Assembly (NCBI RefSeq): GCF_030296615.1
Contig: NZ_AP027732.1
Span: 2,545,042 to 2,609,041 of the forward strand
From: Frondihabitans sucicola
Lineage (GTDB): Bacteria > Actinomycetota > Actinomycetes > Actinomycetales > Microbacteriaceae
Length of the DNA stretch: 64,000 nt
Direction: 5' to 3'
The notes under the pieces were generated by a model. The model was given only the letters and a program-made list of their open reading frames with translations, ran no database searches and was not told the origin of the DNA. Shown in pieces: positions 1 through 64,000 of the stretch; positions within the stretch are counted from its first letter, which is position 1, and each line of letters begins with the position of its first letter. Made by a program: the position numbers and the translations under genes.

Positions 1-534
<534 letters not shown>

Positions 535-577
535 TCCTGCTCTCGCGCGAGAGCTGAGACCCCAGCGTCGACCCGGC

Positions 578-1516
578 CTACGCGCTGAGCGACACCCCGG
601 CGAGCTCGGCCGACACGTCCCAGACGCGCTTCGCCTCCGCCGTGGAGGTGAGCCGCGAGTACAGCTTCTGTTCAGCCGGCGCTCCCGAGAGGTGCGCGAG
701 TCCCGACGGCCCGTAGAAGCGGCCACCGCGCGCCGACGGGTCGGTCGCGGCGAACACCGCGGGCAGGGCCGCCGAAGCAGGAGTCCCGAACAGGATCCCG
801 CGGCGTGAGAGCGCACGGATCATCCGCACCGCCCCGGTGTCCTTCTCGCGCCCGAGGCCCGGCTGTGCCGCCAGGAGGTTCGTCGGCGAGATGCCGGGGT
901 GCGACAGGTTGCTCGTGATGCCCCAGTCGGCCGCGAGGCTGCGGCGGTTCAGCTCGAGCGCCCAGAGGCCGAACGCGATCTTCGACGAGGAGTACGACTT
1001 CATGGGGTTGTAGCTCTTCTCCCACTGCAGGTCGTCCCAGTTGACGGCGTTCGAATTGGCCGAGATCGAGATCTGCGTGGTGATCCTGGCGTGGCCGGCG
1101 CGCAGGAGAGGCAGCAGGTGCGCCGTCAGCGCGACGTGCCCGAGGTGGTTGGTGGCGAACTGGAGCTCGAAGCCGTCCGCGCTCGCCTGCCGGGTCGGCG
1201 GTGTCATGAGGCCGGCGTTGTTGATCAGCACGTCGATCGGACGCCCCTCCTCGACGAGCGCCTCGCCGAACGCCGCGACCGATGCCAGCGACGACAGGTC
1301 GAGCACCCGCGTGCTGACCTTGGCTTCCGGAACCACCGCGCGGATGTCCGCGACCGCGGCGTCGCCCTTGCTCGGATTCCGGACGGGCAGGATCACCTCC
1401 GCGGAGGCTCTGGCGAGACGCCGGGCGATGCCCAAGCCGATCCCGTCGCTGGCTCCGGTGACGACGACGAGCTTCCCGGCGAGGTCCGGTACTGCGATAT
1501 CGATGATGCGAGGCAT
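578..1516 (-). CDS. short-chain dehydrogenase/reductase (SDR) family oxidoreductase
   Basis: ATG at 1514-1516 gives [27 protein letters not shown] (TGxxxGIG Rossmann) and YxxxK-type SDR core; the longer upstream extension in the ORF track is Arg-rich junk. Confidence 0.85.
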
Positions 1517-1650
1517 GGTGGCTTCCTTCGGTCGGGCGCGGTCTCGATCCTGCGAGTCTGGGTGCCCTCCACCTCGGCAGCCAGGGAGCAGGTGTCCCAG
1601 GATCGAAGAACTCGGTCGACGAGAGCATGCCCGGTGGAGTACAAGAACGT

Positions 1651-2286
1651 ATGGGCACAATCGTGGTTCAGGAGTTCATCACACTCGACGGCGTCATCCA
1701 GGCGGGCGGCGGGCCGGACGAAGACCGAGAAGGCGGCTTCGAGTTCGGCGGCTGGTCGATGGATTACGACGAGGAGTTCGACACCCTCGGCGAAGGCGGC
1801 GACATCATCGCGGAGTGGGAGAGCAAGACCGAGGCGCTCCTGCTCGGCCGGAAGACCTATGACATCTGGGCGGGCGCCTGGGCCGTCTGGGATGAGAACG
1901 CCGACGGGTTCATGGGCGAACTCACCCGGCGCTACAACCGCGTTCCGAAGTACGTGGCCTCGCGCACGCTCACCGAGGTCGGCTGGAAGAACGCCGAGCT
2001 GCTCGGGGACGACGTGCCCGCGGCCGTCGCCGCGATCCGCGCCGAGCGCGACGGCGAGATCCGGGTGTGGGGGAGCGCGGACCTGATCGCGACCCTGGCC
2101 GAGCACGACCTCGTCGACGAGTACCGGCTCGCGGTCTACCCGATCGTTCTCGGGACGGGCAAGAAGCTGTTCTCGGACCGTTTCCCGAAGACGGCCCTGG
2201 CGCTCGTCTCGAGTCGGCAGCTGGCCTCGGGCGTGCTCATCAACACGTACCGTCCTGCACCCGGTCGTCCTGCCTCCGGCACCTGA
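1651..2286 (+). CDS. dihydrofolate reductase family protein (RibD C-terminal domain-like)
   Basis: [18 protein letters not shown]...[37 protein letters not shown] typical of the RibD_C/DHFR-like family; second in-frame ATG chosen. Confidence 0.7.
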
Positions 2287-2406
2287 CGAGCGGCCTACCG
2301 CGGCCCGCACTGGCACGAGCGGTATCGGGCCGTCGGGGCGGTGAAGATCCGATCACGCCGGGCCGGCGGCTTTCACGGCCGTCGGTCCGGCGATGCAGTG
2401 CCGCGG

Positions 2407-3139
2407 TCAGATCACGGTCGAGCCTCCGTCGGCAACCAGCTCCATGCCGTTCACGTAGCTGGAGTCGTCCGAGGCGAGGAACAGCGCGACCGAGGCGATC
2501 TCTTCCGGCTGGCCCATCTCGCCCCGGGGGATCACGGCGGAGAACATCTCCTTGAGCTCCGGGGTCATGGCCGCTTCCATCATGGGCGACGAGACCTGGC
2601 CCGGAGTGAGCACGTTCACGCGGATCCTGCGATCCCGGAGCTCGGCCACCCAGACGCGCGCGAAGGCAGGCAGGACGGCTTTGCTCCCGGCGTAGACGCT
2701 CCACTCGGGGTAGCCCCGGAGAGACGCGTTCGACCCGGTCATGATGATCGAGCCGCCGTCGCGCATCAGCGGCAGCGCCTTCTGGACCGTGAACAGCGTG
2801 CCCTTCGCGTTGAGCGTGAACGCCGCGTCGAACGCCTCTTCGGTGATCTCGCCGAGCCTCGCCTGGGGCCTCCTCCTGCGCTCGCCCAGAGGACGTCGAT
2901 CCTGCCTTTCTCGGTCTCGACCGCGTCGAACAGCCGATCGAGGTCAGCGAGGTTCGACGCGTCACCTTGCACGCCGGTGGCGTTGCGGCCGATCAGGCGG
3001 ACCGCCTCATCGAGCGCGTCCTGGCGGCGGCCCTGGATGAAGACGTGGGCTCCTCCTCCACGAAGAGCTTCGCGCCGGCCAGAGCCATGCCGCTCGTCCC
3101 GCCGGTGATCACCGCGACCTTGCCGTCGAGCTTGCCCAT
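2407..3139 (-). CDS. SDR family oxidoreductase with two apparent single-base frameshifts (~2868 and ~3050, both in G/C runs)
   Basis: Three consecutive frames read [30 protein letters not shown] / [55 protein letters not shown] / [65 protein letters not shown]; stop abuts the gene below. Confidence 0.6.
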
Positions 3140-3140
3140 G

Positions 3141-3758
3141 TCAGCGGACCTCGGCCTTGAATGCGACGTCGAAGCCGGCGCCGTTGTTCGCCAGGCCGAC
3201 GAGCAGGATGCCCGCCCACTCGAGCGCGTGGGCCATGCCGAGTCCGCCGGCGTCGCGGGGCTGGAGGTTCAGGCTCTCGAGGAAGGCCGCGAAGCCCGCC
3301 TTGGCCTCGGTGCCGTCTCCGGCGAAGAAGACGTCCAGCGGGGCGTCGCCCGCGATGACACCGCCGAAGATCGTGTTGAAGGCCTTGATCACGTGTGTGT
3401 CCGCAGGGGAGACGGCGGCGATCCGGTGGGCGATCGAGTCGCCCGGCGTGGTCACGATTCCGCTGGCGTCGGCGTTGAACGGGTTGCTGATGTCGACGAG
3501 GGTCTTGCCTGCCAGCGCTTCGCCGAAATGCTGAACGGCCTCGACCGCACCCTGGTACAGGACGGCGACGAAGACGATGTCGCCTGCGGGGTCGGCGCCG
3601 AACGTGCCGACTGTCGCTCCGTGGCCGATCTGGGCGGCGAGATCCTGCGCTGCGGTGGCGTTCCGGCTCAGGATCTCGACGGTGTGGCCGTGCTCGGCAG
3701 CGCGGGTTCCGATGGCGCGGGCCATGTTGCCCGAGCCGATGATGCTGATGGTGGTCAT
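3141..3758 (-). CDS. NADP-dependent F420 reductase-like / NAD(P)-binding oxidoreductase (NpdG family)
   Basis: MTTISIIGSGNMARAIGTRAAEHGHTVEIL Rossmann N-terminus; 205 aa; tightly linked upstream of the SDR. Confidence 0.65.
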   Translation of the reverse strand: MTTISIIGSGNMARAIGTRAAEHGHTVEILSRNATAAQDLAAQIGHGATVGTFGADPAGDIVFVAVLYQGAVEAVQHFGEALAGKTLVDISNPFNADASGIVTTPGDSIAHRIAAVSPADTHVIKAFNTIFGGVIAGDAPLDVFFAGDGTEAKAGFAAFLESLNLQPRDAGGLGMAHALEWAGILLVGLANNGAGFDVAFKAEVR

Positions 3759-3805
3759 AGGAGTGATCCTTCGTGTTCATGACCGGGGAGTCGACTCCTC
3801 AAGGT

Positions 3806-3848
3806 GAGGCACCCCTCCGGTAGTGATCGACAACCGGAGGGGTGCCTC
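3806..3848. promoter_or_regulatory. perfect 15-bp inverted repeat (GAGGCACCCCTCCGG-N13-CCGGAGGGGTGCCTC) in the divergent tetR / F420-reductase promoter region
   Basis: seen directly; lies between divergently transcribed genes starting at 3758 (-) and 3882 (+); candidate TetR operator. Confidence 0.45.
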
Positions 3849-3881
3849 GACTTATTCCCGCCAAGCGAGTAAATTCATGGA

Positions 3882-4562
3882 ATGAGCATTTCCGAGGTCG
3901 AGGAGGCGCCGGCTCCCGCGGGTGCGCCGACGCCGTTACGACGCGACGCGCGAGAGCGTCGCGAGCGCCTGATCGCGGCGGCTCGGCAGGAGTTCGCCGC
4001 CAGGGGAGTGGATGCGTCGCTCGAGAGGATCGCGCGCGACGCCGGCGTCGCCATCGGGACGCTGTACCGGCACTTTCCGACACGGGTCGATCTCCTCCTC
4101 GCGGCGTTCGAGCCTCGGCTCCAGGAATTTCTCGACAGCGCGGACGACGCCCTCGGTGTCAGTGACCCGTGGGAGTCGTTCGTCTGCTACCTCGAGAATC
4201 TGTTCAGCGTGCAGGCGGGGGATCGCGGTTTCAACGACTTCCTGTCGCGTCGGTTCCCCGGCAGCGCCGAGACCGAACGGATCCACGACCGGATGTGTCT
4301 CCAGATCGGCGACGTGCTGACCAGGGCGCAGGAGGCCGGAGCGGTTCGCTCGGATATCACCCTGGCCGACATCGTCAACCTCATCTGGTCGAACGGCCGC
4401 ATGATCGACGCCACGAGCCAGGCGGCACCCGAGGCCTGGCGCCGGCACCTCTACCTCATGCTCGACGGCTTTCGGGCGTCGGCTGCCCACACCCTGCCCG
4501 AGCCGCCGATGACGGATGCGCAGCTCTACGACGCCATGGTGCGCCTCAGTCAGGCCGACTGA
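3882..4562 (+). CDS. TetR/AcrR family transcriptional regulator
   Basis: N-terminal HTH RERLIAAARQEFAARGVDASLERIARDAGVAIGTLYRHFPTR; divergent from the reductase operon. Confidence 0.85.
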   Translation: MSISEVEEAPAPAGAPTPLRRDARERRERLIAAARQEFAARGVDASLERIARDAGVAIGTLYRHFPTRVDLLLAAFEPRLQEFLDSADDALGVSDPWESFVCYLENLFSVQAGDRGFNDFLSRRFPGSAETERIHDRMCLQIGDVLTRAQEAGAVRSDITLADIVNLIWSNGRMIDATSQAAPEAWRRHLYLMLDGFRASAAHTLPEPPMTDAQLYDAMVRLSQAD

Positions 4563-4634
4563 CTCGCGTCGCCTCCCCGACGATCCCAGAATTCGTCTTA
4601 CTTGACATAATGTGCATTATCAGCGCTCAAGTGT

Positions 4635-4693
4635 CGGGAATTGCATCTAATGCAGGAACTCCCGCTCAACGACCAGGACAACAAAAAGCCAGG
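4635..4693. repeat. left terminal inverted repeat of the element (contains palindrome TGCATctaATGCA)
   Basis: about 55/59 identity with the reverse complement of 23739-23797. Confidence 0.7.
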
Positions 4694-4768
4694 TCGGTGC
4701 CGTATTCGGCTCCCAGTGAATAACTATCAGGGACGCTTCTCTTGCCGTCAGATCCGCATAGGCGTAGG

Positions 4769-4791
4769 TTTCCTGCATTAGATGCAGGAAA
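4769..4791. promoter_or_regulatory. palindrome TTTCCTGCAT-TAG-ATGCAGGAAA just upstream of the integrase gene; shares the GCATCTAATGCAGGAA core with IR-L (likely recombinase binding site/operator)
   Basis: 10-bp perfect arms seen directly; 7 bp upstream of the int start. Confidence 0.45.
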
Positions 4792-4797
4792 CCACGA

Positions 4798-5937
4798 TTG
4801 GAGAACCGGATGGATGGCGAATTTCCGGGCTTTGTCCCGAAGGTCTTGCTTGATCCTTCTATCGCGTTGTTTCGCGCCGAAGACCGCGTATTCGAGGCGA
4901 TGGTTGATGGTTGGACGTCGGAGATGCTGGCTCGTGGCAATCAGGTGTCAACGATCAAGGATCGCGTGAGCTTGCTCAGGCGGTTCCAGTCGTTTACCAA
5001 TGATTACCCGTGGATGTGGGGTCCAGGCGATATCAACGAGTTCGCGGCCGAGCGACTGTCCGGTGAGCGGCCGATCAAGCCCACAACCCTCCGCACCGAC
5101 TCGAATACGATCGCGATGTTCTGCTCTTATGTGTCTAATCCGGCCTACGGCTGGGTGGCCTTTTGCGAACGGACATTCGACTCAATTCCTTCACAAATCG
5201 TGTTCGAGTGGAACAGCCCGCACCACTCGGCCGACGATGCTGTTCCGACAGGCAAACGAGCTTTTACTAAGCCGGAGCTTCAGCTCATCTTCGACTATGT
5301 TGACGACCTCGCAGACAGTGAATATGCCCGTGGGTCCAAGCGCTGGCCGAACTTGCTCCGTGACTCCAATGCATTCAAGATCTGCTATGCCTACGGCCTT
5401 AGACGTCGGGAACTCACCATGCTCGACACTGTCGATTTCGGACCCAATCCATACGTCCCCGATTACGGCATGTTCGGCGCCCTCACCGTGCGTTGGGCCA
5501 AAGGGGTCAAGGGATCGGGTCCACGACGCCGAACGGTACTGACTGTCCCCGAGTTCGACTGGGTGGTCGAGCTAGCCGACAAGTGGATCAGCTCAGAACG
5601 CCGCGGACGTTTCTCTCACGCCGACGGATCGCTCGCCCTTTGGCCGAGTGAGCGGGGTAACCGCATCTCCCTCGGCACATTAGGCGACGCGTTCACCGCA
5701 GCTCGACGCGCCGTCGGCCTACCCGAAGATCTCGGCCTTCATTGCCTCCGGCACTCCTACGTCACGCACCTGCTGGAGGCGAAATATGACCCGCTGTTCG
5801 TTCAGCAGCAGGTCGGGCACGCCTACGCCTCCACCACGAGTCTCTACACCTCGGTGTCCGACAACTTCAAACAGAGAGCGGTCCAGGAAATGATTGCTGC
5901 ACGCGTTCCAGCCAAGACGGAGACTGCCCATGCCTGA
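4798..5937 (+). CDS. tyrosine-type site-specific recombinase/integrase (catalytically intact)
   Basis: C-terminal box II HCLRHSYVTHLLEAKYDPLFVQQQVGHAYASTTSLYTSV (HxLRH...LGH...Y); TTG at 4798 or ATG at 4810; stop overlaps the next start. Confidence 0.85.
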   Translation: MENRMDGEFPGFVPKVLLDPSIALFRAEDRVFEAMVDGWTSEMLARGNQVSTIKDRVSLLRRFQSFTNDYPWMWGPGDINEFAAERLSGERPIKPTTLRTDSNTIAMFCSYVSNPAYGWVAFCERTFDSIPSQIVFEWNSPHHSADDAVPTGKRAFTKPELQLIFDYVDDLADSEYARGSKRWPNLLRDSNAFKICYAYGLRRRELTMLDTVDFGPNPYVPDYGMFGALTVRWAKGVKGSGPRRRTVLTVPEFDWVVELADKWISSERRGRFSHADGSLALWPSERGNRISLGTLGDAFTAARRAVGLPEDLGLHCLRHSYVTHLLEAKYDPLFVQQQVGHAYASTTSLYTSVSDNFKQRAVQEMIAARVPAKTETAHA

Positions 5938-6283
5938 AATCCGCCGAATCGGCTTCCATTGGAAACTCCGTGCCGTCATGGCCCAGCACAACCTCTGGAA
6001 GTCCACCGACCTCATGCCGCTGCTAAAATCGAGGGGCGTGAACCTCTCCGAAAGTCAGATTTATCGACTCGTCACCGGCTCCCCCGAGCGCATTCCCGCA
6101 CGCACTTTCGCGGTACTCTGCGACATCTTCGACTGCACGCCCAATGACCTCTTCGAACCATTTGTCGAGATGCGGGCCGCCGCGACCGCCAACGCGCCAA
6201 AGGACGTCGAGGATTTGACTTCCACGCCGGGACAGCCGCTAACGCACCGGGTGCGTCTGAGCCGCGTCGAAGACGATGAGTAG
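5930..6283 (+). CDS. XRE-family helix-turn-helix DNA-binding protein
   Basis: ATG overlaps the integrase stop (ATGcctGA); KSTDLMPLLKSRGVNLSESQIYRLVTGSPERIPARTFAVLCDIFDCTPNDLFE = HTH_XRE. Confidence 0.7.
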   Translation: MPEIRRIGFHWKLRAVMAQHNLWKSTDLMPLLKSRGVNLSESQIYRLVTGSPERIPARTFAVLCDIFDCTPNDLFEPFVEMRAAATANAPKDVEDLTSTPGQPLTHRVRLSRVEDDE

Positions 6284-6668
6284 GCCAAAGCAGCCCGAGG
6301 ACCCGGAGCGCTTTCCGCTTGCCTGCGCGCGCTGTCATGAGCATCGGGCCCTGGCAGCTTTTTTCGGGACTGAAGGGAGCGTCTGCGTCAACTGCTACAT
6401 GAAAGCCAAGCGCACCCGTGGGGTCTGCGCCTGTGGGCACGAGGGGGTCCTTCCTGGCATGGTTGGGGGGCAGCCGGCGTGCCGAGCATGCAGCGGTGTA
6501 AAGCTCAACATCGACTGCGTCTCATGCGGAACCGAGGACGAACTCTATTCAGGTGGACGGTGCTGGAACTGCACACTCCGTGAAGCCGTGGATTCCGCCC
6601 TGACGAACCCGTCGACCGGCACAATCTCCCCGCGCTTGTCCCCCTGGCGACGGCACTCAAAGGGATGA
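6276..6668 (+). CDS. cysteine-rich (multi-CxxC, zinc-ribbon-like) protein of unknown function
   Basis: 130 aa with CARCHEH, CVNC, CACGH, CRAC, CVSC, CWNC motifs; overlaps both neighbours by a few nt (operon). Confidence 0.45.
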   Translation: MSRPKQPEDPERFPLACARCHEHRALAAFFGTEGSVCVNCYMKAKRTRGVCACGHEGVLPGMVGGQPACRACSGVKLNIDCVSCGTEDELYSGGRCWNCTLREAVDSALTNPSTGTISPRLSPWRRHSKG

Positions 6669-7747
6669 AGAGGGCAAACAGCGGGCTCACCTGGATTAGA
6701 CAGGATCACGTTCAGGCATTCCTCCGCACCCTCGCCACCTCAGACACGATCACTCAGGAGAGCCTTGATGCCCTCCCAAAAACGAAGACGCGCGAATACG
6801 TCCGCGGCCTCCTTGTCGAGCACGGAATCATCGTCACCCGCGACGACTATCTCGTCCGCTACACCGCGTGGTCCAACGAAGCCGTCGAGCGACTCGTCCA
6901 CGCGCCGGATAAAGCTATCGTGGTCCGCTACGTCCGGTGGCAGCACCTACGGCGCATGCAGCAGATGGACGAGGTGACGATCGGCACATTCCTTCGCTCG
7001 AAGCAGACCGTCACGGTTGCCATCGACTTTCTTAACTGGCTACATCATGAGGGAGTGCTCTTCGCGGACGTCCGTCAAGCGCATCTCGACGAGTGGATTA
7101 ACACTGGACCTTCGACACGAAAGATCGCCAATCGATTCCTTCGTTGGGCTATCAAGACCCGTCTCGTAAAGCCCGACTTGACAATTGCACCGCACCGGCG
7201 TGGCACGGCCGAGCGACTGGATGCTTCGGCTCAAGGAGCCGCCCTTGAACGCGTCGTCCATACCGACGAGCTGGCGCCCCGTGAGCGAATAGCGGCGACG
7301 CTCGTCCTCGTCTTCGGCCAGCAGGTTCGAGACATCGTGACCCTTACCTGGGACCGGGTGCGCATCGAAGACGGTCTCGTCACAATTCGCATGGGCGGGT
7401 TCGACATCGACCTCCCGGCTCCCCTCGACGAGCCATGGCGGCAGCTTGCGGCCCACTCGCCGAACATGCAGACCGCGGCCCACCCGCATAGCTCTTGGGT
7501 CTTCCCCGGGACCAAGCCCGGCTATCACGTCAACCCGAGTCACATGCGGAACCGGCTAAAGCAATACTTCAGCGCACGCGCCGCGCGCCTTGGTACCCTC
7601 CACGAACTCTCCAAACTCGGCCCGATCCCTGTGATCGCCGACGCACTCGGCTATCGGCCGCAAACCATTGAGGCTCACGCAAAAGACTCCGCCTCCGCCT
7701 ACGCCCGCTATGTCGCGTCGATTCGCAGTGAAGACCAGCCAGATTGA
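6665..7747 (+). CDS. tyrosine recombinase-like protein, probably catalytically degenerate
   Basis: N-terminal SAM-like core-binding domain (QAHLDEWI...), catalytic-domain start ...GQQVRDIVTLTWDRVRIEDGLVTIR...DLPAPL, but box II reads HELSKLG...LGYRP...YARY (conserved Arg replaced by Ser, His by Tyr). Confidence 0.55.
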   Translation: MKRANSGLTWIRQDHVQAFLRTLATSDTITQESLDALPKTKTREYVRGLLVEHGIIVTRDDYLVRYTAWSNEAVERLVHAPDKAIVVRYVRWQHLRRMQQMDEVTIGTFLRSKQTVTVAIDFLNWLHHEGVLFADVRQAHLDEWINTGPSTRKIANRFLRWAIKTRLVKPDLTIAPHRRGTAERLDASAQGAALERVVHTDELAPRERIAATLVLVFGQQVRDIVTLTWDRVRIEDGLVTIRMGGFDIDLPAPLDEPWRQLAAHSPNMQTAAHPHSSWVFPGTKPGYHVNPSHMRNRLKQYFSARAARLGTLHELSKLGPIPVIADALGYRPQTIEAHAKDSASAYARYVASIRSEDQPD

Positions 7748-7833
7748 GGGCTTGATTCATGCAGGCTTGTGGATTTCCTCGCGCTGCCTATTTGAATCTC
7801 TCCCTCATCCCGACACCAAGGCTCGGTCGGCTC

Positions 7834-9649
7834 TCAGCTGAGTCCCGCTTCCAGCCGAATACGGGCAAGATCCCTATGCTCGGGTATCCCGGTGATTGAC
7901 CATGGCTCCGGAACGACAAGGTCATTTTTTAGAAGTTCAGAACTATAGATCCGGAACGGGGTTCCATCCATGGGCTCCAGTCTGATATTCATGCCCTTTG
8001 CCGTGCCGCCCAAGAGTCGCCTTCGCACCTCGTCGGCATCCGCGATTTTCATCCTTGGGTGAAAAATGTTTGGTTCGGGTATTAAGACTGGATTGTCCAG
8101 CACGTTGACGCCTGAACCTTCTCCCCGGAAACGCTCCGGTTTAAGATGGCACCTCCCGCGTCCAGCAAGACCATCAGGCCCTCGTCCATTGAGCCGCTGA
8201 GAGTGGCTTTCATCGAAGAATAGTTAGGGATGAGGGCGCATTTTCCTTCCAGCAGCATCCGTGCGATCCGCGTCCAAATACGCTCCGCAGCCTCAGGCAA
8301 CTCCTGCGGAAAAGCGAAGGTCACATCGCCCAACTTCTCGATCACAGACAAGTCCTCGGCATACTCGCTCAATTTTGGGTCAGCCGCTCTTAGGTCTGCC
8401 CCCTGTGGGAGCGCCGCGCTGACCGACTTTCCACTCAGGGTGAGCCGGAGTCGTTGAGCCCGAGGAAGGGTGTCCATAAAGCGAACTACCCGGTTGACGG
8501 CCACGCCGGACCGTCCCACAGCATCAAAGGTCATGTCTGTGGAACCAGAAAGGCTGTCTCGTGGGAAGCGCCAGAACATTGAAAGGACTTCTTCGAAGGA
8601 CACCTCGATAAAGCCGCCTTCCGTGCCGTTCCCCACATCGGTGCTCGTGCCAGTAAGCCCGCCAAGGTGCGTGCCGTCAGCGGCGTATGAGTCGATGCGG
8701 GCTGGTTCACCTTGGTGAGCGTCACGAACGGGGATTACCGAGACTGCATAGCCGCTCTCCGTCCCCGAAAACCAGTCGGCCGGCCCGTCATAGACCAGTG
8801 AATGGACGTTCTGCTCCGGCAAGTCGAGACGCGTGCCCCGTCCGTAGCCGAACACATCTTTCGTCAGTTTTGCCAGTTCCGCATCCTCACGGCCGAACAA
8901 CATGTTGACCGTGATCGACAGCGGTTCCATGTCCGCTGCGTCTTCCCTCTTCGCGTACAATTCCCACCCTGGCAATCCGTCGACGACAGCCAGTCGGCGA
9001 CCCCAGTACAGGCTGAAAGTGTTCTGGTCGGCAATGTACCGAGCTAGCCCGTCGTGGGCCTCTTGAAGAGTTCTAGGTGCTGCATCCTTATGGCCAATCC
9101 TTGAAAGGGCCAAGTCCACCGCGCTGCGCACGCTCCAGTCTTGGACGTCGGGATGTTTGGCGAGGAGTCTGTCCAGCTCAACGGAGCCAAGAATGTGAGT
9201 TCGAATCGAGGTGCCATCGCTCAGCTTCGAAACCCACTTTTGTTCGGCGTCCGTAAACTCTTCTGGCACCACCAAGGTCCAGTCCGGCATGCCCAGGGCT
9301 GTCGCTGTCGTGAACGACTTCTTGATTTGCTTGCGTCGACTGTCACGCCAGCCCCCGAAAAGCCTTCAGGGAAATGCTTCAGTTGAAACACATGGACGAC
9401 TGAACCAGATGTCTTGTCCCGAAAGACGATGTCGATGCCGCCGTCACCGCCGCGGCCGCTGGGTGCCGAAGCGGCGTATCCGAGGGCGTCACCGTCACGA
9501 GTGATAAGCACGTTCACGATTCGCTCGAAGTCCTCGCGGGAAATTGTCCGCCACTGAACTTTTTCGACCACGGACTCTCCCCCATTGCAGCACTGCGTCA
9601 ATCGTATCGGCGCCAACGCACTGACCAGGGACGAGACGAAATGCCTCAC
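7834..9649 (-). CDS. Mrr-like PD-(D/E)xK restriction-endonuclease N-terminal domain fused to a ~450-aa domain of unknown function; two apparent single-base frameshifts (~9354 in a G6/C6 run, ~8106)
   Basis: N-terminus ...SREDFERIVNVLITRDGDALGYAASAPSGRGGDGGIDIVFRDKTSGSVVHVFQLKHF (D-GGIDIV...QLK = Mrr catalytic motif); three successive frames join into one ~600-aa protein if one base is restored at each junction; lower GC than surroundings. Confidence 0.5.
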
Positions 9650-9832
9650 CCTGACGAGGAGGCAGACGCGTCTCCGCGAGATGGAGAACGCTGTTCCGTA
9701 CGTCGCACTGGCGCGATCGCAGCACGTCGCTCAGTTGTCGTTGGCATTTCGTCGCAGCCGGCGATTTGACTCCGCCGCTGTCACCCAAGCGGCGATCCTT
9801 CAAAGCGCATTCTTAGGCGAGGGGCGTCGTTC

Positions 9833-10351
9833 CTAGTTGGTTCCGGTGACGGTGCTGCGGCGTTCGAGGAAGACGTTGTCTCGCCACTGTCCTGCCCACG
9901 GGCCGAAGCTCATCCGCCCAATGCGTTCCCGGATGCCGACCTCTCGGAATCCGTGGGCGGCATGAAGGGCGAGGCTTCCGCGGTTCTCGGGGAAGACCGC
10001 GGATTGAATCATCCAGACTCCCGCTGCTTCGGATGTGGTGATGAATTCCGCCAGGAGCAGGTGGCCAACCCCGGCACCGCGGGCGTTCTTGGAGACATAG
10101 ATGGAGTGCTCGATGACCCCCTGATACACCGGCCGCGACGACACGCTCGACGCGGCCGCCCACCCGACGACGTTGTCCTGCGTGTCCACGGCGACGAGTC
10201 GGAGTCCTCGAATTTTTCCGCCATCGAACTCCTCCCAGGACGGAGGCTTGTCCTGGAAGGTCGCGTTACCCGACGCGATGCCCTCGGCGTAAATCCGTTC
10301 GACGGCAGGCCAGTCGCCCGCCTTCATCGCACGGATCGTCACCTCGGTCAT
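9833..10351 (-). CDS. GNAT family N-acetyltransferase (phosphinothricin acetyltransferase-like)
   Basis: MTEVTIRAMKAGDWPAVERIYAEGIASGNATFQ...RGAGVGHLLL; ATG 10349-10351. Confidence 0.8.
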   Translation of the reverse strand: MTEVTIRAMKAGDWPAVERIYAEGIASGNATFQDKPPSWEEFDGGKIRGLRLVAVDTQDNVVGWAAASSVSSRPVYQGVIEHSIYVSKNARGAGVGHLLLAEFITTSEAAGVWMIQSAVFPENRGSLALHAAHGFREVGIRERIGRMSFGPWAGQWRDNVFLERRSTVTGTN

Positions 10352-10697
10352 GCCGGGTTGAGGGTCCGACTGCTGGCGGTGAGGGCGGCGAAGTCGGCAC
10401 GGTAGTACGCCCATTTGCCGCGCTGTTCGCGGATGGCAAGGCCGGCGTCGACGAGCTGCTTCATGTGATGCGACACCGTGGGCTGCGACAGCCCGACCGG
10501 TGCCGTGAGGTCACAGATGCAGGCTTCCCCGTAGGGCTTGCCGCGATGAGTGACAGGAGCCGCACTCGGGTGGGATCGCCGAGCGCCTTGAACACCTTGG
10601 CGACGTCTTCCGCTGCGGACGCCGTGAGGGCGTCCTCACTGGTCGGGGCGCAGCACGCCGCGTCGGTGGGCGCGAGAAGCGAGGCACTGGTGGTCAT
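10348..10697 (-). CDS. arsR: ArsR/SmtB family metalloregulator (apparent single-base frameshift ~10543)
   Basis: MTTSASLLAPTDAACCAPTSEDALTASAAEDVAKVFKALGDPTRVRLLSLIAA then +1 frame GKPYGEACICDLTAPVGLSQPTVSHHMKQLVDAGLAIREQRGKWAYYRAD; stop overlaps the GNAT start (ATGA). Confidence 0.7.
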
Positions 10698-10721
10698 GGC
10701 CTCATTCTGCCAGTCGCATTG

Positions 10722-10760
10722 ACATCTGTCGATGTATCGAGCACAGTCGATGTATTGATT
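10722..10760. promoter_or_regulatory. repeated 12-13 bp near-palindromes (GTCGATGTATCGA / GTCGATGTATTGA) in the divergent arsR / arsO promoter region; candidate ArsR operator
   Basis: seen directly between starts at 10697 (-) and 10785 (+). Confidence 0.4.
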
Positions 10761-10784
10761 GTTGTCGATCCGAGGAGTTTTCCC

Positions 10785-12101
10785 GTGTCTGATCTTCCCG
10801 TTGTCGTCATCGGCGCCGGCCCGCAGGGCCTTGCCGCTGCCGCCCACCTTCTCGAACGTGGCCTTGACCCCCTGGTACTCGAAGCTGGCGACGGCCCGGC
10901 GGCCGCTGTGAATGAGTGGGGCCACGTCCGGCTGTTTTCGGACTGGTCAGAACTCGTCGACACCACGGCCGGCCGGCTGCTTGAAGGAACCGGATGGACG
11001 GCTCCGGCGAAGGGCTACCCGACCGGAGCGCAGTGGATCAGCCGCTACCTCTCGCCTCTCGCTGAGGCGTTGGGTGACCGGGTGCGGTACGGCACCACCG
11101 TGACTGGTATCGGTCGGCAGGGCCGTGACCGGCTGGTGGATGCGGGCCGAAGCGAGCAGCCCTTCACCGTTCACGTCAACGCCGGCGGGACCGAGGAACG
11201 CATCACCGCTCGTGCTGTCATCGACGCGTCGGGAACCTGGTCGACCCCGAACCCGCTGGGCGCCGACGGTCTCCCCGCCCTCGGCGAGAAGGCAGCGGCC
11301 GCGTTCATCTCCGATCGCATCCCTGACTTCCACGACCATGACCGGTTCGCCGGCAAACACACGGTCGTCGTGGGCAGTGGGCACTCCGCGGCGACCGCGA
11401 TCAACGAACTCACCCGCGTCGCCAAACAGCACCCCGATACCCGCATCACATGGGTCCTTCGTCGAGGTGGCGTTGGGAACACATTCGGTGGCGGCACGGC
11501 CGACGAGCTGCCCGAGCGCGGAGCCCTCGGCGCTCGTGCGCAGAAGTCCGTCGAGGCGGGGATCGTGGATCTCGTCACCGGGTTCCGCGTCGAACGAATC
11601 AACACCACCGACACCGGCGCCGTCCTCATCTCCGAAGACGGACGCGCCCTGCCCGAGGCAGACCTCGTCGTCGCCCTGACCGGGTTCCGACCCGACCTGT
11701 CGTTCCTGTCGGAGGTGCGCCTCGAGCTGGATGCCACGTTGCAGGCACCCATCCGAATCGCGGCGGAGGTCGACCCCAACGTACATAGCTGCGGGTCCGT
11801 CCGAGCCACCGGAGCTGCGGACCTGGCACAACCGGAACAGGATTTCTACCTCGTCGGCGCGAAGTCCTACGGCCGCGCGCCCACGTTCCTGGCGATGACC
11901 GGATACGAGCAGATCCGCAGCGTCGTCGCGGAACTGGCCGGCGACCACGAGGCCGCCGCCCGCATCGACCTCATCCTCCCTGACACCGGCGTGTGTGGCG
12001 GGGCAGGGTTGTTCGACGACCCCACCGGCGCCAGAGGCGGCGCCTGCTGCGCCCCTGCATCGACACTTCTGCAGATCGGCCGTGCCCCCGTCACCGCTTG
12101 A
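10785..12101 (+). CDS. FAD/NAD(P)-binding oxidoreductase (ArsO-like flavin monooxygenase family found in actinobacterial ars clusters)
   Basis: GTG start 8 nt after a GAGGAG RBS; VVVIGAGPQGLAAAAHLLERG dinucleotide-binding motif, second GxGxxA (VVVGSGHSAATAI). Confidence 0.65.
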   Translation: MSDLPVVVIGAGPQGLAAAAHLLERGLDPLVLEAGDGPAAAVNEWGHVRLFSDWSELVDTTAGRLLEGTGWTAPAKGYPTGAQWISRYLSPLAEALGDRVRYGTTVTGIGRQGRDRLVDAGRSEQPFTVHVNAGGTEERITARAVIDASGTWSTPNPLGADGLPALGEKAAAAFISDRIPDFHDHDRFAGKHTVVVGSGHSAATAINELTRVAKQHPDTRITWVLRRGGVGNTFGGGTADELPERGALGARAQKSVEAGIVDLVTGFRVERINTTDTGAVLISEDGRALPEADLVVALTGFRPDLSFLSEVRLELDATLQAPIRIAAEVDPNVHSCGSVRATGAADLAQPEQDFYLVGAKSYGRAPTFLAMTGYEQIRSVVAELAGDHEAAARIDLILPDTGVCGGAGLFDDPTGARGGACCAPASTLLQIGRAPVTA

Positions 12102-12116
12102 GCGAACCAGTCGCCG

Positions 12117-12791
12117 CTAGGCGGGGGCGAGACGGGGCGCAAGTTCCTGGATGCGGTGTTCGAGGTCCGTGAAAGCGGCCTCGAATGCCGCATCCGTGCC
12201 CAGACGGACAGGGTCGGGGATCGACCAGTGCAGCCCGGACGGGACGGAGAGTTCCTCATGGGCGTTGTCGCAGACCGTGACCACGAAGTCATCCGGCGCG
12301 AGAACGTCAGAGAGCATTTGCGGGGTGGCCTCTTGCAGGTTCAGGTGGTGCCGCTTCGCTGCCCGGATAGCGCCCGGTTCGACGCGCTCGGCGGGGTGAG
12401 TTCCCCCGGATGCGGCAGGGATACTGCTGGCGCTGGCCCACAGCGCTGCGGCGAGCTGTGACCGGGCGGAGTTCCCGGTGCAAACGAACACAACCCGGTG
12501 GCCGGCGACCGAGGATGTCGGAGTCAGCCCCGACAAGGAACCTGGGGCGAGGTGGAGATAGCTGCGCCTGCGGTCGCCCTCTGACCGGACCCGAACCAGA
12601 ATGCCCACGCCTTCCAGCACCTTCAGGTGATGCGCCACGAGGTTCGAGGGCATGCCGAGCTGCTGGCTCATGTCGGTCGGGGAGACATCCCCAAGGGTTA
12701 ACAGGTCGACGATCCGTAGGCGTGCCGGATCGGCCAGGGCGGCATGTTTCGCAGCCCGCGCCTCGATCATCTCTGTTAGCTCAGCGTTCAT
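12117..12791 (-). CDS. arsC: ArsR HTH fused to LMW-PTP-type arsenate reductase (ArsR-ArsC fusion)
   Basis: N-terminus RLRIVDLLTLGDVSPTDMSQQLGMPSNLVAHHLKVLEGVGIL (ArsR HTH); C-terminus VVFVCTGNSARSQLAAALW (CX5R P-loop of LMW phosphatase/ArsC). Confidence 0.8.
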   Translation of the reverse strand: MNAELTEMIEARAAKHAALADPARLRIVDLLTLGDVSPTDMSQQLGMPSNLVAHHLKVLEGVGILVRVRSEGDRRRSYLHLAPGSLSGLTPTSSVAGHRVVFVCTGNSARSQLAAALWASASSIPAASGGTHPAERVEPGAIRAAKRHHLNLQEATPQMLSDVLAPDDFVVTVCDNAHEELSVPSGLHWSIPDPVRLGTDAAFEAAFTDLEHRIQELAPRLAPA

Positions 12792-12831
12792 TACCTCAAT
12801 CTTGACTGAGGTACCGTCTTGGCGTCAAGAT

Positions 12832-13587
12832 GTGCAAGTGCCCTTCTTGACCCCGATCCCACGCACCGATCTCCTGCGCCGCCTGCTGGCGGAGCTGCTC
12901 GGGACGGCTCTTCTGGTGACGGTCGTTGTCGGTTCGGGGATCATGGCCCAGCAGCTCAGCCCGCGCGACGTCGGGCTGCAACTGCTGGAGAACAGCCTCG
13001 CTACCGCTTTCGGCCTGACGGTTCTGATCCTGATGCTCGGTCCGATCTCGGGGGCGCACTTCAACCCGGTGGTCACGCTGGCGGACTGGGCTCTTGGCCG
13101 TCGCACCCGCACCGGGCTCCGTTCAGCGATGGTCCTTCCCTACGTTGTCGCGCAGGTCGTTGGGGCGATCCTCGGAGCAGTCCTGGCGAACACCATGTTC
13201 GACACCCGCACGACCATCGCAACCACGCACCGCGCCACTGGCGGGCATCTCCTCGGGGAGATCGTCGCCACGGCAGGGCTGATCCTGGTGATCTTTGCCC
13301 TCGCACGCACCGGCCGCGGGGCCCTGGCTGCTCCTGCGGTCGGGGCGTACATCGGGGCGGCGTATTGGTTCACCAGCTCGACTTCGTTCGCGAACCCTGC
13401 CGTGACCATCGGCCGGATCTTCACCGACACCTTCGCCGGCATCGCCCCCACCTCCGCCCCCGCCTTCATCGGCGTCCAGCTGGTGGGAGCCGCGGTCGGC
13501 TGTGCCCTGCTTCTCGTTCTCTATCCCGACGTCGCCCGGTCCGCCGACGACGTCGTCATCCCGCACCTCGACCAGGCGTCCGCCTGA
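12832..13587 (+). CDS. aquaporin/aquaglyceroporin (MIP family) arsenite channel
   Basis: two NPA boxes (SGAHFNPVVT and SFANPAVT); six TM helices; GTG start after the divergent arsRC start. Confidence 0.8.
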   Translation: MQVPFLTPIPRTDLLRRLLAELLGTALLVTVVVGSGIMAQQLSPRDVGLQLLENSLATAFGLTVLILMLGPISGAHFNPVVTLADWALGRRTRTGLRSAMVLPYVVAQVVGAILGAVLANTMFDTRTTIATTHRATGGHLLGEIVATAGLILVIFALARTGRGALAAPAVGAYIGAAYWFTSSTSFANPAVTIGRIFTDTFAGIAPTSAPAFIGVQLVGAAVGCALLLVLYPDVARSADDVVIPHLDQASA

Positions 13588-13608
13588 CCCGCCCCGAAAG
13601 GCCCTCTC

Positions 13609-14991
13609 ATGCATCTCGTTGCCATCGGCGGATCGGACGCCGGCATCTCCGCCGCCCTCCGCGCCCGCGAACTCGACCCGTCCGTAGACGTGACCGTGGT
13701 CGTCGCGGACGCTTACCCGAACTTCTCCATCTGCGGGATTCCGTACTTCTTCTCCCGCGAAGTGCAGCCCTGGCAGTCCCTCGCTCACCGCACCCATGCC
13801 GACCTCGAAGCGACCGGGATGAACCTCCGGTTGGAGACGTTCGCGACGTCGATCGACGTCGTAGGTCACCGCCTCGCCGTCCGCGCCCTCGACGGCACCG
13901 GATCCCTCATCGCCTACGACGCCCTCATGGTCGGCACCGGGGCGCTGCCCTCCCGCGCCGGCATCGACGGCCTCGACATCCTGGGGCCGGACGACGGGGT
14001 GCACGTCATCCACTCCATGGGCGACACCTTCGCCCTCGACCGGTTCCTCGAGACCCGGAACCCTGAGACCGCGATCATCGTCGGCGCCGGCTACGTGGGC
14101 CTTGAAATGGCGGAAGCGTTCACCGTCCGCGGCATCAAGACGACCCAGATTCAGCGCGGTCCGGAAGTGCTCTCCACCCTCGACCCCGAACTCGGCGCCC
14201 TCGTTCACACTGAACTCACCGACCACGGCGTCACCGTCCTCACGGACACCATCGTGAACCGCATCGACAAAACCGGCGACAGCCTCACCGTCAGCGCCAC
14301 CCACCAGGGCACCCCCGTCACCCACACGGCCGACGTTGTCCTGGTTGTCGTCGGGGTCCGCCCGAACACGGACCTCCTCGAGCGCGCCGGCGCGACGCTT
14401 GGTGCTGGCCGGGCGGTCGTCGTCGACGACACGATGCGGACGGGTCTTCCCGACGTGTTCGCGGCCGGTGACGGGGTCACCACCCACCACCGCCTCCTCG
14501 GCTTGACGTATCTCCCTCTCGGGACGACGGCTCACAAGCAGGGCCGCGTCGCCGGCGAGAACGCCCTCGGTGGCACCGCCCGGTTCGCGGGATCCGTCGG
14601 CACTCAGGTCGTGAAAGTGTTCGACCTCGTCGCCTCCCGGACCGGCCTTCGCGAACACGAAGCCGCCGCTGCCGGGTTCGCCCCCGTCAGCACGACCGCG
14701 ATCGCGGATGACCACAAGAAGTACTACCCGGGCGCGCAACCGATCTCGATCCGCGTCACCGGCGACAGCCGCGACGGCAAACTCCTCGGCGCTCAGCTCG
14801 TCGGCCGTCTTGGCACCGAGACCGCCAAACGCGTCGACACGTACGCCGTCGCCTTGCACGCCGGCCTCACCGTGGAGCAGGTCAGCGAACTCGACCTCTC
14901 CTACACACCACCGCTCGGTTCCCCGTGGGACGCGGTGCAGATCGCCACCCAGGCATGGTCCCGCGAGCACCGCCAGGCGGTGACCGCATGA
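13609..14991 (+). CDS. FAD-dependent pyridine nucleotide-disulfide oxidoreductase (NADH oxidase / CoA-disulfide reductase-like)
   Basis: MHLVAIGGSDAGISAAL...IIVGAGYVGLEMAEAF...AAGDGV; 460 aa two-Rossmann architecture. Confidence 0.75.
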   Translation: MHLVAIGGSDAGISAALRARELDPSVDVTVVVADAYPNFSICGIPYFFSREVQPWQSLAHRTHADLEATGMNLRLETFATSIDVVGHRLAVRALDGTGSLIAYDALMVGTGALPSRAGIDGLDILGPDDGVHVIHSMGDTFALDRFLETRNPETAIIVGAGYVGLEMAEAFTVRGIKTTQIQRGPEVLSTLDPELGALVHTELTDHGVTVLTDTIVNRIDKTGDSLTVSATHQGTPVTHTADVVLVVVGVRPNTDLLERAGATLGAGRAVVVDDTMRTGLPDVFAAGDGVTTHHRLLGLTYLPLGTTAHKQGRVAGENALGGTARFAGSVGTQVVKVFDLVASRTGLREHEAAAAGFAPVSTTAIADDHKKYYPGAQPISIRVTGDSRDGKLLGAQLVGRLGTETAKRVDTYAVALHAGLTVEQVSELDLSYTPPLGSPWDAVQIATQAWSREHRQAVTA

Positions 14992-15380
14992 CCGACAAGC
15001 CCACCGTCTTGTTCATCTGCCAGCACAACGCCGGCCGCTCCCAACTCGGCGCAGCCCTCCTCGAACACCTCGCCGGAAACGACTACACGGTCACCTCAGC
15101 GGGGATCGCGCCCGACAAGACAGTGAACCCGGCCGTCGCGGCGAGTATCGCGGAGCTGGGGATGGACATCAGCCAGCGGGAACCGCGGGCCGTCACCGTC
15201 ACCGACCTCCAAGAGGCCGACGTCGTCGTCCTCATGAAGCCTGGCCTAGTCTTGCCGAGCACGCCCGCGGGACGGGTGTTGGAGTGGTCCTTCCCGAATC
15301 CGGAGAACTGGGACGTGGACTCCGTCCGGCCCTTGAGGGAAGCGGTCGCGGCGCGCATCACCTCCGACCTGTTCGCCTGA
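14988..15380 (+). CDS. arsC: arsenate reductase, LMW protein-tyrosine-phosphatase family
   Basis: MTDKPTVLFICQHNAGRSQLGAALLE (CX5R); ATGA overlap with the upstream gene. Confidence 0.8.
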   Translation: MTDKPTVLFICQHNAGRSQLGAALLEHLAGNDYTVTSAGIAPDKTVNPAVAASIAELGMDISQREPRAVTVTDLQEADVVVLMKPGLVLPSTPAGRVLEWSFPNPENWDVDSVRPLREAVAARITSDLFA

Positions 15381-15400
15381 CGCTATGACCTGGAGGGGAG

Positions 15401-16069
15401 CTAGTCGTCCTCTTCCGCTTCGCGTTCACCGGTCAGCACGGATACGGGAACGGTGCAGCTGTCGCCCTTCCATGCCTCGACGCCTTCTTTGACGGCGAAG
15501 CCGACGACGACGAGGGCTGCGATGGGGTCGGCCCAGGTCCACCCGAACAAGCTGTTGAGCAGGAGCCCGACGAGGACCGCCGCGGACAGGTAGGCGCAGA
15601 TGAGGGTCTGTTTGGAGTCGGCGATCGCGGACGCCGATCCCAGTTCTCGTCCGGTGCGGCGTTCGGCAAGGCTCAGGGCAGGCATGATCAGCAAGCTGAT
15701 GACGGTGAGGACGATGCCGATGGGGCTGTGCTCGGCCTGACGGACGCCTGTTAGCGACAGGGCGGCGTCGATGGTGACGTAGATCGCGAGAGCAAAGAAC
15801 GAAATTGCGATGACGCGGAGGGCGGTCCGCTCCCTGGCCTCGGGATCGCGGGCGGTGAATTGCCAGGCGATTGCCGCGGCGGAGAGGACTTCGACGATGG
15901 AATCTAGGCCGAAGCCGACGAGGGCTGCGGAGGAGGCCATGGTACCGGCGGTGATCGCGACGACCGCCTCGATGGCGTTGTAGGTGATGGTCGCCGCGAC
16001 GATCAGCCGTATCCGGCGGCGTAAGATCCGGGTACGAGGCGGGACAGCGAGGGCTTCGGTGCTGGTCAT
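15401..16069 (-). CDS. cation diffusion facilitator-like membrane protein (short form lacking the cytoplasmic domain)
   Basis: TM protein with LVGFGLDSIVEV, ADSKQT, WADPIAALVV motifs typical of the CDF TM core; ATG overlaps the upstream CDF stop. Confidence 0.6.
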   Translation of the reverse strand: MTSTEALAVPPRTRILRRRIRLIVAATITYNAIEAVVAITAGTMASSAALVGFGLDSIVEVLSAAAIAWQFTARDPEARERTALRVIAISFFALAIYVTIDAALSLTGVRQAEHSPIGIVLTVISLLIMPALSLAERRTGRELGSASAIADSKQTLICAYLSAAVLVGLLLNSLFGWTWADPIAALVVVGFAVKEGVEAWKGDSCTVPVSVLTGEREAEEDD

Positions 16070-16998
16070 GCGTGGTCCGTTCCGGGTTCGTGGGCGGTGT
16101 GGCCGGCGGGTTCGAGTTGGAAGGTGCTGTGCTCGACGTCGAAATGGCCGACCAGGCACGCTTGCAGTTCGTCGAGGACTCGGGGTGCGTGGCCGTCCTG
16201 GAAGCACTCGTCCGTCAGGGTCACGTGCGCTGACAGGGCGGGGAGGTCCGAGGTGACGGTCCACGCGTGGAGGTCGTGGATTGCGAGAACGTGGGCGGGT
16301 TCGAGTAGGTGCCCTCGGATGGCGTCAAGGTCCACACCTTCTGGGGTGCCCTCGAGGAGGATGCGGCCGGAGTCTTTCAGCAGCCCCCACGCCGCATGCA
16401 GCATCAAGACCACAACGATCAGGGAGGCGATGGAGTCGGCGCGGGTGAAGCCGGTGACGAGGATGACGATCCCGGCGACGACGGTGGCGATGAACCCATA
16501 CAGGTCGGTGAGGATGTGCTGGAAGGACCCTTCGACGTTCAGGCTCTGACGGTTGGCTTTCGCTAGCACCCACACGGCGACGAGGTTCACGGCCACTCCG
16601 AGGAGCGCGACGACGAGGACCGGGCCGCCTTCGACCTCGGGTGGGTCGAGGAGGCGTCGGATGGCTTCGACGGCGACGATGCCACTGATGACGACGAGGG
16701 TGACGCCATTCACCGCGGCGGAGAGGATCTCGGCGCGCTTCAGCCCGAATGTCCACCTTGAGCTGCTGGGGCGGGCAGCGAGTCGGATCGCGACGAGCGA
16801 CCCGGCGAGGGCGGCGGCGTCGGTGAGCATGTGACCGGCGTCCGAGAGCAGTGCCAGCGAGCCGGAGATGATGGCGACGATGACCTCGATGAGGAGGAAA
16901 CCGACGATCAGGGCCAGGGCGATGCTGAGGAGCCGGGTGTTCGCGTCGGGGGCGGCCCCGTGGCTGTGTGCTTTGTCGTGCTGGTGGGTGTCGGTCAC
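16066..16998 (-). CDS. cation diffusion facilitator (CDF) family metal efflux transporter (CzcD/ZitB-like)
   Basis: His-rich N-terminus THQHDKAHSHG, LLSDAGHMLTDAAALAGSL, C-terminal cytoplasmic domain; GTG start overlaps the regulator stop (GTGA). Confidence 0.8.
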   Translation of the reverse strand: MTDTHQHDKAHSHGAAPDANTRLLSIALALIVGFLLIEVIVAIISGSLALLSDAGHMLTDAAALAGSLVAIRLAARPSSSRWTFGLKRAEILSAAVNGVTLVVISGIVAVEAIRRLLDPPEVEGGPVLVVALLGVAVNLVAVWVLAKANRQSLNVEGSFQHILTDLYGFIATVVAGIVILVTGFTRADSIASLIVVVLMLHAAWGLLKDSGRILLEGTPEGVDLDAIRGHLLEPAHVLAIHDLHAWTVTSDLPALSAHVTLTDECFQDGHAPRVLDELQACLVGHFDVEHSTFQLEPAGHTAHEPGTDHA

Positions 16999-17400
16999 TG
17001 GTCGGTTCCGGTGGTCTCGGGGTGGATCGCGACCGTGTGACCGGTGTGGGTGAGCCCGAGGTCGAGGAGCATCCGGACGTGGCCGTCGTCGAGGCGGTAG
17101 TACGCCATCCGCCCACGACGTGCGACCGACACCACCCGGTGCGCCCGAAGGAGCCGGAGTGCGTGACTGACAGAGCTTTCGCTCATCGCCGTTGTCGCCG
17201 CGAGATCGCACACACATCTCACCGCCTTCGAGAAGAGACATCAGAAGGCGAAGCCGGCCTGGGTCGCCGAGAAGAGAGAACACGTCCGCCAGCTCGACGA
17301 CGTCTTCCGCGTCGGGCAGGCTGCGTCGAACCAGGTCGACCTTGTCCGGGTCGACCATCTTCAGCTCGCAACTATCGATGCTCGCCAGATCGCTCGCCAT
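16995..17400 (-). CDS. ArsR/SmtB family metalloregulator (NmtR/KmtR/CzrA-like) with a 2-bp frameshift inside a (TG)n run at ~17213
   Basis: DVFSLLGDPGRLRLLMSLLEGGEMCV then CDLAATTAMSESSVSHALRLLRAHRVVSVARRGRMAYYRLDDGHVRMLLDLGLTHTGHTVAIHPETTG; restoring TG in ATGTGTGTG(TG)CGAT joins the frames. Confidence 0.7.
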
Positions 17401-17533
17401 GCCGACTCCTCATCTGATCACTTGTTCAGATGACCGTAACAGGCCGACGAGCCCTAGTCACGCAGCCGCCCCTTGCAGGTCAGTCTGAATTCATGTCACA
17501 ATGGTCCTGCGCTTTTAGCGCGTGAAAAACAGC

Positions 17534-17560
17534 CGGCCCTTGGGTCGGTTTTTTTGTGCC
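17534..17560 (+). terminator. intrinsic-terminator-like hairpin plus U7 (CCGGCCC-UUG-GGUCGG-UUUUUUU) with no protein gene upstream on this strand
   Basis: seen directly; 7-bp stem with one G.U pair then T7. Confidence 0.4.
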
Positions 17561-17726
17561 CGAAAACGGTCGCCTCTTTGCGCCATCGGTCAGCACACCC
17601 ACCGCGAGGCCACCGCACCGGCGGCACCTCGCTGTTCTCGCCCGCGAGAAACATCAGCCTCGGACCCGCACGCCGCGAGGTTCGTGAGCCGACCCCTGGG
17701 TCGGCAGCATCAACGGTGGAGGTTCC

Positions 17727-17900
17727 ATGCTCCAGCTGTCGATTGAGATCCCTGCTGCCGCGGGCTACGCAATCGGATTCGCCGTCGCAACAGGCATCAT
17801 CGCGACCGCCATCCGTACCGCGTGGCCCGTGCTGAACGACAAGGCTGCACGCCGCGTCGCTCGCATGCACCGGGCGAAAGCCGCTCGCAAGAGCGACTAG
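17727..17900 (+). CDS. small hydrophobic protein (57 aa), hypothetical
   Basis: GGAGG 6 nt upstream of ATG; MLQLSIEIPAAAGYAIGFAVATGIIATAIRTAWPVLNDKAARRVARMHRAKAARKSD (one TM helix + basic tail); below the ORF-track size cutoff. Confidence 0.35.
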   Translation: MLQLSIEIPAAAGYAIGFAVATGIIATAIRTAWPVLNDKAARRVARMHRAKAARKSD

Positions 17901-18070
17901 CTCAAAAAACGCACCCCTCCATCGTTAAGGAGAGCTCTGTCTTCAGGTGTGCAACAAACGACCGTCCACGAGACAGTCACGCAGAGCTGCTCAAGAGTCG
18001 GCGCGTCATGTCCCATGGCCCGTGTCCGCGACCTATGTTCCGTAAGACACGTTCGAGGTACAGTTCTGCC

Positions 18071-18637
18071 ATGGCATCCGTCGGCTACGCCCGCGTCTCC
18101 ACCCAAGAGCAGAACCTCGACGCACAAACGGACGCCCTCGAGGCGGCCGCCTGCGACAAGGTGTTCGTCGAGCATGCCTCCGGGGTTCTCGCGAAACGGC
18201 CCGCCCTGGATGATGCCCTCGACTACCTCCGCGAAGGCGACACTCTAGTCGTCACGAAACTCGACCGACTCGGCCGCTCCGTCCGGAACCTGAAAGAGAT
18301 CGCTAACGGACTCGAGCGCCGCGGCGTTGGCCTCAGAGCCCTGTCGCAGGGCATCGACACGACCACCCCCGGCGGCCGGCTGTTCTTCCACATGCTCGCG
18401 GCCATTGCGGAGTTCGAGCACGACCTCATCGTCGAACGCACGAAGGACGGTTTAGCTGCCGCCCGAGCCCGCGGCCGAAAAGGCGGCGGGCGTTCAAAGA
18501 TGACCGCCACGAAAGCCAAGCAGGCCCGAGCGATGTACGACGAGAAGACCTATACCGTCCAGCAGATTGCTGACACCTTCGGCGTCTCACGCGGCACCAT
18601 CTACCGGCACCTCGAAGAAGACATCAGCTCCATTTAG
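18071..18637 (+). CDS. serine recombinase (resolvase/invertase, Hin/Gin/Pin family)
   Basis: MASVGYARVSTQEQNLDAQTDALE... catalytic Ser in YARVST; C-terminal HTH YTVQQIADTFGVSRGTIYRHL. Confidence 0.85.
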   Translation: MASVGYARVSTQEQNLDAQTDALEAAACDKVFVEHASGVLAKRPALDDALDYLREGDTLVVTKLDRLGRSVRNLKEIANGLERRGVGLRALSQGIDTTTPGGRLFFHMLAAIAEFEHDLIVERTKDGLAAARARGRKGGGRSKMTATKAKQARAMYDEKTYTVQQIADTFGVSRGTIYRHLEEDISSI

Positions 18638-18715
18638 CCCGAGGACCGCTCCACATCACGAGCGTCCGCGAAGGCCTTAAGTGGGTTCCGCTTGAGTGCC
18701 CTAGTGGGTCCGAGA

Positions 18716-18772
18716 CACTTTGACATAGTCGTCTTTCGCTTCACGTTCACCCGTCAGCACGGACACAGGTCC
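18716..18772 (-). pseudogene. 3'-terminal remnant (~17 codons) of a paralogue of the short CDF gene 15401-16069
   Basis: translates MPLGPVSVLTGEREAKDDY..., matching the ...CTVPVSVLTGEREAEEDD end of 15401-16069; nucleotide similarity to 15404-15460; upstream part replaced by lower-GC DNA. Confidence 0.5.
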
Positions 18773-18864
18773 AAGCGGCATGAAAAACACACATCGAGAG
18801 ACAAGCGGGAACCGGCCAATCGACGTGGCAATCCTGCGGGCTATCCATATCTGGACTTACGACA

Positions 18865-19974
18865 TCAAAACGACCAAGGATCCAGGCGCGTGATGGCGAG
18901 TACGGCGGAGTCATCCGCATTGCCCACGAAGCCTCCACCCACCGATATTTCCCCTTGCCATGCAATTGTCGCGCCGACGCGGCACTTTTCAATTTCCGGA
19001 AGGCGGAGGCGAGTTCTGTCGAAAAGAAGTTCGCCGTCATCGTCGGTCGCCGCTTCGCGGATAGTTCGGTCACCCATGTCGAAGATGAAATTGTGATTCT
19101 CAGTTTGCACGTGCCAGAGACCTTGGTCGTTGTCGCGCAACTCAACGATCTGCTGCCCGATGTGGACGACGTCAGTGATTTCCGAAGGACTTTGACTCAA
19201 GGGAAATAGCTCTCCGACGCCCTGGGCCAAGAATGCAAGGCTGTCAAAGATATCGACCGCAATCATCAACGCGCTGCCGGAGTGAGTCTCGATGCTGATT
19301 TGATCTCCTCGACTGGCAACGTCGGCGACCAGGTCGGTGAATTGGCCAGAAGCGTCGTGGACGGAAATCGATCGTCGCGCAGGGAACTGTCCCGATGGCG
19401 TCACGTCGGCCTCACTCTCCGATGTGAGGGAGCTTCTCTCGTCGAGACGGTAGATCCCCGTGACGGCTGATCTAGAGGATCTCTGCGTCACTTCCCCTAT
19501 CCGGGCAGTAGACCAGGTCGCCACGGCTCCGACGCTGACCTCGACAATGGCGCCGAAGCCTTCACGTCCCATTGGGGTTCCACCACTTCCCGTCCGCTGG
19601 CCATAGAGCTGCCGGGCATCCATGTCGAAGATGAACAACTCGTCAGAGGTTCCGACCTTCCACGTGCCGGAGTCGGAATCGTAGAGATCTGTGATGGAGT
19701 CCCAGCGCGAGGTGTGCATGCCCGCATCGACGCGCTGGATATCGGGCTGGTTGAGAGCGACCAGCTCGGTGACGAGCGGGATCCAGGGTGCGAGATAGCT
19801 GGACGGGAGGAGAACGGCTCCGCCCCATCGTGACGTCGCCAAGATGGGTTCGCATCGGGAGATCACCGACGCGAGCACGCGCTCCAGGCCCTGCTGTATG
19901 TCGACTGCGGGTCTCGTCAGCACAATCGCCTCCCTGTGAGTCGGGAGATGGTCGTCCGCGAACCTCGTTGCCAC
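18865..19974 (-). CDS. hypothetical protein with two internal repeats (hFIFDMxxR motifs)
   Basis: 369 aa; LYDSDSGTWKVGTSDELFIFDMDARQLYG and NDQGLWHVQTENHNFIFDMGDRTIREA; last gene of a translationally coupled operon; low GC. Confidence 0.45.
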   Translation of the reverse strand: MATRFADDHLPTHREAIVLTRPAVDIQQGLERVLASVISRCEPILATSRWGGAVLLPSSYLAPWIPLVTELVALNQPDIQRVDAGMHTSRWDSITDLYDSDSGTWKVGTSDELFIFDMDARQLYGQRTGSGGTPMGREGFGAIVEVSVGAVATWSTARIGEVTQRSSRSAVTGIYRLDERSSLTSESEADVTPSGQFPARRSISVHDASGQFTDLVADVASRGDQISIETHSGSALMIAVDIFDSLAFLAQGVGELFPLSQSPSEITDVVHIGQQIVELRDNDQGLWHVQTENHNFIFDMGDRTIREAATDDDGELLFDRTRLRLPEIEKCRVGATIAWQGEISVGGGFVGNADDSAVLAITRLDPWSF

Positions 19975-19975
19975 C

Positions 19976-20773
19976 TCATCCCCACCTCCAGTGGAGCGTT
20001 TCTAGTTCAAGAACGCCGATATTTCCCGGTCGTTCATCGGGCGCCATGGAATAGACGCGACGGCCGTCTTCGAGGGTTGCTTCGGCTCGGCTGTGGATGT
20101 GGCCGTGGAACAGGATGCCAGGGTGGATGGCATTCCACAGGTCTGTTGTTCGGGAGCGCGAGATGGCGGACGCCCAGAGTCGGTCCGCTGGCCATCTGCC
20201 GGGGTTCCGTCCTTCCTCGATGCCTGCCGTCGCTTCGGTGGCGCCGTTGACGGCCTCGTGAGTGAGCATGATGTCTGCCGGGCCCGATAGAGCGGCCTCC
20301 GCGTACGCTTCTTTGCGGGCGACCTCGTCTGGCCACCAATCGCGGTTTTTTCCGTGAGCATTTCGCCGGTGCCGATCTACCGACGCCGCTCCCCCGAACG
20401 ACATGAACGTGCGCCCTCCGATCACGAAACGGTATCCGTGTGGCAGGACCCAGATGTGCTGACCGATCCGAACGGGCTCTCGTCGCACCCATGCAGGTGT
20501 GCTTCTAAGGCGGCCATAGTCTTCATGGTTTCCGGGGGTAATGAGAACTTGCTCGATCCCATTGCCGCGGCACCGGGCGTCGACCATGTTCACGAAAGCC
20601 TTGGCGACGCGACCTCGCCCGATGTTGAAATCGCCCAATTGCAAGATCGTCTTCGCCCCTGGCGCCATCTGTGCGGCGCGAGGGATGACCTTCATGGCCC
20701 AGATGATGTTGCTGTGCCAATCTCCCGCCACGACCACGCGCGGATCCGCCGCGTCGGGAACCCACGCGGTCAT
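19976..20773 (-). CDS. calcineurin-like metallophosphoesterase
   Basis: VVVAGDWHSN, GDFN, ITPGNHE, FHGHIH motifs; stop overlaps the upstream gene. Confidence 0.75.
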   Translation of the reverse strand: MTAWVPDAADPRVVVAGDWHSNIIWAMKVIPRAAQMAPGAKTILQLGDFNIGRGRVAKAFVNMVDARCRGNGIEQVLITPGNHEDYGRLRSTPAWVRREPVRIGQHIWVLPHGYRFVIGGRTFMSFGGAASVDRHRRNAHGKNRDWWPDEVARKEAYAEAALSGPADIMLTHEAVNGATEATAGIEEGRNPGRWPADRLWASAISRSRTTDLWNAIHPGILFHGHIHSRAEATLEDGRRVYSMAPDERPGNIGVLELETLHWRWG

Positions 20774-21432
20774 ACCCCGGATCGATCGGCAATAGTGCGT
20801 TGAAGATCGTTCAATGCATTTAGAACGGGTTGCATGTCGCCTCCACTGCTGAGCCAACCGACGGGAGTGGCCGCCGCATGTCGGCGCAGCGTGGGTTGAG
20901 CGTCGTACATGAAGTCGCCGAGGTCATGGATTCGTTTGGCGTCTTCAAGATCGTGCAGGCCCTGGAGGCTGTTGAGCAGGCCGGTATGGGTCGAAGAGTC
21001 GATTTGCCAGGCGGGAATGAGCACGAGGTTTCCCACAAAGAATGCTGACAAAAGGCCACTGGCCAGCCACGCATCGACCTGTTGAAGAGGGATGTTTAGG
21101 TATGAGGCGAGGCTTTGCGGGACGAACGCGGACGCGATGTTGAGAATGAGGCTTCCCGCCAGCTCTACATGAAGTTGCCCACTCCGGGCGGCTTCCTCAG
21201 CGTCCGAGAGTTGCGTGCTCGTGACAATCCCGGAGTCCACGAGGAAAGAACGAACGTCCTCGGTGAGCATCGACGCGCCCGGACCAGGCGCGCTCCTAAG
21301 GGCACTATTGACCGCCGCCCATCCCGTTTCGGAGTCGACGTCCCCCGAGTGCAGGAGGGCGTGCAGCCCCTGAGAGTCTCGTCGGAGGGACGCGTCCGCT
21401 TCCAGGCGAGCCTCAGTAGGTCGGTCAGTCAC
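20770..21432 (-). CDS. hypothetical protein with two predicted TM helices
   Basis: 221 aa; GTG start overlapping the stop of 21425-21976; hydrophobic stretch LAGSLILNIASAFVPQSLASYLNIPLQQVDAWLASGLLSAFFVGNLVLIPAW. Confidence 0.4.
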   Translation of the reverse strand: MTDRPTEARLEADASLRRDSQGLHALLHSGDVDSETGWAAVNSALRSAPGPGASMLTEDVRSFLVDSGIVTSTQLSDAEEAARSGQLHVELAGSLILNIASAFVPQSLASYLNIPLQQVDAWLASGLLSAFFVGNLVLIPAWQIDSSTHTGLLNSLQGLHDLEDAKRIHDLGDFMYDAQPTLRRHAAATPVGWLSSGGDMQPVLNALNDLQRTIADRSGV

Positions 21433-21976
21433 GAGCGGCCTCAAGGGCGGAGAACAGACTGTCCTCCGCTCCTCCGACGTGGGCCCACTCGATGGCATTT
21501 AGAGCGAGATTCATCTTCAGAGCGCGTTGAGGGGTCGTCATGAATGCGCTCAGGAGTCGCCAGTCCATTCCGTCGGCACTTGAAAGGATTTGTTCCAGGC
21601 CCGGCAGGAGGTCGCGGGGACTCTCCTCTGTGAATTGCCAAAGCGGAACCCGCTGCTCCCCGTCCACGAGGACCGCCAGAAGACGGCCGGCAGCGATCAG
21701 CCCTCTGACCTCGCCTTGGGGAATCGTCAGGAGCGTGGCTGCTCGCGAAACACTGGTCGTCAAGATCGGCTCCCGCGCGTAGCTCGTCGCACAGAAGCTC
21801 TCGGCAGCTTCGGGCAACGGCCAGTCGCCAGACCGTTGCGGCGTCCTCGATGCACGAATAGACCCGCGCACTCCATCGGCGAGTCCCCTGAGAAATCCGG
21901 CCCGCCCGATTGAAAGCGTGTCAGCGAAGGCGAGGACTTGCTGGAAAGAGGCAGATACGAAGACGGCGGAATCCAT
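21425..21976 (-). CDS. excisionase-type (HTH_17/MerR-like) DNA-binding protein with C-terminal domain (possibly Xre/MbcA/ParS antitoxin-like)
   Basis: ATLLTIPQGEVRGLIAAGRLLAVLVDGEQRVPLWQF helix-turn-helix; C-terminal ~80 aa PQRALKMNLALNAIEWAHVGGAEDSLF. Confidence 0.45.
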   Translation of the reverse strand: MDSAVFVSASFQQVLAFADTLSIGRAGFLRGLADGVRGSIRASRTPQRSGDWPLPEAAESFCATSYAREPILTTSVSRAATLLTIPQGEVRGLIAAGRLLAVLVDGEQRVPLWQFTEESPRDLLPGLEQILSSADGMDWRLLSAFMTTPQRALKMNLALNAIEWAHVGGAEDSLFSALEAARD

Positions 21977-22148
21977 GGGACAGCTTTCGAGTGAGGCGAC
22001 CCCAAGCCGGGTCGTCGCGTGGAGCGAGCTGGCCGGTTGACCTGCTCACTTTCCTCTCGTGCTGCGTCCCTCACAGCGGTGTTGCGTCCGAACCTGACGG
22101 AGTGCGCTCCGCCCGGAAAGGATTGAATGTGGCCGGCGCTGACGTCGG

Positions 22149-22847
22149 TCATGCCATGTTCCAAATTTCGAAGAGGCGCTCCGATGAACCCTCCAGGTAG
22201 CGGAGCAGCGTTGCGGCGACCGGTCGAGCGGAACCTCCGCTGAGCAGAAAATCCCGAGGCGACAAGTGATCTTTGCCACGCCGCGGAAGAGTCGGATCAT
22301 CGAGCGTCATGATGGCTCTCGTGAATGCAGCGGGAATTTCCGGAGGTATCGCCGCGACGATCATCTCCATCTGCTGGGTTATGACCTTCGCGCTGCGGCC
22401 ATCGCTTGTAAATTCGAACTGCCACGACGGCAACAGGTACCGATCTGCGGCCCTGATCGCATGGAGCCTGCCCCACTCAATGTCGTCGAGTACGACACGC
22501 GTCGAACACCCCAGCAAGGACGCCACCTCGTTGGGAGTGAGTGACATGCCGACGTCGAGAAACGACATCCTCGCCAAGATCTCTCGGATGTCGTCGGCTT
22601 CTAGGTGACCATTGAGTCGAGATGGCCGCTCTTCCATGGTCAGCCGCTCCAGTAGCAGCAGGTGGTGCGCTTTTTTCAGCCCAAGCGAGTTGACACTGAG
22701 CGCCTCGAGGATCGAGCTGAGGTCGTTGACGGTGTCCACGGGATCGATGCCGAAGGCCTTGAGTGACATTTCTAGACGGCCGGCCGCGCTGGACCACGTA
22801 CGGAGGTCAGATCCCTGAGCCGACTGCGAGCCCGCTGACGATGCCAT
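22149..22847 (-). CDS. excisionase-type HTH protein, paralogous architecture to 21425-21976 (N-terminal extension + HTH + DUF2384-like C-terminus)
   Basis: SLTPNEVASLLGCSTRVVLDDIEWGRLHAIRAADRYLLPSWQF; C-terminal TLDDPTLPRRGKDHLSPRDFLLSGGSARPVAATLLRYLEG. Confidence 0.45.
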   Translation of the reverse strand: MASSAGSQSAQGSDLRTWSSAAGRLEMSLKAFGIDPVDTVNDLSSILEALSVNSLGLKKAHHLLLLERLTMEERPSRLNGHLEADDIREILARMSFLDVGMSLTPNEVASLLGCSTRVVLDDIEWGRLHAIRAADRYLLPSWQFEFTSDGRSAKVITQQMEMIVAAIPPEIPAAFTRAIMTLDDPTLPRRGKDHLSPRDFLLSGGSARPVAATLLRYLEGSSERLFEIWNMA

Positions 22848-22861
22848 GCCATCAAATTAGT

Positions 22862-22877
22862 ACACTTTTGTGTACTG
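22862..22877. promoter_or_regulatory. perfect 16-bp palindrome GTACACTTTTGTGTAC in the divergent promoter region (candidate XRE operator)
   Basis: seen directly, 14 bp downstream of the start of the (-) gene at 22847 and 66 bp upstream of the xre ATG. Confidence 0.5.
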
Positions 22878-22942
22878 TGCCATGGCTAGAGTTGCGGAAG
22901 TCTTGGACGGTGCCAAATTCTGGATCTGAGAACTTCGAGGCC

Positions 22943-23149
22943 ATGCGTTCTGCCCTGGAAAGGCTTCGGCACGAGCGGGGATTTAGCTTCGAGCGTTTGC
23001 GCGACGAATCGGGTGTCTCTCGGACAGCCATTATCAAGTTGGAACAGGGGCGATCCACGGGCAGCCTGAGGACATGGTGCAAAATTTCGAATGCCTTGGG
23101 AGTTCCCTTCTGGCAACTAGCTAAGTACCTGGACGAGCCAATCGGGTGA
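22943..23149 (+). CDS. XRE-family HTH transcriptional regulator (68 aa)
   Basis: MRSALERLRHERGFSFERLRDESGVSRTAIIKLEQGRSTGSLRTWCKISNALGVPFWQLAKYL. Confidence 0.6.
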   Translation: MRSALERLRHERGFSFERLRDESGVSRTAIIKLEQGRSTGSLRTWCKISNALGVPFWQLAKYLDEPIG

Positions 23150-23738
23150 ATGTGAGAAGGCCGTTGCACTTTTGTCAGAAGACGCGCCACCTACCGGATT
23201 GCTTCTTCGAGCGAACCGCGGCATGGGTCACGTGCCGCCTCGATACTGAGCGGGTGACGACTCGTGAAGACCTGCGGCCGCCGTGAGTTCGAATTCCACA
23301 ACTAAGCGCCCGCACCCGTAGTTCGGTCAACATACCTACATCCCTGAGTTCAGCCCTCGGAGTCACCGGGCGCTCGGCCTGAGCATCCCACCTCGGCACG
23401 ATTCTCATGGCTTGGGCGTCGTCATCGGACCCCGGCTGTCGTTGCTCGGACGACGGGAACAAAACTAGGAGCGGCGACCGCCGTTGTCGTTCTAAGTAGT
23501 CGCTGACCTGCGCCTATCTGTCGACAGCGGACCTACTCCGCCTGCTACTCAAAGTCCTCTTCGAATGGTGGTTCATCAATCCCATTGCGGCCCTCGTCCT
23601 CGTCTTCTTCGGCGTCCGCGAAAAAGTCGATGCCCGAAGGACGATGCCTGCGCCACGTTCGTAGGCATGCTCCTACGAAAAGTAAACGTTGACTTCATTC
23701 CTGCCCAAGGTTCTGCTTCCTTAGTCCAAGACTTCCCG

Positions 23739-23797
23739 GCCTGGCTTTTTGTTGTCCTGGTCGTTGAGCGCGACTCCCTGAATTAGATGCAACTCCC
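23739..23797. repeat. right terminal inverted repeat of the element
   Basis: reverse complement matches 4635-4693. Confidence 0.7.
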
Positions 23798-24205
23798 GGC
23801 TCCCGAACAGCGGCTCCTGCCAGTATTTCGGGCGATCCCGAGAGGGGTCGATTGGACGGAACCGGTGGCAAGGCTGCCGACGCTGACGGCCGTCGAAGGC
23901 TTGAGCGCGACTCCGGTGTTCGCCGACGCGGGCGAAGCGCCGGTGATGAGTGCTCCGACGAGCCCGCCGACGACGATGAGAGCGATGGCAATGTAGGGCG
24001 CGGTGCGGGGCCGTGTGTCATCCTGCGAGGAAACACCTCCGGTTCGTCGATTCTGCAGGTTGTAGACGACGGACGCGGCCATCAGCGCCAGACCGATCCC
24101 CCACAGCAGAATTGCAAGCCCCGAAAAGGCTGGGACGAACGACAGTGAAATGGCGCCGAGGGGCAGCACGGCCAAGGCGGCACTGCGTGAACGAATGGAC
24201 TGCAT
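23783..24205 (-). CDS. small membrane protein (3-4 TM); last codons and stop lie inside IR-R
   Basis: AAGGAAGG RBS then ATG; MQSIRSRSAALAVLPLGAISLSFVPAFSGLAILLWGIGLALMAASVV... Confidence 0.5.
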   Translation of the reverse strand: MQSIRSRSAALAVLPLGAISLSFVPAFSGLAILLWGIGLALMAASVVYNLQNRRTGGVSSQDDTRPRTAPYIAIALIVVGGLVGALITGASPASANTGVALKPSTAVSVGSLATGSVQSTPLGIARNTGRSRCSGAGSCI

Positions 24206-24327
24206 CTCTGGACAACCTTCCTTGGTTCCGATCGAGCCGGTCGACTCATTCGAATCCTGGCGTGATTCATCCAGTATGTCACGTGTTTCATGAAGTAATC
24301 CTGGCGACGAATTCGGGACAGGAAGGG

Positions 24328-25116
24328 TCAGGGGGCGACGCTCGAGCGGTGCACGACGCGATCCTGCCCGACACGGATGAGCTCGCCGGCGTCGAGCTCG
24401 CGCCACCGCGGATCGTCGTCGAGACGCTCGCTCGCCACGACGACCGACGCTCCGGCCGCCAGGTCGTTCGACTGAGCCCGCATCGCCGATCCGGCGCCCC
24501 GGAACATCTCGCCTGCGGGCCGCTCCAGCACGAACAGCGAGTTCGTCGACGGATACCGCAGCGCCCACAGCTCGGTCGGCGTGATCAGCACGAAGTTGAG
24601 AGAGACGACCGGCAGCTCGGCGATCACCCACGAGACGGCCGAGGAGATGCCCGCCGCCAGGTCGCCGCCGCACGCGAGAGTCGACGCCGTGATCAGCGCG
24701 AAGAAGCGCTCGCTGTCCGTCTCCCCTGACGGCCCACCGCGACGACGGCGGAAACGACGCCAATCGGGCCTCGAGCGCCGGCAGATCGCCGATGTCGCCG
24801 TTGTGCGCGAAGAGCCGGCCGTCCTGAGAGAACGGGTGGGCGTTCGCCGGTGAGATGCTGCCCTGGCTCGCGTGCCGGACATGGGCGATCATCGTCGTTC
24901 CGCGCAGCCGGTGGGCGGCGCTGGCGAAGTCGGGGTCCGACCAGGCGGGCAGGGCGTCCTTGTCGACGAGCGGGACTCCCCAGGCTGGAACGTGCCGATC
25001 CCGAACCCGTCGGGATTGCGTCGGCTCTGGACGGACAGGCTGTCGGAGGCGTCGACCAACCAGAAGGTGGCGTCGGTGCGTCGATCGCCCGCGTGGAGTC
25101 CGAACAGGCGGCACAT
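24328..25116 (-). CDS. class II glutamine amidotransferase (YafJ/EgtC-like), two apparent single-base frameshifts (~24978 G-run, ~24885)
   Basis: MCRLFGLHAGDRRTDATFWL (N-terminal Cys nucleophile) / ...MIAHVRHASQGSISPANAHPFSQDGRLFAHNGDIGDL / ...SERFFALITAS...LNFVLITPTELWALRYP in three frames. Confidence 0.6.
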
Positions 25117-25172
25117 GCGCTCAGTCTGCGCCTTGAGACCGTGAAGACGCCCGCGGCACTACCGTTGTCGAT

Positions 25173-26429
25173 GTGTGGACCTCGATCGATCGCCGACCGT
25201 TCCTCGTCGACGTCATCGTCGCCGTGGTCGCCTTCGCGTTCTTCGCCGCGCTCGACGTCACGCGGACGGGCTGGCAGACGGTCCCCGTCGACGCCCTGTT
25301 CGCCCTGGCCATCGCGTTCCGTCGCCGCTCCCCCGGCGTCGGCCTCGCCATCGCCTGGGTGGGAGCCCTGACGCAGCTCGTCGTCCTCCCGTCGTTCATC
25401 AACGGCAACGTGCTGATCGCCGTCGTCATCTTCGCCACCAGCCTCGCCGAGCAGCCCCTCGTCCAGCGCCTCGGACTCGTCTCGAGCGTGGTCGGCGGCA
25501 TCATCGCGAGCGTCAAACTCGTCCTCATCACCGGCGACTTCCTCCCCCAGGGCCAGCCCGAAGCGCAGGAGGCGATCTCCCGCGTCATCTACTTCGTCGG
25601 TGTGGCAGGCATCGTGGCGGCGGCCCTCGCAGTGTTCTGGCTGCTGGGCATGATCGCCCGAGTTCGGCGAGAGCTCCTCGCCGCCCGCCTCGAACGCCTC
25701 GAGAGCGAGCAGGATCTCCTCCGCGCCGATCTCCGGGTAGCGCAAGAGACCGAGCGCTCCCGGATCTCCCGCGAGATGCACGACGCCATCGGTCACTCCC
25801 TGGCGGTGATCATCGCGCAGTCCGACGGCGCCCGGTACGCCGTGGCGAAGAACCCGCAGGCGGCGACGGAGGCCCTCGGCGTCATCAACCGCTCCGCGCG
25901 ATCCGCGCTCGACGACGTCAGCGAGCTCCTGAGCGTCCTGGCCGGAGCCAACGGGCACCAGGGCTCTCTCGGCGCCGCCGACCTGCAGAACCTCCTGACG
26001 AACATGGAGTCGTCGGGGCTGGAGATCGGCTTCACGGAGACCGGGGATCGGCTCGAGCTCTCGCGATCCTGCGATCTCGCGTTGTACCGGGTCGTGCAGG
26101 AGGTGCTCACGAACGCCCTCAAACACGGAGGCCCCGGCACGCGGGTCGACATCGCCGTCGGCTGGACGCAGGCGGGGGTGTCCGTCGACTCGAAGACGAC
26201 CGAGACCGACGGGCCGGGGCTGCTCGCGACCGGCGAGCTGGCGCGCATCGAGGCGGGCGAGGCACCGACCGAACGGCGAGAGTCTCCGCGGGGCGGTTAC
26301 GGAATCGCGGGCATGATCGAACGTGTTCGCCTGGTCGGCGGCACCGTCGAGGCCCGTCCCCGTGCCGACGGTACCGCCGGGTTCACGGTCCACGCCACCA
26401 TCCCCCACGCCCCAGGAGGCTCCGAGTGA
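25173..26429 (+). CDS. sensor histidine kinase (HisKA_3 / NarL-partner type)
   Basis: N-terminal TM helices, SREMHDAIGHSLAVIIAQSDGA H-box, C-terminal HATPase (VQEVLTNALKHGG ... GYGIAGMIERV). Confidence 0.8.
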   Translation: MWTSIDRRPFLVDVIVAVVAFAFFAALDVTRTGWQTVPVDALFALAIAFRRRSPGVGLAIAWVGALTQLVVLPSFINGNVLIAVVIFATSLAEQPLVQRLGLVSSVVGGIIASVKLVLITGDFLPQGQPEAQEAISRVIYFVGVAGIVAAALAVFWLLGMIARVRRELLAARLERLESEQDLLRADLRVAQETERSRISREMHDAIGHSLAVIIAQSDGARYAVAKNPQAATEALGVINRSARSALDDVSELLSVLAGANGHQGSLGAADLQNLLTNMESSGLEIGFTETGDRLELSRSCDLALYRVVQEVLTNALKHGGPGTRVDIAVGWTQAGVSVDSKTTETDGPGLLATGELARIEAGEAPTERRESPRGGYGIAGMIERVRLVGGTVEARPRADGTAGFTVHATIPHAPGGSE

Positions 26430-27093
26430 CGACCATCCGCGTCGGTCTCGCCGACGATCAGCCGCTCTTCCGAGCCGGGATCCGCATGATCCTCGATTCC
26501 CAGGACGACTTCGACGTCGTCTGGGAGGCGAGCGACGGAGCCGAGGCGATCGCGGCCGCGCGCTCGCAGCCGGTCGATCTGGTTCTGATGGACCTCGAGA
26601 TGCCCGGAGTCGGCGGTGTGGAGGCGACCACCGCGATCCTGCACCCGGACGATCCCGCCGATGTCGTCGCCGGCCTGCGGATCGTGGTTCTCACCACGTT
26701 CGAGCTCACCGACACGACGTTCAAGGCGATTCAGGCCGGGGCCAGCGGCTTTCTGCTCAAGAACGCCGACCCCGAGTTCCTGCTCGCCTCCTCCGCACCG
26801 TCCACGCCGGGTCCGCCGTCGTGGCGCCGTCGGTGATGACCGGGCTCGTGGAGCGGTTCGCCCGCAAGACGACGGACGTCGACACCGACGCGCTTCGCGA
26901 CCTCACGGCGCGCGAGCGGGAGATCTTCGCCCTGCTCGCCTCCGGCCTCAGCAACAACGAGATCGCCGCCCACCGCCAGCTCAGCGACGCGACGGTCAAA
27001 TCGCACGTGAGCAGGATCCTGGGGAAGCTGGAGCTCCGCGACCGCGTTCAGCTCGTCATCTACGCCTACGAGAACGGCCTCGTGTCGCCGTGA
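26426..27093 (+). CDS. LuxR/NarL-family response regulator (apparent single-base frameshift ~26788 in a C-run)
   Basis: GTGA overlap with the kinase stop; receiver IRVGLADDQPLFRAGIRMIL...DLVLMDLEMPGVGG; C-terminal LTAREREIFALLASGLSNNEIAAHRQLSDATVKSHVSRILGKL. Confidence 0.75.
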
Positions 27094-27110
27094 GGCGGCT
27101 GTAGGCGAGG

Positions 27111-28259
27111 CTAGACGGCGGCCGGCGTGGTGGCCGCGGGGGCCGTCTCGGTCGGCTCGCCCTCGACGATGTCGTCGATCGTGACGACCGGCTCGTGCTG
27201 CTTGTAGACGACCCGCGACTGGTAGAGGAACCGCAGCGAGAAGCCGATCACGATCAGCCCGGCCTGGACCAGCACGCTGTGGAGGTTCGTGTTCTCGACG
27301 ATCACCCAGAGGGCGAAGGTGCGGATCGCCGACTCGGTGCCGTTGAACGCGAACGTGTGCCACCAGCGCTTCCAGACGCCGCGGGCGCCGGCCTTCAGGT
27401 CGTTGAAGATGAAGCGCTCCTGGAGCAGGAAGTTGCCGATGATCGTGACGACCGCGGCGATGCACGCGGCCGCGAGGTAGCCGACGCCGAACTGCTGCAG
27501 GCCCCAGAGGATGACGAGGTTGGCGACGGCACCGAGTGCGCCGATGGCCGCGAAGCCCGAGATGCGGCCGAACTTGAGGTCGAAGAGCTGACGGCCGAGG
27601 GCGATGCCCTGCTTCATGTCGGCTTTCGACGTGCCGGCGAGCCGGGCGTCGAAGACGAGCGGCACCTCGCGGATCTCGAGGGGCTGGCGAGCCAGGATCT
27701 CGAGGAGGATCTTGAAGCCGCGCGGGTGGAGACCGTCGAGCTTGACGGAGTCGCGGCGCACGCCGAAGAAGCCGGACATGGGGTCGGTGGTGCCGTGGAG
27801 GCGGCTCGGGAACAGCGCCTTCGTCACCTTGATGGAGAGCTGAGACACCGCTCGGCGGATGCCGCCGGAGAGGCCGTCGCTGGAGCCGCCGTCGACGTGG
27901 CGCGAGGCGACGACGACGTCGGCCTCGGTGGCACGGCCCTGCGCGAGGACCGAGGGGATGGTCTCGGGGCGGTGCTGGAGGTCGCCGTCCATGACGACGG
28001 CCCACTCGCCCGTGGCCTGGCGGAGGCCCGCGATGACGGCTCCGGAGAGACCGCCGACGGCGACGTCTCGGTGGAGAAGCCGCACCGGGATCTCGTGCTC
28101 GGTGGCGACCTGGGTCACGACGTCGGGCGTGTCGTCGGTGGAGTCGTCGACGAAGAGGATCTCTGCATCGGTGCCCGCGACCGCCTTCTCGATCCGGGTG
28201 ACGAGTTCTGCCACGTTCGGTGCTTCGTTGAAGGTCGGGATGACGACGGAAAGCTCCAT
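27111..28259 (-). CDS. family 2 glycosyltransferase with C-terminal GtrA-like membrane domain (polyprenol-phosphate mannose/glucose synthase-like)
   Basis: MELSVVIPTFNEAPNV...FVDDSTDDT...VMDGDLQH; C-terminal 4 TM helices. Confidence 0.8.
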   Translation of the reverse strand: MELSVVIPTFNEAPNVAELVTRIEKAVAGTDAEILFVDDSTDDTPDVVTQVATEHEIPVRLLHRDVAVGGLSGAVIAGLRQATGEWAVVMDGDLQHRPETIPSVLAQGRATEADVVVASRHVDGGSSDGLSGGIRRAVSQLSIKVTKALFPSRLHGTTDPMSGFFGVRRDSVKLDGLHPRGFKILLEILARQPLEIREVPLVFDARLAGTSKADMKQGIALGRQLFDLKFGRISGFAAIGALGAVANLVILWGLQQFGVGYLAAACIAAVVTIIGNFLLQERFIFNDLKAGARGVWKRWWHTFAFNGTESAIRTFALWVIVENTNLHSVLVQAGLIVIGFSLRFLYQSRVVYKQHEPVVTIDDIVEGEPTETAPAATTPAAV

Positions 28260-28340
28260 GCATCGAGCCTAGGAGGCGCCGTCCGGGAACGCCTCGGCCG
28301 AACGGGCGAACTTGAATCTCAACACATGTGATGAGAGAGG

Positions 28341-29402
28341 TCAGGCCGCGGTGCCCACCGGGGTCCAGCCGAGGGCGGGCGCCACGTGCTCCGCCACGGC
28401 TTCCAGCGTGCGCAGGTGTGCCTCCGCACCACCGTTCGCCGGGAGCGTGAGGGTCAGCTCGGTGACCTCGTCGAGCGCCTCGTCGGCGAGGAGCTCGTCG
28501 ACGATGCGCGCGGGCTCCCCAGCGTGGACCCTGTCGAACCGGATCGCCACGCTCGGGTCGTGCGGGCGCCCGTCGTCGTGCATCCGCTCGGCGTAGCCCC
28601 GGATGAAGCCCGCGTAGGCCTCTTCGTCGGCTGTCGACAGCAGAGGCAGGATCACGCGACCGGCGGCCACCCGCGGCTCGCGGACGGCCGCGGCCGGCGA
28701 CTCCGCGAAGGCTTTGCGATAGGCGCGGAGTTGCTTGGCCTGCCCGAGGGAGAACGTGTCGCCGGTCTCCTCCGAGTTGAGTGTCGAGACGTGCAGATCG
28801 AGGCCCTGGGTGCCGGTCCGGATCGCGCTCGCCAGGGATCCGGCCCCGTACCAGATCCGGTCGGCCAGGCCCGGCGCGTGCGGCCGCACGATGAGGTCGG
28901 TCTCGGCGCGGATGCTCATGTAGCCCGCACCGCTGTTGGCGACGGTCTCGCCAGCGATGGCCGCGCGCAGGCGCGCCATCCGGTACTGCGATTCTTCTCC
29001 GAAGCTGCGCTCGGACTCGCCGAACACGGGGTCGAAGATCGGGGCGAACTGAGGGATTCCGGTGCTGAGACCGAGTTCGAGGCGCCCGTCGCTCAGGAGG
29101 TCGACGGTCGCCGCGTCTTCCGCGAGTCGGATCGGGTCTTCGTAGCGGAGCGGGATGACACCCGTCCCGAGCCGGATCGTTCGAGTGTGCTGCGCGATCG
29201 CGCTGAGCAGAGTGAGCGGGCTGGAGGGGAACTCCTCGAAGTGCCGCACTCGGATCCAGCCGACGTCGTAGCCCAGCTCCTCGGCGCGCTCGAACATCGT
29301 GATCGAGTCGCGGAGGGCGCGAGCTGCTCCGGCGTCGCCGTAGGGGTTGGAGACGAACGACAGGAAGCCGAGTTCGAGAGGGCGGGTGCGCGACGAGGTC
29401 AC
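28341..29402 (-). CDS. LLM-class (luciferase-like) flavin-dependent oxidoreductase
   Basis: GTG start overlapping the upstream stop; LELGFLSFVSNPYGD... TIM-barrel LLM signature. Confidence 0.7.
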   Translation of the reverse strand: MTSSRTRPLELGFLSFVSNPYGDAGAARALRDSITMFERAEELGYDVGWIRVRHFEEFPSSPLTLLSAIAQHTRTIRLGTGVIPLRYEDPIRLAEDAATVDLLSDGRLELGLSTGIPQFAPIFDPVFGESERSFGEESQYRMARLRAAIAGETVANSGAGYMSIRAETDLIVRPHAPGLADRIWYGAGSLASAIRTGTQGLDLHVSTLNSEETGDTFSLGQAKQLRAYRKAFAESPAAAVREPRVAAGRVILPLLSTADEEAYAGFIRGYAERMHDDGRPHDPSVAIRFDRVHAGEPARIVDELLADEALDEVTELTLTLPANGGAEAHLRTLEAVAEHVAPALGWTPVGTAA

Positions 29403-29865
29403 GCCAGGATCCCCTTCAGGCGATCGACGAGCTGCGCCGGCTCGATGTGCTCGTCGGTCGACTCGAGTTCGGCGAGGCTCCACCAGCGCGACTCGAGGAT
29501 GTCGACCTTCTCGTCGTCGGTCCAGTCGTCGTCGACGATCTCGAAGTGCGGCAGGTGCACGACGTAGAACTCCGCGTGGCCGTGGGTGTGATCGGCGGCG
29601 TCCCACGGCACCTCGAAGTCTTCGGTGAAGACGACCTCGCCCGGATCGGAGATGACCTGCCCCGTCTCCTCGTGGAGTTCGCGGATCGCTGCGTCCCGGT
29701 GGTTCTCCCCGGGTCGACGCCGCCGCCGGGCGTGATCCACCGCGAGGCACCCGAGGTGTCCGGCGACTTCGTCAGCATGAGGAGGAGACGATCGTCTTCG
29801 TCGAGCACGATCAGTCGCGACGTGAGCCGCAGGATCACATCGCCCCGGCCGGGAACCTCGGCCAT
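29399..29865 (-). CDS. NUDIX hydrolase (apparent single-base frameshift ~29708 in a G-run)
   Basis: MAEVPGRGDVILRLTSRLIVLDEDDRLLLMLTK...WITPGGGVDPG then +1 frame ENHRDAAIRELHEETG (Nudix box). Confidence 0.7.
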
Positions 29866-29868
29866 CGC

Positions 29869-30636
29869 CTACGCCTGGGCGACGAAGTCGGACACGTCGC
29901 CCACGAGGCGCGTGTTGTCGTCGGGGATATCTTCGACGGCCGCGAGGGCGACCTCGGCGGCGAACTCCGCGACGTTGTAGAGCTTGCCGGCCGACTCGCG
30001 TCGAGACGAGATCGCACCCGGATTCGATCGCTCGAGAAGCGTCGCGGTGATGGTGCCCTCGATCATGTCGCCGGAGACGACGACGAACGAGACGCCCTTC
30101 TCCTCGAGAGAAGGGATGAGGTCGCGGAGGGCGTCTTCGCCCGCGCGCTTGGAGAGGGCCACCGGAAGGTACTCGGGCATCGTCTCGGTCGTGCGGATGA
30201 AGTGCGCCTGGTGGCTGGTCACGAAGACGACGCGCGAGCCGGGCGCCATCAGCGGGAGGGCCTGGGTGAGGACGTCGACCTGCGCGTCTCGGTTGAGCAG
30301 CAGCGCGTAGTTCTCGGCCATGCCGGATTCCATGCCGCCGGAGGCGTTGAGGACGAGGATGTCGAGGCCGCCGAACTCGCGCTGGACCGTGCCCAGCATC
30401 TCGGCGACGGAGGCCGGATCGGTGAGGTCGGCACCGATGGAGATCGCCGATCCGCCGTTCTCCTCGATCTTCGAGACGAGCTGCAGGGCGCGCTTCTCCT
30501 TGTTGCGGTAGTTGACGACGACGCGCGCTCCGGCCTCGGCGAGGAACTGAGCGGTGTCGGCGCCGACGCCGCGGGACGACCCCGTGACGAGGGCTCTGCT
30601 GCCCGAGAGGGATCCTGATGCGAGGGGGTTGGACAC
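29869..30636 (-). CDS. SDR family oxidoreductase
   Basis: AGGAG RBS 8 nt before GTG; ALVTGSSRGVGADTAQFLAEAGARVVV ... NASGG ... YxxxK-type core. Confidence 0.75.
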   Translation of the reverse strand: MSNPLASGSLSGSRALVTGSSRGVGADTAQFLAEAGARVVVNYRNKEKRALQLVSKIEENGGSAISIGADLTDPASVAEMLGTVQREFGGLDILVLNASGGMESGMAENYALLLNRDAQVDVLTQALPLMAPGSRVVFVTSHQAHFIRTTETMPEYLPVALSKRAGEDALRDLIPSLEEKGVSFVVVSGDMIEGTITATLLERSNPGAISSRRESAGKLYNVAEFAAEVALAAVEDIPDDNTRLVGDVSDFVAQA

Positions 30637-30780
30637 GGGGTGGCTCCTGTTCGTCGTGGGGCGAGCTTCTGGCGCGAACGCCGCCCCTGAGAATACCAAG
30701 TGGCTCCGGCGCACGAGCTCGGGCGACTGCTAGCGTATGAATGACACCGAAAGAAATAACACCACCGAGGGGCTGGAGCA

Positions 30781-31269
30781 ATGGTCGAGTTCTTCACTCA
30801 GTACTCGTGGATCATCTGGGTCGCGCTCATCCTCCTGTTCGTCATCGTCGAGGTGGCGACAGTCGAGTTCACGTTCCTGATGTTGGCCATCGGCAGCGTC
30901 GGCGGGCTCCTCACAGGACTGTTCGGCGGGCCCTTCTGGCTGTCGGTCGTCGTCGCCGCGGTCGTCTCCATCCTTCTGCTCTTCACGGTTCGTCCACCGC
31001 TGCTCCGCGCGCTCAAACGCGGCGGTGATCCGACGCTGTCGAACGTCGACGCCCTGCTCGGTCAGCGGGGCACTGTCGTCGTGCCACTGGCCGGCCGCGT
31101 CGACGACCCCGCTCTGGGGCAGGTGAAGCTCGCCAACGGCGAGACCTGGACCGCCCGCCTGCTCGCGCCGACCGGCGAGGGCTCGATCGACACGGGTGCG
31201 ACCGTCGTCGTCACCGCAATCGAGGGGTCGACGGCAGTCGTCGTCCCTGCTGAAAGGACATCCTCATGA
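30781..31269 (+). CDS. NfeD-family membrane protein (SPFH partner)
   Basis: N-terminal TM helices + C-terminal OB-fold-like (GQVKLANGETWTARLL). Confidence 0.7.
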   Translation: MVEFFTQYSWIIWVALILLFVIVEVATVEFTFLMLAIGSVGGLLTGLFGGPFWLSVVVAAVVSILLLFTVRPPLLRALKRGGDPTLSNVDALLGQRGTVVVPLAGRVDDPALGQVKLANGETWTARLLAPTGEGSIDTGATVVVTAIEGSTAVVVPAERTSS

Positions 31270-32271
31270 CCGACGCGTCCACAATCGGCGGCATCGTGCT
31301 CGCCATCGTCCTCATCATCGTCGTCATCTTCGTGCTGGTGATCCTGTTCCGCGCGATCCGGATCATCCCGCAGGCGACCGCCGGCGTGGTGGAGCGCCTC
31401 GGCAAGTACCACAAGACCCTCTCCCCGGCCTCAACATCCTGGTCCCGTTCATCGACCGGGTCAGGCCGCTGCTCGACATGCGCGAGCAAGTCGTCTCGTT
31501 TCCTCCGCAGCCCGTGATCACGGAAGACAACCTGGTGGTCTCCATCGACACGGTCGTCTACTTCCAGGTCACCGACGCCCGCGCCGCGACCTACGAGATC
31601 GCCAATTACCTCGGTGCCGTCGAGCAGCTCACGACCACCACGCTGCGTAACGTCGTCGGTGGCCTGAACCTCGAAGAAGCCCTGACCAGCCGCGACAACA
31701 TCAACGGTCAACTGCGCATCGTCCTCGACGAGGCCACCGGCAAGTGGGGCATCCGCGTCGGTCGAGTCGAGCTCAAGGCGATCGAGCCGCCCCTGTCGAT
31801 CCAGGACTCCATGGAGCAGCAGATGCGCGCCGAGCGTGACCGTCGCGCGCAGATCCTTCGGGCCGAGGGAACGAAGCAGGCGGCCATCCTCCAGGCCGAG
31901 GGCTCCCGGCAGGCCAGCATCCTCGAAGCCGAGGGCGCTGCGAAGTCCCAGGTGCTCCGGGCCGAGGGTGAAGCCCAGGCCATCCAGACGGTCTTCCAGG
32001 CCATCCACGACGGCGATGCCGACCCCAAGCTGCTCGCCTATCAGTACCTCCAGACGCTGCCGAAGATCGCCGACGGCAATGCCAGCAAGGTGTGGATGAT
32101 CCCGTCCGAGTTCACCGAGGCCCTCAAGGGCGTCGGCGCAGGGTTCCTCGGTGCTCGCGAGGCCGTGAAGGGCGGAGAATCCGTGGCGGCGGCTGCCGCG
32201 GCGGCTGCGGCCGCTGCCGGTGCGACCGCAGCGAGCGACGACACTCCCCGGCTGCGCCCGCGGCCCAGTAG
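31266..32271 (+). CDS. SPFH/band-7 (stomatin/prohibitin-like) protein; two apparent single-base frameshifts in CCCC runs (~31425, ~32246)
   Basis: N-terminal TM + RIIPQATAGVVERLGKYHKTL / PGLNILVPFIDRV...EDNLVVSIDTVVYFQVTDA... coiled-coil Ala/Glu-rich tail; restoring a C at 32246 gives ...SDDTPPAAPAAQ* ending at 32271. Confidence 0.7.
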
Positions 32272-32291
32272 GTGTCGGCGCCGGTCGCACC

Positions 32292-33056
32292 GTGACTTCG
32301 TGGTTCACTCCCCCGGCGCCGCGGGTCATCGCTCACCGCGGTCTGGCGGTCGGAGCCCCCGAGAACACGCTCCTGGCGTTTCTCGAGGCGCTCGCACTCG
32401 GGGTGACACACCTCGAGACCGACGTCCACGCCACGAGCGACGGCGTGGCGGTCATCAGCCACGATCCCGACCTGGGCCGTCTGACCGGCCGCGCGACGCC
32501 GATCCTGCAGTCGTCGCTCGCTGATCTCCAGCGCATCGACCTCGGACACGATCAGAGGGTGCCGACGCTGGCCGAGGCTCTCCACGCCTTCCCCGACGCC
32601 CGCTTCAACATCGACATCAAGTCCGACGAGGCCCTTCGCCCCGCGGTCGCGGCGATCGAGCACGAAAAAGCCCTCGACCGGGTCCTCGTGACGTCCTTCG
32701 ACGACACCCGCAGGAAGGCTGCGGTCGCCGCTCTCCCCGGCGTCGCCACGTCACCGTCGTCGCGGGGCGTCGTCCTAGCCGCCCTCGCTGCGCGGCTGCC
32801 CCTCACAGCACTCCGTCGCCGGTCACTGCGGGGTCTTCATGCCCTCCAGGTGCCGGAGTCGTTCCGGGGCGTGCCCATCGTCACGCCGACGCTCATCCGC
32901 GCGGCGCACGAGAGCGGTGTCGAGGTCCACGTCTGGACCATCAATTCACCGGCCGACATGAGGCGCCTGCTCGAGCTCGGCGTCGACGGGATCATCACCG
33001 ACAGGGCCGATCTGGGGCTCGAGGTGCTCGACGATTTCGAGACGGCAGGCGGCTGA
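32292..33056 (+). CDS. glycerophosphodiester phosphodiesterase
   Basis: PRVIAHRGLAVGAPENTLLAF...HLETDVHATSDGVAVISHD (GDPD motifs); start uncertain (GTG 32220 or 32292). Confidence 0.7.
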   Translation: MTSWFTPPAPRVIAHRGLAVGAPENTLLAFLEALALGVTHLETDVHATSDGVAVISHDPDLGRLTGRATPILQSSLADLQRIDLGHDQRVPTLAEALHAFPDARFNIDIKSDEALRPAVAAIEHEKALDRVLVTSFDDTRRKAAVAALPGVATSPSSRGVVLAALAARLPLTALRRRSLRGLHALQVPESFRGVPIVTPTLIRAAHESGVEVHVWTINSPADMRRLLELGVDGIITDRADLGLEVLDDFETAGG

Positions 33057-33169
33057 TCGCTCGAGGCTCCTGAAGTGCTGAGTACGCACTGTGAAATCAG
33101 CACACTTGGAACAACCCTCCATGGTATGCCGTTATAACGGAGGATTGCAACGCGAGAGGAGACCACACA

Positions 33170-33535
33170 ATGGCAGATCGCAGTTTGCGCGGAATGAGGC
33201 TCGGAAGCCAGAGCCTCCAAAGCGAAGAGGGCGTCGAGTTCTCACCCCGAAAGAAGGCTGTCTACCAGACGGCGGACGGCGCCACATTCGATGTCGTCTT
33301 CGCAGCCGAGGCCGAGATACCCGACTCCTGGCAGTCGCCGAAAACGGGCCAAGAGGGCCTTCTGCTCTCCGCCGATGGAAAGCCGGTCGAGATCGATCGA
33401 GGCGACGTCAAGGTCCCGCGGACCCACTGGGACATGTTGCTCGAACGCCGCACGCGGCCCGAGCTCGAAGAATTGCTGCAGGAGCGACTCGACTTCTTGA
33501 GGGCTCGCAAGGGCCAGCAGAAGATCGGCGCCTAG
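33170..33535 (+). CDS. rbpA: RNA polymerase-binding protein RbpA
   Basis: MADRSLRGMRLGSQS...VPRTHWDMLLERRTRPELEELLQERLDFLRARKG matches actinobacterial RbpA. Confidence 0.85.
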   Translation: MADRSLRGMRLGSQSLQSEEGVEFSPRKKAVYQTADGATFDVVFAAEAEIPDSWQSPKTGQEGLLLSADGKPVEIDRGDVKVPRTHWDMLLERRTRPELEELLQERLDFLRARKGQQKIGA

Positions 33536-33574
33536 CGACCGTTCTGCGATGCGCCGCGCTGGGCGGCCATCCCT

Positions 33575-33611
33575 GAGCGCCGGTGAGAGCCGGCGCTCTT
33601 TTGCGTCTTCC
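33575..33611 (+). terminator. rho-independent terminator of rbpA (GAGCGCCGG-loop-CCGGCGCTC + T-tract)
   Basis: 9-bp perfect stem followed by TTTTGCGTCTTCC. Confidence 0.6.
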
Positions 33612-33629
33612 GACGGCGCCTTGCGGCAG

Positions 33630-35223
33630 TCAGGCCGCGCGAGAGAGCTTGGCCGCAGCTCGGCCGGCCCGGCGAGCGTGCCGCCGCGCCCTGGCTGCGT
33701 CGCCGTATCCGGTTCCGACGAGCAGGATCCGCGCCAGGACGAGAACGGCGAGGCCCAGGATCGAGACGAAGCCCTCCATTGCCGCTCCCCCTCGATCGCC
33801 GGCGTGGTGCCCTTGCCCAGCGTGACCGTCGTCAGCAGGACGCCCGGCTGATAGGCGGGGATCGACTGCACGGTGGTGCCCTGGGCGGAGATGACGGCGC
33901 TGGAGCCGACCGTCGAGATGTTGACGAGGGGCGAGACGACTCGATGGCTCGCAACCTGGCGATGGCGAGTTGCTGCGTGTTCTCGTCGGTGCGGCCGAAG
34001 TCGGCGTTGTTCGTCTGGGCGAGGATGATCTGCGCCCCGCCCTTGACCATGTTCGTCGTCAAAGCGTCGTCGACGATGTCGAAGCAGATCGAGATCCCCG
34101 CCTTGATCTTGCCCACGTCGAGGACGTTGCCTCGGGTACCGATCGTGTAGTCGCGGGCGATGAGGTCGATGAGGGACGGCGCGAACGGTCTCCAGAACGA
34201 GCGATCGGGCACATACTCGCCGAACGGCACCAGGTGCACCTTGTCGTACTGCGCGGTCACCTTGCCGCCCGACCAGACCACGGACGAGTTGAAGAGCTTC
34301 TTGCCCTTCTGCGTGATCACCCCCGAGACGAGGGGCGCGTGGTACGCCTTGGTGATGGTGTTGAAGACATAGGTGCCGTAGGGGTCCCGGGTGGGGTCGC
34401 GGTCGCTCGCGCCCTCGGGCCAGACGATCATGTCGACCTTCTTCGACGTCGGCACGCCGTCGTAGGTCGCCAGGACCTGCGCGTCGGTCAGATCGCCGTA
34501 CTGCCGCTTCTCGAAGTAGCCGGCCTTGCTGTTGCCCTGCACGGCGGCGACGGTCGACGTTCCCGCCGACTGGGCAGGCCACGCGGGGATGGCCAGGATC
34601 GCGACGATCGTCGTGGCTCCGATCAGGAACCGGGTGGACCGCAGGACGGGCTTCTCGATGGCGAGCTGGATCACGAGAGCCGTGATCCCCACCATCAGGA
34701 AGCTGAGACCCGAGATGCCGAACCACGCCACCAGCGGCGCGAACGGGCTCTGAGACTGGCTCTCGGCGACACGACCCCAGGAGAAGCCGCCGTACGGCCA
34801 ATGCCCCGAGGCGTACTCGCGCGCCGTCCAGAGGCCCGCCACGACGACCGGGAGGAGGAGCGTCCGCCCGAGCGTGGTCGGCCAGACGCGCGGCACCCAC
34901 CGGTAGGCCAGCGTGATGGCGACGGCTCCGAGAGCGAAGAAGAGGGCCTCGAGGGTGGCCAGGGCGACCCAGGGCAGCGCTCCGAGGTAGAGGCTCGTCC
35001 ACTGGACGTGCACCAGGAAGAACGAGAGACCCCCGACGAAGCCGACGAGGAAGGCTCCGCCGACTCGGCGTCCGAGGAACGTGACCAGGTAGAGACCGAT
35101 TCCGAGGAAGGCGAGCGGCCAGATGTCTTTGTCGGGGAACGCCGCGTCGAGGAGCGGGCCCGCGCCGAGCGCCACGATGAGGGCGACCCAGAGCGGGAGG
35201 TGGAAGTCGGGGGTGCGTGGCAC
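33630..35223 (-). CDS. lnt: apolipoprotein N-acyltransferase (apparent frameshifts in the 3' third, 33640-33900)
   Basis: N-terminal 6-7 TM helices (LPLWVALIVALGAG...), CN-hydrolase domain (GISICFDIVDD...ILAQTNNADFG), C-terminal TM MEGFVSILGLAVLVLARILL recovered in a third frame. Confidence 0.7.
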
Positions 35224-35285
35224 CCGAGAAGTGTAGGCGCGCGATCCTTGGGAGAAACCCCGAGGCAGGCCCGTGCCGAGCCCGC

Positions 35286-37807
35286 TCACACCGCGGTGTA
35301 CGAGACGATGCCGCGTCGCACGGCGTCGAGCGCCTTGCGGGCGATCGGCCCGACCGGTGGATCGGCGACGACGGACAGCTGGTCGAGGAGGTCGATGGTC
35401 TGCTTCGTCCAGCGCACGAAGTCGCCCGCGGCGAGTTCGGCGTCGTCGAGGACGGAGTCGAGGGAGGCACCTCGCGCCCAGCGGTGCATGGCCAGGGCCA
35501 GACCCGGCGCAGGCTGCGCTGTACCGGGCAGCTTGTGGGCCTGCTCGAGGTCGTCGAGTTCGCTCCAGATGGTGCGGGTCCGGTCGAGAGCGGTCCGGAA
35601 CTCTCCGCGCGGCAGATAGCGCTCCGACACCATTCCCTCGTCGCGCCGCGGCTCGTAGACCAGCGTCGCGGCCATCGCGGCCAGGGACGGGACGTCGAGC
35701 TGGTTCCAGACGCCGCGCCGGAGGCACTCGGCCACCAGGAGATCGCGGTCGCCGTAGATGCGCCGCAGGGTCCGGCCCGGCGAGGCGACGTCGACCTCGG
35801 CCACCTTCGACACCGACGACGAATCGTACGTGGCGGCCTCGGCCGCGTTGGAGCCGTCTCGCGGCACCAGGTACCCGAGATCGAGGAGGACGTCGGTGAC
35901 CCTGTCGAAGATCTTGGCGACGGCTCCGGTCCGGCTGCGGATCTGCGCGGAGAGCTGATCCGTCTGCTTCTTGAGCCTGTACCAGCGCTCGGCCCAGCGT
36001 GCGTGCTGCTCGCGTTCGGTGCAGGCGTTGCAGGGGTGCTGTCGCAGCTCGCGGCGGAGCGCCGTGATCTTCTCCTGGCGCCGGTCACGCTCGCTGCGAC
36101 TCTGAGCCTCCGAGCGCGACGCGCCCTGCTTCTCGAGGGCGGCGATGTCCTGTCGCAGCAGCATGTACTCGCCGAAGTCGCCGAGGTGGCACTGCATCGA
36201 CTTCGCGTAGCCGTCGAGCGACTGCTGCTGCGTGCGGACCTTGCGGGCGAGGTCGACGACGGCGCGGTCGGCCTGGAACTGCGCGAACGATGTCTCGAGG
36301 ACCTCGCGGGTGCGCGAGCGACCGAACTGCTCGATCAGGTTGACGGCCATGTTGTAGGTCGGCCGGAAGCTCGAATTGAGCGGGTAGGTGCGCCGCGAAG
36401 CGAGCGAGGCGACGGCCTGCGGGTCGAGCCCCTGGGCCCACTGGATGACGGAGTGGCCCTCGACGTCGATCCCTCGCCGGCCGGCTCGCCCGGTGAGCTG
36501 CGTGTACTCCCCCGGCGTGATCGGCACGCGGGATTCGCCGTTGAACTTCTCGAGCTTCTCCAGCACGACGCTGCGAGCCGGCATGTTGATGCCGAGCGCG
36601 AGCGTCTCGGTCGCGAAGACGACCTTGACGAGCTTGCGCTGGAACAGCTCTTCCACGACCTCTTTGAAGGCCGGCAGGAGGCCTGCGTGGTGCGCGGCCA
36701 CGCCGCGTTCGAGACCTTCGAGCCACTCGTAGTAGCCGAGCACGGCCAGATCCTCGTCGCGGAGGGTGCGGCAGTGCTCGTCGACGATCTCGCGGATCTC
36801 CTGGCGCTCGGGCGCGGTCGTGAGCCGGATCCCGGAGCGGAGGACCTGGCGGACGGCCTGGTCGCAGCCGACCCGGCTGAAGACGAAGAAGATGGCCGGC
36901 AGCAGATTCTTTCCGTCGAGGAGCTCGACGATCTTCCAGCGGTCCATTCGGCCGAAGTTCTGCGGACCGCTCTGCTGGGGGCGCGACTGCGGCTTGCCCC
37001 GATAGCCGTGGGAGCCTGATCCTGGTCGGCCGCCCCGGTCGCGGCGACCGGACGACCGCCCGGTCAGGAGGCTGCGCGGACGAGTTCGGGGTTCACGCGG
37101 TTCGTCGCCGCTTTGCCGCTCGAGTCGAAGAGGTCGAGGTACTTCGAGCCGACGAGCACGTGCTGCTGAAGGGGAACCGGGCGCTCTTCGGAGACGATCA
37201 CGTCGGTCTCGCCGCGCACGGCTTGAAGCCAGTCGCCGAATTCTTCGGCGTTCGACACCGTCGCGCTCAGAGACACCAGTCGGACGTCGAGCGGGAGGTG
37301 GATGATGACCTCTTCCCAGACGGCGCCGCGGAACCGGTCGCCGAGGAAGTGGACCTCGTCGAGCACCACGTAGCGGAGGTCGTCGAGCAGATCGCTGCCC
37401 GCGTAGAGCATGTTGCGGAGCACCTCGGTGGTCATGACCACGATGCGCGCCCGAGAGTTGACGTTCGTGTCGCCCGTCAGCAGGCCGACCTCGCCGGCGC
37501 CGTATTCGGCGACCAGCTCTTGGTACTTCTGGTTCGAGAGCGCCTTCATCGGAGCCGTGTAGAACACCTTGTCGCGGGGATCCTGCATGGCGAGATGGAT
37601 CGCGAACTCGGCCACGAGCGTCTTGCCCGCGCCGGTCGGAGCCGCCACGAGCACGCTGCGCCCCTCTTCGACCACCTCGCACGCGGCGATCTGGAAGGCG
37701 TCGAGACCGAACGACAACCGCGACCGGAAGGCCTGCAGCTGCGGCGTGCGGGTTCGGGTGCGCGAAGCGGAGAACCGCTCGGCCGGAGACAGTTCGCTAC
37801 TGGTCAC
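35286..37807 (-). CDS. helY: Ski2-like DEAD/DEAH-box helicase HelY (apparent single-base frameshift ~37067)
   Basis: N-terminus AAPTGAGKT...DEVHF...; C-terminal frame carries helicase C domain and DSHCT-like tail; same position relative to tatC as in mycobacteria. Confidence 0.8.
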
Positions 37808-37873
37808 GCCTTCGATTCTGTCACGCCCCGTCTCGGGCCGTGGGAGACCCGAGACGAGGAGCGACGTCGAACG

Positions 37874-38725
37874 CTACTCGCCCGCCAGTTCTGCGTCGAG
37901 CTCGGCGTCGAGCTGGGCGACTCGCTTGGCGACGCGACGGTCGTGGAAGAACGTGACCGCGCAGGCTGCGAGGTAGAGCAGGATCATCGGCACGGCCAGC
38001 AGCAGCATCGAGATGACGTCGGCGGCAGGCGTGACGATCGCCGTGAAGAGGACGATCAGGATGATCGCGACGCGCCAGCTCTTGATGATCGACTTCGCCG
38101 AGATGACTCCGACGAAGTTGAGCAGCACGAGGAACACCGGCAGCACGAACGCGACACCGACGGCGAGGACGAGCTTCAGCACGAAGTCGTAGTAGGTCTT
38201 CGCGTCGATGATGCTCGAGTCTTGCTGGGCGATGAAGCTCGTCATGACCTGGACGATGTGCGGCAGCACGAAGTACCCGGCGCAGCAGCCCGCCAGGAAC
38301 AGCGGGATGGCCGTGAGGAGGAATCCGAGCGCGTAGAGCTTCTCTTTGCGCACCAGAGCGGGGACGATGAACGCCCAGACCTGGTACAGCCACATCGGGC
38401 TCGAGATGATCACGCCGACGGTCACGGTGATCGTCAGCTTGAGGTCGAACGCGCCGGTGATGTTGGCGAAGTTCAGCGAAGCCTGGCGGTGGTCGGAACC
38501 GGCGATCTGCAGCACAGGCGCTCGGAGAGCGTCGAGGACGTACGGCGAGAGGAACCAGCCGGCCACCGAGCAGAGCGCGATCGACACCGCAGCCAGGAAG
38601 AGCCTCTTGCGAAGCTCGATGAAATGCTGCCCGAGCGACATACGCCCTTCGGCGCTCTTGGAGGAGCGCCCAGGCCGCGGTGCCTTGTCAGCGGCTTCGT
38701 CGCCGCGTACGGAGGTCGCGGCCAC
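37874..38725 (-). CDS. tatC: twin-arginine translocase subunit TatC
   Basis: MSLGQHFIELRKRLF... 6 TM; GTG 38725 or ATG 38641. Confidence 0.85.
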   Translation of the reverse strand: MAATSVRGDEAADKAPRPGRSSKSAEGRMSLGQHFIELRKRLFLAAVSIALCSVAGWFLSPYVLDALRAPVLQIAGSDHRQASLNFANITGAFDLKLTITVTVGVIISSPMWLYQVWAFIVPALVRKEKLYALGFLLTAIPLFLAGCCAGYFVLPHIVQVMTSFIAQQDSSIIDAKTYYDFVLKLVLAVGVAFVLPVFLVLLNFVGVISAKSIIKSWRVAIILIVLFTAIVTPAADVISMLLLAVPMILLYLAACAVTFFHDRRVAKRVAQLDAELDAELAGE

Positions 38726-38728
38726 GGA

Positions 38729-38986
38729 CTACGGCTTCGGCGGAAGGTCGGTCGACGACGCCGGGTTGGTGTCGTCGGTCGACGTGTTGGTGGTGCCGGC
38801 CGTGGGAGCAGCACTGCTTCCGTTCGACGCGGCGTTACCGGAGTTGGGGCCCATCTCGGTGCGGAAGATCTTCATCGACTGGGCGATGCTCTTCGCGAGT
38901 GCCGGGAGCTTCGGCGCACCGAAGAGCAGCAGCAGGATCACGAGGATGATGAGTAGGTGGGGCCAACCAAAGGCGTTACCGAACAT
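38729..38986 (-). CDS. tatA: twin-arginine translocase subunit TatA/E
   Basis: MFGNAFGWPHLLIILVILLLLFGAPKLPALAKSIAQSMKIFRTE. Confidence 0.8.
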   Translation of the reverse strand: MFGNAFGWPHLLIILVILLLLFGAPKLPALAKSIAQSMKIFRTEMGPNSGNAASNGSSAAPTAGTTNTSTDDTNPASSTDLPPKP

Positions 38987-39069
38987 GGCGATTGCCTCCT
39001 TGCAAGTTCGTGGAGTTCTCAGTGTAGCGCCGGCGAGTCACATTGTTGGCACGCTCGGCGAAAGCACAT

Positions 39070-40044
39070 CTACGATTCGTAGCGCGCCGCGGCGCGGATT
39101 GCCCAATCGGCCACTGCCGCCCTCGCGGCGGCGGGGGCGATGACCTGCGGTCGGCCCGGCAGACCGGCGATCAGCCGAGCCAGGGAGCCGAACTGGTTGA
39201 CGCGCACGAGCATCCTGCTCCGGACGCTATCGACGGCTTCGACGTCGTCGGGCGCGTAGTCGGCGAGGAAGGATGCGGCCGCCGTGTCGATCTCGACGGT
39301 GACCAGGACGTCGTCGGGCGAGCCCTCGAAGAGCTTCTCGGGAAGGGTGACGTCGGCGGCGCGGTACGAGATCGGGCTGGCGCTGACGGCGGCCTGGCTG
39401 ATGCGGTCGAGGCGGAACGTGCGGACGGCTTCGCGCAGGTGGTCGTAGCCGCGGAGGTACCAGTCGGCGTCGAGGGACTCCACCCGCAGCGGATCGACCC
39501 TGCGACGTTCGGTCTGCCCGCGCACCCCGGCGTAGTCGAACTCGAGCTGGACGCCCTCGGACGTGGCACGTCGCACGAGCGCCAGGAGCTGGTTCGTCTC
39601 GGTGTTCTCGACGGCGACCTGGCTCGGTGCGCCGGAGGAACCGCGCGAGAGCTTCGACATCAGGGTGGCGATGGCCTGCCGGTCGGCGTTCTCCGGAAGC
39701 GAGGACAGGTATTGGAGTCCTGCGATCAGAGCGGCGGCTTCGCGCGCGGAGAACCGGGGCGAATCGTCGATCGCGACCAGGTTGGTGAGGACGATGACGT
39801 CGTTCTGCTCGAAGTCGTCCCAGGCGATGTCGAAGAGGTCGCCGTGCTGGTACTGCGTCGTCTCACCGGGGATGCCCGAGACGGCGATGAGTTCGACGGC
39901 CCGGCGGATCTGCGTGACGGGAACGCCGAAGTGGGTCGCCGCCTCGGCGACGCTGACGCTGCCCCTGTCCATCAGGTAGGGCACGAGCGACAGCAGGAAG
40001 GCAAGCTTGTCTTGTGCCTGGAAGGCCGAGCTGCGATCAGGCAC
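39070..40044 (-). CDS. pafC: proteasome accessory factor PafC (WYL-domain regulator)
   Basis: HTH N-terminus + WYL/WCX domains; follows pafB. Confidence 0.7.
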   Translation of the reverse strand: MPDRSSAFQAQDKLAFLLSLVPYLMDRGSVSVAEAATHFGVPVTQIRRAVELIAVSGIPGETTQYQHGDLFDIAWDDFEQNDVIVLTNLVAIDDSPRFSAREAAALIAGLQYLSSLPENADRQAIATLMSKLSRGSSGAPSQVAVENTETNQLLALVRRATSEGVQLEFDYAGVRGQTERRRVDPLRVESLDADWYLRGYDHLREAVRTFRLDRISQAAVSASPISYRAADVTLPEKLFEGSPDDVLVTVEIDTAAASFLADYAPDDVEAVDSVRSRMLVRVNQFGSLARLIAGLPGRPQVIAPAAARAAVADWAIRAAARYES

Positions 40045-41040
40045 TGTGGCTTCCCTCGTGATCGGCGATGAGAGTCGTCAGACGCTCGCGAACGAGCGAG
40101 CGAACGGAGTCGGGCGAGACGACCTCGACCTCGGGGCCGAACGAGGCGAGCTCGTCGGCGAGGAGATAGCGGTCGGACCAGTGCACGGTGAGCGAGCCGT
40201 CGTCGGTGCGTGTCGTCCCTCGACGCTTGAGCAGGCGCGTCTCGGCGTCCGAGTTGGGGTCCACCCGCACGGTGGCGGTCTGCTTCTCCCAGAGCTCCTC
40301 GAGGTCGGCGAGCGAGCGCTCGGCGGTCGCGTCGGCTGGTCGGTCGACGATCTCGCCCGTGACGGTCACGGCGCCCACGATGCGCGACAGCAGGAAGGTG
40401 CGCCGACCCCCGTCTCGGGATCGATCGCCGAGCACATCCAGCGGCCCTGGAACTGCACGAGGGCGTACGGGACGACGCGGCGCGCGCGGGGTGCCTGCTC
40501 GCCGGGCTTGAGGTAGTCGAAGCGGACGACGGCCGAGCGGTCGAGCGCTGTGCGCAGCGGGTCGAACGCGGCGTCTCGGGAGCGGATGCGCGGCGCGTAG
40601 TCGAGTTCGGGGACGGGGGTCGCTCCCCCGAGGCTGCGGAGCTTGAGCAGAGCCCGGCGCGACTCGCCCGAGAGCGTGCCCTCGCGCCAGACCATGGCGG
40701 CCAGGGTGAGCAAGGCGGTCTCTTCGGAGGAGAAGATGATGTCGTCGGGGAGCTCGTAGGCCCCGCGAGGGATCCGGTAGCGGAGGTTCTGGTTGTTGCC
40801 GCTCGACCCGGGTTCTTCGAGGGTCTCGAGGGGGACGCCCAACTCGCGGATGTCGTCTTTGTCTCGCTCGAACTGACGCTCCAGCGCCGCGTTGTCGCCG
40901 GACGACCAGCGCTGCCGATAGCCCTGGACCGTCGAGAGGATCTCGGTCTTGGTGAGGCCGGTCTCGGTCGCGAGCAGGGCGAGGACGAGGCTGAACAGCC
41001 TCTCTTCGACGGGGACGCGAGGAACGCGAGAAGACGGCAC
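40037..41040 (-). CDS. pafB: proteasome accessory factor PafB (apparent single-base frameshift ~40432)
   Basis: N-terminal HTH ERLFSLVLALLATETGLTKTEI...; ...VQFQGRW then +1 frame VLGDRSRDGGRRTFLLSRI (WYL). Confidence 0.65.
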
Positions 41041-41088
41041 GACGACGATCTTAGATCAGCCCGGAGGCCGACTCGGGGACGAGCTGCG

Positions 41089-42021
41089 TCAGAGCGCACC
41101 CAGGACGTCGAAGACGTAGACGTACGTCGTTGCCGAACCGCTCGATGCGGTCGGCGGGACGACGACCATGACCTGCGAGCCGACCTTCTGACCGACGAGC
41201 GCCTTCTTGATCGACGAGGGAAGGGTCTTGGAGGACAGCGCCACGGTGGTCGCGGCGTCGCCGTCCGTCCAGGTGGAGCCCTGCACCGTCGGCGCGGACG
41301 CCCAGTCGACCGCCGTGAACTGCACGATCGCGGTGTCTTTCGCGGTCAGGGTTGCGCCGCTGCCCTTTCGGACGACCTGGACCTTCTCGGCTTTCGGGGC
41401 CGCCGTGTCGGGGATGCTGATGCCCGGGGCGCCGTTCGCGGCCGTGACGACGGCAGGCATGTTGTTGACGCCGGCCTGGAGGGCGCCGTCGGCTTTCGGC
41501 AGGAAGGCCTTCACGACGTCGATGACGGCGATGTACGCGGGGCCGGACTTGCCGTTCGGCTTCGCGGCGGTGCCGGACGTGCTGGTGGTCAGCTCGCTGG
41601 CCTTGACCGCGACGGCAAGACGGGACCCGACCTGGGAGCATTCCAGGGCGTCGACCAGAGGGCCGCCCTTGGTGGCACCGACAGTGATCGGCGTGGTCGG
41701 CTTCGAGTAGGAGCTCGACGAGACCTCCTTGCCGGTCTTGCCGCTGTAGATCGTGTACTTGATCAGCGACGGTGTGCCGTCGGTGAGGATCTGCCCGTGA
41801 CCCTGGATCAGGGTCGAGACCTCGGTGTGCTTGGTGTTGACCGGCGTGGGGATCTTGACCGTCGGCTTCGACCCGAAGGCGCCCGTCGCCGTGACGACCG
41901 AGGAGGCGTCGCCCGAGGCGGGCGTCGTGCAACCGGCGGAGCCGGGCGCGGCGCTCGTCGAGCAGGCGGTCAACGTCGCCAGGAGTCCGGCTACAACGAT
42001 CAGCGCGGGGAGCTTGCGCAC
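41089..42021 (-). CDS. FKBP-type peptidyl-prolyl cis-trans isomerase lipoprotein
   Basis: AAGAGGA RBS + GTG; signal VRKLPALIVVAGLLATLTAC (lipobox); two FKBP-like repeats. Confidence 0.7.
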   Translation of the reverse strand: MRKLPALIVVAGLLATLTACSTSAAPGSAGCTTPASGDASSVVTATGAFGSKPTVKIPTPVNTKHTEVSTLIQGHGQILTDGTPSLIKYTIYSGKTGKEVSSSSYSKPTTPITVGATKGGPLVDALECSQVGSRLAVAVKASELTTSTSGTAAKPNGKSGPAYIAVIDVVKAFLPKADGALQAGVNNMPAVVTAANGAPGISIPDTAAPKAEKVQVVRKGSGATLTAKDTAIVQFTAVDWASAPTVQGSTWTDGDAATTVALSSKTLPSSIKKALVGQKVGSQVMVVVPPTASSGSATTYVYVFDVLGAL

Positions 42022-42097
42022 GAATCCTCTTTCTCTGTCACTGCACGTGGTGTGCGGGGCCCTCGCGGGCACAGCCCGATCAGCCTACTGGGTCGAA

Positions 42098-43054
42098 CTA
42101 CGACACCTTGCCCAGGATGTCGATGGCGAAGACGAGCGTCGAATTCGCGGGGATTCCGGTCTGGGCCTTCGTGCCGTAGCCGTCGGCCGGAGGGATCGTG
42201 AGGAGCACCTGACTGCCGACGGTCTTGCCGGCGAGGCCGTTGACCCAGCCGGGAATGATCGCCGATGTCGTCAGCGTGGCCACGAAGGGCTGCTTCTTCG
42301 CCCACGAGGAGTCGAAGACCTTGCCCGTCGCGTAGACGACACCGGTGTACTGCACCATGATCGAATCGCCCTTGGCGATCTTCGCGCCCGTGCCCTTGAT
42401 CAGCGTGGTCGCCTGCGTCGTGGTCGGCGCCTTGGCCTTCGACACGGTGATCGTCGGCGCGCCGTCCTTGGCCAGCTTGACGGTGGACACTCCGGCGACC
42501 GGCGCCTGCTTCGCGCCGGTGGCCCTCGACGGGAACGCCTTGAGGACGTCGGCGACGAACACGACGGAGTCTTTCGCACCGATCTTGTACTGGCTGATCC
42601 CCTGACCGCCCGTGGAGTCCTTCGCGCTTCCGGCGATGGCGATGCGGTCCCCGACGTGCGAGCAGACCAGGCCCTCGCTGAGGGCGTTGAGGCTGTCGCT
42701 CTTGCCGGCGACGAGGTACGTACCGCTCGAGGTGTAGTCGGTGGCGGTGGCCTTCTTGCCGGTCGCTCCGTCGTACAGGCTCACCTGGAAGATGACGGGC
42801 TGACCCGACTTGATCGCGGCGCCCTTGCCCTTGACCAGAGTCGACTTCTCGGTGGTCTTCGTCGACAGCTTCTTCTCGAAGCTCACCTTGGGAGCGCTTC
42901 CGACCTTGCCGGTCGCCTTGATCGAGTCGGAGACGCTGCCGGACTTGGTGCCGCAGCTGGCGCTGGAGTCGGTCGAGGCCGAACACCCGGCGAGCCCGAG
43001 CGAGACGAGGGCGCCGACGGTGGCGGCGATGGCGAGTGTCTTGGTGATCTTCAT
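42098..43054 (-). CDS. FKBP-type peptidyl-prolyl cis-trans isomerase lipoprotein (paralogue)
   Basis: MKITKTLAIAATVGALVSLGLAGCSAS lipobox; FKBP domains (...VQYTGVVYATGKVFDSSW...). Confidence 0.7.
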   Translation of the reverse strand: MKITKTLAIAATVGALVSLGLAGCSASTDSSASCGTKSGSVSDSIKATGKVGSAPKVSFEKKLSTKTTEKSTLVKGKGAAIKSGQPVIFQVSLYDGATGKKATATDYTSSGTYLVAGKSDSLNALSEGLVCSHVGDRIAIAGSAKDSTGGQGISQYKIGAKDSVVFVADVLKAFPSRATGAKQAPVAGVSTVKLAKDGAPTITVSKAKAPTTTQATTLIKGTGAKIAKGDSIMVQYTGVVYATGKVFDSSWAKKQPFVATLTTSAIIPGWVNGLAGKTVGSQVLLTIPPADGYGTKAQTGIPANSTLVFAIDILGKVS

Positions 43055-43065
43055 CTGCACGAGTG

Positions 43066-44085
43066 TCAGTCCTGTTCGGTGGTGGTCGTGGAGTCGTGAG
43101 CGTCGGCCCCGGCTACGGCTTTGGCGGCGGCGTCCTGCGCCTGCCTGGCGGTCTTGCGGAGCTTCTTGGCGCTCGCCGAACGCTCGCCCAGGGCCCCCGG
43201 GGTCCAGAGTTCGACGTCTTCGTCGCTGAAGTCGGACTTCGAGGCGCGTCGTTTGAGCTGGGGCAGGATCGCACCCGGCGCCAGCCGGCGAGCGGTCATG
43301 AGGAAGCCGGTGTGGGCGATCATCCGGTGGTCGGGCCGGACCGCGAGGCCTTCGACGTGCCACGACCGCACGAGCGTCTCGGACGAGTCGGGCTCGGTGA
43401 ACTGCCCCGAGGCGCGGAACGCCTCGGCAGTGCGGGAGAGCTGCGTGACGGTCGCGATGTAGCAGACCACCAGGCCGCCCGGCTTGAGGGTCTCTGCGGT
43501 GGCCTCGACGCACTCCCACGGGGCGAGCATGTCGAGCACGACGCGGTCGGCGGTACCCGGTTCGACCACGGTCGGCAATTCGTCGACGAGGTCGCCGACG
43601 GTCACCGACCAGTTCTCGGGTGCGGCTCCGAGGAAGCTGGTCACATTGCCCCGGGCGACGTCGGCGAACTCCTCGCGCCGCTCAAACGACGCGAGTCGGC
43701 CGTCCGGGCCGATGGCTCTGAGCAGCGACAGCGAGAGGGCACCGGAACCGACGCCCGCCTCGACGACCGTGGCGCCGGGGAAGATGTCGGCGAACGTCAC
43801 GATCATCGCGGCGTCCTTCGGGTAGACGATGGCGGCACCGCGGGGCATCGACATGACGAAGTCCGCCAACAGCGGCCGCAGCGCGAGGTACTCGTCACCG
43901 GTCGTGGACTCGATGACCGAACCGTCGGGAAGATCGACGACGTCTTCGTGGGCGATCATTCCGCGGTGCGTGTGGAAGACGGCGCCCTGGGTCAGGGTGA
44001 TGGTGTGCATGCGACCCTTGGGGCCGGTGAGCTGCACCTTGTCTCCCCAGAGGAAGGGGCCGCTCTGCCGGCGGAGGGCGCTCAC
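43066..44085 (-). CDS. trmI: tRNA (adenine-N1)-methyltransferase TrmI-like
   Basis: GTG start overlapping the upstream stop (GTGA); SAM-MTase motifs VVEAGVGSGALSL. Confidence 0.7.
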   Translation of the reverse strand: MSALRRQSGPFLWGDKVQLTGPKGRMHTITLTQGAVFHTHRGMIAHEDVVDLPDGSVIESTTGDEYLALRPLLADFVMSMPRGAAIVYPKDAAMIVTFADIFPGATVVEAGVGSGALSLSLLRAIGPDGRLASFERREEFADVARGNVTSFLGAAPENWSVTVGDLVDELPTVVEPGTADRVVLDMLAPWECVEATAETLKPGGLVVCYIATVTQLSRTAEAFRASGQFTEPDSSETLVRSWHVEGLAVRPDHRMIAHTGFLMTARRLAPGAILPQLKRRASKSDFSDEDVELWTPGALGERSASAKKLRKTARQAQDAAAKAVAGADAHDSTTTTEQD

Positions 44086-44804
44086 GCGTCGCCCTCGGGG
44101 AGCGCCGCCAGGGCGCGGCCGGTGCGCAGGATGTCGCGGAGATCGTCGAGCGCGACGCCCTCGAGCGAGCGGCGGTGCACGAACGCGCCGTCTGTCGGGA
44201 GCGGCGCGTGGTGCTCGACACCGATGGCGGTCGCGCCGGCGGCCAGCGCCGACGCCAGCCCCGTCGGGCTGTCTTCGATGGCGATGCACGAGGCCACGTC
44301 GACGCCGAGCGCGGACGCGGCGCGCAGGTACGGGTCGGGGTGCGGTTTGGCGTGCTCGACCTCGTCGCCCGCGATGACGACGTCGAACGCGTCGAAGTCG
44401 ATGGCGGAGGCGATGAAGTCGGCCATGCGGCGGATCGACATCGTGACGAGGGCCGTCGGGATGCCGGCGTCGCGCACCGATCGCAGGAGTTCGCGGGCCC
44501 CGGGGCGCCACGGGAGGTGTTCGCGGACCGAGACGAGGACGTCGTCCGTCATGCGGTCGATGATCTCCTGCTCGGAGAGTTTCACGCCGTGCTCTTGCAG
44601 CACCCGCGCGGAGTGCCAGAGACCGGACCCGATCAGCGAGTCGCCGTCTTCGCGGCTCCAGGTACCGCCGTGCTCGGCGACGAGTCGGACCTGCGACTCC
44701 TGCCAGTACGGTTCGGTGTCGACGAGGGTGCCATCCATGTCCCAGAGGACGGCGGCAGGCAGGGCCTCCTCGGCGCCGGAAGCGGTGGTGGTGGTTTCGG
44801 TCAC
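44082..44804 (-). CDS. HAD-IA family hydrolase
   Basis: AVLWDMDGTLVDTEP motif I; ...VALDDLRD; start uncertain. Confidence 0.6.
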   Translation of the reverse strand: MTETTTTASGAEEALPAAVLWDMDGTLVDTEPYWQESQVRLVAEHGGTWSREDGDSLIGSGLWHSARVLQEHGVKLSEQEIIDRMTDDVLVSVREHLPWRPGARELLRSVRDAGIPTALVTMSIRRMADFIASAIDFDAFDVVIAGDEVEHAKPHPDPYLRAASALGVDVASCIAIEDSPTGLASALAAGATAIGVEHHAPLPTDGAFVHRRSLEGVALDDLRDILRTGRALAALPEGDA

Positions 44805-44943
44805 GACGTACGAGTCTAGGCGCACGGGCTCAAAGGCCCCGTGCAGGACGGTGAGCGGCGGCTTCGATCGGCCCCGGCACGGTCTATCGTGGAGGGTCAA
44901 CGCGCCAGGGACGAACCCGTGCTGTGCGCAGTGAGGATGCCAG

Positions 44944-45863
44944 GTGTCGCCAACGTCACATTTTGCTGAGGGTCGGCTGCTCGTCGTCGCGTTCGAGGGC
45001 TGGAACGACGCGGGTGAAGCGGCGAGCAACGTCGCGCGCGCCCTCGTCGACTCCCTCGACATGACGACCCTCGCCGAGCTCGACGGCGAGGCGTACATCG
45101 ACTTCCAGTTCAACCGACCCCAGGCCGCGCACGACGAGGAGGGGAACTCGACTCTGATCTGGCCGCGGATCCTCCTGCACGGCACGCCGGCCGTGGCGTC
45201 TCCCGTGACCGGCATCGACGGTTCGATCGAGACTTCCGACTCCCCGCCGACGGCGGTCTGCTGGTCCTGCTCGGCGCAGAGCCGTCGCGCAGCTGGCGCA
45301 GCTTCGCCGCCGAGATCGTCGACCTCGCCGACGTCCACGACGTCACCGGCGTCGTCTTCGTCGGAGCCATGCTCGCCGACGTCCCGCACACGCGTCCGAT
45401 CTCGATCTACGTCGGCAGCGAGAACCCCGACGTCCGGGCCGAGTTCACGGTGGAGCGGAGCAGCTACGAGGGCCCGGTCGGCATCCTCTCGGTTCTCTCC
45501 GAGGCGCTCGAGGCCGCTGGCGTCCCGACCCTGTCCATCTGGGCCTCCGTCCCCCACTACGTGCACAACGCCCCGTCGCCGAAGGCTTCGCTGGCCATCC
45601 TCGAGAAGGTCGAGGAGATCACCGGTGTGTCCATTCCTCGAGGCGACCTCGCCGAAGAGGCCGCGGCCTGGGAGAGTGGGATCGACGCGCTCGCCGCGGA
45701 GGACGACGACATGGCCGGATACATCGAGCAGCTCGAACAGGCACGCGACACCGTCGACTCCCCCGAGGCATCGGGCGAGGCGATCGCTCAGGAGTTCGAG
45801 CGCTACCTCCGCAAGCGAGACGGCAAATCGGGCGACGACCCGTGGCGTCCGCCGTCCGCCTGA
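44944..45863 (+). CDS. PAC2 (proteasome assembly chaperone-like) family protein; apparent single-base frameshift ~45244 in a CCCC run
   Basis: MSPTSHFAEGRLLVVAFEGWNDAGEAASNVA... then +1 frame ...ADGGLLVLLGAEPSRSWRSF... Confidence 0.65.
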
Positions 45864-45869
45864 GTGGCG

Positions 45870-46445
45870 CTACACGTCGCGGGAGTCGGCGCGGTGGGTG
45901 CCCGCCGCGAAGATGAACTGCTCCACCTCGCGGGGTGAGCGGAGGCGAACCGCCTGCAGACGCGGATACTCGGCCGCCACCAGCTCGGGGAGGTCACGCA
46001 GCTTGTTGCGGCTGCGGATCGACCAGCGCACGATGTGGTCCGGGTCGGTGAAGAAACCCGTCAGAGGGCCCTCGACGTTGTCGTTCCAGAGTCGCTCCCG
46101 ACGGAGGCGCCTGCGGACGGTCCGGCCGACCACGCGGCGGAGGACGATCCGGTACGGAAGATCGAGCCACACGAGAGTGTCGGCGCGTTCGAGGAGCAGG
46201 GGTCGAACGGCGGTGTACTGCCATTCGCTGACCCAGCGCTCTGTCTGCGTCAGAGCGTCGACGTCGGCGACGAAAGTCTCACGCTCGGTCCAGTCGGGGC
46301 CGTGGAAAAGGGAGTCGAGTTCGGTGTACGGAAGCTGCAGGATCCGCGACAGACGCCTGGCCAGCGTCGACTTCCCGGCGCCGGAGACGCCTGCGATCAC
46401 CACTCGACGGGGTGGGTGCGGCAGTGGATCGAGGGGCCTGAGCAT
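45870..46445 (-). CDS. P-loop NTPase (adenylate-kinase-like / AAA_33 family)
   Basis: VVIAGVSGAGKSTLARRL Walker A. Confidence 0.55.
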   Translation of the reverse strand: MLRPLDPLPHPPRRVVIAGVSGAGKSTLARRLSRILQLPYTELDSLFHGPDWTERETFVADVDALTQTERWVSEWQYTAVRPLLLERADTLVWLDLPYRIVLRRVVGRTVRRRLRRERLWNDNVEGPLTGFFTDPDHIVRWSIRSRNKLRDLPELVAAEYPRLQAVRLRSPREVEQFIFAAGTHRADSRDV

Positions 46446-46454
46446 CCTGCCAGT

Positions 46455-47710
46455 CTAGGATCGCGCGCTGGTGCTCCGGCGGAGGTCGATCCCGAGCAGC
46501 GCGTCGACGGCGTCGAGGTCGACGGAGGTGGGAGCACCGCCCGAACGGGCGGCCCGCTCGACGGCGGCGACGGCCTCGGGCGTGTCGAGGTCGTCGGCGA
46601 GGGCGGCTCGTAGCTCGGCCAGCAGAGCCGTCTCGCCGGAACCGTCGACAGCGACTCCGGCCCACTCGACCCAGTGCGTGAGCCGGGCGATGGCGGCGAA
46701 GACGTCGTCGTCGAACCACTCCCAGTCGCTGCGGTAGTGATGGGTGAGCAGCGCGAGGCGGATCGCTCGCGGGTCGACCTCCTCGGCCACCAGTTCGGAG
46801 ACCTTCACCAGGTTGCCGAGCGATTTCGACATCTTCTCGCCGCGGTACGCGACCATGCCGCCGTGAGCGTAGTGGGAGGCGAACGTCTCGCCCGTGAGCG
46901 CCGTCCCGTGCCCGGCGCTCATCTCGTGGTGCGGAAAGATCAGATCGGACCCGCCGCCGTTGACCGAGACGGGTCTGCCGAGGTGCTGCAGGGCGATGAC
47001 CGTGCACTCGATGTGCCAACCGGGGCGCCCTTCCCCGACGGCGGACGGCCAGGACGGCTCGTCGGAGCGAGCCGAGCGCCAGAGCAGCGGATCGAGTTCG
47101 CTCCGTTTGCCGATGCGCTCCGGATCGCCACCGCGCTCGGTGAAGAACCCCAGCATGCTCGCCGCGTCGAGACGGCTCTCGATGCCGAGGTGCCAGGAGG
47201 TCGACCCCGCTGCCGCCTCGACGTCGAAGTAGACGTCGTCGCCCACGTCGGAGTCGGGAGTCTCGACGCGGTAGGCGAACCCGGTGTCGAGAAGAGTCGC
47301 CACGGCGTCGCCGATCGGGGCGATGACATCGGTCACGGCCACGAAGTGATCGGGTGGGATCACGCGCAGGTGCTGCATGTCGGAGCGGAACAGGTCGGTC
47401 TGGGAGGCGGCGAGCTCACGCCAGTCGACCCCGGTGTCTCGGGCGCGCTCGAGCAGCGGATCGTCGACGTCGGTGGTGTTCTGGGCGTAGACGACCTCGA
47501 CACCCGCGTCGCGCCAGACGCGACCGAGCGTGTCGAACGCGAGATACGTGGCGGCGTGACCGAGATGCGTGGCGTCGTACGGCGTGATGCCGCAGACGTA
47601 GAGCTGGCCGCCCACGGTCGCGCGAGCCGCGCCCGACGCGGTGTCGAACAGGATCGGAACGGGGCTCGTTCCCGGGAGGGAGGAATGGCTGGAGCGGTCC
47701 AGGACCGCAT
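46455..47710 (-). CDS. mshC: L-cysteine:1D-myo-inositol 2-amino-2-deoxy-alpha-D-glucopyranoside ligase (mycothiol ligase); apparent single-base frameshift ~47680
   Basis: class-I aaRS motifs CGITPYDATHLGHAATY and KMSKSLGN; N-terminus MRSWTAPAIP / LPGTSPVPILFDTASGA in adjacent frames; start overlaps the uppP stop. Confidence 0.8.
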
Positions 47711-48552
47711 CAGCCGATCACCCCGGCGCCGAGGAGCACGAAGAGGACGACGCCGAGCACGATGCGGTAGACGACGAACGGGAGGAACGTGCGCTTCGAG
47801 ATGTAGTTCATGAAGAACGCGATCACCACGAACCCGACGACGAAGGCCACGACCGTCGCCGCGATCGTGTCGGGCCAGGAGAACGGGTTGTGGGCGCTGT
47901 CGTGGACCGCCTGGTACGCCTCGAACAAGCCCGACCCGAAGACGGCCGGGATGGCGAGCAGGAAGGAGAAGCGGGCGGCGGCAGGGCGCGAATAGCCGAG
48001 GGCGAGACCGGCGGACGTGGTCGCGCCGGAGCGCGAGACCCCGGGGATCAAGGCGAGGACCTGCGCGATCCCGATCGCGATGCCATGGCCCCAGGTCATC
48101 TTCTCGAACGGGCGGGTCTTGCGGCCGAGGATGTCGGCAGCCGCCAGGATCAGGCCGAAGACGATCAGCACGGAGGCGAGCAACCACAGCGACCGGAACT
48201 CGTTCGCGATGAACTTCTGGGTCAGCACGCCGACGATGACGATCGGAAACGTGCCGATGATCACCAGCCAGCCCATCCTGACGTCGGGATCTTTGCGGTC
48301 GAACCGACCGAACAGCGCCAGGAACCAGCGCGAGACGATCCTCGAGACGTCCTTCCAGAAGTAGATCAGCACCGCCAGCTCGGTGCCGAGCTGGATGATC
48401 GCGGTGAACGCGGCACCCGGGTCGAACTCTTTGCCCGCGGGGTGCGGGAAGAAGAGCGCGACGAGCCGGATGTGACCGCTCGAGGAGATGGGCAGGAACT
48501 CCGTCAAGCCTTGGACGAGGCCGAGAAGGAGCGCCTGGAGGAAGTGTTCCAC
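47710..48552 (-). CDS. uppP: undecaprenyl-diphosphate phosphatase
   Basis: BacA motifs LPISSSGH and GVSRSGATT. Confidence 0.85.
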   Translation of the reverse strand: MEHFLQALLLGLVQGLTEFLPISSSGHIRLVALFFPHPAGKEFDPGAAFTAIIQLGTELAVLIYFWKDVSRIVSRWFLALFGRFDRKDPDVRMGWLVIIGTFPIVIVGVLTQKFIANEFRSLWLLASVLIVFGLILAAADILGRKTRPFEKMTWGHGIAIGIAQVLALIPGVSRSGATTSAGLALGYSRPAAARFSFLLAIPAVFGSGLFEAYQAVHDSAHNPFSWPDTIAATVVAFVVGFVVIAFFMNYISKRTFLPFVVYRIVLGVVLFVLLGAGVIG

Positions 48553-48568
48553 GTGCGGATGTCGCCTC

Positions 48569-49879
48569 TCAGTACGTGCTCAGGAGGTCGCGAAGCACGC
48601 GACTGCCAAATGTTAGTGCCTCGAGAGGAACCCGCTCGTCGACGCCGTGGAACATCGCCGGGAAATCCATCTCTTCGGGCAGGCGCAACGGAGCGAATCC
48701 GTAGCCCTTGATGCCGAGCAGACTCAGCGCCTTGTTGTCGGTGCCGCCGCTGAGCAGATACGGCAGGACCGGCGCCCCTGGATCGTGACGGTCGAGAGTG
48801 GACACGATCGAGTCGACCAACGGGCCGCCGAACTCCGTCTCGAGACCGATATCGGTGTGCATCGTCACGATCTCGATGTCGTCGCCGATCAGACTCTGCA
48901 CCTGGGCCAGGACATTGTCCTCCTGACCGGGCATGCACCGGATGTCGATCAGGGCCTCCGCCGTGTCGGGCACGACGTTGTGCTTGTAACCGGCGTCGAG
49001 GACGGTCGGGTTCGTCGTCACACGCAGACTGCCCCGGATGAATCCCGACGCGGTACCCGTCTTGAGGACCAGGTCGTCGGGGCTCGTGCGCTCGGGATCG
49101 ACGTCGAGGATGCGAGCGACCTCGCGCAACAGCCCCCGGGTCGTGCCGGTCAATTCGACCGGCCACTCCTGGCGACCCAGGATCGCGACGGCCTCCGCCA
49201 GACGCGTGACCGCATTGTTCTTGATCATCTGCGAACCGTGACCGGCGGTACCCCGCGCGATCAGCTTGATCCAGATCAACGCCTTCTCACCGGTCTGCAA
49301 GAGATAGGCGCGCTTGCCCTCGATGAACGTCGAATACCCACCGACCTCGCTGATGGCCTCGCCCATGCCGTCGAAGACCTCCGGGTGATTCTTGACCAGG
49401 AAGTGCGACCCGAGAACGCCTCCGGCCTCCTCGTCGGCCAAGAACCCCACGACGAGATCGCGCGCCGGACGCTCGCCGGCGCGAAGCAGATCGCCGATCG
49501 ACGTCAGCATCATGGCGTCCATGTTCTTCATGTCGACCGCGCCGCGCCCCCACAGCATGCCGTCTCTGACGACTCCGCCGAACGGATCGACCGACCAGTT
49601 CGCAGGATCCGCGGGAACCACGTCGAGATGACCGTGCACGACGAGCCCCGGCTTCGAACGATCATGCCCCTCGACCCGGGCGAGCACGCTGTGCCGACCG
49701 GGCTCCGACTCGAACATCTGCGGGACGAGTCCCAGCCCTTCGAGCTTCGCCGCCACGTACTCGGCCGCATCCGTCTCGCCATTGGACTTGCCGTTGCCGT
49801 AATTGGTCGTGTCGAAGCGGATGAGGTCGCGCGCGATCAGCGCGGTCTCGTCCAGGGTGCCCTCGTCGAGTTCCGTCAT
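48569..49879 (-). CDS. M20/M25/M40 family metallopeptidase
   Basis: VVHGHLDVVPA, GRGAVDMK, ADEEAGG metal-binding motifs. Confidence 0.8.
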   Translation of the reverse strand: MTELDEGTLDETALIARDLIRFDTTNYGNGKSNGETDAAEYVAAKLEGLGLVPQMFESEPGRHSVLARVEGHDRSKPGLVVHGHLDVVPADPANWSVDPFGGVVRDGMLWGRGAVDMKNMDAMMLTSIGDLLRAGERPARDLVVGFLADEEAGGVLGSHFLVKNHPEVFDGMGEAISEVGGYSTFIEGKRAYLLQTGEKALIWIKLIARGTAGHGSQMIKNNAVTRLAEAVAILGRQEWPVELTGTTRGLLREVARILDVDPERTSPDDLVLKTGTASGFIRGSLRVTTNPTVLDAGYKHNVVPDTAEALIDIRCMPGQEDNVLAQVQSLIGDDIEIVTMHTDIGLETEFGGPLVDSIVSTLDRHDPGAPVLPYLLSGGTDNKALSLLGIKGYGFAPLRLPEEMDFPAMFHGVDERVPLEALTFGSRVLRDLLSTY

Positions 49880-50031
49880 GCCACCACGCTACCGGGCGCG
49901 AAGACCCACCCGCTGCGCCCGCACGGCCCGTGACGCCAGGCGGCCAGGTGGAAGCCGCTGTAAAAACCGTGGCCGCAGTCGTGCTAATGTCATCGAGGCG
50001 GAAACGCTGCAACAAGAGCAACACAAACACC

Positions 50032-50117
50032 TGTCCGGGTGGCGGAAATGGCAGACGCGCTAGCTTGAGGTGCTAGTGCCCTAACGGGCGTGGGGGTTCA
50101 AGTCCCCTTCGGACACA
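50032..50117 (+). tRNA. tRNA-Leu (anticodon GAG), type II with long variable arm
   Basis: anticodon stem CTAGC/GCTAG with loop TTGAGGT; T-arm GGGGG-TTCAAGT-CCCCT; variable-arm hairpin GCCC-TAAC-GGGC; acceptor pairing TGTCCGG/TCGGACA slightly unusual (exact ends +/-2 nt). Confidence 0.7.
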
Positions 50118-50132
50118 GAAAATGGGTTGTTC

Positions 50133-50180
50133 ATGCCCCGTCTCCCTTCGAGAGGCGGGGCATCCCCTTTTCTTCGCGTC
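50133..50180 (+). terminator. rho-independent terminator after the tRNA (ATGCCCCG...CGGGGCAT + CCCCTTTT)
   Basis: 8-bp perfect stem, T-tract. Confidence 0.6.
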
Positions 50181-50352
50181 GTTGGGCCACCTCCGGCGGC
50201 ATGCGGCCGAGGGCGGCGGCGGTGGGTGGGCCCGCCAGGCCCGGGAGTGCGGGGTGGCGCGAGCTCGCTGCGCTCGCCGCGAGGGCGCGCCGTGGCGCAG
50301 GGCTGTTCAGGGCACGGGGACAGCGGGAGCGAGGGGTCGTAGTGTCAGAAGC

Positions 50353-51330
50353 ATGGACTATGTGCGACTCGGAAACAGCGGCCTCGAGATCTCGGCGATC
50401 ACCCTCGGCATGATGAGCTACGGCGACGCGTCTCGCGGCGGTCACCAGTGGAGCCTCCCGGAGGAGGAGGCGCGCCCGTTCATCAAGAAGGCGCTCGAGC
50501 AGGGCATCACGACCTTCGACACGGCGAACGTGTACAGCATGGGCTCGAGCGAGGAGATCACCGGGCGGGCGCTCGGCGACTTCGCGAAGCGCGACGAGGT
50601 CGTCATCGCGACGAAGTTGAACGGCCGGATGCGGCCGGGGCCCAACGGGGCCGGGCTGTCGCGCCTCGCGGTGATGACCGAGGTCGACAACAGTCTGCGT
50701 CGCCTCGGCACCGACTACATCGACCTCTACCAGATCCACCGCTTCGACCTGCTCACCCCGGTCGAGGAGACGATGGAGGCGCTGCACGACGTCGTGAAAT
50801 CGGGCAAGGTCCGGTACATCGGGGCCTCGTCGATGTGGGCGTGGCAGTTCGCGAAGATGCAGTACACCGCCGACCTCGGCGGCTGGACCCGCTTCGTGTC
50901 GATGCAGGACCAGTACAGCCTCATCCAGCGGGAGGAGGAGCGCGAGATGCTGCCGTTCTGCCTCGACCAGGGCGTCGGCGTCCTGCCCTGGAGCCCCCTC
51001 GCCCGAGGCAAGCTGACTCGGGACTGGGACGAGAAGACGACGCGCAGCGAGAGCGACGCGTTCGGCAAGACGCTCTACAAGCAGCAGGAGGACGGTGACC
51101 GTCGGATCACCGAGGCCGTCAAGACCGTGGCCGAGGCCCGCGGCGTCTCGCGCGCCCAGATCGCCCTGGCCTGGGTGCGCCAGCAGGAGGCCGTGTCCTC
51201 GCCCATCGTCGGCGCGACCAAGCCGCACCACCTCGACGACGCCGTCGCCAGCGTCGACATCACCCTGACGCCCGAAGAGCTCGACACCCTCGAGTCGCCG
51301 TACGTGTCGCGCACGCCGGAGGGCTTCTGA
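50353..51330 (+). CDS. aldo/keto reductase
   Basis: MDYVRLGNSGLEISAITLGMMSYG...TFDTANVY...IGASSM full AKR fold. Confidence 0.85.
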   Translation: MDYVRLGNSGLEISAITLGMMSYGDASRGGHQWSLPEEEARPFIKKALEQGITTFDTANVYSMGSSEEITGRALGDFAKRDEVVIATKLNGRMRPGPNGAGLSRLAVMTEVDNSLRRLGTDYIDLYQIHRFDLLTPVEETMEALHDVVKSGKVRYIGASSMWAWQFAKMQYTADLGGWTRFVSMQDQYSLIQREEEREMLPFCLDQGVGVLPWSPLARGKLTRDWDEKTTRSESDAFGKTLYKQQEDGDRRITEAVKTVAEARGVSRAQIALAWVRQQEAVSSPIVGATKPHHLDDAVASVDITLTPEELDTLESPYVSRTPEGF

Positions 51331-51420
51331 GGAGCGGGTACCCGAACCGGTCGACCGGGTGCATAGTGGAGCCACCACGGTGGGCGACGGTGCCCGCCGG
51401 ACGACGAACGGGAGCCGATC

Positions 51421-51702
51421 GTGAGCGACGAGAAAGCGTCGGACGACAGTCAGACCGAACACAACCAGGCGCAGGCTGCCCAGACCGGCCAGAAGCAGAC
51501 CGACGCCGCAGCGGACACTCCGCTCAACGGCGGTGAGCACACGGAGTCGGGCAGCTACACGAACACCAACGAGCAGGGCGTCGACTACGACGGGGCATTC
51601 ACCGACAGCGACATCCCCGAGGAGGGCGTCAAGCCGGGCGAGACCGAGGTCGACAAGGCCGGTTTCGAGGGCGGCTACACCGAGAGCGATCGGCCCGCCT
51701 GA
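51421..51702 (+). CDS. small acidic hypothetical protein (93 aa)
   Basis: GGGAG RBS then GTG; low-complexity acidic sequence; coding status uncertain. Confidence 0.35.
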   Translation: MSDEKASDDSQTEHNQAQAAQTGQKQTDAAADTPLNGGEHTESGSYTNTNEQGVDYDGAFTDSDIPEEGVKPGETEVDKAGFEGGYTESDRPA

Positions 51703-51812
51703 CCCGCCCCGGCCATCGGCCCGGCGATCTGGACAACACCTGTCTTACATCCGTCCGGGCCGTTCGGCGCGCGTGGAGCAAAGAGGCCCGAGTCCGGAGT
51801 AGCGTCTCAGTC

Positions 51813-53137
51813 ATGACAACACGAATCGTTATTCTGGGTGGTGGTTCGGCGGGTCTCCACACCGCGCTCGCTCTGCAGAAGAAACGCCCGCCGCAGAGCG
51901 CGAGCATCACGGTGATCGACCCGAGCCCATACATGACCTATCAGCCCTTCCTCCCGGAGGTGGTCGGAGGTCACATCGACCCGAAAGACGTCACCGTCCC
52001 GCTCCGCAAGACGCTGCGCCGGTCGAAGTTCATCCAGGGAGCGATGACGGGCATCGACACGAACGCGAAGAAGGTCAGCGTCGCCCATGTCGACGGCAAG
52101 ACCTCGGAGGTCGCCTACGACCACCTCGTCGTAGCGCTCGGTGCCGTCACCCGCACCTTCCCCACCCCGGCCTCGCCGAGAACGCGGTCGGATTCAAGAG
52201 CGTCGAAGAAGCCACGTACGTGCGCAACCGGGTCCTCGGCAACATCGAGAAGGCCGCGTCGACCAGCGATCCGGCCGAGCGGGCCAAGCTCCTCACGATC
52301 CTGTTCGTCGGTGGCGGCTACACCGGCGTCGAGGCCCTCGGCGAACTGAACGACGCCGCCAATGCGGCCGTCGACCAGTATCCGGTCCTGTCCCGTCACG
52401 AGCTCCGTTTCGTCCTCGTCGAGGCGCTCGACCGTGTCGCGCCCGAGGTCGGCCCGGAGCTGTCCAAATGGACCCTCGGCGCCCTGCGCGCACGCGGAAT
52501 CGACATCCGTCTGAAGACGACGATGCCGTCCTGTGAGAACGGCGACTGCGTCCTCAGCGACGGCGAGACCATCCCGGCCGGCACCATCGTCTGGACCGCC
52601 GGCGTCAAGCCGAACCCCGCGCTCGACGCGACCGACCTCCCGCGCGGGCCGAAGGGTCACGTGAACGCCAACGCCAAGCTCGAGGTCGTGACCGACGCCG
52701 GCAAGCGCGTCGACGGCGTGTGGGCCCTCGGCGACAACGCCCAGGTCCCCGACCTCACCGCGGCCAAGCAGCCTGCCTACTACCCGCCGAACGCCCAGAA
52801 CGCCGTGCGCCAGGCCGTGACGGTCGCCGACAACATCCTGGCCTCCATGGCGGGCGAGCCCCTGGCGGAGTACCGCCACGAGTCGGTCGGCACCGTCGCC
52901 AGCTACGGCATCGGCAAGGGCGCCGCCCTGATCCAGGGGATCCACCTGAAGAACCTGCTCGCCTGGCTGGCACACCGCGGCTACCACCTGCTCGCGATGC
53001 CGACCTACACGCGCAAGTGGCGCATCCTGACCGGATGGGTCACCAACTTCGTGTCCGGCCGCGACGAGACCACCCTCGAGAACATGAGCGACCCGCGCGC
53101 CTCGTTCGTGGCCCTCGCCGGAGGCGTCAAGAAGTAG
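51813..53137 (+). CDS. ndh: type II NADH:quinone oxidoreductase (apparent single-base frameshift ~52168 in a CCCC run)
   Basis: MTTRIVILGGGSAGLHTALAL... ; second frame ILFVGGGYTGVEALGEL...WALGDNA. Confidence 0.8.
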
Positions 53138-53155
53138 TCGCACGACGCGTCGACA

Positions 53156-53198
53156 GGCCCCCGTCGCTGCGGTGACGGGGGCCTTTCGCTGTCTTTCC
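53156..53198 (+). terminator. rho-independent terminator of ndh (GGCCCCCGTC-loop-GACGGGGGCC + T-rich)
   Basis: 10-bp perfect stem. Confidence 0.6.
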
Positions 53199-53949
53199 GG
53201 CGGGTTGCCGACGGGTGAACGGCGGGTCGACGCGACATTCGCCCGAGATCACCCGCCTCACCCGTTCGAACCGATCGGGGTACAACGCGTGCGGTCATTC
53301 GGGGGGACGCCGGCGAGCCGCTCTCGCCGCGAAGGCCTGCCTCGGGTTCGCCGCGACGACCCGTGATCCTGCCCCCGTTCGGGGGCGATCCGCACGGGGC
53401 CGGGCGTCACGCGGTTGCGTTCCGTCAATCCGACGGGTGCTTCGGAAGCCCCTCGGCGACGGACGTCGCCCACCCGGTCGGCGCGGCTCGGTCACTCACC
53501 CGTTCCGGCACTCACTCACCCGCTGCGCCGCCACCGGCCGGGGGTGTCGAGTCCCCCGAAATGGGGTCATGACCGAGACGTGTCGAATGGCATAGCTTCA
53601 CTGCATACGCACTAGACAGTGCGGTAGCGATCACACCCGAATCAACGGTCGCAGCACCACCCGAATCACAGGTCACACCCGAAACCTTCCCGAACGTCGA
53701 CTCCGCCTCCGAGCCCGAGACCAGCCGTACCCGACGGCCCCTCACAGGATCAGAAAACGCAGTCGTCACCCGAGCGTCCGCCCGAAACCCGAAATTCCGG
53801 ACGACGCTCGAAACCCCGGCATCGAGTCGTACCCGAATCACGACTCGGTGCAGAAGCACCGCCTACCCGAACCCGAGATCCATGCTTACCCTGCTCCTTT
53901 CCCGTACGCCTTTGCGTACCCACGGCCGCCCCGAATCGGTCGTGGAATC

Positions 53950-55508
53950 ATGACCGGCCTGAGTCGCGACGTCGGTGAGAACCGGCGCGTCGCCTGGCCG
54001 CAGTCAGCGCGCCCGACGGCCGCGGGATGGACGGACCTCGGCGAACGGGTGGGCGGTGCCGAAACGGGCGCCGGCTGGGCCATTCGCTACCGTCGTCGCC
54101 TCCTCGCCTCCGACGCGGCCATCATCGCCGTCTCCGTGGTCGTGGCAGCCTTCGTGGAGGCCGTCCGCGACGGTCTCGACAAGACCGCCGCCGGCATCGC
54201 GGGGGCTCACCCGCAGCCGCTCCTCGAGACCCTCGGCTACCCGATCGGCATCGGGCTCCTCTGGGCCCTCTGCCTGGCATTCCAGCGCACGAGAGACCTG
54301 TCCGTCGTGGGTACCGGTGCCGCCGAGTACAAGCGCGTCCTCAACGCCACCATCCTCACGTTCACGCTCATCGCGCTGATCATCTCGATCACCGGGCACG
54401 AGAGCATGCGCGCCTACTTCTTCGTCGCGCTCCCCGGCGGTGCCCTGGGCCTCATCGGCTCCCGCTACGCGCTCCGGCGCTGGCTGCTCCGTCAGCGCCG
54501 CCTGGGCAACTTCCTGTCGCGCGCCATCGTCGTCGGCTCTCGCGCCGACGTCCGCTACGTCATCGACCGCATCGACGAGAAGCCCGGCGCCCTCTACGAC
54601 GTCGTCGGTGCCGTGGTGGACGACGACGACCCGTCCGGCATCTCGATCGGCGCTCGCCTGGTCCCCATCGTGGCCGGTCTCGACGACGTCTCCCGCGCCG
54701 TCTGGAAGATGAACGTCGAGAGCGTCATCGTCGCCGGTGACCCCCGGCACGGCACCGACTACGTCCGCGACCTGGGTTGGAGCCTCGAGGGCCGGGCCAC
54801 CGAACTCGTGATCGCCTCCCGACTGGCGAACATCGCCGGACCCCGCATCCACTTCCGTCCCGTGGAGGGCCTGCCGCTCATGCACGTCGAGCTGCCGCAG
54901 TTCGACGGGCCCAAGCACGTCATGAAGCGCGCCACCGACGTCGCCCTGTCGGGTCTCGGGATCCTGCTGCTGCTGCCCCTGATGGCGGTCATCGCCCTGA
55001 TCATCCGCTCGGAGGGCGACGGCCCCGTGCTGTTCCGTCAGGAGCGTGTGGGCCGCGACGGCCAGCGCTTCACGATGCTGAAGTTCCGCACGATGGTCGT
55101 CGACGCCGAAGCGCGACTCGCCGAGCTCGAGGCGCACTCCGAGGGGGCCGGCCTCCTTTTCAAGATGAAGCAGGATCCCCGCGTCACCCGCATCGGTCGT
55201 GTGCTGCGGAAGTACTCGCTCGACGAGATCCCCCAGCTGTTCAACATCTTCGGCGGGACGATGAGCATCGTCGGGCCGCGCCCGCCGCTCCCCGCGAGGT
55301 CGACGGCTACGCCGACCACGTCCACCGCCGCCTGTACATCAAGCCGGGGCTGACCGGCATGTGGCAGGTGAACGGGCGCAGCGATCTCAGCTGGGAGGAG
55401 AGCGTCCGGCTCGACCTCTACTACGTCGAGAACTGGTCGATGACCGTCGACTTCGTCCTCATGTGGCGGACGGTCAAAGTGATTCTGCGGCCGGAGGGGG
55501 CCTACTGA
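53950..55508 (+). CDS. polyprenyl glycosylphosphotransferase (exopolysaccharide/cell-wall sugar transferase, WcaJ/CpsE-like); apparent single-base frameshift ~55292
   Basis: N-terminal TM helices; C-terminal bacterial sugar transferase domain ...DGPVLFRQERVGRDGQRFTMLKFRTM...EIPQLFNIFGGTMSIVGPRP then +1 frame LPREVDGYADHVHRRLYIKPGLTGMWQVNGRS. Confidence 0.75.
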
Positions 55509-56707
55509 TGCCGGAGACAGCATTCCATCAGGACTCGTTCGCACCCGGGCTCCGTCGCGGAGGGCGACGGGGTCGGGTGCTCGTCATCCATTCCTCCGAC
55601 GAGATGTACGGATCGGACCGCATCGTGCTCGAGGTGGTGGCCGAACTCGTCGCCTCCGACGGGCTCGACGTCACCGTGTGGCTGCCGAGCGACGTGGCAC
55701 CCGGGCAGCTCGGCCCGCTGCTGCGCGATCTCGGGGCTCGGGTCGAGCGGCACCCGCTGCCGATCCTGCGTCGGTTGAAGCTCACCCCTGGCGGTTTCCT
55801 CCGCCTCGGTCGTGACGCCGCGAAGACTTTGGCGCGCCTGCGCGGCAAGCACTTCGACCTCGTCTATCTGGCCACCAGCGCCTGCCTGCCCGTCGCTCCC
55901 CTCGCCAGAATGGCCGGGATCCGACGGGTGGTCGGGCACCTCCAAGAACCATGGGGAAGGAAGGACCGGGTAGGTCTTCGTCCCCTGGCACGCGCGTGCA
56001 CTGCCCTCGTGGCGGTCTCGCGCTCGGTCCTCGGCGCGTCGGGTCTCGCCGAGGACCCGCGGGCGGTGGTGGTTCACAACGGTGTTCCCCACCGCTCGCG
56101 TGATCTTCCCGAGGCCGCGCCCGAGCACGGTCGGCCCCACTACGTCGTGGCGAGCCGCTGGAACCCCCACAAGGGCCACGGAACGCTGCTCGAGGCGTGG
56201 GACAGGGCAGGATGCCCCGGCGAGCTCGTGATCCTCGGCGCCGCGCCCGCCGCGGGCCTCGGTGTCGACGTGCCGGCTCTCGTCGCACGGCACGTCTCGA
56301 AACCCGAGACGGTCTTCGTCGTCGGTGAAGTCGAGGACTCCACTCCGTATCTGCAGGCGGCGGACGCCGTCGTCCTGCCGACGGACACCCTGGAGGGCTT
56401 CGGCCTCGTCACCGTCGAGGCCTTCAGCGAAGGCCGCCCGGTCATCGCGAGCCGTTCCGGCGGCCCGGAAGAGGTCATCGCCGACGGCGAGACGGGCTGG
56501 CTGTTCGACTGCCGTGACGTCGACGCGCTCGCGTCGCTGTTCCGGTCGCTCGACGTACCCACCCTGGCCGCGGCCGGCAGGCGGGCCGAGAAGGTCTACC
56601 AGGACGAATTCACCCCGGAGAGGATGCGCCGCCGGATCGGCGCCGTCGTCGACCAGGAACTCCAGCGCACCCGGCGCGGCACAGCAGGATTGGCGGTGGC
56701 CTCGTGA
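55508..56707 (+). CDS. GT1/GT4 family glycosyltransferase
   Basis: ATGA overlap with the upstream gene; ...EGFGLVTVEAFSEGRPVIASRSGGPEEVIADGETGWL (E-x7-E). Confidence 0.8.
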   Translation: MPETAFHQDSFAPGLRRGGRRGRVLVIHSSDEMYGSDRIVLEVVAELVASDGLDVTVWLPSDVAPGQLGPLLRDLGARVERHPLPILRRLKLTPGGFLRLGRDAAKTLARLRGKHFDLVYLATSACLPVAPLARMAGIRRVVGHLQEPWGRKDRVGLRPLARACTALVAVSRSVLGASGLAEDPRAVVVHNGVPHRSRDLPEAAPEHGRPHYVVASRWNPHKGHGTLLEAWDRAGCPGELVILGAAPAAGLGVDVPALVARHVSKPETVFVVGEVEDSTPYLQAADAVVLPTDTLEGFGLVTVEAFSEGRPVIASRSGGPEEVIADGETGWLFDCRDVDALASLFRSLDVPTLAAAGRRAEKVYQDEFTPERMRRRIGAVVDQELQRTRRGTAGLAVAS

Positions 56708-57489
56708 ACGGCTCCTCAGGTGGCGAGACCTACGCGCAGTCGCTGGCGCGGCTGTCGACCGCGCAGAAAGGTTCGAGCGGCGCCCCGGCGTACTCGCGCT
56801 TCATCAACCGCCGGCTCGGTCGTTACTTCGCCGCAGCGGCCTACCAGCTCGGCATGACGCCGAACCAGGTGACGGCCGTCAGCGCCCTGTTCACGTTCGC
56901 GGGGATCGCGGTCATCGCGTTCGTGCCGACGTCGATCTGGTCGGCCGTCGCGGTGGTGCTGCTGCTCGTGATCGGCTACGCCCTCGACTCGGCCGACGGC
57001 CAGTTGGCACGCCTTCGCGGCGGCGGAAGCTCCGCCGGCGAATGGCTCGACCACGTGATCGACGCCACCAAGATCGGCGTCCTGCACCTCTCCGTCTACT
57101 ACAACTGGCTGCGGGAGCCCGACGGGCGGCACGCCGTGCTCGGCATCCCGTTGGCCTACGAGGTCGTGGCGGCGATCGCGTTCTTCGCCATCGTGCTCAC
57201 CGACCAGCTCCGCCGCGCCCAGCACGTCCGCACCGGGATCCCCACCCGAGGCAGCCGCCGGACCAGCGCCCTGTACTCGCTGGCGGTCGTCCCCACCGAC
57301 TACGGGCTGATGTGCCTCGCGTTCATCCTGCTCGCCTGGCCGGTCGGCTTCACCGTCATCTACATCGCGTTCTTCGCGGCCAACACGCTCTACCTCCTCC
57401 TCGCGCTACCGAAGTGGTTCCGCGAGCTCAAGGGACTCGGCGAGCTCCCGGACGCGGTCGCCCAGGTCTCGTCCGAGGTGGCTCCGTGA
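56704..57489 (+). CDS. CDP-alcohol phosphatidyltransferase family protein
   Basis: GTGA overlap; DSADGQLAR...DHVIDATK motif. Confidence 0.75.
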   Translation: MNGSSGGETYAQSLARLSTAQKGSSGAPAYSRFINRRLGRYFAAAAYQLGMTPNQVTAVSALFTFAGIAVIAFVPTSIWSAVAVVLLLVIGYALDSADGQLARLRGGGSSAGEWLDHVIDATKIGVLHLSVYYNWLREPDGRHAVLGIPLAYEVVAAIAFFAIVLTDQLRRAQHVRTGIPTRGSRRTSALYSLAVVPTDYGLMCLAFILLAWPVGFTVIYIAFFAANTLYLLLALPKWFRELKGLGELPDAVAQVSSEVAP

Positions 57490-58613
57490 CGGCTCCCGGT
57501 CGCGACCGCACCGGCTTCTTCGACCTCGTCACGCAGTTGCGCAGCCGGTGGGCCGTGGTGGTCGGGGGCGGTCTTCTCGGCCTGGTCGTCGGCGTCGCGA
57601 CCTCGCAGGCCGGAGGAGGACTCTCGGACGGGGCGTCCACGCCGTCGGTGTCCCTGCTGATCCTGCTCGTCGCCGTTCTCAGCGGAGTCGTCGTCGGATT
57701 CCTGGCCGGTCTCGCGCTGGTCCACCTGCAGCCCCGCGTCACGACGGCCGACGACGTCCGCCGTGTCACGGGGCTCCCCGTCGTCGCGCAGTTGCCGTCC
57801 TCGGCGGTCGATGCCGACGATCTGGAGGATCGGGTCACCTCCAGGCGGATGCGGACGTCTCTGCGCGAAGCGGTGATGAACACGCGGTCGCTCGCCGGTG
57901 GCGTGCTCCCCACCCGTCTGGTCGTGGCGCGAACCGACAGCGCCGCGGAATCGACCGGCGTCGACGGCGGCCTCGCGCGCGCCCTCGTGGAGAGCGGTTT
58001 CGTGCCGGCCCTCGTGCAGACGGACTTCGAGTCGCGGATGCTCGTGCGGCCGTCCACCGTCGACTTCCCGGGCGGCGCGACCTTCTCCGACGGTCTCGCG
58101 GGCGACGACGGCCTGTCGCGGCCCGACGGAGCCGGCTACCAGCGGATCTCCGTGCCCGACCGGGTTGCCTCGTCGCGACCTCGCACGCGACTGTCCGAGG
58201 TGGAGAACCTCCTCGGGGTGCTGGGCGATCGATACGACGTGTCCGTCGCGCAGGCGGCCAGCAACTCGTTCCCGGTACCGCTTCGCGGTCTGGCGCCCGC
58301 CGCCGACGCCGTTCTTCTGGTCGTGCGCTCCAACCGCACCACGGTGGAATCGCTCCTGTCGCTGTACGGAGAGCTCCTCAGCATCGGGGTGGAGCCGCTC
58401 GGCGTCGTGATGACGAGCGTGGCTCCGCGCCATCGCGTGCTCCTGCGCCGCACCTGGGTGCCGTCCGACTTCCGGCAAGCCCCCACCGCAGCTGTGGTCG
58501 CCTCCCCCGTTTCCTCTGCGACACCGTCGTCGGCACGGTCGGGTTTCTCGATCGCCGACCTCGCCGGCTCCGTCAGCACCCCTTCGGCCGCACCTCGAAA
58601 GGATCAGCAATGA
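57486..58613 (+). CDS. polysaccharide chain-length determinant / BY-kinase-like (Wzz-type) protein, degenerate
   Basis: GTGA overlap; N-terminal TM + periplasmic region + C-terminal ...LSIGVEPLGVVMTSV resembling CpsD-like ATPase without an obvious Walker A. Confidence 0.45.
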   Translation: MTAPGRDRTGFFDLVTQLRSRWAVVVGGGLLGLVVGVATSQAGGGLSDGASTPSVSLLILLVAVLSGVVVGFLAGLALVHLQPRVTTADDVRRVTGLPVVAQLPSSAVDADDLEDRVTSRRMRTSLREAVMNTRSLAGGVLPTRLVVARTDSAAESTGVDGGLARALVESGFVPALVQTDFESRMLVRPSTVDFPGGATFSDGLAGDDGLSRPDGAGYQRISVPDRVASSRPRTRLSEVENLLGVLGDRYDVSVAQAASNSFPVPLRGLAPAADAVLLVVRSNRTTVESLLSLYGELLSIGVEPLGVVMTSVAPRHRVLLRRTWVPSDFRQAPTAAVVASPVSSATPSSARSGFSIADLAGSVSTPSAAPRKDQQ

Positions 58614-59080
58614 CCACCGAACGCCGTGTCGGCTACGCAGCCGGCGCCTACGACCTCTTCCACATCGGTCACCTGAACCTGCTTCGCCACGCGAAGTCGC
58701 AGTGCGACTACCTCATCGCGGGAGTCGTGGCCGATGAGATGCTCGAACTCAACAAGAAGATCTCTCCGATGGTGCCGCTCGCGGAGCGTCTCGAGATCGT
58801 GTCCCACATCGACTTCGTCGACCGCGCGTACGCGGAGACCGTGCCCGACAAGATGGACGTGTGGCGCGAACTCCGGTTCGACGTCTTCTTCAAGGGCGAC
58901 GACTGGCGCGGCACCGAGAAGGGCCTCCGACTCGAGCGCGAGTTCGCCGAGGTCGGGGTCGAGGTCGTCTACTTCCCCTACACGATGTCGACCTCGAGTA
59001 CCGTTCTGCGGCGTGCCGTGGCTGCGCTCGACGCGTACGACAGCGACGCGGCCCGCCTCTCCTCCACAGGCGGCGAATAA
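58610..59080 (+). CDS. tagD: glycerol-3-phosphate cytidylyltransferase (TagD-like)
   Basis: VGYAAGAYDLFHIGHLNLLRHAK (HxGH cytidylyltransferase motif); ATGA overlap. Confidence 0.8.
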   Translation: MTTERRVGYAAGAYDLFHIGHLNLLRHAKSQCDYLIAGVVADEMLELNKKISPMVPLAERLEIVSHIDFVDRAYAETVPDKMDVWRELRFDVFFKGDDWRGTEKGLRLEREFAEVGVEVVYFPYTMSTSSTVLRRAVAALDAYDSDAARLSSTGGE

Positions 59081-59148
59081 GAGCGCAGGATCACGCGGAC
59101 TGTGGAGAGCATCGGCGCGCCCCGGCGTCCTGCCGCACGATCGTCGCA

Positions 59149-59670
59149 TGACTCTTGTAACCGATCGTGAATCCGCCCAGCCGACCCCCGACGCCTCGGC
59201 GTCCTGCGTCCAGAGCTCTCTGCTGTCTCCTGCGAGCCTCGGGCTCGCCGACGACTCCGTCCCCGCCTACGACCCGCACACCCGGCTGACGGCCCGCGCC
59301 GACCTCGACCGCCGCATCGTGGGCCTGCTCCCCCGCGCCATCGTCCGGCAGCTCTGGCTGCTCCTGTTCGACGCCGACGACATCCAGATGCCCGCCATGA
59401 TCCCCATCGGCGATCTCCCCTGCGGCACGGCGAGGCCGACGGCGAGGGGCTCTCCGAGCTCCTCGGCGCCCTCGACCGCGAATTCGGCGTCGCGAGCTAC
59501 GTCTTCGTCCTCGAGCGCCCGGGCCCAGCCGACCCGACCTCCGACGACCTCCACTGGCTCACCCATCTTCTGGGCGTCGCCGATGGGCGGCCGTTCAGCG
59601 TCCGCGCCGTCTACCTGTGCCACGACTCGGGGGTCTCGGCCTTCGAGCGGGCGGAGGCGCCCGCGGGGTG
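59149..59670 (+). CDS. hypothetical protein (apparent single-base frameshift ~59418 in a CCCC run)
   Basis: two frames join to ...MIPIGDLP/LRHGEADGEGLSELLGALDREFGVASYVFVLERP... Confidence 0.4.
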
Positions 59671-60073
59671 AAGGGCGGGGGTGCCGTGTGAGCTCGTGGT
59701 CAGGTGGAGGATGCGCGCGGTGCGGAGTGCCCGACGATCAGGCGTCGGGGGTGGTGTCGCGGTGGCGCCACCAGGCGGTCTCCGCGTGGTGGGCTGAGGT
59801 GTACACCCCGAGGTTCCGCCGTTCCGACTCGATCAGCGACCAGCTGGTCAGCTTGAAGCCGCGCGCGAAGGCCTCGACGAGCGCCTCGGGAGGTGAGTCG
59901 TCGCTGGCGCGCACCAGCCAGGTCAGAGGTCCGGTCTCGTCGAGCATCCTGCCACTGTAAGACCCCGGCGGGCGCTCCCGGTGCCGGCGTCTTGCGGCGG
60001 CGTCTCGCGGCGGCGTCTTGCGGCGTCCTACGGCGGGCTCTTGGGGCGGAGGACGGCCTGCGACCCGACGTGC

Positions 60074-61932
60074 TTACTTGCGGTTGCCGATGCGACCGCG
60101 AAGGACGTCGATTCGCTTCTGGATCTGCTCGGTGCTGGCCTGCGCGACGGAGGGGCCGCCGCTGATGCGACGGAGGTCGGCGTGGATGAGGCCGTGCGGC
60201 TCGTTGGAGTGACGCGACCAGATGGAGACCAGGCGGCTCAGCTCCTGCCGCTGCTCCTTGATGGTCTGATAGAGCGGGCGCGGTGTCTCGGCCTGTGTCG
60301 GGAGTCCGGTCTTGGGCGCGCGTTTGGCGCGGCCCGCCTGGGTGGCCTGGCGCTGGCGAAGCAGGTCGCGCACCTGGTCGGGTTCGAGGAGCCCCGGAAT
60401 GCCGATGAAATCGAGTTCTTCGAGGCTACCGATCTCACCGCCGGTGCCGAACTCGCCGCCGTCGTAGAGCACGCGGTCGAAGGAGGCCTGGGCGTCGAGA
60501 GCCTCGAAGGGCTGCTGTTCGAGGAGGCTGGAGGCCTTCTCCTCGCGGTTGGCCTCGGCGACCATCGCGTCTTCTTCCGGGGTGAAGAGGCCGTCGTCGG
60601 CGTTGGTCGGACGGTCGAGGGCGTGGTCGCGCTCGAGTTCGAGCTGGCCGGCGAGGGCCATGAGGCCGGGAACGCTCGGCAAGAAGATCGATGCGGTCTC
60701 GCCGCGCCGACGCGCTCGGACGAAACGGCCGACGGCCTGCGCGAAGAACAGGGGCGTGGAGGCACTGGTGGCGTAGACGCCCACAGCGAGACGCGGGACG
60801 TCGACACCCTCCGACACCATGCGCACGGCGACCATCCAGCGGGACTCGCCCGCCGAGAACGCGGCGATCCGGTCGCTGGCCGCCTTCTCGTCGGAGAGCA
60901 CGACGGTCGGGCGTTCGCCGGTGAGCTTCATCAGGATGGCTGCGTAGGCGCGGGCAGCCGTGTGGTCGGTTGCGATGACGAGGCCACCGGCGTCGGAAAC
61001 GCCGCGACGAACCTCGGTGAGCCGCTTGTCGGCGGCCGAGAGGACGGCCGCGATCCAGTCGCCCTGCGGAGAGAGCGCGGTGCGCCAGGCCTGGGCCGTG
61101 ATGTCTTTCGTGACGGCCTCGCCGAGCGTGGCGCTCATCTCGTCGCCCATGCGCGTTCGCCAGCGCATCTGGCCGGCGTAGGCCATGAACAGGACGGGCC
61201 GGACGACGCCGTCGGCGAGAGCGCGACCGTATCCGTAGGAGTAATCGGACTGCGACGTGCGGATGCCGTGCTCGTCGGGTGCGTATTCGACGAACGGGAT
61301 CGGAGCGGTGTCGGATCGGAACGGGGTTCCCGTCAGAGAGAGCCGACGCGTCGCACGGCCGAAGGCCTCGCGGATGCCGTCGCCCCACGTCAGAGCGTCG
61401 CCGCCGTGGTGGACCTCGTCGAGGATGACCAGTGTGCGCCCGGCTTCGGTGAGTGCCTTGTGCACCTCAGGCTTCATACCGACCTGGGCGTACGTGATCG
61501 CGACACCGTGATAGTGCCGACCGAATGTGACGTCGCCGTTCTTGAACATCGGATCGAGCCGCAGGTTCACGCGGTCGGCGGCGTCGGCCCACTGGCGCTT
61601 GAGGTGCTCTGTAGGGGCCACCACGACGACGCGGTCGATCTCGCCTCGGGAGAGCAGCTCGGTCGCCAGGCGGAGCGCGAAGGTGGTCTTGCCCGCGCCC
61701 GGGGTCGCAGCCGCCAGGAAATCGCGAGGGGAGGTGGCGAAGTACTTCTCGAGGGCTTCCGCCTGCCAGGCGCGGAGCTTGCCGGCGGTGCCCCAGGCAG
61801 CCCGCTCGGGGAAGGCGGGTGACAGGTGCTCTGCGGCCGAGTTGCCCGCGATCGCGCCGATTTCGAGTTCGGTTTCTGAGGCCGGAGAAGGGTTCTCGGG
61901 CTCGGGAGGAAGGAAGCGTTGGCGATACTCAC
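60074..61932 (-). CDS. superfamily-2 DEAD/DEAH-box helicase (apparent single-base frameshift ~61903)
   Basis: GTG start 13 nt after the dinB stop; ATPGAGKTTFA Walker A, DEVHH, helicase C domain. Confidence 0.7.
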
Positions 61933-61944
61933 TGGACCCCGAGT

Positions 61945-63231
61945 TTACTCGGCACCGAGCGGACGACCCGACACGTCGGCATCGGGTCGCGCGTTGCGCG
62001 ACACCCGTTTGGTCGACCCGCCGAGGAGACTCGCGGACGTGACGCTGCCGGGCCCGAAGCGGGCCCGCAGGGCGTCCATCGTCGTCTCGGCCTCGCGCCA
62101 GTCGGCGTCGTCGTCCCACAGCCCGACGGCACCGGAGGATTCGCCGGCGAAGGTCAGCTGCTCCATCCGTACGCCGACGAGCCGGATCGGAGTGAGGACC
62201 TTCCCGGACGTCTCGTAGACGCCTCGGACCTCTTCGAAGATGCGGCGCCCGAGGTCGGTCGGCTCGCCCAGGGTCTTGGAGCGGGTGATCGTCTCGAAAT
62301 CACCGAAGCGGAGCTTGAGGACGACGGTGCGGCCGGTGGCGCCGGCGGCCCGCAGGCGGCGCCCGACCTGGTCGCTGAGCCGGAAGAGCTCGCGGCGGAT
62401 GCGGTCGGCGTCTCGGACGTCGGTCTCGAAGGTGACCTCGTGCCCGACGCTCTTCTCGTCGGCCCGAGTGGTCACCTCGCGAGGGTCGCGGCCCCAGGCG
62501 AGCGCGTGGATCTTGGCGCCGCCGGCTGCGCCGACAGCTCGCTGCAGCGTGTCGAGCGGTGTGTTCGCAACGTCTCCGATGGTGTTCAGACCGTAACCGC
62601 GCAGGGTCTCTTCTGTGCGACCGCCGACGCCCCAGAGATTGCCGATCGGGCGCGGGTGCAGGAACGCGAGGGTCGACGCCTCGGGGACGATGAGAAGACC
62701 GTCGGGTTTCGCGACGCTGGACGCCAGCTTCGCGACGAATTTGGTCGAGGCCGCACCCACGCTGCAGTGGAGCCCGGTCTCGGCGTGCACTCGCCGCCGC
62801 AGCGCCGTCGCAATCTCGAACGGGGATCCGTACAGGCGGCGCGACCCGCTGACATCGAGGAAGGCTTCGTCGATGCCGAGGCGCTCGACGAGCGGGGTGA
62901 CGTCGTCGAACATCGACATGACGAGGGACGAGTAGTGCTGGTAGCGCTCGAAGTGAGGCTCGAGGACGATCGCCTGGGGGCATCGCCGCAGCGCCACGGC
63001 CATGGGCATGGCGGAGTTGACGCCGAATTTCCGGGCCTCGTAGGTGGCGGCGGTGACGACCGACCGCTGCGACCGGTGCCCCACGACCACGGGGAGGCCC
63101 CGGAGGTCGGGACGCTCGAGGAGCTCGACCGAGGCGAAGAAGGCGTCCATGTCGACGTGCAGGATGTTGGCCGTCGCGTCAGCGGTCGGCGTCGTCGTGA
63201 CCAGGCGCCCGCTGCCGTCCTGCTTGCTCAC
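61945..63231 (-). CDS. dinB: DNA polymerase IV
   Basis: ILHVDMDAFFASVELLERPDLRGLPVVVG ... Y-family palm/fingers/little-finger; start uncertain (GTG ~63231). Confidence 0.8.
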   Translation of the reverse strand: MSKQDGSGRLVTTTPTADATANILHVDMDAFFASVELLERPDLRGLPVVVGHRSQRSVVTAATYEARKFGVNSAMPMAVALRRCPQAIVLEPHFERYQHYSSLVMSMFDDVTPLVERLGIDEAFLDVSGSRRLYGSPFEIATALRRRVHAETGLHCSVGAASTKFVAKLASSVAKPDGLLIVPEASTLAFLHPRPIGNLWGVGGRTEETLRGYGLNTIGDVANTPLDTLQRAVGAAGGAKIHALAWGRDPREVTTRADEKSVGHEVTFETDVRDADRIRRELFRLSDQVGRRLRAAGATGRTVVLKLRFGDFETITRSKTLGEPTDLGRRIFEEVRGVYETSGKVLTPIRLVGVRMEQLTFAGESSGAVGLWDDDADWREAETTMDALRARFGPGSVTSASLLGGSTKRVSRNARPDADVSGRPLGAE

Positions 63232-63306
63232 GCGTTGGCTCGCTCTCGTACGTACAGACTCATGGGCCCCCTCTGAGACATGTTCGCACGCCCCACCGAC
63301 ACTGAG

Positions 63307-63362
63307 CCCCCGCCCGCCCCTCCCGCCCCGCCCGCCCCGCCCGCCCCGCCCGCCCCGCCCGC
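63307..63362. repeat. tandem 9-bp repeat (GCCCCGCCC) x ~6
   Basis: seen directly; upstream of dinB. Confidence 0.7.
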
Positions 63363-63451
63363 CCCGCCCGCCGAAAATCGAAGGGGATTCCTCCGTCCGC
63401 GACGATGTACGTGGGATCGAAGGTTGTTCCGCCGAAAATCCCCTTCGATTT

Positions 63452-63520
63452 CGGGAGGGAGGGAGGGAGGCAGGACGGGAGGGAGGGAGGGAGGGAAGGA
63501 AGGAGGGAGGGAGGCGGGCA
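63452..63520. repeat. (GGGA)n purine tract, ~15 units with few interruptions (G-quadruplex-prone)
   Basis: seen directly. Confidence 0.7.
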
Positions 63521-63533
63521 GGGTGCGACAGAG

Positions 63534-64000
63534 CTACGAGGAGACCGGCCCCAGCCACCGCGCGGCGACGGTGGCGTGCGCGGAGTCGCTCGACGAGGGA
63601 TGAAAGCGCCCGGCCATCACGTCTCGAGCGAGCCGCCCCAGTTCGGAGGAGTTCTGGAACGACGCCCCGCCGGCGACCGTGACCGCGCCGTCCACCACCC
63701 GTGCCGCCGTGGACGTCGCACGCAGCTTCAACGCCACGAGCCGAGGGAACCAGTCCGCTCCGTGGTCGACGAGGTCGTCGAGATCCTGCGCCAGGGTCTC
63801 GATCTGGGGCTCGAGGCCGTCGAGGTCGATCGCGGCGTCGGCCACGCGCCAGCGCACCACCGGGTCGTCGGAGATCGGCTGCCCGGTCCGTCGGGACGTC
63901 TTGCCGAGCGATGCGGCGACGGCCAGGTCGAGCGCGCGGCGTGCGATGCCGCGGTAGACGGCCGCGATCAGCGTCTCGAAGGCGGCGAAGATCCCGAACA
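63534..64000 (-). CDS. acyl-CoA dehydrogenase family protein, C-terminal part (5' end beyond window)
   Basis: ...VTVAGGASFQNSSELGRLARDVMAGRFHP resembles the ACAD C-terminal helical domain; ORF open to the window edge. Confidence 0.4.
   Translation of the reverse strand, partial: FGIFAAFETLIAAVYRGIARRALDLAVAASLGKTSRRTGQPISDDPVVRWRVADAAIDLDGLEPQIETLAQDLDDLVDHGADWFPRLVALKLRATSTAARVVDGAVTVAGGASFQNSSELGRLARDVMAGRFHPSSSDSAHATVAARWLGPVSS

Follow-up and report, generated by a model that had tools for sequence, protein, structure and literature searches.

Frame breaks in a Frondihabitans sequence, probably from under-called homopolymers and short tandem repeats

Interrupted reading frames in bacterial sequences can be compared with several described systems. 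Decaying genomes such as those of Leifsonia xyli subsp. xyli and Mycobacterium leprae carry stop codons, IS elements, deletions and indels in both directions, and their sequences have drifted. Reversible homopolymer frameshifts occur in actinobacteria, for example in the 7C tract of M. tuberculosis glpK, and rescue of frameshifts by slippage is known from endosymbionts, at long poly(A) tracts. Deletions in C/G runs are also common in flow-based sequencing data. Nanopore sequencing under-calls homopolymers and short tandem or dinucleotide repeats, C/G worse than A/T, and in high-GC bacteria its accuracy is lower for C/G runs above length 4 (PMC8486125). Frameshifts that result from such errors break up gene calls (PMC9262707).

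The sequence studied here, called the window, is a stretch of 64,000 nt from Frondihabitans (Microbacteriaceae) with a GC content of 67%. It contains 23 frame-breaking lesions, distributed over 19 protein genes and the T-stem of tRNA-Leu(GAG). Judged from sequence comparison, the window is very probably a consensus with under-called homopolymers and short tandem repeats rather than a record of real gene loss.

Conserved genes split between reading frames

The comparison set consisted of Frondihabitans relatives (L001, L081/L084, L082 and L085) and several plasmids. Lesion types were assigned by adding or removing bases at each break and re-scoring against the relatives' proteins, and part of the reading frames at the breaks were inspected by eye. 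An initial annotation had listed 13 coordinates and named 15 broken genes. GC3-based frame segmentation switches at nearly all of these coordinates. All 13 prove correct to about 5 nt, and all 15 genes are confirmed as broken. The earlier count of at least 17 genes lacking one or two bases is extended. In best-fit re-scoring every lesion is missing sequence (1 nt at 21 sites, 2 nt at the other 2) and none is an insertion; the bases in question are present in every relative but absent from the deposited sequence. Both parts of a split gene match one Pfam profile, in adjoining sections. Against each split gene, the relatives' proteins align in two collinear parts that differ in frame, and against all neighbouring genes as a single piece. 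In the comparison with related genomes that had been proposed as a check, which covered the four Frondihabitans relatives and several plasmids, each comparable gene is intact in those relatives that have it.

Four genes (SDR, GATase, SPFH and lnt) each need two repairs. The SDR gene (2407-3139, minus strand) has a 1-nt deletion at 2865-2868, in a run that is G4 on the plus strand with a true length of 5. The adh_short_C2 profile is divided there over two frames (positions 15-87 and 86-236), and the repaired gene matches positions 6-236 in a single stretch with 183.8 bits. Near the N-terminus, a second 1-nt deletion (3047-3059) lies among short runs only (GGG/CC); the segment ending in FVEE is in one frame and its continuation in the next, and repair recovers adh_short profile positions 1-190. 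In the class-II glutamine amidotransferase (GATase) gene (24346-25116, minus strand), the break at 24726-24732 is assigned to a 2-nt deletion, although a 1-nt insertion fits almost equally (score 1078 with two bases added, 1067 with one removed and 573 unrepaired). The DNA reads GCCG--TCAGG in the window and GCCGTCTCAGG in L084. A 1-nt deletion follows at 24976-24981, in the C4 run 24978-24981, where L084 has CTCCCCC. At this second site the frame changes between MCRLFG...FQPG and VPLVDKD.... In the gene as a whole, the GATase_4 profile is divided at 68-114 and 123-255.

The SPFH/Band-7 gene (31266-32270, plus strand) lacks 1 nt at 31421-31426, in the C4 run 31423-31426. Repair raises its score from 243 to 1518, and the site reads CTCTCCCCCGG in both L001 and L084 versus CTCTCCCCGG in the window, with identical adjacent bases. 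The 1-nt deletion in its C-terminal tail (32242-32250, C4 run 32246-32249) is probable and is the weakest of the 23 events, because repair yields only a small gain in score (1513 to 1523). The L084 alignment ends at residue 333 of 339; unrepaired, the frame continues for 116 codons into GDPD, and repaired it terminates with TPPAAPAAQ just 5' of the GDPD start. The L084 protein of lnt (33633-35289, minus strand) aligns over three frames of the window. Two 1-nt deletions account for these frames. At 33925-33931 (G4 run 33928-33931) the CN_hydrolase profile breaks off at 201 of 256 and repair raises the score from 2137 to 2337. At 33786-33793, near the C-terminus (C5 run 33787-33791), repair raises it further to 2534, and from 1792 to 1907 against L001.

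The remaining conserved protein genes each lack 1 nt. In the LuxR-type response regulator (26426-27090, plus strand; deletion at 26788-26790), the only run is CC. Its Response_reg and GerE domains fall in different frames, and repair raises the score from 554 to 987 against the L084 protein and from 465 to 861 against that of L001. The NUDIX gene (29402-29850, minus strand; 29704-29710) is broken at the C4 run 29707-29710, which is C5 with conserved flanks in L001; the downstream frame carries the profile match, which begins at position 39, and repair takes the score from 195 to 655. In helY (35289-37837, minus strand), the break at 37064-37069 falls within the linker that follows the DEAD domain, at a run of only GG, and is bounded by a stop codon of the upstream frame. 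DEAD is in another frame than Helicase_C and DSHCT, residues 22-290 and 294-863 of L001 HelY match two frames with 88% identity each, and repair raises the score from 1180 to 3852. In pafB (40049-41040, minus strand; 40406-40413, C5 run 40407-40411), the WYL and WCX domains do not share a frame, residues 1-211 and 211-331 of L082 PafB match two frames, and the score rises from 999 to 1509.

Similar splits occur on the plus strand in the PAC2 gene (44944-45860; 45240-45248, C4 run 45242-45245), in ndh (51813-53134; 52163-52168, C4 run 52165-52168), in the sugar transferase gene (53950-55505; 55287-55293, C4 run 55290-55293) and in a conserved hypothetical gene (59193-59668; 59414-59422, C4 run 59417-59420). 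The PAC2 profile is divided at 1-64 and 65-215, the score rises on repair from 477 to 1494, and the L081 site is ACTCCCCCGCC. In ndh, Pyr_redox_2 is divided at 2-119 and 115-291, repair raises the score from 588 to 2149, and the absent base is the third of a conserved Thr codon. Bac_transf is divided at 1-115 and 110-178 in the sugar transferase gene, which shows the same two-frame split against seven relatives; its L081 site is GCTCCCCCGCG. For the conserved hypothetical gene, L082 residues 27-109 and 109-192 lie in two frames, as do those of L085, repair raises the score from 241 to 525, and the L081 site is ATCTCCCCC.

Two minus-strand genes are broken 10 codons in, each by a 1-nt deletion at a 3-base run, and their main frames are left without a start codon. 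In mshC (46458-47711; 47676-47682), MRSWTAPAIP and LPGTSPVPILFDT occupy successive frames, and relatives have MRSWATPKLPTLPGTGAVPILHDT. In the DEAD/ResIII helicase (60077-61932; 61899-61905), the frame changes between VSIANASFLP and EPENPSP...AGNSAAEHL; relatives begin (M/V)S(I/T)A, and a start codon for the main frame would entail a 170-nt overlap with dinB.

Element genes and tRNA-Leu(GAG)

Three events were absent from the initial annotation: those in a tyrosine recombinase gene (6628-6631), in a second arsR-family gene and in tRNA-Leu(GAG) (50104-50107). The recombinase, which has a Cys-rich N-terminal domain (6276-7747, plus strand), lacks 1 nt at 6626-6634, where the C4 run 6628-6631 stands in the context TCTCCCCG. 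Once repaired (490 aa), it gives one-piece alignments with plasmid ORFs from 190 records. When the uninterrupted 494-aa ORF of pASPHE302 is the reference, the score rises from 433 to 1528, with the best position at 6629-6631. The Mrr-like gene (8082-9586, minus strand) lacks 1 nt at 9347-9356 (C5 run 9352-9356), and its homologues are one continuous ORF. The Mrr_cat profile ends at 57 of 115 in the upstream frame and reaches 97 of 115 after repair, and one added base raises the score against Curtobacterium pC1b from 200 to 917.

The arsR/smtB gene (10402-10697, minus strand) has a 1-nt deletion at 10521-10532 (C4 run 10527-10530). Residues 1-58 and 57-99 of a Rathayibacter ArsR match its separate frames, and the score is 306 with one base added versus 136 unrepaired. 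The second arsR-family gene (16998-17358, minus strand) has a 2-nt deletion at 17202-17212, where a (CA)n/(TG)n repeat lacks one unit, leaving GEMCV and CVCDLAAT... in different frames. Unrepaired it has no Pfam match; with the two bases restored, HTH_5 positions 1-46/47 are matched with 47.7 bits. The initial annotation had recognized a 2-bp lesion, and there are two, this one and that at 24726-24732 of GATase. Each is the loss of one dinucleotide-repeat unit.

The tRNA-Leu(GAG) gene (50032-50116, plus strand) lacks 1 nt in its T-stem (50103-50107), with C4 versus C5 or C6 in relatives. Apart from the deleted base, it has one difference from L081 and is identical to L085 over the aligned stretch. 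The Rfam tRNA alignment contains one deletion and two non-standard pairs, and scores 37.0 bits versus 46.1 bits for L081.

Lesion spectrum and its possible sources

Sixteen of the 23 lesions touch a C/G run of at least 4, an association that a random interval of 3-9 nt would have with a probability of 0.05-0.09 (15 of 22 observed when tested, p ~1e-10; a later event brought this to 16 of 23). The remaining seven lie outside such runs, including those in runs of 2-3 at 3050, 26788, 61903, ~37066 (helY) and ~47679 (mshC). Runs of at least 4 were thus involved at 10 of the 13 coordinates listed originally, and the description of 'nearly every case' was overstated. At seven sites (GATase, NUDIX, SPFH, PAC2, tRNA-Leu, sugar transferase and the hypothetical hyp192), a relative has the run with exactly one more base, between flanks that are identical or nearly so. 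Long C/G runs are depleted in the window: there are 2 of length 6 or more versus ~12 expected from relatives (P = 5e-4), and 77 of length 5 versus ~105 expected. Deletions concentrate in C/G runs of true length ~5.

Homopolymer slippage is the commonest natural indel mechanism, so the location of the lesions alone does not discriminate between error and mutation. Real deletions by C-tract slippage, in a host-restricted or mutator lineage undergoing very recent massive gene decay, would use this natural route, and pseudogene-rich Microbacteriaceae such as Leifsonia xyli subsp. xyli exist. However, the broken genes contain no nonsense codons, insertions, large deletions or IS disruptions, and ~45 kb of conserved genes has no in-frame stops except natural termini. 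Identity to relatives upstream and downstream of the break is 88/88% for helY, 90/97% for PAC2, 96/93% for ndh, 87/93% for the sugar transferase and 90/92% for the response regulator. Among the six genes compared, only pafB drops after the break, from 93-96% to 83% (L082) or 58% (L081). In most genes identity is higher past the break. There is no systematic fall in downstream identity and no clear relaxation of constraint overall. Decay would also have to affect tRNA-Leu(GAG), lnt, ndh, mshC, pafB and the response regulator together, and extrapolates to ~1,200-1,500 frameshifts per genome, all too recent for any second lesion. We therefore regard decay as very improbable, and the earlier view of the lesions as artefacts is upheld.

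The C-tract frameshifts might instead be real but silent, being phase-variable or rescued by transcriptional or translational slippage, processes with the precedents in actinobacteria and endosymbionts mentioned above. Tracts of 4-5 bases are too short for efficient slippage, and the targets are housekeeping genes hit at arbitrary positions rather than the 5' ends of contingency genes. Neither mechanism could rescue a tRNA stem or the two dinucleotide repeats, and we give this explanation almost no weight.

By far the most probable explanation is a consensus error that omitted one base (twice, two bases) roughly once every 2.8 kb; the loss would have occurred at base-calling or consensus-building, outside the cell. 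The initial annotation attributed the homopolymer under-calling, which the data support, to a platform of the 454/Ion Torrent type, named first, or to an unpolished long-read assembly. Errors in flow-based data do cluster in homopolymers, but flow-space miscalling does not produce losses of dinucleotide units (two here) or events in runs of 2-3 bases (five here). Over-calls are lacking among the 23 events, and one event per 2.8 kb at a true run length of 5 is more than would be expected of an assembled 454 consensus. Flow-based miscalling is accordingly unlikely. Because of the same two dinucleotide losses and short-run events, a nanopore-type error profile fits better. The most likely source would be an unpolished or low-coverage assembly of nanopore-type (or other raw long-read) data, and in the organism itself the genes and tRNA-Leu are most likely unbroken.

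One feature is not predicted by symmetric double-strand consensus error. The affected runs are 14 C versus 2 G on the plus strand, and CTCCCC is affected at 8 of 21 sites versus none of 13 for GGGGAG. To accommodate this asymmetry, the consensus-error explanation has to invoke something further, for instance a strand skew in read coverage, or chance (p ~0.004); under decay it could in principle reflect replication-strand-biased slippage. The artefact itself is ordinary and already well known, and its relevance is to annotation rather than to biology. Gene callers would split or truncate ~30% (about a third) of the window's genes, and every 'pseudogene' call within it is unreliable.

Comparison with known systems

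The phase-variable C-tract of M. tuberculosis glpK is likewise a C/G-tract frameshift in an actinobacterium. Such systems are limited to a single locus or a handful and have longer tracts, whereas the window has 20 unrelated genes with 4-5-base tracts. Decaying genomes such as those of M. leprae and L. xyli subsp. xyli, the latter from the same family as the window's organism, also have many interrupted conserved genes; the window differs in its single lesion class, its lack of systematic drift and its broken tRNA-Leu(GAG). Indels in 454/Ion Torrent data are similarly confined largely to homopolymers, but they comprise both over- and under-calls and leave dinucleotide repeats and 2-base runs uncontracted, whereas all 23 events here are contractions. 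Unpolished nanopore (R9-type) or raw long-read assemblies (PMC9262707; PMC8486125) share with the window the restriction to deletions, the loss of dinucleotide units, the involvement of C/G runs of true length ~5 at high GC, a frequency of a few events per 10 kb and the splitting of conserved genes over two frames. Two features of the window, the marked excess of C over G among the plus-strand runs hit and the repeated involvement of CTCCCC, fall outside the standard description of such assemblies.

Deletions in protein genes and one tRNA

The window carries 23 deletions, which affect 19 protein genes and one tRNA. Single bases are lost in 21 cases and two bases in the other two. Insertions number zero, and only the GATase event at 24726 also admits a +1 reading. 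The initial annotation, which had proposed homopolymer under-calling, is borne out for all 13 of its coordinates and all 15 of its named genes. Three events lie beyond its list: one in a tyrosine recombinase (6628-6631), one in arsR2, the second arsR-family gene (16998-17358), and one in tRNA-Leu(GAG).

The G+C content of the window is 67%, with two stretches near 60%. Its nearest relative among species representatives is Frondihabitans sp. PhB188 (L001), with 81% amino-acid identity on the GT2 glycosyltransferase. The intact M20 peptidase, used as a protein query, finds Frondihabitans matches at 88-96% identity, while a look-up for an identical copy of this protein found none recorded. The closest metagenomic proteins are 93-94% identical to the window. 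Three further syntenic relatives were included: Logan ERR8084708_112 (L081, L084), F. peucedani (L082) and Logan SRR26836122_663 (L085). A luciferase-like monooxygenase gene between GT2 and NUDIX (28344-29403) is present only in the window and is absent from this position in L001 and L084.

Coding frames were segmented by a Viterbi procedure based on GC3, and the stop-to-stop ORFs flanking each switch were scanned with Pfam. Same-strand frame switches fall on nearly all positions of the initial annotation, and GC3 remains coding-like in the shifted frame beyond the breaks. An unfiltered tblastn search with every stop-to-stop ORF from the relatives was drowned in shadow-frame matches, as is usual for high-GC DNA, and a GC3-filtered ORF set missed most junctions. 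The called genes of the relatives were used in place of both. Gap lists from whole-region blastn, at about 80% identity, are too noisy for direct reading of frameshifts and were consulted at single sites only.

Comparison with related genomes, one of the checks proposed in the initial annotation, shows that the broken genes with counterparts in the four relatives are single intact ORFs there. Proteins of the relatives align to these genes in two or three collinear segments that differ in frame, and to every neighbouring gene as one piece. Pfam matches are divided correspondingly. In PAC2, two ORFs abut on one profile (positions 1-64 and 65-215). Two ORFs likewise share Pyr_redox_2 in ndh (2-119 and 115-291), Bac_transf in the sugar transferase (1-115 and 110-178), adh_short_C2 in the SDR gene (15-87 and 86-236) and GATase_4 in the GATase gene (68-114 and 123-255). 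Elsewhere the frame differs between domains: between Response_reg and GerE in the LuxR-type response regulator, between the DEAD domain and Helicase_C plus DSHCT in helY, and between WYL and WCX in pafB. The NUDIX and Band_7 matches lack their first 20-40 profile positions, and the CN_hydrolase match in lnt ends at 201 of 256.

Lesions were typed by adding one or two unknown bases, or removing one, at every position of each junction and re-scoring the translation against the protein of a relative. Models that add bases are best at every site, mostly by hundreds of score units. Repair raises scores from 588 to 2149 for ndh, from 243 to 1518 for SPFH, from 477 to 1494 for PAC2 and from 1180 to 3852 for helY. 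At GATase 24726, one two-base deletion and an adjacent pair of one-base deletions score equally (both 1078), with a one-base insertion close behind (1067). The SPFH tail event is probably a deletion, as opposed to a natural difference in stop position.

Several genes were resolved by other comparisons. Reading the SDR gene in three frames against family motifs yields a repaired protein that matches adh_short_C2 6-236 in one stretch. Unrepaired arsR2 has no Pfam match, and restoring two bases yields HTH_5 1-46 of 47. The first arsR was resolved against a Rathayibacter plasmid homologue. For the Mrr-like gene, the reference was a homologue with an uninterrupted ORF on a Curtobacterium plasmid. 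Homologues of the recombinase form a continuous ORF of about 490 amino acids in 190 plasmid records. Neither mshC nor the helicase has a usable start in its main frame, and the N-terminal peptides of the relatives (MRSW... and (M/V)S(I/T)A..., respectively) sit in the neighbouring frame. Alternative starts for these two genes were rejected because these conserved peptides are present there.

Some of these genes belong to a mobile element of 19.2 kb (4635-23798), with about 60% GC, bounded by inverted repeats of 63 nt each that are 90% complementary (4635-4697 and 23736-23798). One end carries two tyrosine recombinases around a small HTH gene. The cargo comprises the Mrr-like gene, a GNAT gene, two arsR genes, an ars cluster, two CDF transporters and a resolvase. 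The element is absent from the relatives; L084 has a Big-domain gene between its GATase and TetR genes. In a megablast search of the element against plasmids, the ars cluster alone matches, at 76% identity to Rathayibacter plasmids, which is too distant for comparison at the level of bases.

Three other observations concern this element. One arm of a perfect 17-nt inverted repeat, TGCATCTAATGCAGGAA (4642-4658 and 4770-4786), falls within the left terminal repeat; its partner, at a distance of about 110 nt, sits directly before the first recombinase gene. For plasmid homologues of the recombinase, such as that at 2252-3985 of L086 (Pseudarthrobacter plasmid pASPHE302), the annotation reads 'Fis family transcriptional regulator' and begins at a downstream codon. 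Their Cys-rich N-terminal domain of about 115 amino acids is conserved in the same open frame and left unannotated; the counterpart in the window spans 6276-7747. The second of the tandem CDF (cation-efflux) genes (15404-16264) has its transmembrane domain and no detectable C-terminal dimerisation domain, and it could carry a further undetected frameshift or be naturally truncated.

Runs, repeats and strand at the deleted sites

For 16 of the 23 events, the permitted interval meets a C/G run that has 4-5 bases in the window and a true length of 5-6; A/T runs are not involved in any event. The chance that a random interval of equal width meets such a C/G run is 0.05-0.09 (binomial p = 9e-11 for 15 of 22 events, the recombinase being left out). 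The statement in the initial annotation that nearly every case maps to a run of four or more is too strong, as seven of the 23 fall outside such runs. Five events are in runs of 2-3 bases: response regulator 26788, helY 37066, SDR 3050, mshC 47679 and helicase 61901. Two are losses of dinucleotide units, from a TC/GA repeat at GATase 24726 and a (TG)n repeat at arsR2 17202. At seven sites, each with identical or near-identical flanking context, the run of a relative has exactly one base more: GATase 24978, NUDIX 29707, SPFH 31423, PAC2 45242, the tRNA at 50104, the sugar transferase at 55290 and, at 59417, a conserved hypothetical gene (59193-59668).

The run-length spectrum of the window lies below that of the relatives, although numbers are small. 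C/G runs of at least six bases occur at 0.03 per kb, compared to 0.18-0.23 per kb both in the relatives and across 1.3 Mb of other loci from Microbacteriaceae; about 12 would be expected in the window, and it has two (Poisson P = 5e-4, from these small numbers). Runs of five number 77 against about 105 expected (1.20 per kb versus 1.6-1.7 per kb in the relatives). Within homologous blocks, C4 is commoner and C5 rarer in the window.

The hit runs are unevenly divided between strands. On the + strand, C-runs account for 14 and G-runs for two of the 16 events that hit runs of four or more bases, with 233 C-runs and 222 G-runs available there (two-sided binomial p of about 0.004). On this strand, eight of 21 CTCCCC sites are hit (6628, 24978, 29707, 31423, 32246, 45242, 55290 and 59417) and none of 13 GGGGAG sites. 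An artefact as such does not explain this asymmetry, because a consensus drawn from two strands should err symmetrically. Strand-skewed coverage by few long reads would account for both the asymmetry and the high residual error rate; chance is the alternative. The strand and context pattern at CTCCCC may be a clue to the way in which the assembly was produced.

The short C-tracts might also be real. In that case, one lineage of Frondihabitans would have gone through a burst of C-tract contractions biased by strand, with CTCCCCC on one of the strands as the preferred site. Defective replication or repair, for example, or a lesion specific to certain sequences would be the cause. Such a lineage would have to tolerate or bypass hundreds of frameshifts, including that in tRNA-Leu(GAG), and we regard such a history as highly improbable.

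Gene decay as an unlikely explanation

Location in homopolymers alone does not discriminate between artefact and decay, because natural slippage favours homopolymers too. The kinds of lesion are more telling. No nonsense codon interrupts the alignments to relatives; the four stops that were flagged are natural termini or fall in the out-of-frame middle of GATase. No large deletions or IS insertions were found inside genes. The mixed lesions of genuine pseudogenes are therefore missing, as there are neither internal stops nor +1 events.

Sequences beyond the breaks also show no clear sign of the relaxed constraint of genuine pseudogenes. Identities upstream and downstream are 88 and 88% for helY, 90 and 97% for PAC2, 96 and 93% for ndh, 87 and 93% for the sugar transferase, 90 and 92% for the response regulator, and 89 and 94% for SPFH. 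The exception is pafB, where downstream identity is 83% (L082) or 58% (L081) versus 93-96% upstream; only this gene drops among six genes compared. Far-side identity is usually on par with the near side and with intact neighbours, and there is no systematic drift.

Genuine decay would be expected to spare indispensable RNA genes, and the copy of tRNA-Leu(GAG) in the window (50032-50116) is not spared. The 3' strand of its T-stem reads CCCC, compared to CCCCC in L081 and L085 and CCCCCC in L082. Besides this base, a single variable-loop base sets the tRNA apart from that of L081, and over the aligned stretch the tRNA equals that of L085. The Rfam tRNA model finds one deletion and two non-standard pairs and assigns 37.0 bits, versus 46.1 for L081, a score that remains above the Rfam threshold.

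The load is one event per 2.8 kb, and about 30% of genes overall are broken, including 16 of about 40 in the conserved part. Among them are lnt, ndh, mshC, pafB, helY, a response regulator and the tRNA for a major leucine codon. Phase-variable contingency loci also gain and lose frames by tract length, but these require long tracts (at least seven bases) at a few specific loci, whereas tracts here are of 2-5 bases across 20 unrelated genes; this explanation does not fit. Deletions occur in both the element and the core genome, as expected of an assembly-wide artefact. Direction, lesion spectrum, lack of systematic drift, load and run-length spectrum combined make the real, simultaneous and very recent inactivation of so many genes very unlikely.

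Source and consequences of the deletions

The artefact proposed in the initial annotation is supported by 23 contractions without stops or systematic drift; of the two sources that it named, a flow-based platform is less likely than a long-read consensus. Flow-based chemistries such as 454 and Ion Torrent are expected to produce over-calls and are not expected to shorten dinucleotide repeats or 2-base runs. Their undercalling of homopolymers would suit the C/G runs; the two lost dinucleotide units, the five events in 2-3-base runs and the zero over-calls make them the less likely source. We infer that a long-read consensus more likely gave rise to the deletions.

The evidence supports a well-known kind of artefact without biological novelty, rather than pseudogenes, and nothing about the biology of the organism is to be inferred from these breaks. 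Automated annotation of the record would fragment or truncate about 30% of genes, inflate pseudogene counts, depress completeness scores and ortholog calls, score tRNA-Leu as defective and seed broken protein fragments into databases. Comparative use of the record calls first for polishing or frameshift-aware annotation. The 23 mapped sites caution those who annotate the record, and they are a ready test set for checking against reads.

Homopolymers and short repeats account for about half of nanopore read errors, chiefly in the form of deletions (PMC8486125). Homopolymers and dinucleotide repeats are read as too short, C/G runs suffer more than A/T runs, and accuracy in high-GC bacteria falls for runs longer than four bases (PMC8486125). 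Uncorrected nanopore R9.4.1 assemblies and low-coverage bins keep homopolymer indels, which lead to fragmented gene calls (PMC9262707). The window differs from this pattern in strand, as the hits are asymmetric where symmetry is expected. It resembles nanopore-type under-calling in that events are overwhelmingly deletions, that C/G runs with a true length of 5-6 are hit in high-GC DNA, and that short tandem repeats are shortened too, as in arsR2 and GATase.

Follow-up and report, generated by a model that had tools for sequence, protein, structure and literature searches.

A 19-kb resistance-bearing block beside dif in Frondihabitans sucicola is a probable member of an actinobacterial family of site-specific integrative elements

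The chromosome of Frondihabitans sucicola (contig NZ_AP027732.1) carries, within the 64-kb stretch analysed here (the window), a block of some 19 kb that is probably one copy of a family of actinobacterial integrative elements, site- and orientation-specific in their insertion, that dock just outside the XerC arm of a dif or dif-like site, here the chromosomal dif (Table 1). Its nature as a discrete, horizontally acquired element, driven by a left-end module of tyrosine-recombinase type and bearing a resistance cargo, is supported by composition and by comparison with relatives. GC content falls from ~0.69 to 0.56–0.65 between ~4400 and ~24400, a drop that coincides with the element limits, and the minima at ~4.4–9.8 kb and ~17.2–24.2 kb bear out the two low-GC segments reported in the initial annotation of this DNA. 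The same annotation had set the block apart from the ancestral backbone, and the comparison agrees: dif and HisK (a histidine-kinase gene) are 20.5 kb apart in the window and 145 nt apart in a sister Frondihabitans genome (L083), and a second copy of the core is found in the same strain on a plasmid of 449,692 bp, its Int1 and HTH proteins 100% identical to the chromosomal ones. The empty site is not the one that had been foreseen, in which tetR would abut the membrane-protein gene; in L083, tetR is followed by a B-type element, then by dif, the 145 nt and HisK. As had also been remarked, no target-site duplication was seen at the element. We infer mobility from these comparative data, and the identity of the chromosomal and plasmid proteins, together with the complete set of catalytic residues in Int1, suggests recent activity.

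Table 1. Features of the element and its insertion site (window coordinates).
Feature	Position	Strand	Description
Chromosomal dif	4600–4627	-	AGCGCTGATAA-TGCACA-TTATGTCAAGT: XerC arm, 6-bp centre, XerD arm
Whole element	4629–23824	+	19,196 bp; ends placed by analogy with relatives, each ±~1–2 nt
Left terminus	4629–4664	+	junction AAGTGT (6 nt), then palindrome CGGGAAT-TGCATCTAATGCAGGA-ACTCCCG
IR-L	4635–4697	+	left arm of 63-nt inverted repeat; specific to the window copy
Inner left-end segment	4658–4694	+	ACTCCCG-N-GCCAGGT; direct imperfect repeat of right end
Perfect palindrome	4767–4793	+	GGTTTCCTGCATTAGATGCAGGAAACC; ends 16 nt upstream of int1 ATG
int1	4810–5937	+	tyrosine recombinase, 375 aa; catalytic residues all present; PF00589, 3.7e-17
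XRE/Cro-type HTH	5930–6283	+	117 aa as annotated; ORF open from 5894; PF13443 (HTH_26), 4.3e-14
Cys-rich (zinc-ribbon-like) ORF	6276–6668	+	N-terminal domain of Int2 in most relatives; separate here
int2	6665–7747	+	tyrosine-recombinase fold, 360 aa; PF00589, 4.7e-5, below cut-off
Cargo region	7748–23735		~16 kb; arsenic and metal resistance, resolvase, unknowns
Unknown ORF	8082–9290	-	402 aa
Mrr_cat/LmuA-like fragment	9221–9649	-	
GNAT	9833–10414	-	
Flavin oxidoreductases	10719–12101 and 13609–14991		
ArsR-LMWP fusion	12117–12791	-	LMWP, low-molecular-weight phosphatase
LMWP	14925–15380		
Two CDF transporter genes	15401–17400	-	CDF, cation diffusion facilitator
Resolvase	17822–18637		
Metallophosphoesterase	19976–20857	-	
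Excisionase-like/HTH ORFs	20770–23149		
IR-R	23736–23798	-	inverted copy of the left end's first 63 nt; just inside canonical right end
Canonical right terminus	23792–23824	+	ACTCCCGGCTCCCGAACAGCGGCTCCTGCCAGT; fits family right-end pattern; outside IR-R

The landmark adjoining the element is an intact dif that lies outside it. This site matches the Frankia alni dif CACGCCGATAATGCACATTATGTCAAGT, itself a computational prediction (PMC3025954), at 25 of 28 positions, and its arms are E. coli-like. A profile built from 120 metagenome dif sites finds it as the sole match within the window (4598–4630, E=3e-8; nhmmer, E<=10), and it is identical at 31/31 positions in Frondihabitans sp. PAMC 28766, whose copy has no called integrase gene in its vicinity. 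The window's GC skew has no clear switch at 4600; across six records, mainly of complete chromosomes, the locus falls at 0.40–0.59 of record length, which fits placement at the replication terminus only if those six records start near the origin. Insertion had been ascribed, with dif unrecognised, to the 3′ end of the putative membrane-protein ORF at 23783–24205. That ORF extends 42 nt into the right end of the element and does not mark the target, which appears from the aligned relatives to be the outer edge of the dif XerC arm.

Homologues of Int1 number 2,662 at E<=1e-10, and of 80 actinobacterial loci more than 70 keep the four core ORFs, the HTH gene among them, in synteny. The int-xre-Cys-int′ module of the initial annotation is, in most relatives, a three-gene core in which the last two parts form one fusion protein of 485–500 aa (~490 aa). 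The family anatomy comprises this left-end module (Int1, XRE-type HTH, zinc-ribbon/degenerate Int2), a cargo slot after int2 and two unlike ends. Stand-alone contigs of 3.0–4.1 kb with the same start and end motifs (start AA..CGGGAGT, end GCCAGT(T)) occur in many isolates, some with high coverage in the contig name, and one of 3,175 bp (L032) is essentially cargo-free. A dif-like 28-mer lies on the same strand beside the element in 54 of the 68 loci with enough upstream sequence, from a total of only 58 such matches in 2.6 Mb, and 10 of the 14 loci missing the match have a degenerate dif-like site at the same place. Its start is ~209–213 nt upstream of int1 in most loci and 371–418 nt in nine, mostly mycobacterial; plasmid pLDW-10 has the same arrangement. 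Throughout the family, the left end falls 0–1 nt outside the XerC arm, int1 is directed away from dif and the 28-bp site is left intact, while a second lineage of elements occupies the XerD side.

The position of the junction is defined by two pairs of elements in different contexts (L052/L054, 99.8% identical over 8.2 kb; L057/L058, 99.9% over 11.5 kb), in which the left flanks differ, dif differs at 6–7 positions and identity starts 0–1 nt past the dif 28-mer. Since identity begins outside the 28-mer, the crossover would not lie in the dif central region. This weighs against a classical IMEX (integrative mobile element exploiting Xer), in which a dif-like attP would be exchanged by host XerC/XerD in the dif central region and the element's own recombinases would be idle in integration. 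The direct adjacency to dif, the functional-looking dif retained on one side and the arrays with the newest copy beside dif, like the TLC/CTX arrays of the IMEX literature (PMC6744903), are all in keeping with that account. However, the whole 28-mer, XerC arm included, is host-specific in the two pairs, nothing resembling dif turned up at the right ends of those relatives that were inspected or elsewhere in the window (nhmmer, E<=10), and in every member Int1 is intact and its active site complete, such that we regard a classical IMEX as unlikely.

On the ends, the initial annotation was right in observation and not in interpretation. It had described imperfect inverted repeats of ~59 bp as the element termini, and the repeats are real and slightly longer (63 nt, 90% complementary), forming the longest inverted repeat in 3500–25500 (the runner-up has 38 nt at 79%); aligning 4635–4693 with the reverse complement of 23739–23797 gives 53 identities in 58 aligned columns. 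The palindromic TGCAT-CTA-ATGCA core was likewise found where it had been reported, in both repeats and upstream of int1 (TGCATCTAATGCA, 4642–4654; TGCATTAGATGCA, 4774–4786; TGAATTAGATGCA, 23779–23791), the second within a perfect palindrome with 12-bp arms. Nevertheless, no comparable repeat was found in the 80 related loci, none there exceeding ~15–22 nt, and both conserved limits are farther out than the repeat, the right terminus by 26 nt from IR-R and the left boundary by 6 nt from IR-L. The long repeat therefore seems peculiar to the window copy, not a family-defining feature, and may have arisen when an inverted left-end duplicate was joined to the right terminus at the common ACTCCCG motif. 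The family ends are unlike: on the left stands a palindrome, CGGGAGT-N15-ACTCCCG, and on the right ACTCCCG-N22-GCCAGT. The left-end architecture is kept across the family as (C/G)GGGAGT or GACGAGT, ~15 nt and ACTC(C/G)(C/T)G, and the palindrome folds modestly as single-stranded DNA (z = -2.3 in the window, -4.9 in L005). The right-end pattern ACTC[CG][CT][GC]-N(18-30)-GCCAGT closes four stand-alone contigs (L005, L008, L010 and L072) and many loci, and the right-end junctions have no recognisable target-derived motif. An imperfect repeat of ~35 nt, ACTCCCG...GC(C)AG(G)T, is present in direct orientation at both ends, and a pattern scan recovers such a pair of direct motifs from L001, L004, L011 and L015 as well; the earlier remark that tyrosine-recombinase elements normally leave direct att repeats was thus apt. 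For a transposon with the ~60 bp repeats as its functional termini and the 3′ end of the membrane-protein ORF as its target, one may cite the prominence of the repeat and the overlap of IR-R with that ORF, but the family-wide boundaries contradict it, no transposase domain of the DDE type or of any other non-recombinase type was found in the ORFs scanned and the ORF at 23783–24205 has no convincing family match (DUF4131, E=0.0087, below cut-off). We hold such a transposon to be quite unlikely.

The dif-like site accompanies nearly all copies, among them those on plasmids and those that occur more than once in a genome, and blocks of the order B-dif-A are co-linear between genera (L041/L055, 86.6% over 5.8 kb), which might suggest that the site is element-borne, as a multimer-resolution site or left terminus that travels with the element, and that host dif is not targeted. 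This is very unlikely, as nearly identical elements adjoin different dif sequences and unrelated left flanks, the dif variant tracks host taxon and not element type, and the window site is identical to that of Frondihabitans sp. PAMC 28766, which has no integrase gene called close to it. Moreover, elements are almost never present at unselected metagenome dif sites, many of which lie between convergent genes: A-type int1 is absent to the right in 98 of 99 and B-type is absent to the left in 82 of 85, with relics (solo palindromes or internally deleted copies) at ~10%. Finally, arrays in which a right end is immediately followed by another left palindrome have no intervening dif (L004, L014, L022, L031, L034 and L079). 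Together, these comparisons point to dif as a host site, and the co-linear B-dif-A blocks imply that some spread may be of larger units carrying their own dif-like site.

The gene content of the block is as first described: a tyrosine recombinase, an HTH protein, a Cys-rich ORF, a weak second integrase, arsenic and metal cargo and a resolvase. Int1 is only weakly matched to XerC/XerD, far below curated cut-offs, and its residues R198/R199, K231, H311, R314, H337 and Y346 are invariant across 22 homologues. The 117-aa HTH product is an exact match to BDZ50500. Int2, which has neither the first catalytic Arg nor the HxxR motif, conserves a C-terminal Tyr; its invariant Q219 aligns to lambda Int R212, and in the PDB a fused homologue, modelled by AF2, finds only tyrosine recombinases as matches (XerA, Cre, Brujita Int and lambda Int). 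The fused homologues have invariant CxxC-type Cys at C17, C20, C36, C50, C52, C68, C71, C80, C83, C95 and C98. The linker measures 20 nt in the window and 21 nt in L005, with an ATGA stop/start overlap at 6665–6668. The window copy could be impaired, as its zinc ribbon and Int2 are encoded by two different ORFs, but products of 356–382 aa in Kribbella relatives suggest that these share the split, which speaks against impairment. The palindrome before int1 has z = -9.1 as a hairpin and is conserved at the same position in relatives, and its half-site covaries with the terminal-palindrome loop (6.10 against a null of 5.51, sd 0.19; 0 of 500 shuffles higher); we presume it to be an operator and protein-binding site.

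Across the cargo, the arsenic segment is 76–80% identical to Rathayibacter plasmids, and a 42-nt direct repeat (15407/18728) marks a remnant of a CDF gene 3′ end. The cargo ORFs tested, all from outside the arsenic and CDF genes, have no counterparts in other family members except through generic resolvase/HTH matches. An old immobile island, left by a decayed plasmid or ICE with its recombinase module a relic, is scarcely credible, as the mosaic cargo with its resolvase, CDF remnant and excisionase-like ORFs and the split zinc-ribbon/int2 are outweighed by two intact canonical ends, an intact Int1, the identical plasmid-borne proteins and the lack of the block in L083.

For the docking family, we propose that the element would be excised as a circle with its right end joined to its left, and that Int1, aided by Int2 and the HTH protein, would recombine the circle junction with the DNA adjoining dif; since Int2 is without key catalytic residues, this two-recombinase mechanism is only a proposal. 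Unoccupied sites conserve nothing beyond the 28-mer, so specificity may come from dif itself or from dif-bound XerC/D. Newcomers would insert between dif and the prior occupant, giving rise to arrays. Probable binding sites of the HTH protein are the TGCAT-N3-ATGCA palindromes, where it would serve autoregulation before int1 and act as an accessory factor in the end palindrome.

The element resembles both the IMEX and the Tn554/SE/GInt groups and is a member of neither. IMEX such as CTX-phi, TLC-phi, VGJ-phi, the gonococcal island and Legionella LME-1 reside at chromosomal dif, leave a functional dif on one flank and stack up in arrays whose latest arrival is the nearest to dif. The family shares the dif position, the one-sided retention of dif and the stacking. 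IMEX are not known to encode a recombinase; they bring a dif-like attP and undergo recombination within the central region of dif. The family, by contrast, encodes its own recombinase module, has ends without a dif-like site and forms its junction outside the XerC arm. The pdif modules of Acinetobacter similarly tie cargo to XerC/D sites on plasmids (PMC5790767, PMC7399989). They are bounded by two such sites and encode no recombinase, whereas the window element has a single Xer site on one side only and its own recombinases.

With Tn554, SE (strand-biased circularizing integrative elements) and GInt, the family shares a left-end operon of several tyrosine-recombinase-fold proteins and a small accessory protein, cargo to the right, site- and orientation-specific insertion, no target duplication and unlike ends; catalytic residues are likewise missing in one recombinase-fold protein of SE (Tfp; PMC10214605) and of GInt (GinC; PMC5385486). 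As described, however, these groups differ in gene order (TnpA-TnpB-TnpC, IntA-Tfp-IntB-Srap and GinABCD vs. Int1-HTH-(Zn)Int2), have Firmicutes or Proteobacteria as hosts, use other targets with none reported beside dif, and have no zinc-ribbon N-terminal domain described. RIT (recombinase in trio) elements, with flanking inverted repeats of 34 bp (PMC10214605) and adjacent tyrosine recombinase genes, come closest to the earlier picture of inverted repeats plus a tyrosine recombinase, but encode three recombinases, all with the catalytic tyrosine, where the family has two recombinase-fold proteins and a long repeat that is not family-wide.

The nearest precedent is found in the ‘XER modules’ of the Antarctic Arthrobacter plasmids pA2H2, pA40H2 and pA8H1 (Romaniuk et al., 2018; PMC6305408). 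These have the same core order (‘XerD’ recombinase, XRE regulator, ‘XerC’ recombinase, then 4 or 14 cargo genes), measure 7.5 and 16.6 kb, and likewise have Micrococcales hosts and metal-resistance cargo. They differ in their reported insertion between umuC and umuD, with dif unmentioned, and their ends, target, mechanism and distribution are not given in that report. Gene order and matches to Arthrobacter plasmids suggest that the XER modules are of the same family as the window element, a family that is widespread in Actinobacteria, on chromosomes and plasmids, and has barely been described before.

The block of some 19 kb that the initial annotation had described as a mobile element bounded by inverted repeats of about 59 bp is a real mobile element; that observation holds, and its interpretation needs revising. 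The block is compositionally distinct, as had been anticipated, with GC content falling from ~0.69 to 0.56-0.65 over roughly 4400-24400. The flanking repeats are genuine as well. A repeat finder returned arms of 63 nt that are 90% complementary, the longest inverted repeat within 3500-25500 (the runner-up measures 38 nt at 79%), and alignment of the arms as originally proposed gave 53 identical columns among 58 aligned. A palindromic core, reported in both arms and upstream of the integrase gene, is indeed present in three copies, one of them inside a perfect palindrome with a hairpin z of -9.1. The repeats are not, however, the termini of the element: the right terminus lies 26 nt past the right arm, and a blastn-short comparison of the 350 nt upstream of int1 with everything downstream in 80 related loci found no long inverted repeat, only three chance-sized matches of 15-22 nt. 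Inverted repeats were consequently dropped as a feature of the family, the long repeat being seen in the window's copy only. Its right arm is an inverted duplicate of the first 63 nt of the left end, placed just inside the right terminus and joined at a shared ACTCCCG. By these comparisons the repeat is incidental, a peculiarity of this copy.

Features of the window, with related loci of the B type and relic loci
Feature	Coordinates	Remarks
Palindrome beside tetR	3801-3853	24-nt arms, 88%, 5-nt gap; between tetR (start 3882) and an upstream minus-strand gene ending at 3780; probably a TetR operator (putative)
dif	4600-4627 (minus strand)	AGCGCTGATAA-TGCACA-TTATGTCAAGT (XerC arm, 6-bp centre, XerD arm)
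Left palindrome	4635-4664	canonical family end, preceded by AAGTGT
Inverted repeat, left and right arms	4635-4697; 23736-23798	
Palindromic core copy TGCATCTAATGCA	4642-4654	
Palindromic core copy TGCATTAGATGCA	4774-4786	inside the perfect palindrome
Perfect 27-nt palindrome	4767-4793	ends 16 nt 5' of the int1 ATG (4810)
int1	4810-5937	tyrosine recombinase; PF00589 at 3.7e-17
HTH_26 protein		second core gene; Pfam
Zinc-ribbon-like Cys-rich ORF	6276-6668	
int2	6665-7747	weak second integrase-like ORF; Pfam
402-aa ORF	8082-9649 (minus strand)	span includes the overlapping 142-aa ORF
Cargo genes		Pfam: GNAT; two flavin oxidoreductases; ArsR-phosphatase fusion; second phosphatase; two CDF transporter genes
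Further cargo		Pfam: resolvase; metallophosphoesterase; several HTH or excisionase-like ORFs
CDF ORFs	15401-16264; 16066-17400	overlap by 200 nt
42-nt direct repeat	15407-15448; 18728-18769	86%
Palindromic core copy TGAATTAGATGCA	23779-23791	
Right end ACTCCCGGCTCCCGAACAGCGGCTCCTGCCAGT	23792-23824	canonical family end
Right flank	23825-25172	1.35 kb; intermediate GC
B-type loci	L083 6700-10360; L001, L004, L015, L039, L041, L050, L054, L055, L058, L061, L073	XerD side, opposite orientation
Relic loci	L105, L117, L136, L162, L199, L200	solo left-end palindromes or internal deletions

The family's ends are recorded by stand-alone contigs of 3.0-4.1 kb that carry the module alone, which occur in many isolate assemblies, some with high coverage recorded in the contig name. 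All begin a few nt before the palindrome (A/G)CGGGAGT-N15-ACTCCCGT or its GACGAGT variant, and all finish in ...ACTCCCG-N22-GCCAGT(T). Since the left end, after its palindrome, reads ACTCCCG-N26-GCAGGT, the two ends share a direct, imperfect repeat of ~35 nt. The window has both canonical ends, and the right one sets the true boundary 26 nt beyond the inverted-repeat arm. Insertion at or into the 3' end of ORF 23783-24205, as first proposed, is not borne out; that ORF merely extends 42 nt into the right end of the element. The reported lack of a target-site duplication was confirmed, as none was seen at the window's ends or in two pairs of near-identical elements (loci L052/L054 and L057/L058). 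In one copy of 3,175 bp (L032) almost nothing separates int2 from the right end, and as other copies carry 0.3-0.9 kb there, a cargo slot follows int2.

The core module is widespread. Int1 shares its sequence with a Frondihabitans sucicola protein (100% identity). Of the candidates scored, 2,662 are homologues of Int1 at E<=1e-10, and every named one belongs to Actinobacteria; 84 plasmid records hold members of the Int1 family. A survey of one genome per species yielded 80 loci, with int1, the HTH gene, the Cys-rich part and int2 syntenic in more than 70. The four-gene module of integrase, XRE-type regulator, Cys-rich protein and second integrase described initially was thus found in other genomes, but homologues of its last two genes are mostly one protein of 485-500 aa (~490 aa), so that the core normally comprises three genes. 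In the window the two are split, with a 20-nt linker (21 nt in the related locus L005) and an ATGA stop/start overlap, and Kribbella products of 356-382 aa suggest the same split there. The catalytic set of Int1 is complete, R198/R199, K231, H311, R314, H337 and Y346 being invariant in an alignment of homologues (A2). That of Int2 is not: an invariant Q219, aligned with Arg212 of lambda integrase, replaces Arg-I, and LHELxKL stands where HxxR is expected, with R308, Y330, H338 and Y349 conserved and the C-terminal Tyr kept. Profile-profile comparison of Int2 with Int1 gave no significant similarity and a PDB sequence search gave marginal lambda Int matches alone, so a fold search was needed. 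The AlphaFold model of a fused Int2 homologue has a mean pLDDT of 73.7, with a well predicted N-terminal domain and a poorly predicted stretch of 50 residues at the C-terminus. In a Foldseek search of the PDB, tyrosine recombinases made up 41 of its top 45 matches, led by XerA, Cre, Brujita Int, lambda Int, XerH and IntI, with best probabilities of up to 1.0 and low TM-scores (0.2-0.4). Int2 is accordingly predicted to adopt the fold of a tyrosine recombinase, and in light of these matches NCBI's usual label, "Fis family transcriptional regulator," is misleading.

In almost all loci a sequence of ~30 nt, TT(G/T)ACATAATGTnnnTTATC(G/A)GCG, directly adjoins the left palindrome on its left side. 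The near-identical pairs L052/L054 (99.8% over 8.2 kb) and L057/L058 (99.9% over 11.5 kb) show 6-7 differences inside this motif and unrelated DNA leftward of it, which places the motif on the target side; identity begins 0-1 nt after the dif 28-mer within each pair. Across the four insertions that make up these pairs, the nucleotides at the left junction always come from the element, and on the right the sequences part directly after the terminus. A structured RNA start was rejected, Rfam being negative in 17 metagenome loci, and a sigma-70 promoter or operator, or a part of the element itself, was rejected because the motif is target-side and matches dif. A scan of unselected metagenome contigs, together with convergent-gene context, pointed to dif. 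The scan found at least 120 sites. Among the matches listed that had sufficient flanking sequence, int1 of the A type, the lineage of the window on the XerC-arm side, was absent to the right in 98 of 99, a diverged B type was absent to the left in 82 of 85, and many sites lay between convergent genes. In architecture the window's site agrees with E. coli dif, GGTGCGCATAATGTATATTATGTTAAAT (PMC3025954), and it is identical at 25 of 28 positions to the predicted dif of Frankia alni, CACGCCGATAATGCACATTATGTCAAGT, a reference that is itself a computational prediction (PMC3025954). No experimentally validated mycobacterial dif sequence was found in open papers.

A dif profile built from 120 metagenome sites has one match in the window, at 4598-4630 (E=3e-8), and when relatives were examined at E<=10 it detected no dif-like site in their right ends; a weak right-end likeness seen by eye was set aside on this account. 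In loci with at least 330 nt upstream, and with five or fewer substitutions allowed, a dif-like 28-mer on the same strand was present in 54 of 68, set against 58 matches in total on both strands of 2.6 Mb. It mostly starts ~209-213 nt upstream of int1, or 371-418 nt in nine loci, mostly mycobacterial, and 10 of the 14 loci that miss it have degenerate dif-like sites at the same place. The arrangement also occurs on the conjugative plasmid pLDW-10. Arthrobacter loci have in common the variant ACTTTACATAATGTAGATTATCGGCGTT, whatever the element subtype, and Microbacteriaceae, including the window, the variant ...TGTGCATTATCAGCG; the dif variant, judging by these loci, goes with the host. In unoccupied sites, position counts revealed no sequence conservation outside the 28-mer. 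These junctions and alignments show the element seated at the outer edge of a dif that stays intact, with its position and orientation fixed. The dif site here follows the stop codon of tetR by 37 nt, and the F. sucicola replication terminus therefore probably falls within the window. GC skew across the 64 kb was uninformative; in six records, mostly complete chromosomes, the element locus lies at 0.40-0.59 of record length, a position consistent with a terminus only where such records begin close to the origin.

Comparison with relatives supports the initial annotation in that the block is an insertion, although the fixed landmark proves to be dif and not the junction of tetR with a membrane-protein gene. 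To the left of the element, tetR belongs to the conserved backbone. Frondihabitans sp. PAMC 28766 (L081) matches window 4599-4629 at 31/31 positions, 3.2 kb downstream of its tetR orthologue, and no integrase gene is called nearby. A Frondihabitans metagenome-assembled genome (L083) has the order tetR, a reversed B-type element, dif, 145 nt and a histidine-kinase gene, whose window counterpart lies at 25173. The 20.5 kb between dif and the kinase gene in the window, as against 145 nt in L083, comprise the 19,196-bp element and 1.35 kb with two weakly supported ORFs, and a discrete mobile element inserted beside dif is thereby borne out. The 1.35-kb right flank, with its DUF4131-like and GATase_4-like ORFs, has no counterpart in L083 and may be what remains of a previous occupant on this side of dif. 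At accession level, a 449,692-bp plasmid of the same F. sucicola strain also carries the core (BDZ52594-BDZ52596), its Int1 and HTH proteins matching the chromosomal ones at 100% identity; an exact-protein search with Int1, Int2 and HTH returned no second F. sucicola copy.

The B type is a diverged copy of the module, of three or four genes, with 30-42% protein identity to the A type. Its boundary and the outer edge of the XerD arm are ~2 nt apart, so the two lineages occupy opposite flanks of dif. In at least 14 loci they stand head to head, their left ends facing each other across dif; L083 has B without A, the window has A without B, and the pair L052/L054 has one A element in both forms, accompanied and unaccompanied by B. 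The whole B-dif-A block of a Janibacter locus (L041) is co-linear with and 86.6% identical to that of a Nocardioides locus (L055) over 6571-12365, and such blocks may sometimes spread as a unit, for example on plasmids. Elements are also often arrayed: in six loci (L004, L014, L022, L031, L034 and L079) the right end of an A element is followed after ~7 nt by another left palindrome with no dif between. At 13965-14270 of L004, downstream of the full element adjoining dif, are two tandem 139-bp miniature elements (a left palindrome and a right end, no genes) and then a solo palindrome; the miniatures look like MITE-like non-autonomous derivatives. Roughly one in ten of the unselected dif sites, among the matches listed, holds a solo palindrome or an internally deleted copy, such as the left end fused to the 3' part of int2 in L200, which indicates frequent decay or excision scars at dif. 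Arrays and relics of this kind would be expected if newcomers inserted between dif and the previous occupant.

As regards cargo, Pfam agrees with the arsenic and metal-resistance genes and serine recombinase noted initially, identifying the ArsR-phosphatase, CDF genes and resolvase. No conservation of cargo was found among family members, PADLOC and PHROGs added little, and megablast against plasmids matched the arsenic and CDF cargo and not the core. A 42-nt direct repeat, which corresponds to a CDF transporter gene's 3' end, stands on either side of the CDF and resolvase segment and suggests a duplication or insertion within the cargo. Directly after the core module, the 402-aa ORF overlaps a 142-aa ORF with weak Mrr_cat and Lamassu LmuA N-terminal matches, and may represent a frameshifted defence gene.

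The element is one of the site-specific tyrosine-recombinase integrative elements, from a large and essentially uncharacterized family. By description, its gene order matches that of the "XER modules" of Antarctic Arthrobacter plasmids, a core of recombinase, XRE regulator and recombinase with variable cargo in elements of 7.5 and 16.6 kb that were proposed as novel integrative elements (PMC6305408). That single paragraph, the sole description of such elements found, does not include ends, target or mechanism (PMC6305408). The element resembles IMEX, which integrate at the chromosomal dif, in lying next to dif and in forming arrays; its junction is 0-1 nt outside the 28-mer and not within it. 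IMEX have a dif-like attP that leaves a dif-like or hybrid site on both sides and no integrase of their own, relying on host XerC/XerD, whereas the window has a single dif site, the profile detected none in right ends of the examined relatives, and all members encode their own Int1 with a full catalytic set; the element thus lacks two defining IMEX features. RIT elements have three adjacent tyrosine recombinases that keep the catalytic Tyr, and terminal inverted repeats as a family trait; here there are two recombinases, the second without Arg-I and HxxR, and a long inverted repeat in the window's copy only. It is not a RIT element. Other likenesses, compared by description, are to the Tn554 family, whose TnpA and TnpB tyrosine recombinases and TnpC are all required for transposition (PMC10214605). 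The make-up is analogous, with a pair of recombinase-fold proteins plus a single small protein, and insertion is likewise site- and orientation-specific (at least 54 of 68 loci) without target duplication, although gene order and sizes differ. Strand-biased circularizing integrative elements, or SEs, reported from Gammaproteobacteria only (PMC10214605), have an intA-tfp-intB-srap core in place of int1, HTH and (Zn)int2, and GInt elements a ginABCD operon with three recombinase-fold genes and ginD, against two recombinase-fold ORFs here. Shared with Tn554, SEs and GInts are a left-end multi-recombinase operon, unlike ends, site specificity and the lack of target duplication; gene set, host phylum and target differ. 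A full-text literature search that covered few subscription journals found nothing relevant on dif-associated elements in Actinobacteria, and the novelty of a dif-docking family is therefore provisional.

The mobility and mechanism of the family are inferred from sequence. A circular intermediate would join the right and left ends, in the form GCCAGT, ~7 nt, CGGGAGT (in F. sucicola ...CTGCCAGT-N-CGGGAATTGC), and the excised F. sucicola site would read dif, then ATTTCGGGCG. Int1 would be the catalytic recombinase and Int2 a non-catalytic or partly catalytic partner, as proposed for Tfp/GinC in SEs and GInts. The target might be specified by dif DNA itself or by dif-bound XerC/D, and the HTH protein may bind palindromes of the TGCAT-N3-ATGCA type. 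In 21 related loci that could be parsed, the half-site before int1 and the terminal palindrome's loop vary together (best 7-mer match averaging 6.10 versus 5.51 +/- 0.19 after shuffling of the pairings, exceeded in 0 of 500 shuffles), a result that is no more than suggestive.

The family is very large, and its hosts include soil, plant and clinical Actinobacteria such as Mycobacterium, Rhodococcus, Gordonia and Arthrobacter. Metal-resistance genes are among its cargo here and on the Antarctic Arthrobacter plasmids, and on pLDW-10 it adjoins aromatic-catabolism genes. The only labels it receives in genome annotation are "integrase," "HTH regulator" and "Fis family regulator." With ends and target known, islands can be delimited automatically, and the flanks of dif become a place to seek acquired genes. 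Insertion in one orientation at a conserved, once-per-chromosome site could be useful for engineering Actinobacteria. Self-encoded recombinases inserting at the outer edge of an intact dif depart from the behavior of IMEX and raise the question of whether a foreign recombinase is guided by dif-bound XerC/D. It is possible, if on balance doubtful, that dif serves as a two-sided docking platform in Actinobacteria, where two related self-mobilizing lineages recognize one outer edge each of the XerC/D-dif complex, A the XerC edge and B the XerD edge, leave chromosome dimer resolution undisturbed on insertion and build integron-like arrays that include the 139-bp miniatures, with dif-bound XerC/D perhaps acting as targeting landmark or synapse partner. 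The logic would be comparable to that of Tn7, which docks beside glmS, and such a platform would represent a choice of target not described for tyrosine-recombinase elements.

Follow-up and report, generated by a model that had tools for sequence, protein, structure and literature searches.

The window, a 64-kb stretch of the Frondihabitans sucicola chromosome, encodes at positions 4798-7747 what we conclude, from comparison with related loci, to be a three-gene mobility operon, A-B-CD, whose last gene is split by a one-base frameshift. This module is predicted to occupy the left end of an element of 19,227 bp (window 4599-23825) in the Frondihabitans chromosome. The explanation as a whole, in which A-B-CD serves a non-conjugative integrative element or transposon with arsenic and metal resistance genes as its cargo, is probable. 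The module belongs to a known but barely characterised type of element that is common in actinobacteria and was noted in 2018.

Features of the predicted element, by position in the window
Feature	Position	Strand	Basis
Left terminal segment 'L30' (TACTTGACATAATGTGCATTATCAGCGC...), with dyad ATAATG-TG-CATTAT	4599-4634	+	Onset of family-wide conservation
Left arm of 63-nt sub-terminal inverted repeat, with CGGGAATTGCATCTAATGCAGGAACTCCCG (hairpin-like site, operator-like half-site)	4635-4697	+	Arm complementarity
Presumed operator, perfect palindrome GGTTTCCTGCAT-TAG-ATGCAGGAAACC	4767-4793	+	Lies 17 nt ahead of the likely ATG start of A
Gene A, catalytic tyrosine recombinase	4798-5937	+	Pfam Phage_integrase match 3.7e-17, over the cut-off; family-invariant catalytic residues
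Gene B, XRE/Cro-type helix-turn-helix, 117 aa	5930-6283	+	Pfam HTH_26 match 3.4e-14; 8-nt overlap with both neighbours
Gene CD, split by a -1 frameshift in the C-run 6628-6631	6276-7747	+	One-base repair; colinearity with homologues
Cargo	7748-23735		Pfam and PADLOC scans
Right arm of 63-nt sub-terminal inverted repeat	23736-23798	+	Arm complementarity
Family right-end motif, 34 nt, ACTCCCGGCTCCCGAACAGCGGCTCCTGCCAGTA	23792-23825	+	Sole match in the 64-kb window; right terminus 23825

An operon of three genes

Four open reading frames lie on the plus strand (4798-5937, 5894/5930-6283, 6276-6668 and 6665-7747), and an earlier note on this DNA had counted four genes. We count three instead, because the C and D parts (ORF3, Cys-rich, 130 aa, and ORF4, 360 aa) share one frame in 78 of 79 related loci, a one-base repair joins them, and homology continues in the ORF4 frame upstream of its ATG. 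One C added to the C-run yields a 490-aa protein that is colinear with homologues of 485-492 aa. The ORF4 frame extends upstream of 6665 as ...PALVPLATALKGMKRANSG, likewise colinear with homologues (...PELVPLADALKSMKRANSG), and the last 13 residues of ORF3, after GTISP, are out of register. The start Met of ORF4 is M131, a conserved internal residue that is invariant in the family. ORF3 and ORF4 are thus parts of one gene, and the zinc-ribbon protein of the earlier note is the N-terminal domain of the degenerate recombinase.

A and B overlap by 8 nt (ATGCCTGA), as do B and C (ATGAGTAG). Both overlaps recur in related loci (A/B in 51, B/CD in 62 of 73), so that the overlapping operon described earlier holds for these two junctions but not for the ATGA of ORF3/ORF4, which is no gene junction. 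ATGA 'overlaps' in indel-prone assemblies can be frameshifts and call for caution.

Separate, translationally coupled genes, with a free-standing 130-aa zinc-ribbon protein and a distinct 360-aa degenerate recombinase, would agree with the deposited annotation, which holds a 360-aa protein identical to ORF4 (P0001), with the resemblance of ATGA to a coupled stop/start and with a few database homologues of about 360-390 aa. We consider this very improbable given the homologous sequence upstream of the ATG, the off-register end of ORF3, the single base that restores 490 aa, the fusion of the parts in nearly all loci, the internal position of M131 and the many further frameshifts in the assembly. 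At least six more frameshifts occur within about 21 kb. They affect an ArsR gene near 10560, an SmtB gene near 17180 and an Mrr-like gene at two places in the cargo, and two of them fall in a chromosomal glutamine amidotransferase gene (24300-25120) outside the element. Frameshifts that extend beyond the element point to assembly indels, and an indel error most likely explains why CD is split in this assembly. The frameshift could also be genuine; this copy would then be dead, a decaying and immobile relic whose cargo is degrading too. That is rather unlikely: the frameshifted cargo genes would suit a relic, but assembly-wide indels better fit the two frameshifts outside the element, and A, B and CD are otherwise well conserved, without stops or deletions.

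Gene A heads the module in related loci. Its reading frame opens with TTG at 4798, and its start is likely the ATG at 4810, which has GGAG in front of it. The catalytic residues R202, K235, H315, R318, H341 and Y350 are invariant in an alignment of 10 family members, in agreement with the complete active site that had been reported for the first recombinase. B is a predicted binder of the palindromes upstream of A, given its position and the covariation of operator-position palindromes between subfamilies (TCCTGCAT/ATGCAGGA, TCTCTCAT/ATGAGAGA, TCGTGCAT/ATGCACGA). Pfam, NCBIfam and PADLOC gave no family for the partners of B or for CD except weak matches, and a consensus scan found no sigma-70-like promoter.

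Ends, cargo and probable target-side core of the element

No right end was found within 1.5 kb of CD; it is located at 23.8 kb, and 16 kb of cargo separate CD from the right-end motif. This motif closes elements in about 45 related loci and also closes collapsed repeat contigs. The two arms of the sub-terminal inverted repeat are 90% complementary. The repeat begins 37 nt inside the left end, as does a 7-13-nt (A)CGGGAGT(AG) repeat in 22 relatives, and its offsets at both ends (+37 and -28) match those of the family. Because neither a circular form nor an empty site of the window's own element was seen, we infer the left boundary, which may lie at 4599 or at about 4628-4634. Two stretches, at 4-10 kb and at 17-24 kb, have a low GC content of 0.59-0.62; the flanks have 0.68-0.71.

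The cargo includes a split Mrr/LmuA-like nuclease gene, a GNAT, an FAD oxidoreductase, an ArsR-ArsC pair and a MIP channel. It also encodes a pyridine-nucleotide disulfide oxidoreductase, a further ArsC, two CDF efflux genes and a serine resolvase, as well as a metallophosphoesterase and HTH proteins. The earlier note, which treated the module by itself, overlooked that it belongs to a 19-kb element.

The element lacks the hallmarks of a classical integrase-type island, a tRNA/tmRNA site with flanking direct repeats. There is no tRNA or tmRNA gene at positions 1-30000 of the window, and no flanking direct repeat beyond a 7-nt CGATCCC of doubtful meaning. A tRNA gene was ruled out as the target, as none is present there.

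L30 is a probable attachment or target core adjoining the element. Its core, ACATAA-N6-TTATC, occurs a single time in the 64-kb window, and in 49 module-bearing loci it occurs once per locus, always on the plus strand and about 200 nt upstream of A. Two other Frondihabitans genomes carry an identical 29-31-nt copy with different occupancy; across the three genomes the segment is occupied on the right, occupied on the left and apparently unoccupied, the 'empty' state in PAMC 28766 being provisional as only 0.7 kb to its right is covered. L30 differs between near-identical element copies and is left out of collapsed repeat contigs. It is missing from right-end/left-end junctions in about 10 loci and is located between head-to-head modules.

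Other explanations of these sequences were discarded. The left-end-like sequence that follows many right ends does not reflect simple tandem copies, as the junctions are without L30. L30 is not a promoter by the consensus scan, which was empty, and its spacer as the crossover region misfits the observed GCCAGTT/AAAG junctions (slash at the junction).

The neighbourhood search that the earlier note had proposed found a common gene order, kept as three genes A-B-CD, in about 80 actinobacterial genome loci, where the 8-nt overlaps and the sequences of the ends are conserved too. CD matches 250 plasmid records; at 50% identity, 4149 clusters have E<=1e-3 and 956 have E<=1e-30. Several observations support mobility. 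Near-identical copies occur in different replicons, with 98% identity over exactly 3.6 kb between a chromosomal scaffold (L006) and the plasmid pASPHE302 of P. phenanthrenivorans Sphe3 (L081, 4328-7935, an intact minimal copy). The same unit is represented by collapsed repeat contigs of 3.4-3.9 kb, and the distance from D to the right-end motif varies from 70 nt to 16 kb across loci. Finally, comparison of pA2H2 (filled) with pA58H3 (empty) reveals a clean 7,548-bp insertion without target duplication.

Zinc sites, fold and active site of CD

The N-terminal part of CD carries three Cys4-type Zn sites. ORF3 has six CxxC/CxC pairs, whose 12 Cys show little or no variation in the family; six pairs and a likely zinc ribbon had been described before, but as a separate 130-aa protein. 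The remainder consists of a core-binding domain and a catalytic-fold domain with a degenerate active site. CD thereby has the two-domain fold of tyrosine recombinases, and the recombinase fold with a non-canonical active site that the earlier note had proposed for the last protein is borne out. The AF2 model comes from a 101-sequence run (pLDDT 95), which superseded a run on 34 close homologues with the C-terminal 57 residues under pLDDT 50. A search of PDB sequences with the CD-family profile returned nothing meaningful.

CD does not retain the canonical catalytic set (Arg-I, hairpin Lys, His-I/Arg-II, His/Trp-III, Tyr). Position 350 (P55/Q15/H8) is the counterpart of Cre R173 and XerD R148, position 377, the counterpart of Cre K201, has no Lys, and the canonical Tyr position is A469. 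By these alignments CD is predicted to lack, throughout the family, the canonical Tyr, the hairpin Lys, His-I and Arg-I (P/Q at 350), and to have lost His/Trp-III in part. Arg-II is probably kept as R438 in the model. The earlier note had taken the conserved Arg and His of box II to be replaced; the His are lost here too, but Arg-II probably is not. The box I/II alignment that had been suggested as a check likewise finds the second recombinase without the full RHR-Y tetrad, though with Arg-II likely retained.

The earlier reading of box II as 'HELS' is probably mis-registered. The AF2 model puts box II at R435-A-A-R438, a placement made because of the helix register and because IPVIADALGY460 matches Cre IPEIMQAGGW315; HMM alignments, though weak, agree with it. 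For the last 60 residues of CD, too, the register comes from the helices and these weak alignments. An hhalign comparison of CD with the A family (probability 0.5, weak) backed 'HELS', and the helix register, the Cre motif and sub-HMM alignments were preferred over it.

Some residues are conserved in a manner that is odd for a purely non-catalytic CD. Y479 is 97% conserved and lies ten residues downstream of the canonical Tyr position on the long C-terminal helix, R438 is 94% conserved, and position 468 is H/W in 80% of the family. CD might accordingly be an active, non-canonical recombinase with Y479 as its nucleophile, possibly acting in trans as in Flp, which would give the element two catalytic subunits, like Tn554 and SE. 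R438, the Arg found at position 353 in 66% of the family and H/W468 could complete such a pocket, and in the alternative hhalign register an H/W at 468 with a Tyr 11 residues on recalls the spacing from His/Trp-III to Tyr. We regard this as unlikely, since the Arg-I position is P/Q/H family-wide, the hairpin Lys is absent, the subfamily to which the window's protein belongs has Asp at position 353, Ala stands at the canonical Tyr position, and non-catalytic proteins of this fold have precedent in Tfp and GinC (PMC10214605). A different function for the recombinases would be local inversion or resolution, in which a 111-bp segment between the perfect 17-nt inverted repeats 4642-4658 and 4770-4786 is flipped as a promoter switch. 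With a tyrosine recombinase gene directly after it, this perfect inverted pair looks fimS-like. Even so, such a switch has hardly any likelihood: the central triplets of both sites are direct-oriented or unrelated in relatives, a palindromic operator has no intrinsic polarity, and the module moves with conserved ends and variable cargo through many genomic contexts. We retain the reading of a mobile element with A as its catalytic subunit.

Related elements and a proposed mechanism

The earlier note held that the module may define a distinct family. The same three-gene core has already been published, as putative 'XER modules' on the Antarctic Arthrobacter plasmids pA2H2, pA8H1 and pA40H2 (Romaniuk et al. 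2018, PMC6305408). That paper annotated the third gene as XerC, and active sites, ends and targets were outside its analysis. The window's proteins match those of pA2H2 by BLASTP (A 38%, 1.6e-86; B 40%, 4e-24; CD 24.5% over 493 aa, 9e-33). Both systems have three homologous co-directional genes, in the order tyrosine recombinase, XRE regulator and second recombinase-like protein, followed by variable cargo as a discrete block, and pA2H2 also has a palindrome just upstream of A. In contrast, the third protein of the XER modules is longer (828 aa; 490 aa in the window) and has additional Zn-ribbon repeats, the end sequences differ (GGTGCTATT repeats), and the cargo is tellurium resistance.

In actinobacterial 'Tn554-related' couples (Famint36/41), which have no TnpC, a short tyrosine recombinase accompanies an abnormally long one of 611-828 aa (Van Houdt et al. 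2012, PMC3414803). By their description they resemble the module in pairing a recombinase of about 350 aa with a long one, and in their hosts, Rhodococcus, Arthrobacter, Nocardioides and Streptomyces plasmids; the length of 828 aa equals that of the third protein of pA2H2. They differ in that a possible catalytic motif was reported in the long protein and an XRE gene goes unmentioned (PMC3414803).

The module stands apart from RIT elements and Tn554, as the earlier note had recognised, by its HTH_26 middle gene and single canonical recombinase. RIT elements likewise have long terminal inverted repeats and three genes that overlap and run in one direction. Their ritA, ritB and ritC are, however, three recombinases that each have a catalytic motif, whereas the window has an HTH middle gene and a degenerate third; the module is not a RIT. 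Tn554, too, is a tyrosine-recombinase transposon of three genes; it prefers particular sites and makes no target duplication, with which the clean pA2H2 insertion agrees. It is set apart by gene composition and order, having two RHRY recombinases (tnpA, tnpB) and then a small TnpC, without an interposed HTH_26 gene or a Cys-rich domain, and the module is thus not a member of the Tn554 family.

NCBIfam searches offered little to connect the module with SE elements, to which we take the GmtY model to correspond: A matched GmtY at only 13.6 bits against a cut-off of 340, and B and CD had no match. SE (intA-tfp-intB-srap) are strand-biased circularizing integrative elements, and GInts carry ginABCD (PMC10214605, PMC5385486). 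Like the window's element, they are non-conjugative and have a left-end recombination operon of overlapping genes, variable cargo and a conserved right end, and they encode a fold protein without RHRY (Tfp, GinC) and a small accessory DNA-binding protein (PMC10214605, PMC5385486). They have two catalytic recombinases against one here, are reported only in Gamma- and Betaproteobacteria and are without a Zn-ribbon domain (PMC10214605, PMC5385486). The two catalytic recombinases flanking Tfp that, with Srap, mark the SE/gamma-mobile-trio are not found in the window. By its description, a GInt consists of three integrase-fold genes and a small helix-loop-helix gene, all essential, whereas the window has two integrase-fold genes. 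The resemblance of the module to the proteobacterial SE and GInt is one of concept only.

We propose that A would carry out DNA cleavage and strand exchange, and that CD would be its DNA-binding partner on the second half-site of each core, like Tfp in SE and GinC in GInt, with the Zn-ribbons providing extra sequence recognition. B may bind the palindromic operator over the 5' region of the operon and related half-sites in both sub-terminal repeats, and could thereby control expression and possibly directionality. The element would exit as a circle in which its right end is joined to the left sub-terminal site (for the pASPHE302 copy, the junction would be ...GCCAGTT/AAAGTACGGGAG) and would enter beside the dyad core L30 (ACATAA-N6-TTATC). 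The core would remain with the target, and either side of it could be occupied.

We speculate, tentatively, that Actinomycetota host a very large uncharacterised class of such elements, with a single catalytic recombinase, a degenerate Zn-ribbon paralogue and an XRE protein. Their dyad landing-pad core would stay in the target and be occupied on the left, the right or both sides, which would explain the head-to-head pairs. They may exchange one strand pair, with replication resolving the product, comparable to SE and to CTX-phi via XerC alone. If true, this class would parallel SE and GInt in Gram-positive bacteria, having arisen independently.

Elements of this kind are present on hundreds of actinobacterial plasmids and chromosomes and move arsenic and metal resistance here and tellurium resistance in the published relatives. 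Databases label the largest protein 'Fis family transcriptional regulator' or 'hypothetical', and with such uninformative labels annotation pipelines and MGE finders miss these elements. Islands of this kind could be delimited automatically by their three-gene core, end motifs and dyad core. The module would also offer, outside Proteobacteria, a natural case in which an active recombinase cooperates with its degenerate paralogue.

A three-gene recombinase module

The window encodes a recombinase module of three genes: a canonical tyrosine recombinase (A), an XRE helix-turn-helix protein (B) and a third protein (CD). The earlier note counted four genes. The overlaps it described are present (8 nt for A/B, 8 nt for B/C and 4 nt for C/D), but its ORF3 and ORF4 are parts of the single gene CD. 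The ATG at 4810, preceded by GGAG six bases ahead, suggests itself as the real start of A. Pfam assigns A to Phage_integrase (3.7e-17) and B to HTH_26 (3.4e-14), gives no credible match for C and places D below the Phage_integrase threshold (23.7 bits vs 27.1). NCBIfam returns only distant Xer-type matches for A.

Module and cargo features (window coordinates unless a related locus is named)
Feature	Locus	Position	Strand	Description
ORF A	window	4798-5937	+	379 aa counted from TTG
ORF B	window	5930-6283	+	117 aa
ORF C (ORF3)	window	6276-6668	+	130 aa
ORF D (ORF4)	window	6665-7747	+	360 aa
Cargo	window	7748-23735		mainly arsenic/metal resistance genes, split Mrr/LmuA-like nuclease gene, serine resolvase
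Second head-to-head modules	L022, L027, L028, L033, L042, L046, L052, L079	~5000-8100	-	
Reversed module, Frondihabitans MAG	L087	5220-8124		

The closest database protein to D is an identical 360-aa 'hypothetical protein' from Frondihabitans sucicola. Nearly all remaining homologues in the database protein search are 485-492 aa long, with N-termini that match ORF3 and the rest matching ORF4. The ORF4 frame 5' of 6665 reads PALVPLATALKG-MKRANSG, colinear with PELVPLADALKS-MKRANSG in the homologues, and ORF3 is out of register past GTISP. With one C inserted in the C-run at 6628-6631, the product is 490 aa long and aligns over its full length with 33 homologues at 56-63% identity, and the C and D parts share one frame in 78 of 79 related loci. 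At least six further frameshifts occur in this assembly stretch, affecting ArsR, SmtB, an Mrr-like gene (two) and a class-II glutamine amidotransferase (two), the last being chromosomal and outside the element. Based on homologue colinearity, the one-base repair, the shared frame and these other frameshifts, we attribute the C/D split to an assembly indel rather than to a true pseudogene, which is less likely. The broken ArsR-like, SmtB-like, Mrr-like and amidotransferase genes lie at 8110, 9300, 10560, 17180 and 24300-25120. The assembly appears indel-prone, and any ORF-level reading of the window should therefore be treated with care. The module is real and biologically coherent; the errors concerned gene count and the assignment of box II.

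All six catalytic residues are kept in A, as previously proposed. The description of a degenerate second recombinase also holds, as most canonical positions are replaced family-wide in CD.

Canonical catalytic positions in CD
Position	CD residue	Family	Basis
Arg-I (Cre R173, XerD R148)	350	P 55%, Q 15%, H 8%	HMM alignment
Hairpin Lys (Cre K201)	377	without Lys	HMM alignment
His-I	R435	R 59%	helix register
Arg-II (Cre R292)	R438	R 94%	helix register, weak sub-HMM
His/Trp-III (Cre W315)	Y460	Y 39%, L/I	Cre motif match, weak sub-HMM
Tyr nucleophile (XerD Y279; Cre Y324 by register)	A469	A 57%	weak sub-HMM, helix register

The CD model places helices at 434-445, 451-458 and 462-486 within the last 60 residues, where the register is backed by weak sub-HMM alignments only and hhalign is ambiguous. 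IPVIADALGY460 of CD matches IPEIMQAGGW315 in the checked Cre sequence. In this model, the earlier placement of box II at HELS is probably at least one helix turn out of register, and Arg-II is likely kept. Y479 (97% conserved) and an H/W at position 468 are unexplained by the canonical residue set.

The 19-kb element and its cargo

The module is the only A-B-CD module in a 19,227-bp element (4599-23825), a context that had been overlooked. These limits are drawn from the right-end motif, a 63-nt inverted repeat, the end offsets of the family and a drop in GC. The 34-nt right-end motif, ACTCCCG-N-GCCAGT(T/A), terminates repeat contigs and lies at variable distance 3' of CD in ~45 loci; its sole window match is 23792-23825. 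The inverted repeat (4635-4697 with 23736-23798, 90% complementary) begins at the same end offsets as the inverted (A)CGGGAGT(AG) of 22 relatives, which spans 7-13 nt and is set back from the left and right termini by ~36 and ~27 nt, respectively. GC is 0.59-0.62 at the two inner edges vs 0.68-0.71 outside. A tRNA/tmRNA search across 1-30000 found no tRNA target for the element.

Overlapping minus-strand ORFs of 142, 402 and 89 aa (7834-9649) look like a single ~630-aa gene whose N-terminal part holds an Mrr_cat restriction-endonuclease domain and which weakly matches the Lamassu effector LmuA; it may represent a defence gene carried as cargo. An arsenic/metal resistance cluster (9833-17400) encodes a GNAT protein, an FAD oxidoreductase, an ArsR-ArsC fusion, an MIP channel, a pyridine-nucleotide disulfide oxidoreductase, ArsC and CDF proteins, the two CDF efflux genes being accompanied by ArsR/SmtB regulators. 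A second low-GC block (17400-23700, 0.60-0.62) contains a serine resolvase gene (17822-18637), genes for a metallophosphoesterase and several wHTH/HTH proteins, and three ORFs without a family (369, 242 and 232 aa). This block could be an element nested within the larger one, or a system yet to be characterised.

Distribution, attachment and binding sites

A scan of one genome per species yielded 80 loci, almost all in Actinomycetota, with hosts including Arthrobacter, Paenarthrobacter, Sinomonas, Nocardioides, Kribbella, Rhodococcus, Gordonia, Dietzia and Pseudonocardia. The order A-B-CD occurs in essentially all of them, with an 8-nt A/B overlap in 51 loci and an 8-nt B/CD overlap in 62 of 73. 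CD relatives occur on 250 plasmid records (Streptomyces 104, Rhodococcus 56 and Arthrobacter 26 among them) and are mostly labelled 'Fis family transcriptional regulator'. On ~490-aa homologues this label is unsupported by domain or fold analyses, and some genomes, e.g., pASPHE302, annotate the homologue from an internal start. An exhaustive CD profile search returned 4149 clusters at 50% identity (956 at E<=1e-30), in a short class of ~490 aa and a long class of 640-845 aa with additional N-terminal Cys repeats. Many scan matches cover an entire contig, 3.4-3.9 kb long, which is what collapsed multi-copy repeats would give. A stretch of exactly 3.6 kb is 98% identical between plasmid pASPHE302 and a chromosomal scaffold of Arthrobacter silvisoli.

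The leftmost 30 nt of the element (L30) contain the core ACATAA-N6-TTATC, found once per locus ~200 nt 5' of A in 49 module-bearing loci. L30 differs at ~5 of 25 positions between element copies that are otherwise 98% identical, and repeat contigs start right after L30 yet contain the right terminus. At ~10 loci the right end is directly followed by left-end-like sequence without L30. Eight loci carry, across L30 from the first module and head-to-head with it, a second module that has diverged to 30-40% identity. Two other Frondihabitans genomes carry the window's L30 identically (29-31 nt); in one of them, a MAG, the only module is a diverged one in reverse orientation to its left. On the simplest reading of these sequences, L30 would be a dyad attachment core and part of the target. 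Elements would insert beside L30, on either side, and the right terminus would move with the element. The other of the two genomes, Frondihabitans sp. PAMC 28766, has a solitary 31-nt L30 copy in a low-GC intergenic region (L085 7895-7925). The 0.7 kb of sequence covered to its right contains no recombinase module, and this copy may be an attachment site that is unoccupied or has been vacated. A decayed second module with several frameshifts lies directly past the right end of an intact copy (L017 8087-10884), suggesting repeated insertion at one site with the older copy degrading. A filled and empty pair is available for a more distant relative, where a 7,548-bp element separates umuD and umuC on pA2H2 without target duplication and the site is intact on pA58H3.

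A perfect 12-3-12 palindrome (4767-4793) lies just 5' of A. Palindromes at the equivalent place in relatives vary jointly in both arms (TCCTGCAT/ATGCAGGA, TCTCTCAT/ATGAGAGA, TCGTGCAT/ATGCACGA), and both sub-terminal repeats contain half-sites akin to this palindrome. We infer from this pattern that a DNA-binding dimer recognises these sites, B being the simplest candidate. Also just 5' of A, two 17-nt stretches (4642-4658 and 4770-4786) form a perfect inverted pair around 111 nt. The pair resembles an invertible promoter switch, but its inverted orientation is not kept in relatives; repeated binding sites are more likely. On pA2H2, a perfect 16-7-16 palindrome, TCTCCCGTCTAATGCA-GGAATAG-TGCATTAGACGGGAGA (L083 5003-5041), directly precedes the XER-module recombinase gene; in it the motifs CTCCCG and TAATGCA, which stand apart in the window's family, are combined.

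Relation to known integrative elements

Three Arthrobacter plasmids carry 'XER modules' (Romaniuk et al. 2018, PMC6305408), described as putative novel integrative elements in which 4-14 cargo genes accompany a XerD-like recombinase, an XRE regulator and a 'XerC'. The three proteins of the pA2H2 module are homologous to A, B and CD, the third being an 828-aa long form vs the short form in the window. Van Houdt et al. (2012, PMC3414803) listed actinobacterial pairs in which a short recombinase accompanies an 'abnormally long' one (611-828 aa); these probably belong to the same superfamily. SE elements and GInts, which also carry cargo, likewise have at their left end catalytic recombinases together with a non-catalytic protein of that fold (Tfp, GinC) and a small accessory protein. 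They have two catalytic recombinases each, are restricted to Proteobacteria and have no detectable sequence relation to this module. RIT and Tn554 are unlike it in gene content, in line with the earlier note. We found no later literature on this element type.

The window's element belongs to a distinct short-form subfamily within a kind of actinobacterial integrative element that is known but experimentally untouched. It is of interest chiefly for the role of its degenerate paralogue with Zn ribbons and for the way L30 behaves as a dyad landing pad.

Follow-up and report, generated by a model that had tools for sequence, protein, structure and literature searches.

A Mrr-like nuclease domain was noticed in Frondihabitans sucicola as part of a gene that is divided among three open reading frames (ORFs) and continues into a large region of unfamiliar sequence. 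Such a locus raises two questions: what kind of protein the gene encodes, and whether the copy written in the assembly can still produce it. The stretch of DNA analysed, referred to below as the window, comprises 64,000 nucleotides of contig NZ_AP027732.1 (assembly GCF_030296615.1, positions 2,545,042 to 2,609,041), and all coordinates are counted from its first letter.

Reading frames and integrity of the gene

The three ORFs lie on the minus strand in successive frames, at 9221-9649 (142 aa), 8082-9290 (402 aa) and 7834-8103 (89 aa). The first-pass annotation described them as one gene split by two apparent -1 frameshifts, and the comparison with homologues supports this description, as each break corresponds to one missing base and the homologues are unsplit. 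When the two bases are restored, a frame of 579 codons and a stop extends across 7834-9571 on the minus strand, as defined by the ORFs, the six-frame translation and the end-to-end alignment with intact homologues. The search of the repaired protein against 5.8 billion proteins returned 45 homologue clusters, almost all of 575-600 aa, of which the six best share 53-57% identity over 94-96% of the repaired query. The repaired protein is collinear from end to end with intact homologues of 575-600 aa, among them proteins of 579-582 aa. The alignment crosses both junctions, with QLKHFPEGFSGGW pairing with QLKHFPEGFSSGW and ILNRSVSGGEG-SGVNVLD pairing with ILNASADGGGGTNGVHILD. By these alignments, the three ORFs within 7834-9571 are read as a single gene.

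The extent first given for the gene, 7834-9649, is correct at its end and has to be changed at its start. The putative true start codon is a GTG at 9569-9571 (minus strand), assigned from the aligned starts of the homologues and from direct reading of the sequence. Because the homologues begin with MxxxVDW at the position of VVEKVQW in the F. sucicola gene, translation almost certainly starts at GTG 9571 rather than at 9649, which results in a protein of 579 aa. The Shine-Dalgarno-like sequence GGGGGAGAG is located at 9577-9585, 5 nt upstream of this codon. The promoter and terminator scan of 7600-10000 provided nothing informative.

The first frameshift site is located at 9352-9356 (minus strand), where a run of five C on the plus strand, the homopolymer originally pointed out at 9354, corresponds to five G on the coding strand. 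The coding strand at this junction reads GGC TTT TCG GGG GCT GGC, and one extra G in the run gives E-G-F-S-G-G-W-R-D-S-R-R-K-Q-I-K-K-S, restoring EGFSGGW in agreement with the family consensus EGFSGG[WF]. The second site lies most likely at 8123-8126 (minus strand), a run of four C on the plus strand and four G on the coding strand. This break falls in a variable, glycine-rich loop and therefore has no exact placement; it is confined to 8085-8130, between the stop codon at 8082-8084 and about 8130, and not to position 8106 precisely, as had been proposed. One base restored here gives SGGEGSGVNVLD, aligned to DGGGGTNGVHILD of a homologue, and the junction with the added base reads LNRSVSGGEGSGVNVLDNPV. 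Since the first G run restores EGFSGGW and one base joins the last two frames, both breaks are interpreted as single missing bases. Programmed ribosomal frameshifting was also considered and rejected, because the homologues are unsplit, the split copies found elsewhere break at differing positions, and a canonical slippery heptamer is absent from both sites.

Judged from its sequence, the repaired gene appears free of any decay beyond the two missing bases. Its frame is of full length and has no in-frame stops, and the protein keeps 68 of the 72 columns at which 80% or more of the other sequences agree, which equals the median of the intact homologues. Relative to these homologues, the gene as written has the disrupted frame of a pseudogene, caused by two 1-nt deletions; the further damage by which a pseudogene may be recognised is not seen in the repaired frame. 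Translation of the gene as written would give fragments only: 73 residues of the nuclease domain followed by an out-of-frame tail, and later pieces devoid of a proper start. The copy in the window is thus predicted to be non-functional unless both missing bases are errors of the assembly.

Between a true pseudogene and an artefact of assembly the odds are near even, slightly favouring the true pseudogene. The possibility that both frameshifts are assembly errors, and that the organism carries an intact and possibly active gene, is given a little less than an even chance. Each break amounts to one missing base, which for the first lies in a short G run and for the second, although inexactly placed, most likely in another; the repaired protein is without other damage. 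The F. sucicola assembly appears to be a single contig, which suggests that it was built from long reads prone to homopolymer deletions. The window contains a third frameshift of this direction, in the gene of a Ski2/HelY-like helicase, with the DEAD domain in 37067-37873 (minus strand), ending at the stop 37064-37066, and the Helicase_C, stalk and DSHCT domains in another frame at 35286-37682 (minus strand). What argues for genuine deletions is the presence of two breaks in one 1.7-kb gene, against one among the other genes of the window, which were examined in part, by Pfam spot checks and by a frame scan based on composition that was too noisy to call frameshifts by itself. The adjacent-frame ORF pairs checked with Pfam are mostly separate ordinary genes, and the helicase is the sole clear split. 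The runs are also short (4-5 bases), and nuclease genes on mobile elements are often truly inactivated. Finally, 6 of the approximately 55 genomic copies listed (about one in nine, ~11%) are split between two frames as well, at differing positions and many of them on contigs in the style of short-read assemblers.

Domain organisation of the repaired protein

The N-terminal domain comprises residues 1-128, encoded at 9189-9571 on the minus strand and interrupted by the first frameshift. The first ORF carries GRGGDGGIDIV...VHVFQLKHFPEGFSG and VFQLK, after which its frame enters unrelated sequence. The arrangement D...QxK is a signature typical of Mrr-type PD-(D/E)xK enzymes, and the initial recognition of an Mrr-type nuclease from D-GGIDIV...QLK is borne out by a Pfam match above threshold and by motif residues that are invariant or nearly so. 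Mrr_cat (PF04471) is the sole Pfam match of the repaired protein, a marginal one at 22.7-22.8 bits against a cut-off of 21; it covers residues 34-140 of a 605-aa version and spans the first frameshift. Across the 45 homologues no variation is seen at G39, G41, G42, D43, G45, D47 and K65, while Q63 is present in at least 90%. The putative catalytic residues D47 (of GGID), Q63 and K65, together with the invariant GRGGDxGxD loop, are all kept in the window copy. Mrr_cat is matched at E≤0.01 by only 8 of the 45 family members, so that it is mainly the predicted fold and the motif that carry the assignment.

The predicted fold of this domain is the alpha-beta core of restriction endonucleases, and its motif follows the catalytic pattern D...(E/Q)xK. 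The structure table for the N-terminal domain contains AF1548 (10.1), Avs4 bound to the phage portal (9.9), the type ISP enzyme LlaBIII (9.8), FokI (9.1), EcoT38I (9.1), AspBHI (8.9) and MspJI (8.6), where AF1548 is PDB entry 1y88 and Avs4 is 8dgf. Foldseek agrees with this table for the N-terminal domain; the full model searched with Foldseek against the PDB gave matches to this domain only, none of them at E≤1e-3. Compared with LlaBIII, FokI, MspJI and AspBHI, the helicase, methyltransferase or DNA-recognition domains of those enzymes are absent here. The nuclease domain is basic, with a median pI of about 9.2 across the family, and has a mean pairwise identity of 47%. By its model the N-terminal domain of 128 residues is a PD-(D/Q)xK nuclease of a divergent Mrr type, and none of the putative catalytic residues is lost. 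The protein has the features by which members of the PD-(D/E)xK / Mrr_cat superfamily are recognised, and metal-dependent cleavage of DNA is predicted.

The nuclease domain is followed by a helical linker (residues 129-185, encoded at 9018-9188, minus strand), delimited by AF2 pLDDT and secondary structure and of low confidence around residues 150-170. The linker leads to the C-terminal module (residues 186-579, encoded at 7834-9017, minus strand), which is interrupted by the second frameshift. The first-pass annotation recognised no motif in the roughly 450 residues after the nuclease signature and recommended structure prediction for them. No match to the module came from scanning the repaired protein against Pfam, NCBIfam and PADLOC, and a profile of the 45 sequences run against PDB sequences gave chance haemoglobin matches only (E about 0.3). 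The AF2 model of the module is beta-rich and of very high confidence, and its comparison with PDB folds gave no relative, with no SRA, PUA or winged-helix fold among the results. In the libraries searched, the module therefore corresponds to no ordinary restriction-system subunit.

The C-terminal region is acidic, with a median pI of about 4.8-5.1; its domain C1 is acidic in all 45 homologues, and every sub-region is acidic by the median across the 45. It diverges faster than the nuclease domain, at a mean pairwise identity of 25-30% versus 47%. Conservation in the module falls mainly on Gly, Pro, Trp and Ala; K208, D407 and R431/R435 are the only charged residues that are conserved. Such a pattern of conservation looks structural rather than catalytic.

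The domain organisation bears directly on the type IV restriction that the first-pass annotation offered as one option, in which the C-terminal module would read modified DNA and the Mrr-like domain would cut it. Mrr, whose catalytic domain is Mrr_cat, belongs to the type IV enzymes, and the present gene stands alone without a methyltransferase partner. Mrr, however, begins with a winged-helix domain for DNA binding (Mrr_N) and ends with the nuclease (Mrr_cat). In the present protein the order is reversed, Mrr_N has no match, and what accompanies the nuclease is acidic and has no known fold relative. The acidity of C1 in every homologue and of all C sub-regions by median also speaks against the reading of DNA, and a type IV modification-dependent endonuclease is improbable. 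The same organisation fits the reading preferred here, a proposed conflict nuclease controlled by a sensor-like module.

Family distribution and genomic setting

All 45 homologue clusters are annotated as hypothetical proteins; where a source is named, it is, among others, Curtobacterium, Microbacterium, Arthrobacter, Glutamicibacter or Pseudarthrobacter. Examples of intact homologues are WP_151485956.1 of Microbacterium maritypicum and WP_400467633.1 of Curtobacterium. When the C-terminal region was searched by itself as a profile against 1.84 billion representatives of 50%-identity clusters, 1,801 of them matched at E≤1e-3; the number falls to 955 for E≤1e-10 and to 363 for E≤1e-30. The best 150 of the 1,801 are nearly all 560-610 aa long, and the C-terminal match starts near residue 165-175; the shorter proteins among these 150 resemble fragments. 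The few longer proteins owe their length to an N-terminal extension ahead of the Mrr-like domain, except for P0185, which has an added caspase-like segment. From the uniform length and match start in these best 150, the nuclease and the C-terminal module therefore form an almost obligatory pair.

The scan of 185,579 species-representative genomes, one per species, confirmed at least 55 loci across Actinomycetota, in addition to one Bryobacter metagenome-assembled genome. The genera among the loci listed include Streptomyces, Nocardia, Rhodococcus, Mycobacterium, Tsukamurella and Arthrobacter, as well as Microbacterium, Curtobacterium, Rathayibacter and Cellulomonas. No relative was present among 2.9 million viral contigs, and by this comparison the family appears not to be phage-borne. 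Neither a description nor an experimental report of the family was found in the literature. On sequence grounds, the protein is assigned to a large unnamed family of about 580 aa, mainly from Actinomycetota.

To describe the neighbourhoods in other genomes, every ORF lying up to 6 kb from the gene was included in a clustering of the approximately 55 loci listed, and no conserved partner gene emerged among them. The commonest neighbour is a protein of about 200 aa, found in variable positions at 9 of the loci listed, whose member in locus L004 is annotated as a resolvase. A resolvase is located directly upstream of the family gene in L023 and L040. The settings differ widely. In Microbacterium maritypicum the family gene comes after ApeA (HEPN_Apea) and another uncharacterised gene of 555 aa; on a metagenome-derived contig the neighbours are two resolvases, Fic, ORC/Cdc6-like, Lsr2 and excisionase-type HTH genes; and in Curtobacterium the gene is flanked by ordinary metabolic genes and small uncharacterised ORFs.

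The Pfam survey of the 139 nearest ORFs (two on each side, from about 40 genomes) gave, for the families met most often, raw counts that are to be read qualitatively: Resolvase 5, Schlafen/AlbA_2 4, three each for N6_Mtase, DDE transposase and AAA_21, and two each for YhcG/DUF1016, AbiJ, ResIII and Eco57I. The PADLOC models GajA, Old, mad2/mad3 and PDC-S02 match strongly among the neighbour ORFs. Taken qualitatively, the neighbourhoods resemble the variable defence-island and mobilome setting that is typical of immune genes.

In F. sucicola the gene lies, as judged from composition and repeats, on a foreign, horizontally acquired island of about 19 kb bounded by inverted repeats. The left repeat is an imperfect one of about 63 nt at 4635-4697 (31-nt exact core at 4663-4693), and its reverse complement, identified by the alignment of both ends, forms the right repeat at 23736-23798. 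The GC content is 0.55-0.65 over the stretch from about 4.5 to 24.4 kb, returning to about 0.70 from ~24500, and is 0.58-0.60 in the patch of the gene against 0.67-0.72 in the flanks. The low-GC patch right after a recombinase module that was initially reported is in agreement with this profile and with the recombinase ORFs at 4798-7747. A tyrosine recombinase occupies 4798-5937, an HTH protein 5894-6283 and a recombinase-like protein, convergent with the nuclease gene, 6665-7747; a Cys-rich protein is also encoded within the module. Further along the island an arsenic-resistance cluster (9833-15380), two cation-efflux ORFs (15401-17400) and a resolvase (17822-18637) were identified. Several further island ORFs were observed, including a metallophosphoesterase, most of them without a Pfam match. 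Against plasmids, megablast with 4500-12500 returned only a match of 353 nt at 76% identity.

The same surroundings could suggest that the protein serves the island itself, as a nuclease of transfer or integration or as a toxin that stabilises the element. The gene directly follows the recombinase module inside the inverted repeats, and in other genomes no neighbour family is seen more often than resolvase (5 to 9 loci by different counts). Yet no recombinase or other partner is conserved, the neighbours vary in almost every genome, some copies stand amid ordinary chromosomal genes (L001), and the F. sucicola island keeps its recombinase genes while the nuclease gene is broken. Such an accessory or addiction function is less likely still than type IV restriction. 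A housekeeping nuclease of DNA repair or recombination is very improbable, given at least 55 loci in 185,579 species-representative genomes, the foreign GC content and island location, the frequent disruption and the variable context.

Proposed mode of action and known systems

The explanation considered best, and held to be moderately probable, is a disrupted single-gene conflict or defence nuclease with a sensor-like C-terminal module, carried on mobile islands. It is a self-contained nuclease in this proposal because the nuclease domain is basic, the linker flexible and the C-terminal module acidic and fast-evolving, because no partner accompanies the gene on its mobile or defence islands, and because copies are frequently lost to frameshifts. 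The protein probably acts alone, as a nuclease against phages or plasmids. The first-pass annotation had already named single-gene defence as its first idea; the lack of a conserved partner, the defence and mobilome neighbourhoods and the recurrent frameshifted copies point the same way, and the role itself stays a proposal.

In the proposed mechanism, the C-terminal module would act as a non-catalytic sensor or regulator that holds the basic nuclease domain inactive. Binding of a trigger to the module, most likely a protein of the invader or another non-DNA ligand, would release the nuclease. The released nuclease would then degrade DNA, leading to restriction or abortive infection. The sensor role is suggested by the acidic charge of the module and by the lack of catalytic-looking conservation in it, while gating, sensing and defence would all follow from the same model. 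A nuclease effector fused to a sensor domain is a recurring design in bacterial immunity.

A more far-reaching version of this proposal is put forward tentatively: the family may be a previously unrecognised single-protein immune system of Actinomycetota, in which the C-terminal module is a new invader-sensing fold that releases an Mrr-type nuclease. Most catalogued immune systems come from Proteobacteria and Firmicutes. The present family is absent from Pfam, NCBIfam and PADLOC and comprises about 1,800 clusters at 50% identity, largely from Actinomycetota. If its members are defence proteins, the known sensor folds would gain a compact new one, and the family would provide a tractable single-gene system for phage work in Streptomyces, Mycobacterium and Corynebacterium. 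The window copy is of lower value in this respect, because the gene is broken or mis-assembled.

Known defence systems resemble the protein in part. The search of PADLOC-DB v2 with the repaired protein, recommended by the first-pass annotation, gave matches restricted to residues ~25-171 and no full-length system model; other members of the family likewise show no more than weak N-terminal matches to PADLOC models. The likeness is weak and involves the N-terminal nuclease domain only, for PDC-M58A (E 5e-4) and PDC-S73 (E 7.5e-3) as well as for Lamassu LmuA (E 0.035). In Lamassu the nuclease is accompanied by the adjacent SMC-like ATPase LmuB; no adjacent LmuB/SMC gene is present among the approximately 55 loci listed, and the C-terminal 400 residues are unmatched.

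The second system for comparison is Avs4, a protein of about 1,500 aa with an N-terminal Mrr-like nuclease effector, a STAND ATPase and a TPR-like sensor of the phage portal protein. Compared with Avs4, the repaired protein has only 579 aa, no NTPase domain in Pfam or NCBIfam, and hence no central STAND NTPase of the Avs type, and its C-terminal module matches nothing in the PDB. The structural similarity lies in the N-terminal nuclease domain, because it is absent when the C-terminal model is searched alone. The likeness to Avs4 is proposed to consist in the effector-sensor logic, which would be realised in this family by a protein without an NTPase.

Boundaries and cargo of the island

The low-GC island of about 19 kb that carries the nuclease gene is wholly enclosed by a pair of imperfect inverted repeats of about 63 nt, located at 4635-4697 and 23736-23798. 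The repeats share an exact core of 31 nt (4663-4693 and 23740-23770). Between them lie the recombinase module, the nuclease gene, an ars cluster, the CDF efflux genes, a resolvase and other genes. No obvious target-site duplication was seen. With its tyrosine recombinases and long terminal inverted repeats, the island resembles the recombinase-in-trio elements only loosely.

The 18-nt motif TTGCATCTAATGCAGGAA, which contains a palindrome, is present in two copies inverted relative to each other (4641-4658 and 4770-4787), the second of them a short distance ahead of the gene for the first tyrosine recombinase, which begins at 4798. The motif may be a binding site for a recombinase or a repressor.

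The nuclease gene is adjoined by arsenic and metal resistance cargo, which spans 9833-17400. This region encodes a GNAT protein (ArsN-like), an ArsR-like ORF, a flavoprotein oxidoreductase, an ArsR-LMWP fusion, a MIP aquaglyceroporin, a thioredoxin-reductase-like protein, an LMWP ArsC and two cation-efflux (CDF) ORFs. The two CDF ORFs (15401-16264 and 16066-17400) share an overlap of 199 nt, and each of them matches the Pfam family Cation_efflux.

Variation and neighbourhood of the family

One family member in the representative library, P0185 (707 aa), has an additional caspase-like segment at its N-terminus (LIIDSCFSG), followed by a degenerate Mrr-like domain and the same C-terminal module as in the rest of the family. 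This arrangement hints that effectors are sometimes exchanged or added. In Microbacterium maritypicum (locus L005, 6261-9739), the homologue is located directly downstream of ApeA (ApeA_NTD1 and HEPN_Apea), and also downstream of a second, unannotated ORF of about 555-610 aa without a Pfam match. The region may constitute a small defence island that includes another uncharacterised gene.

Disrupted reading frames

Six of the approximately 55 genomic copies of the family, all in other genomes (loci L004, L022, L035, L039, L054 and L058), are broken over two reading frames, and the position of the break differs between them. This suggests either that the gene has been repeatedly inactivated or that those assemblies contain sequencing errors.

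Within the window, a Ski2/HelY-like helicase on the minus strand (35286-37873) is also split, by a frameshift near 37064. The first frame (37067-37873) encodes the DEAD domain, while the other (35286-37682) encodes Helicase_C, the MTR4-like stalk and DSHCT. The break corresponds to one missing base, and the direction of the shift is the same as in the frameshifts of the nuclease gene, which makes it relevant to the quality of the assembly. Elsewhere in the window, the ORF at 27111-28259 matches, with 100% identity, a protein of Frondihabitans sucicola that carries the annotation dolichol monophosphate mannose synthase.
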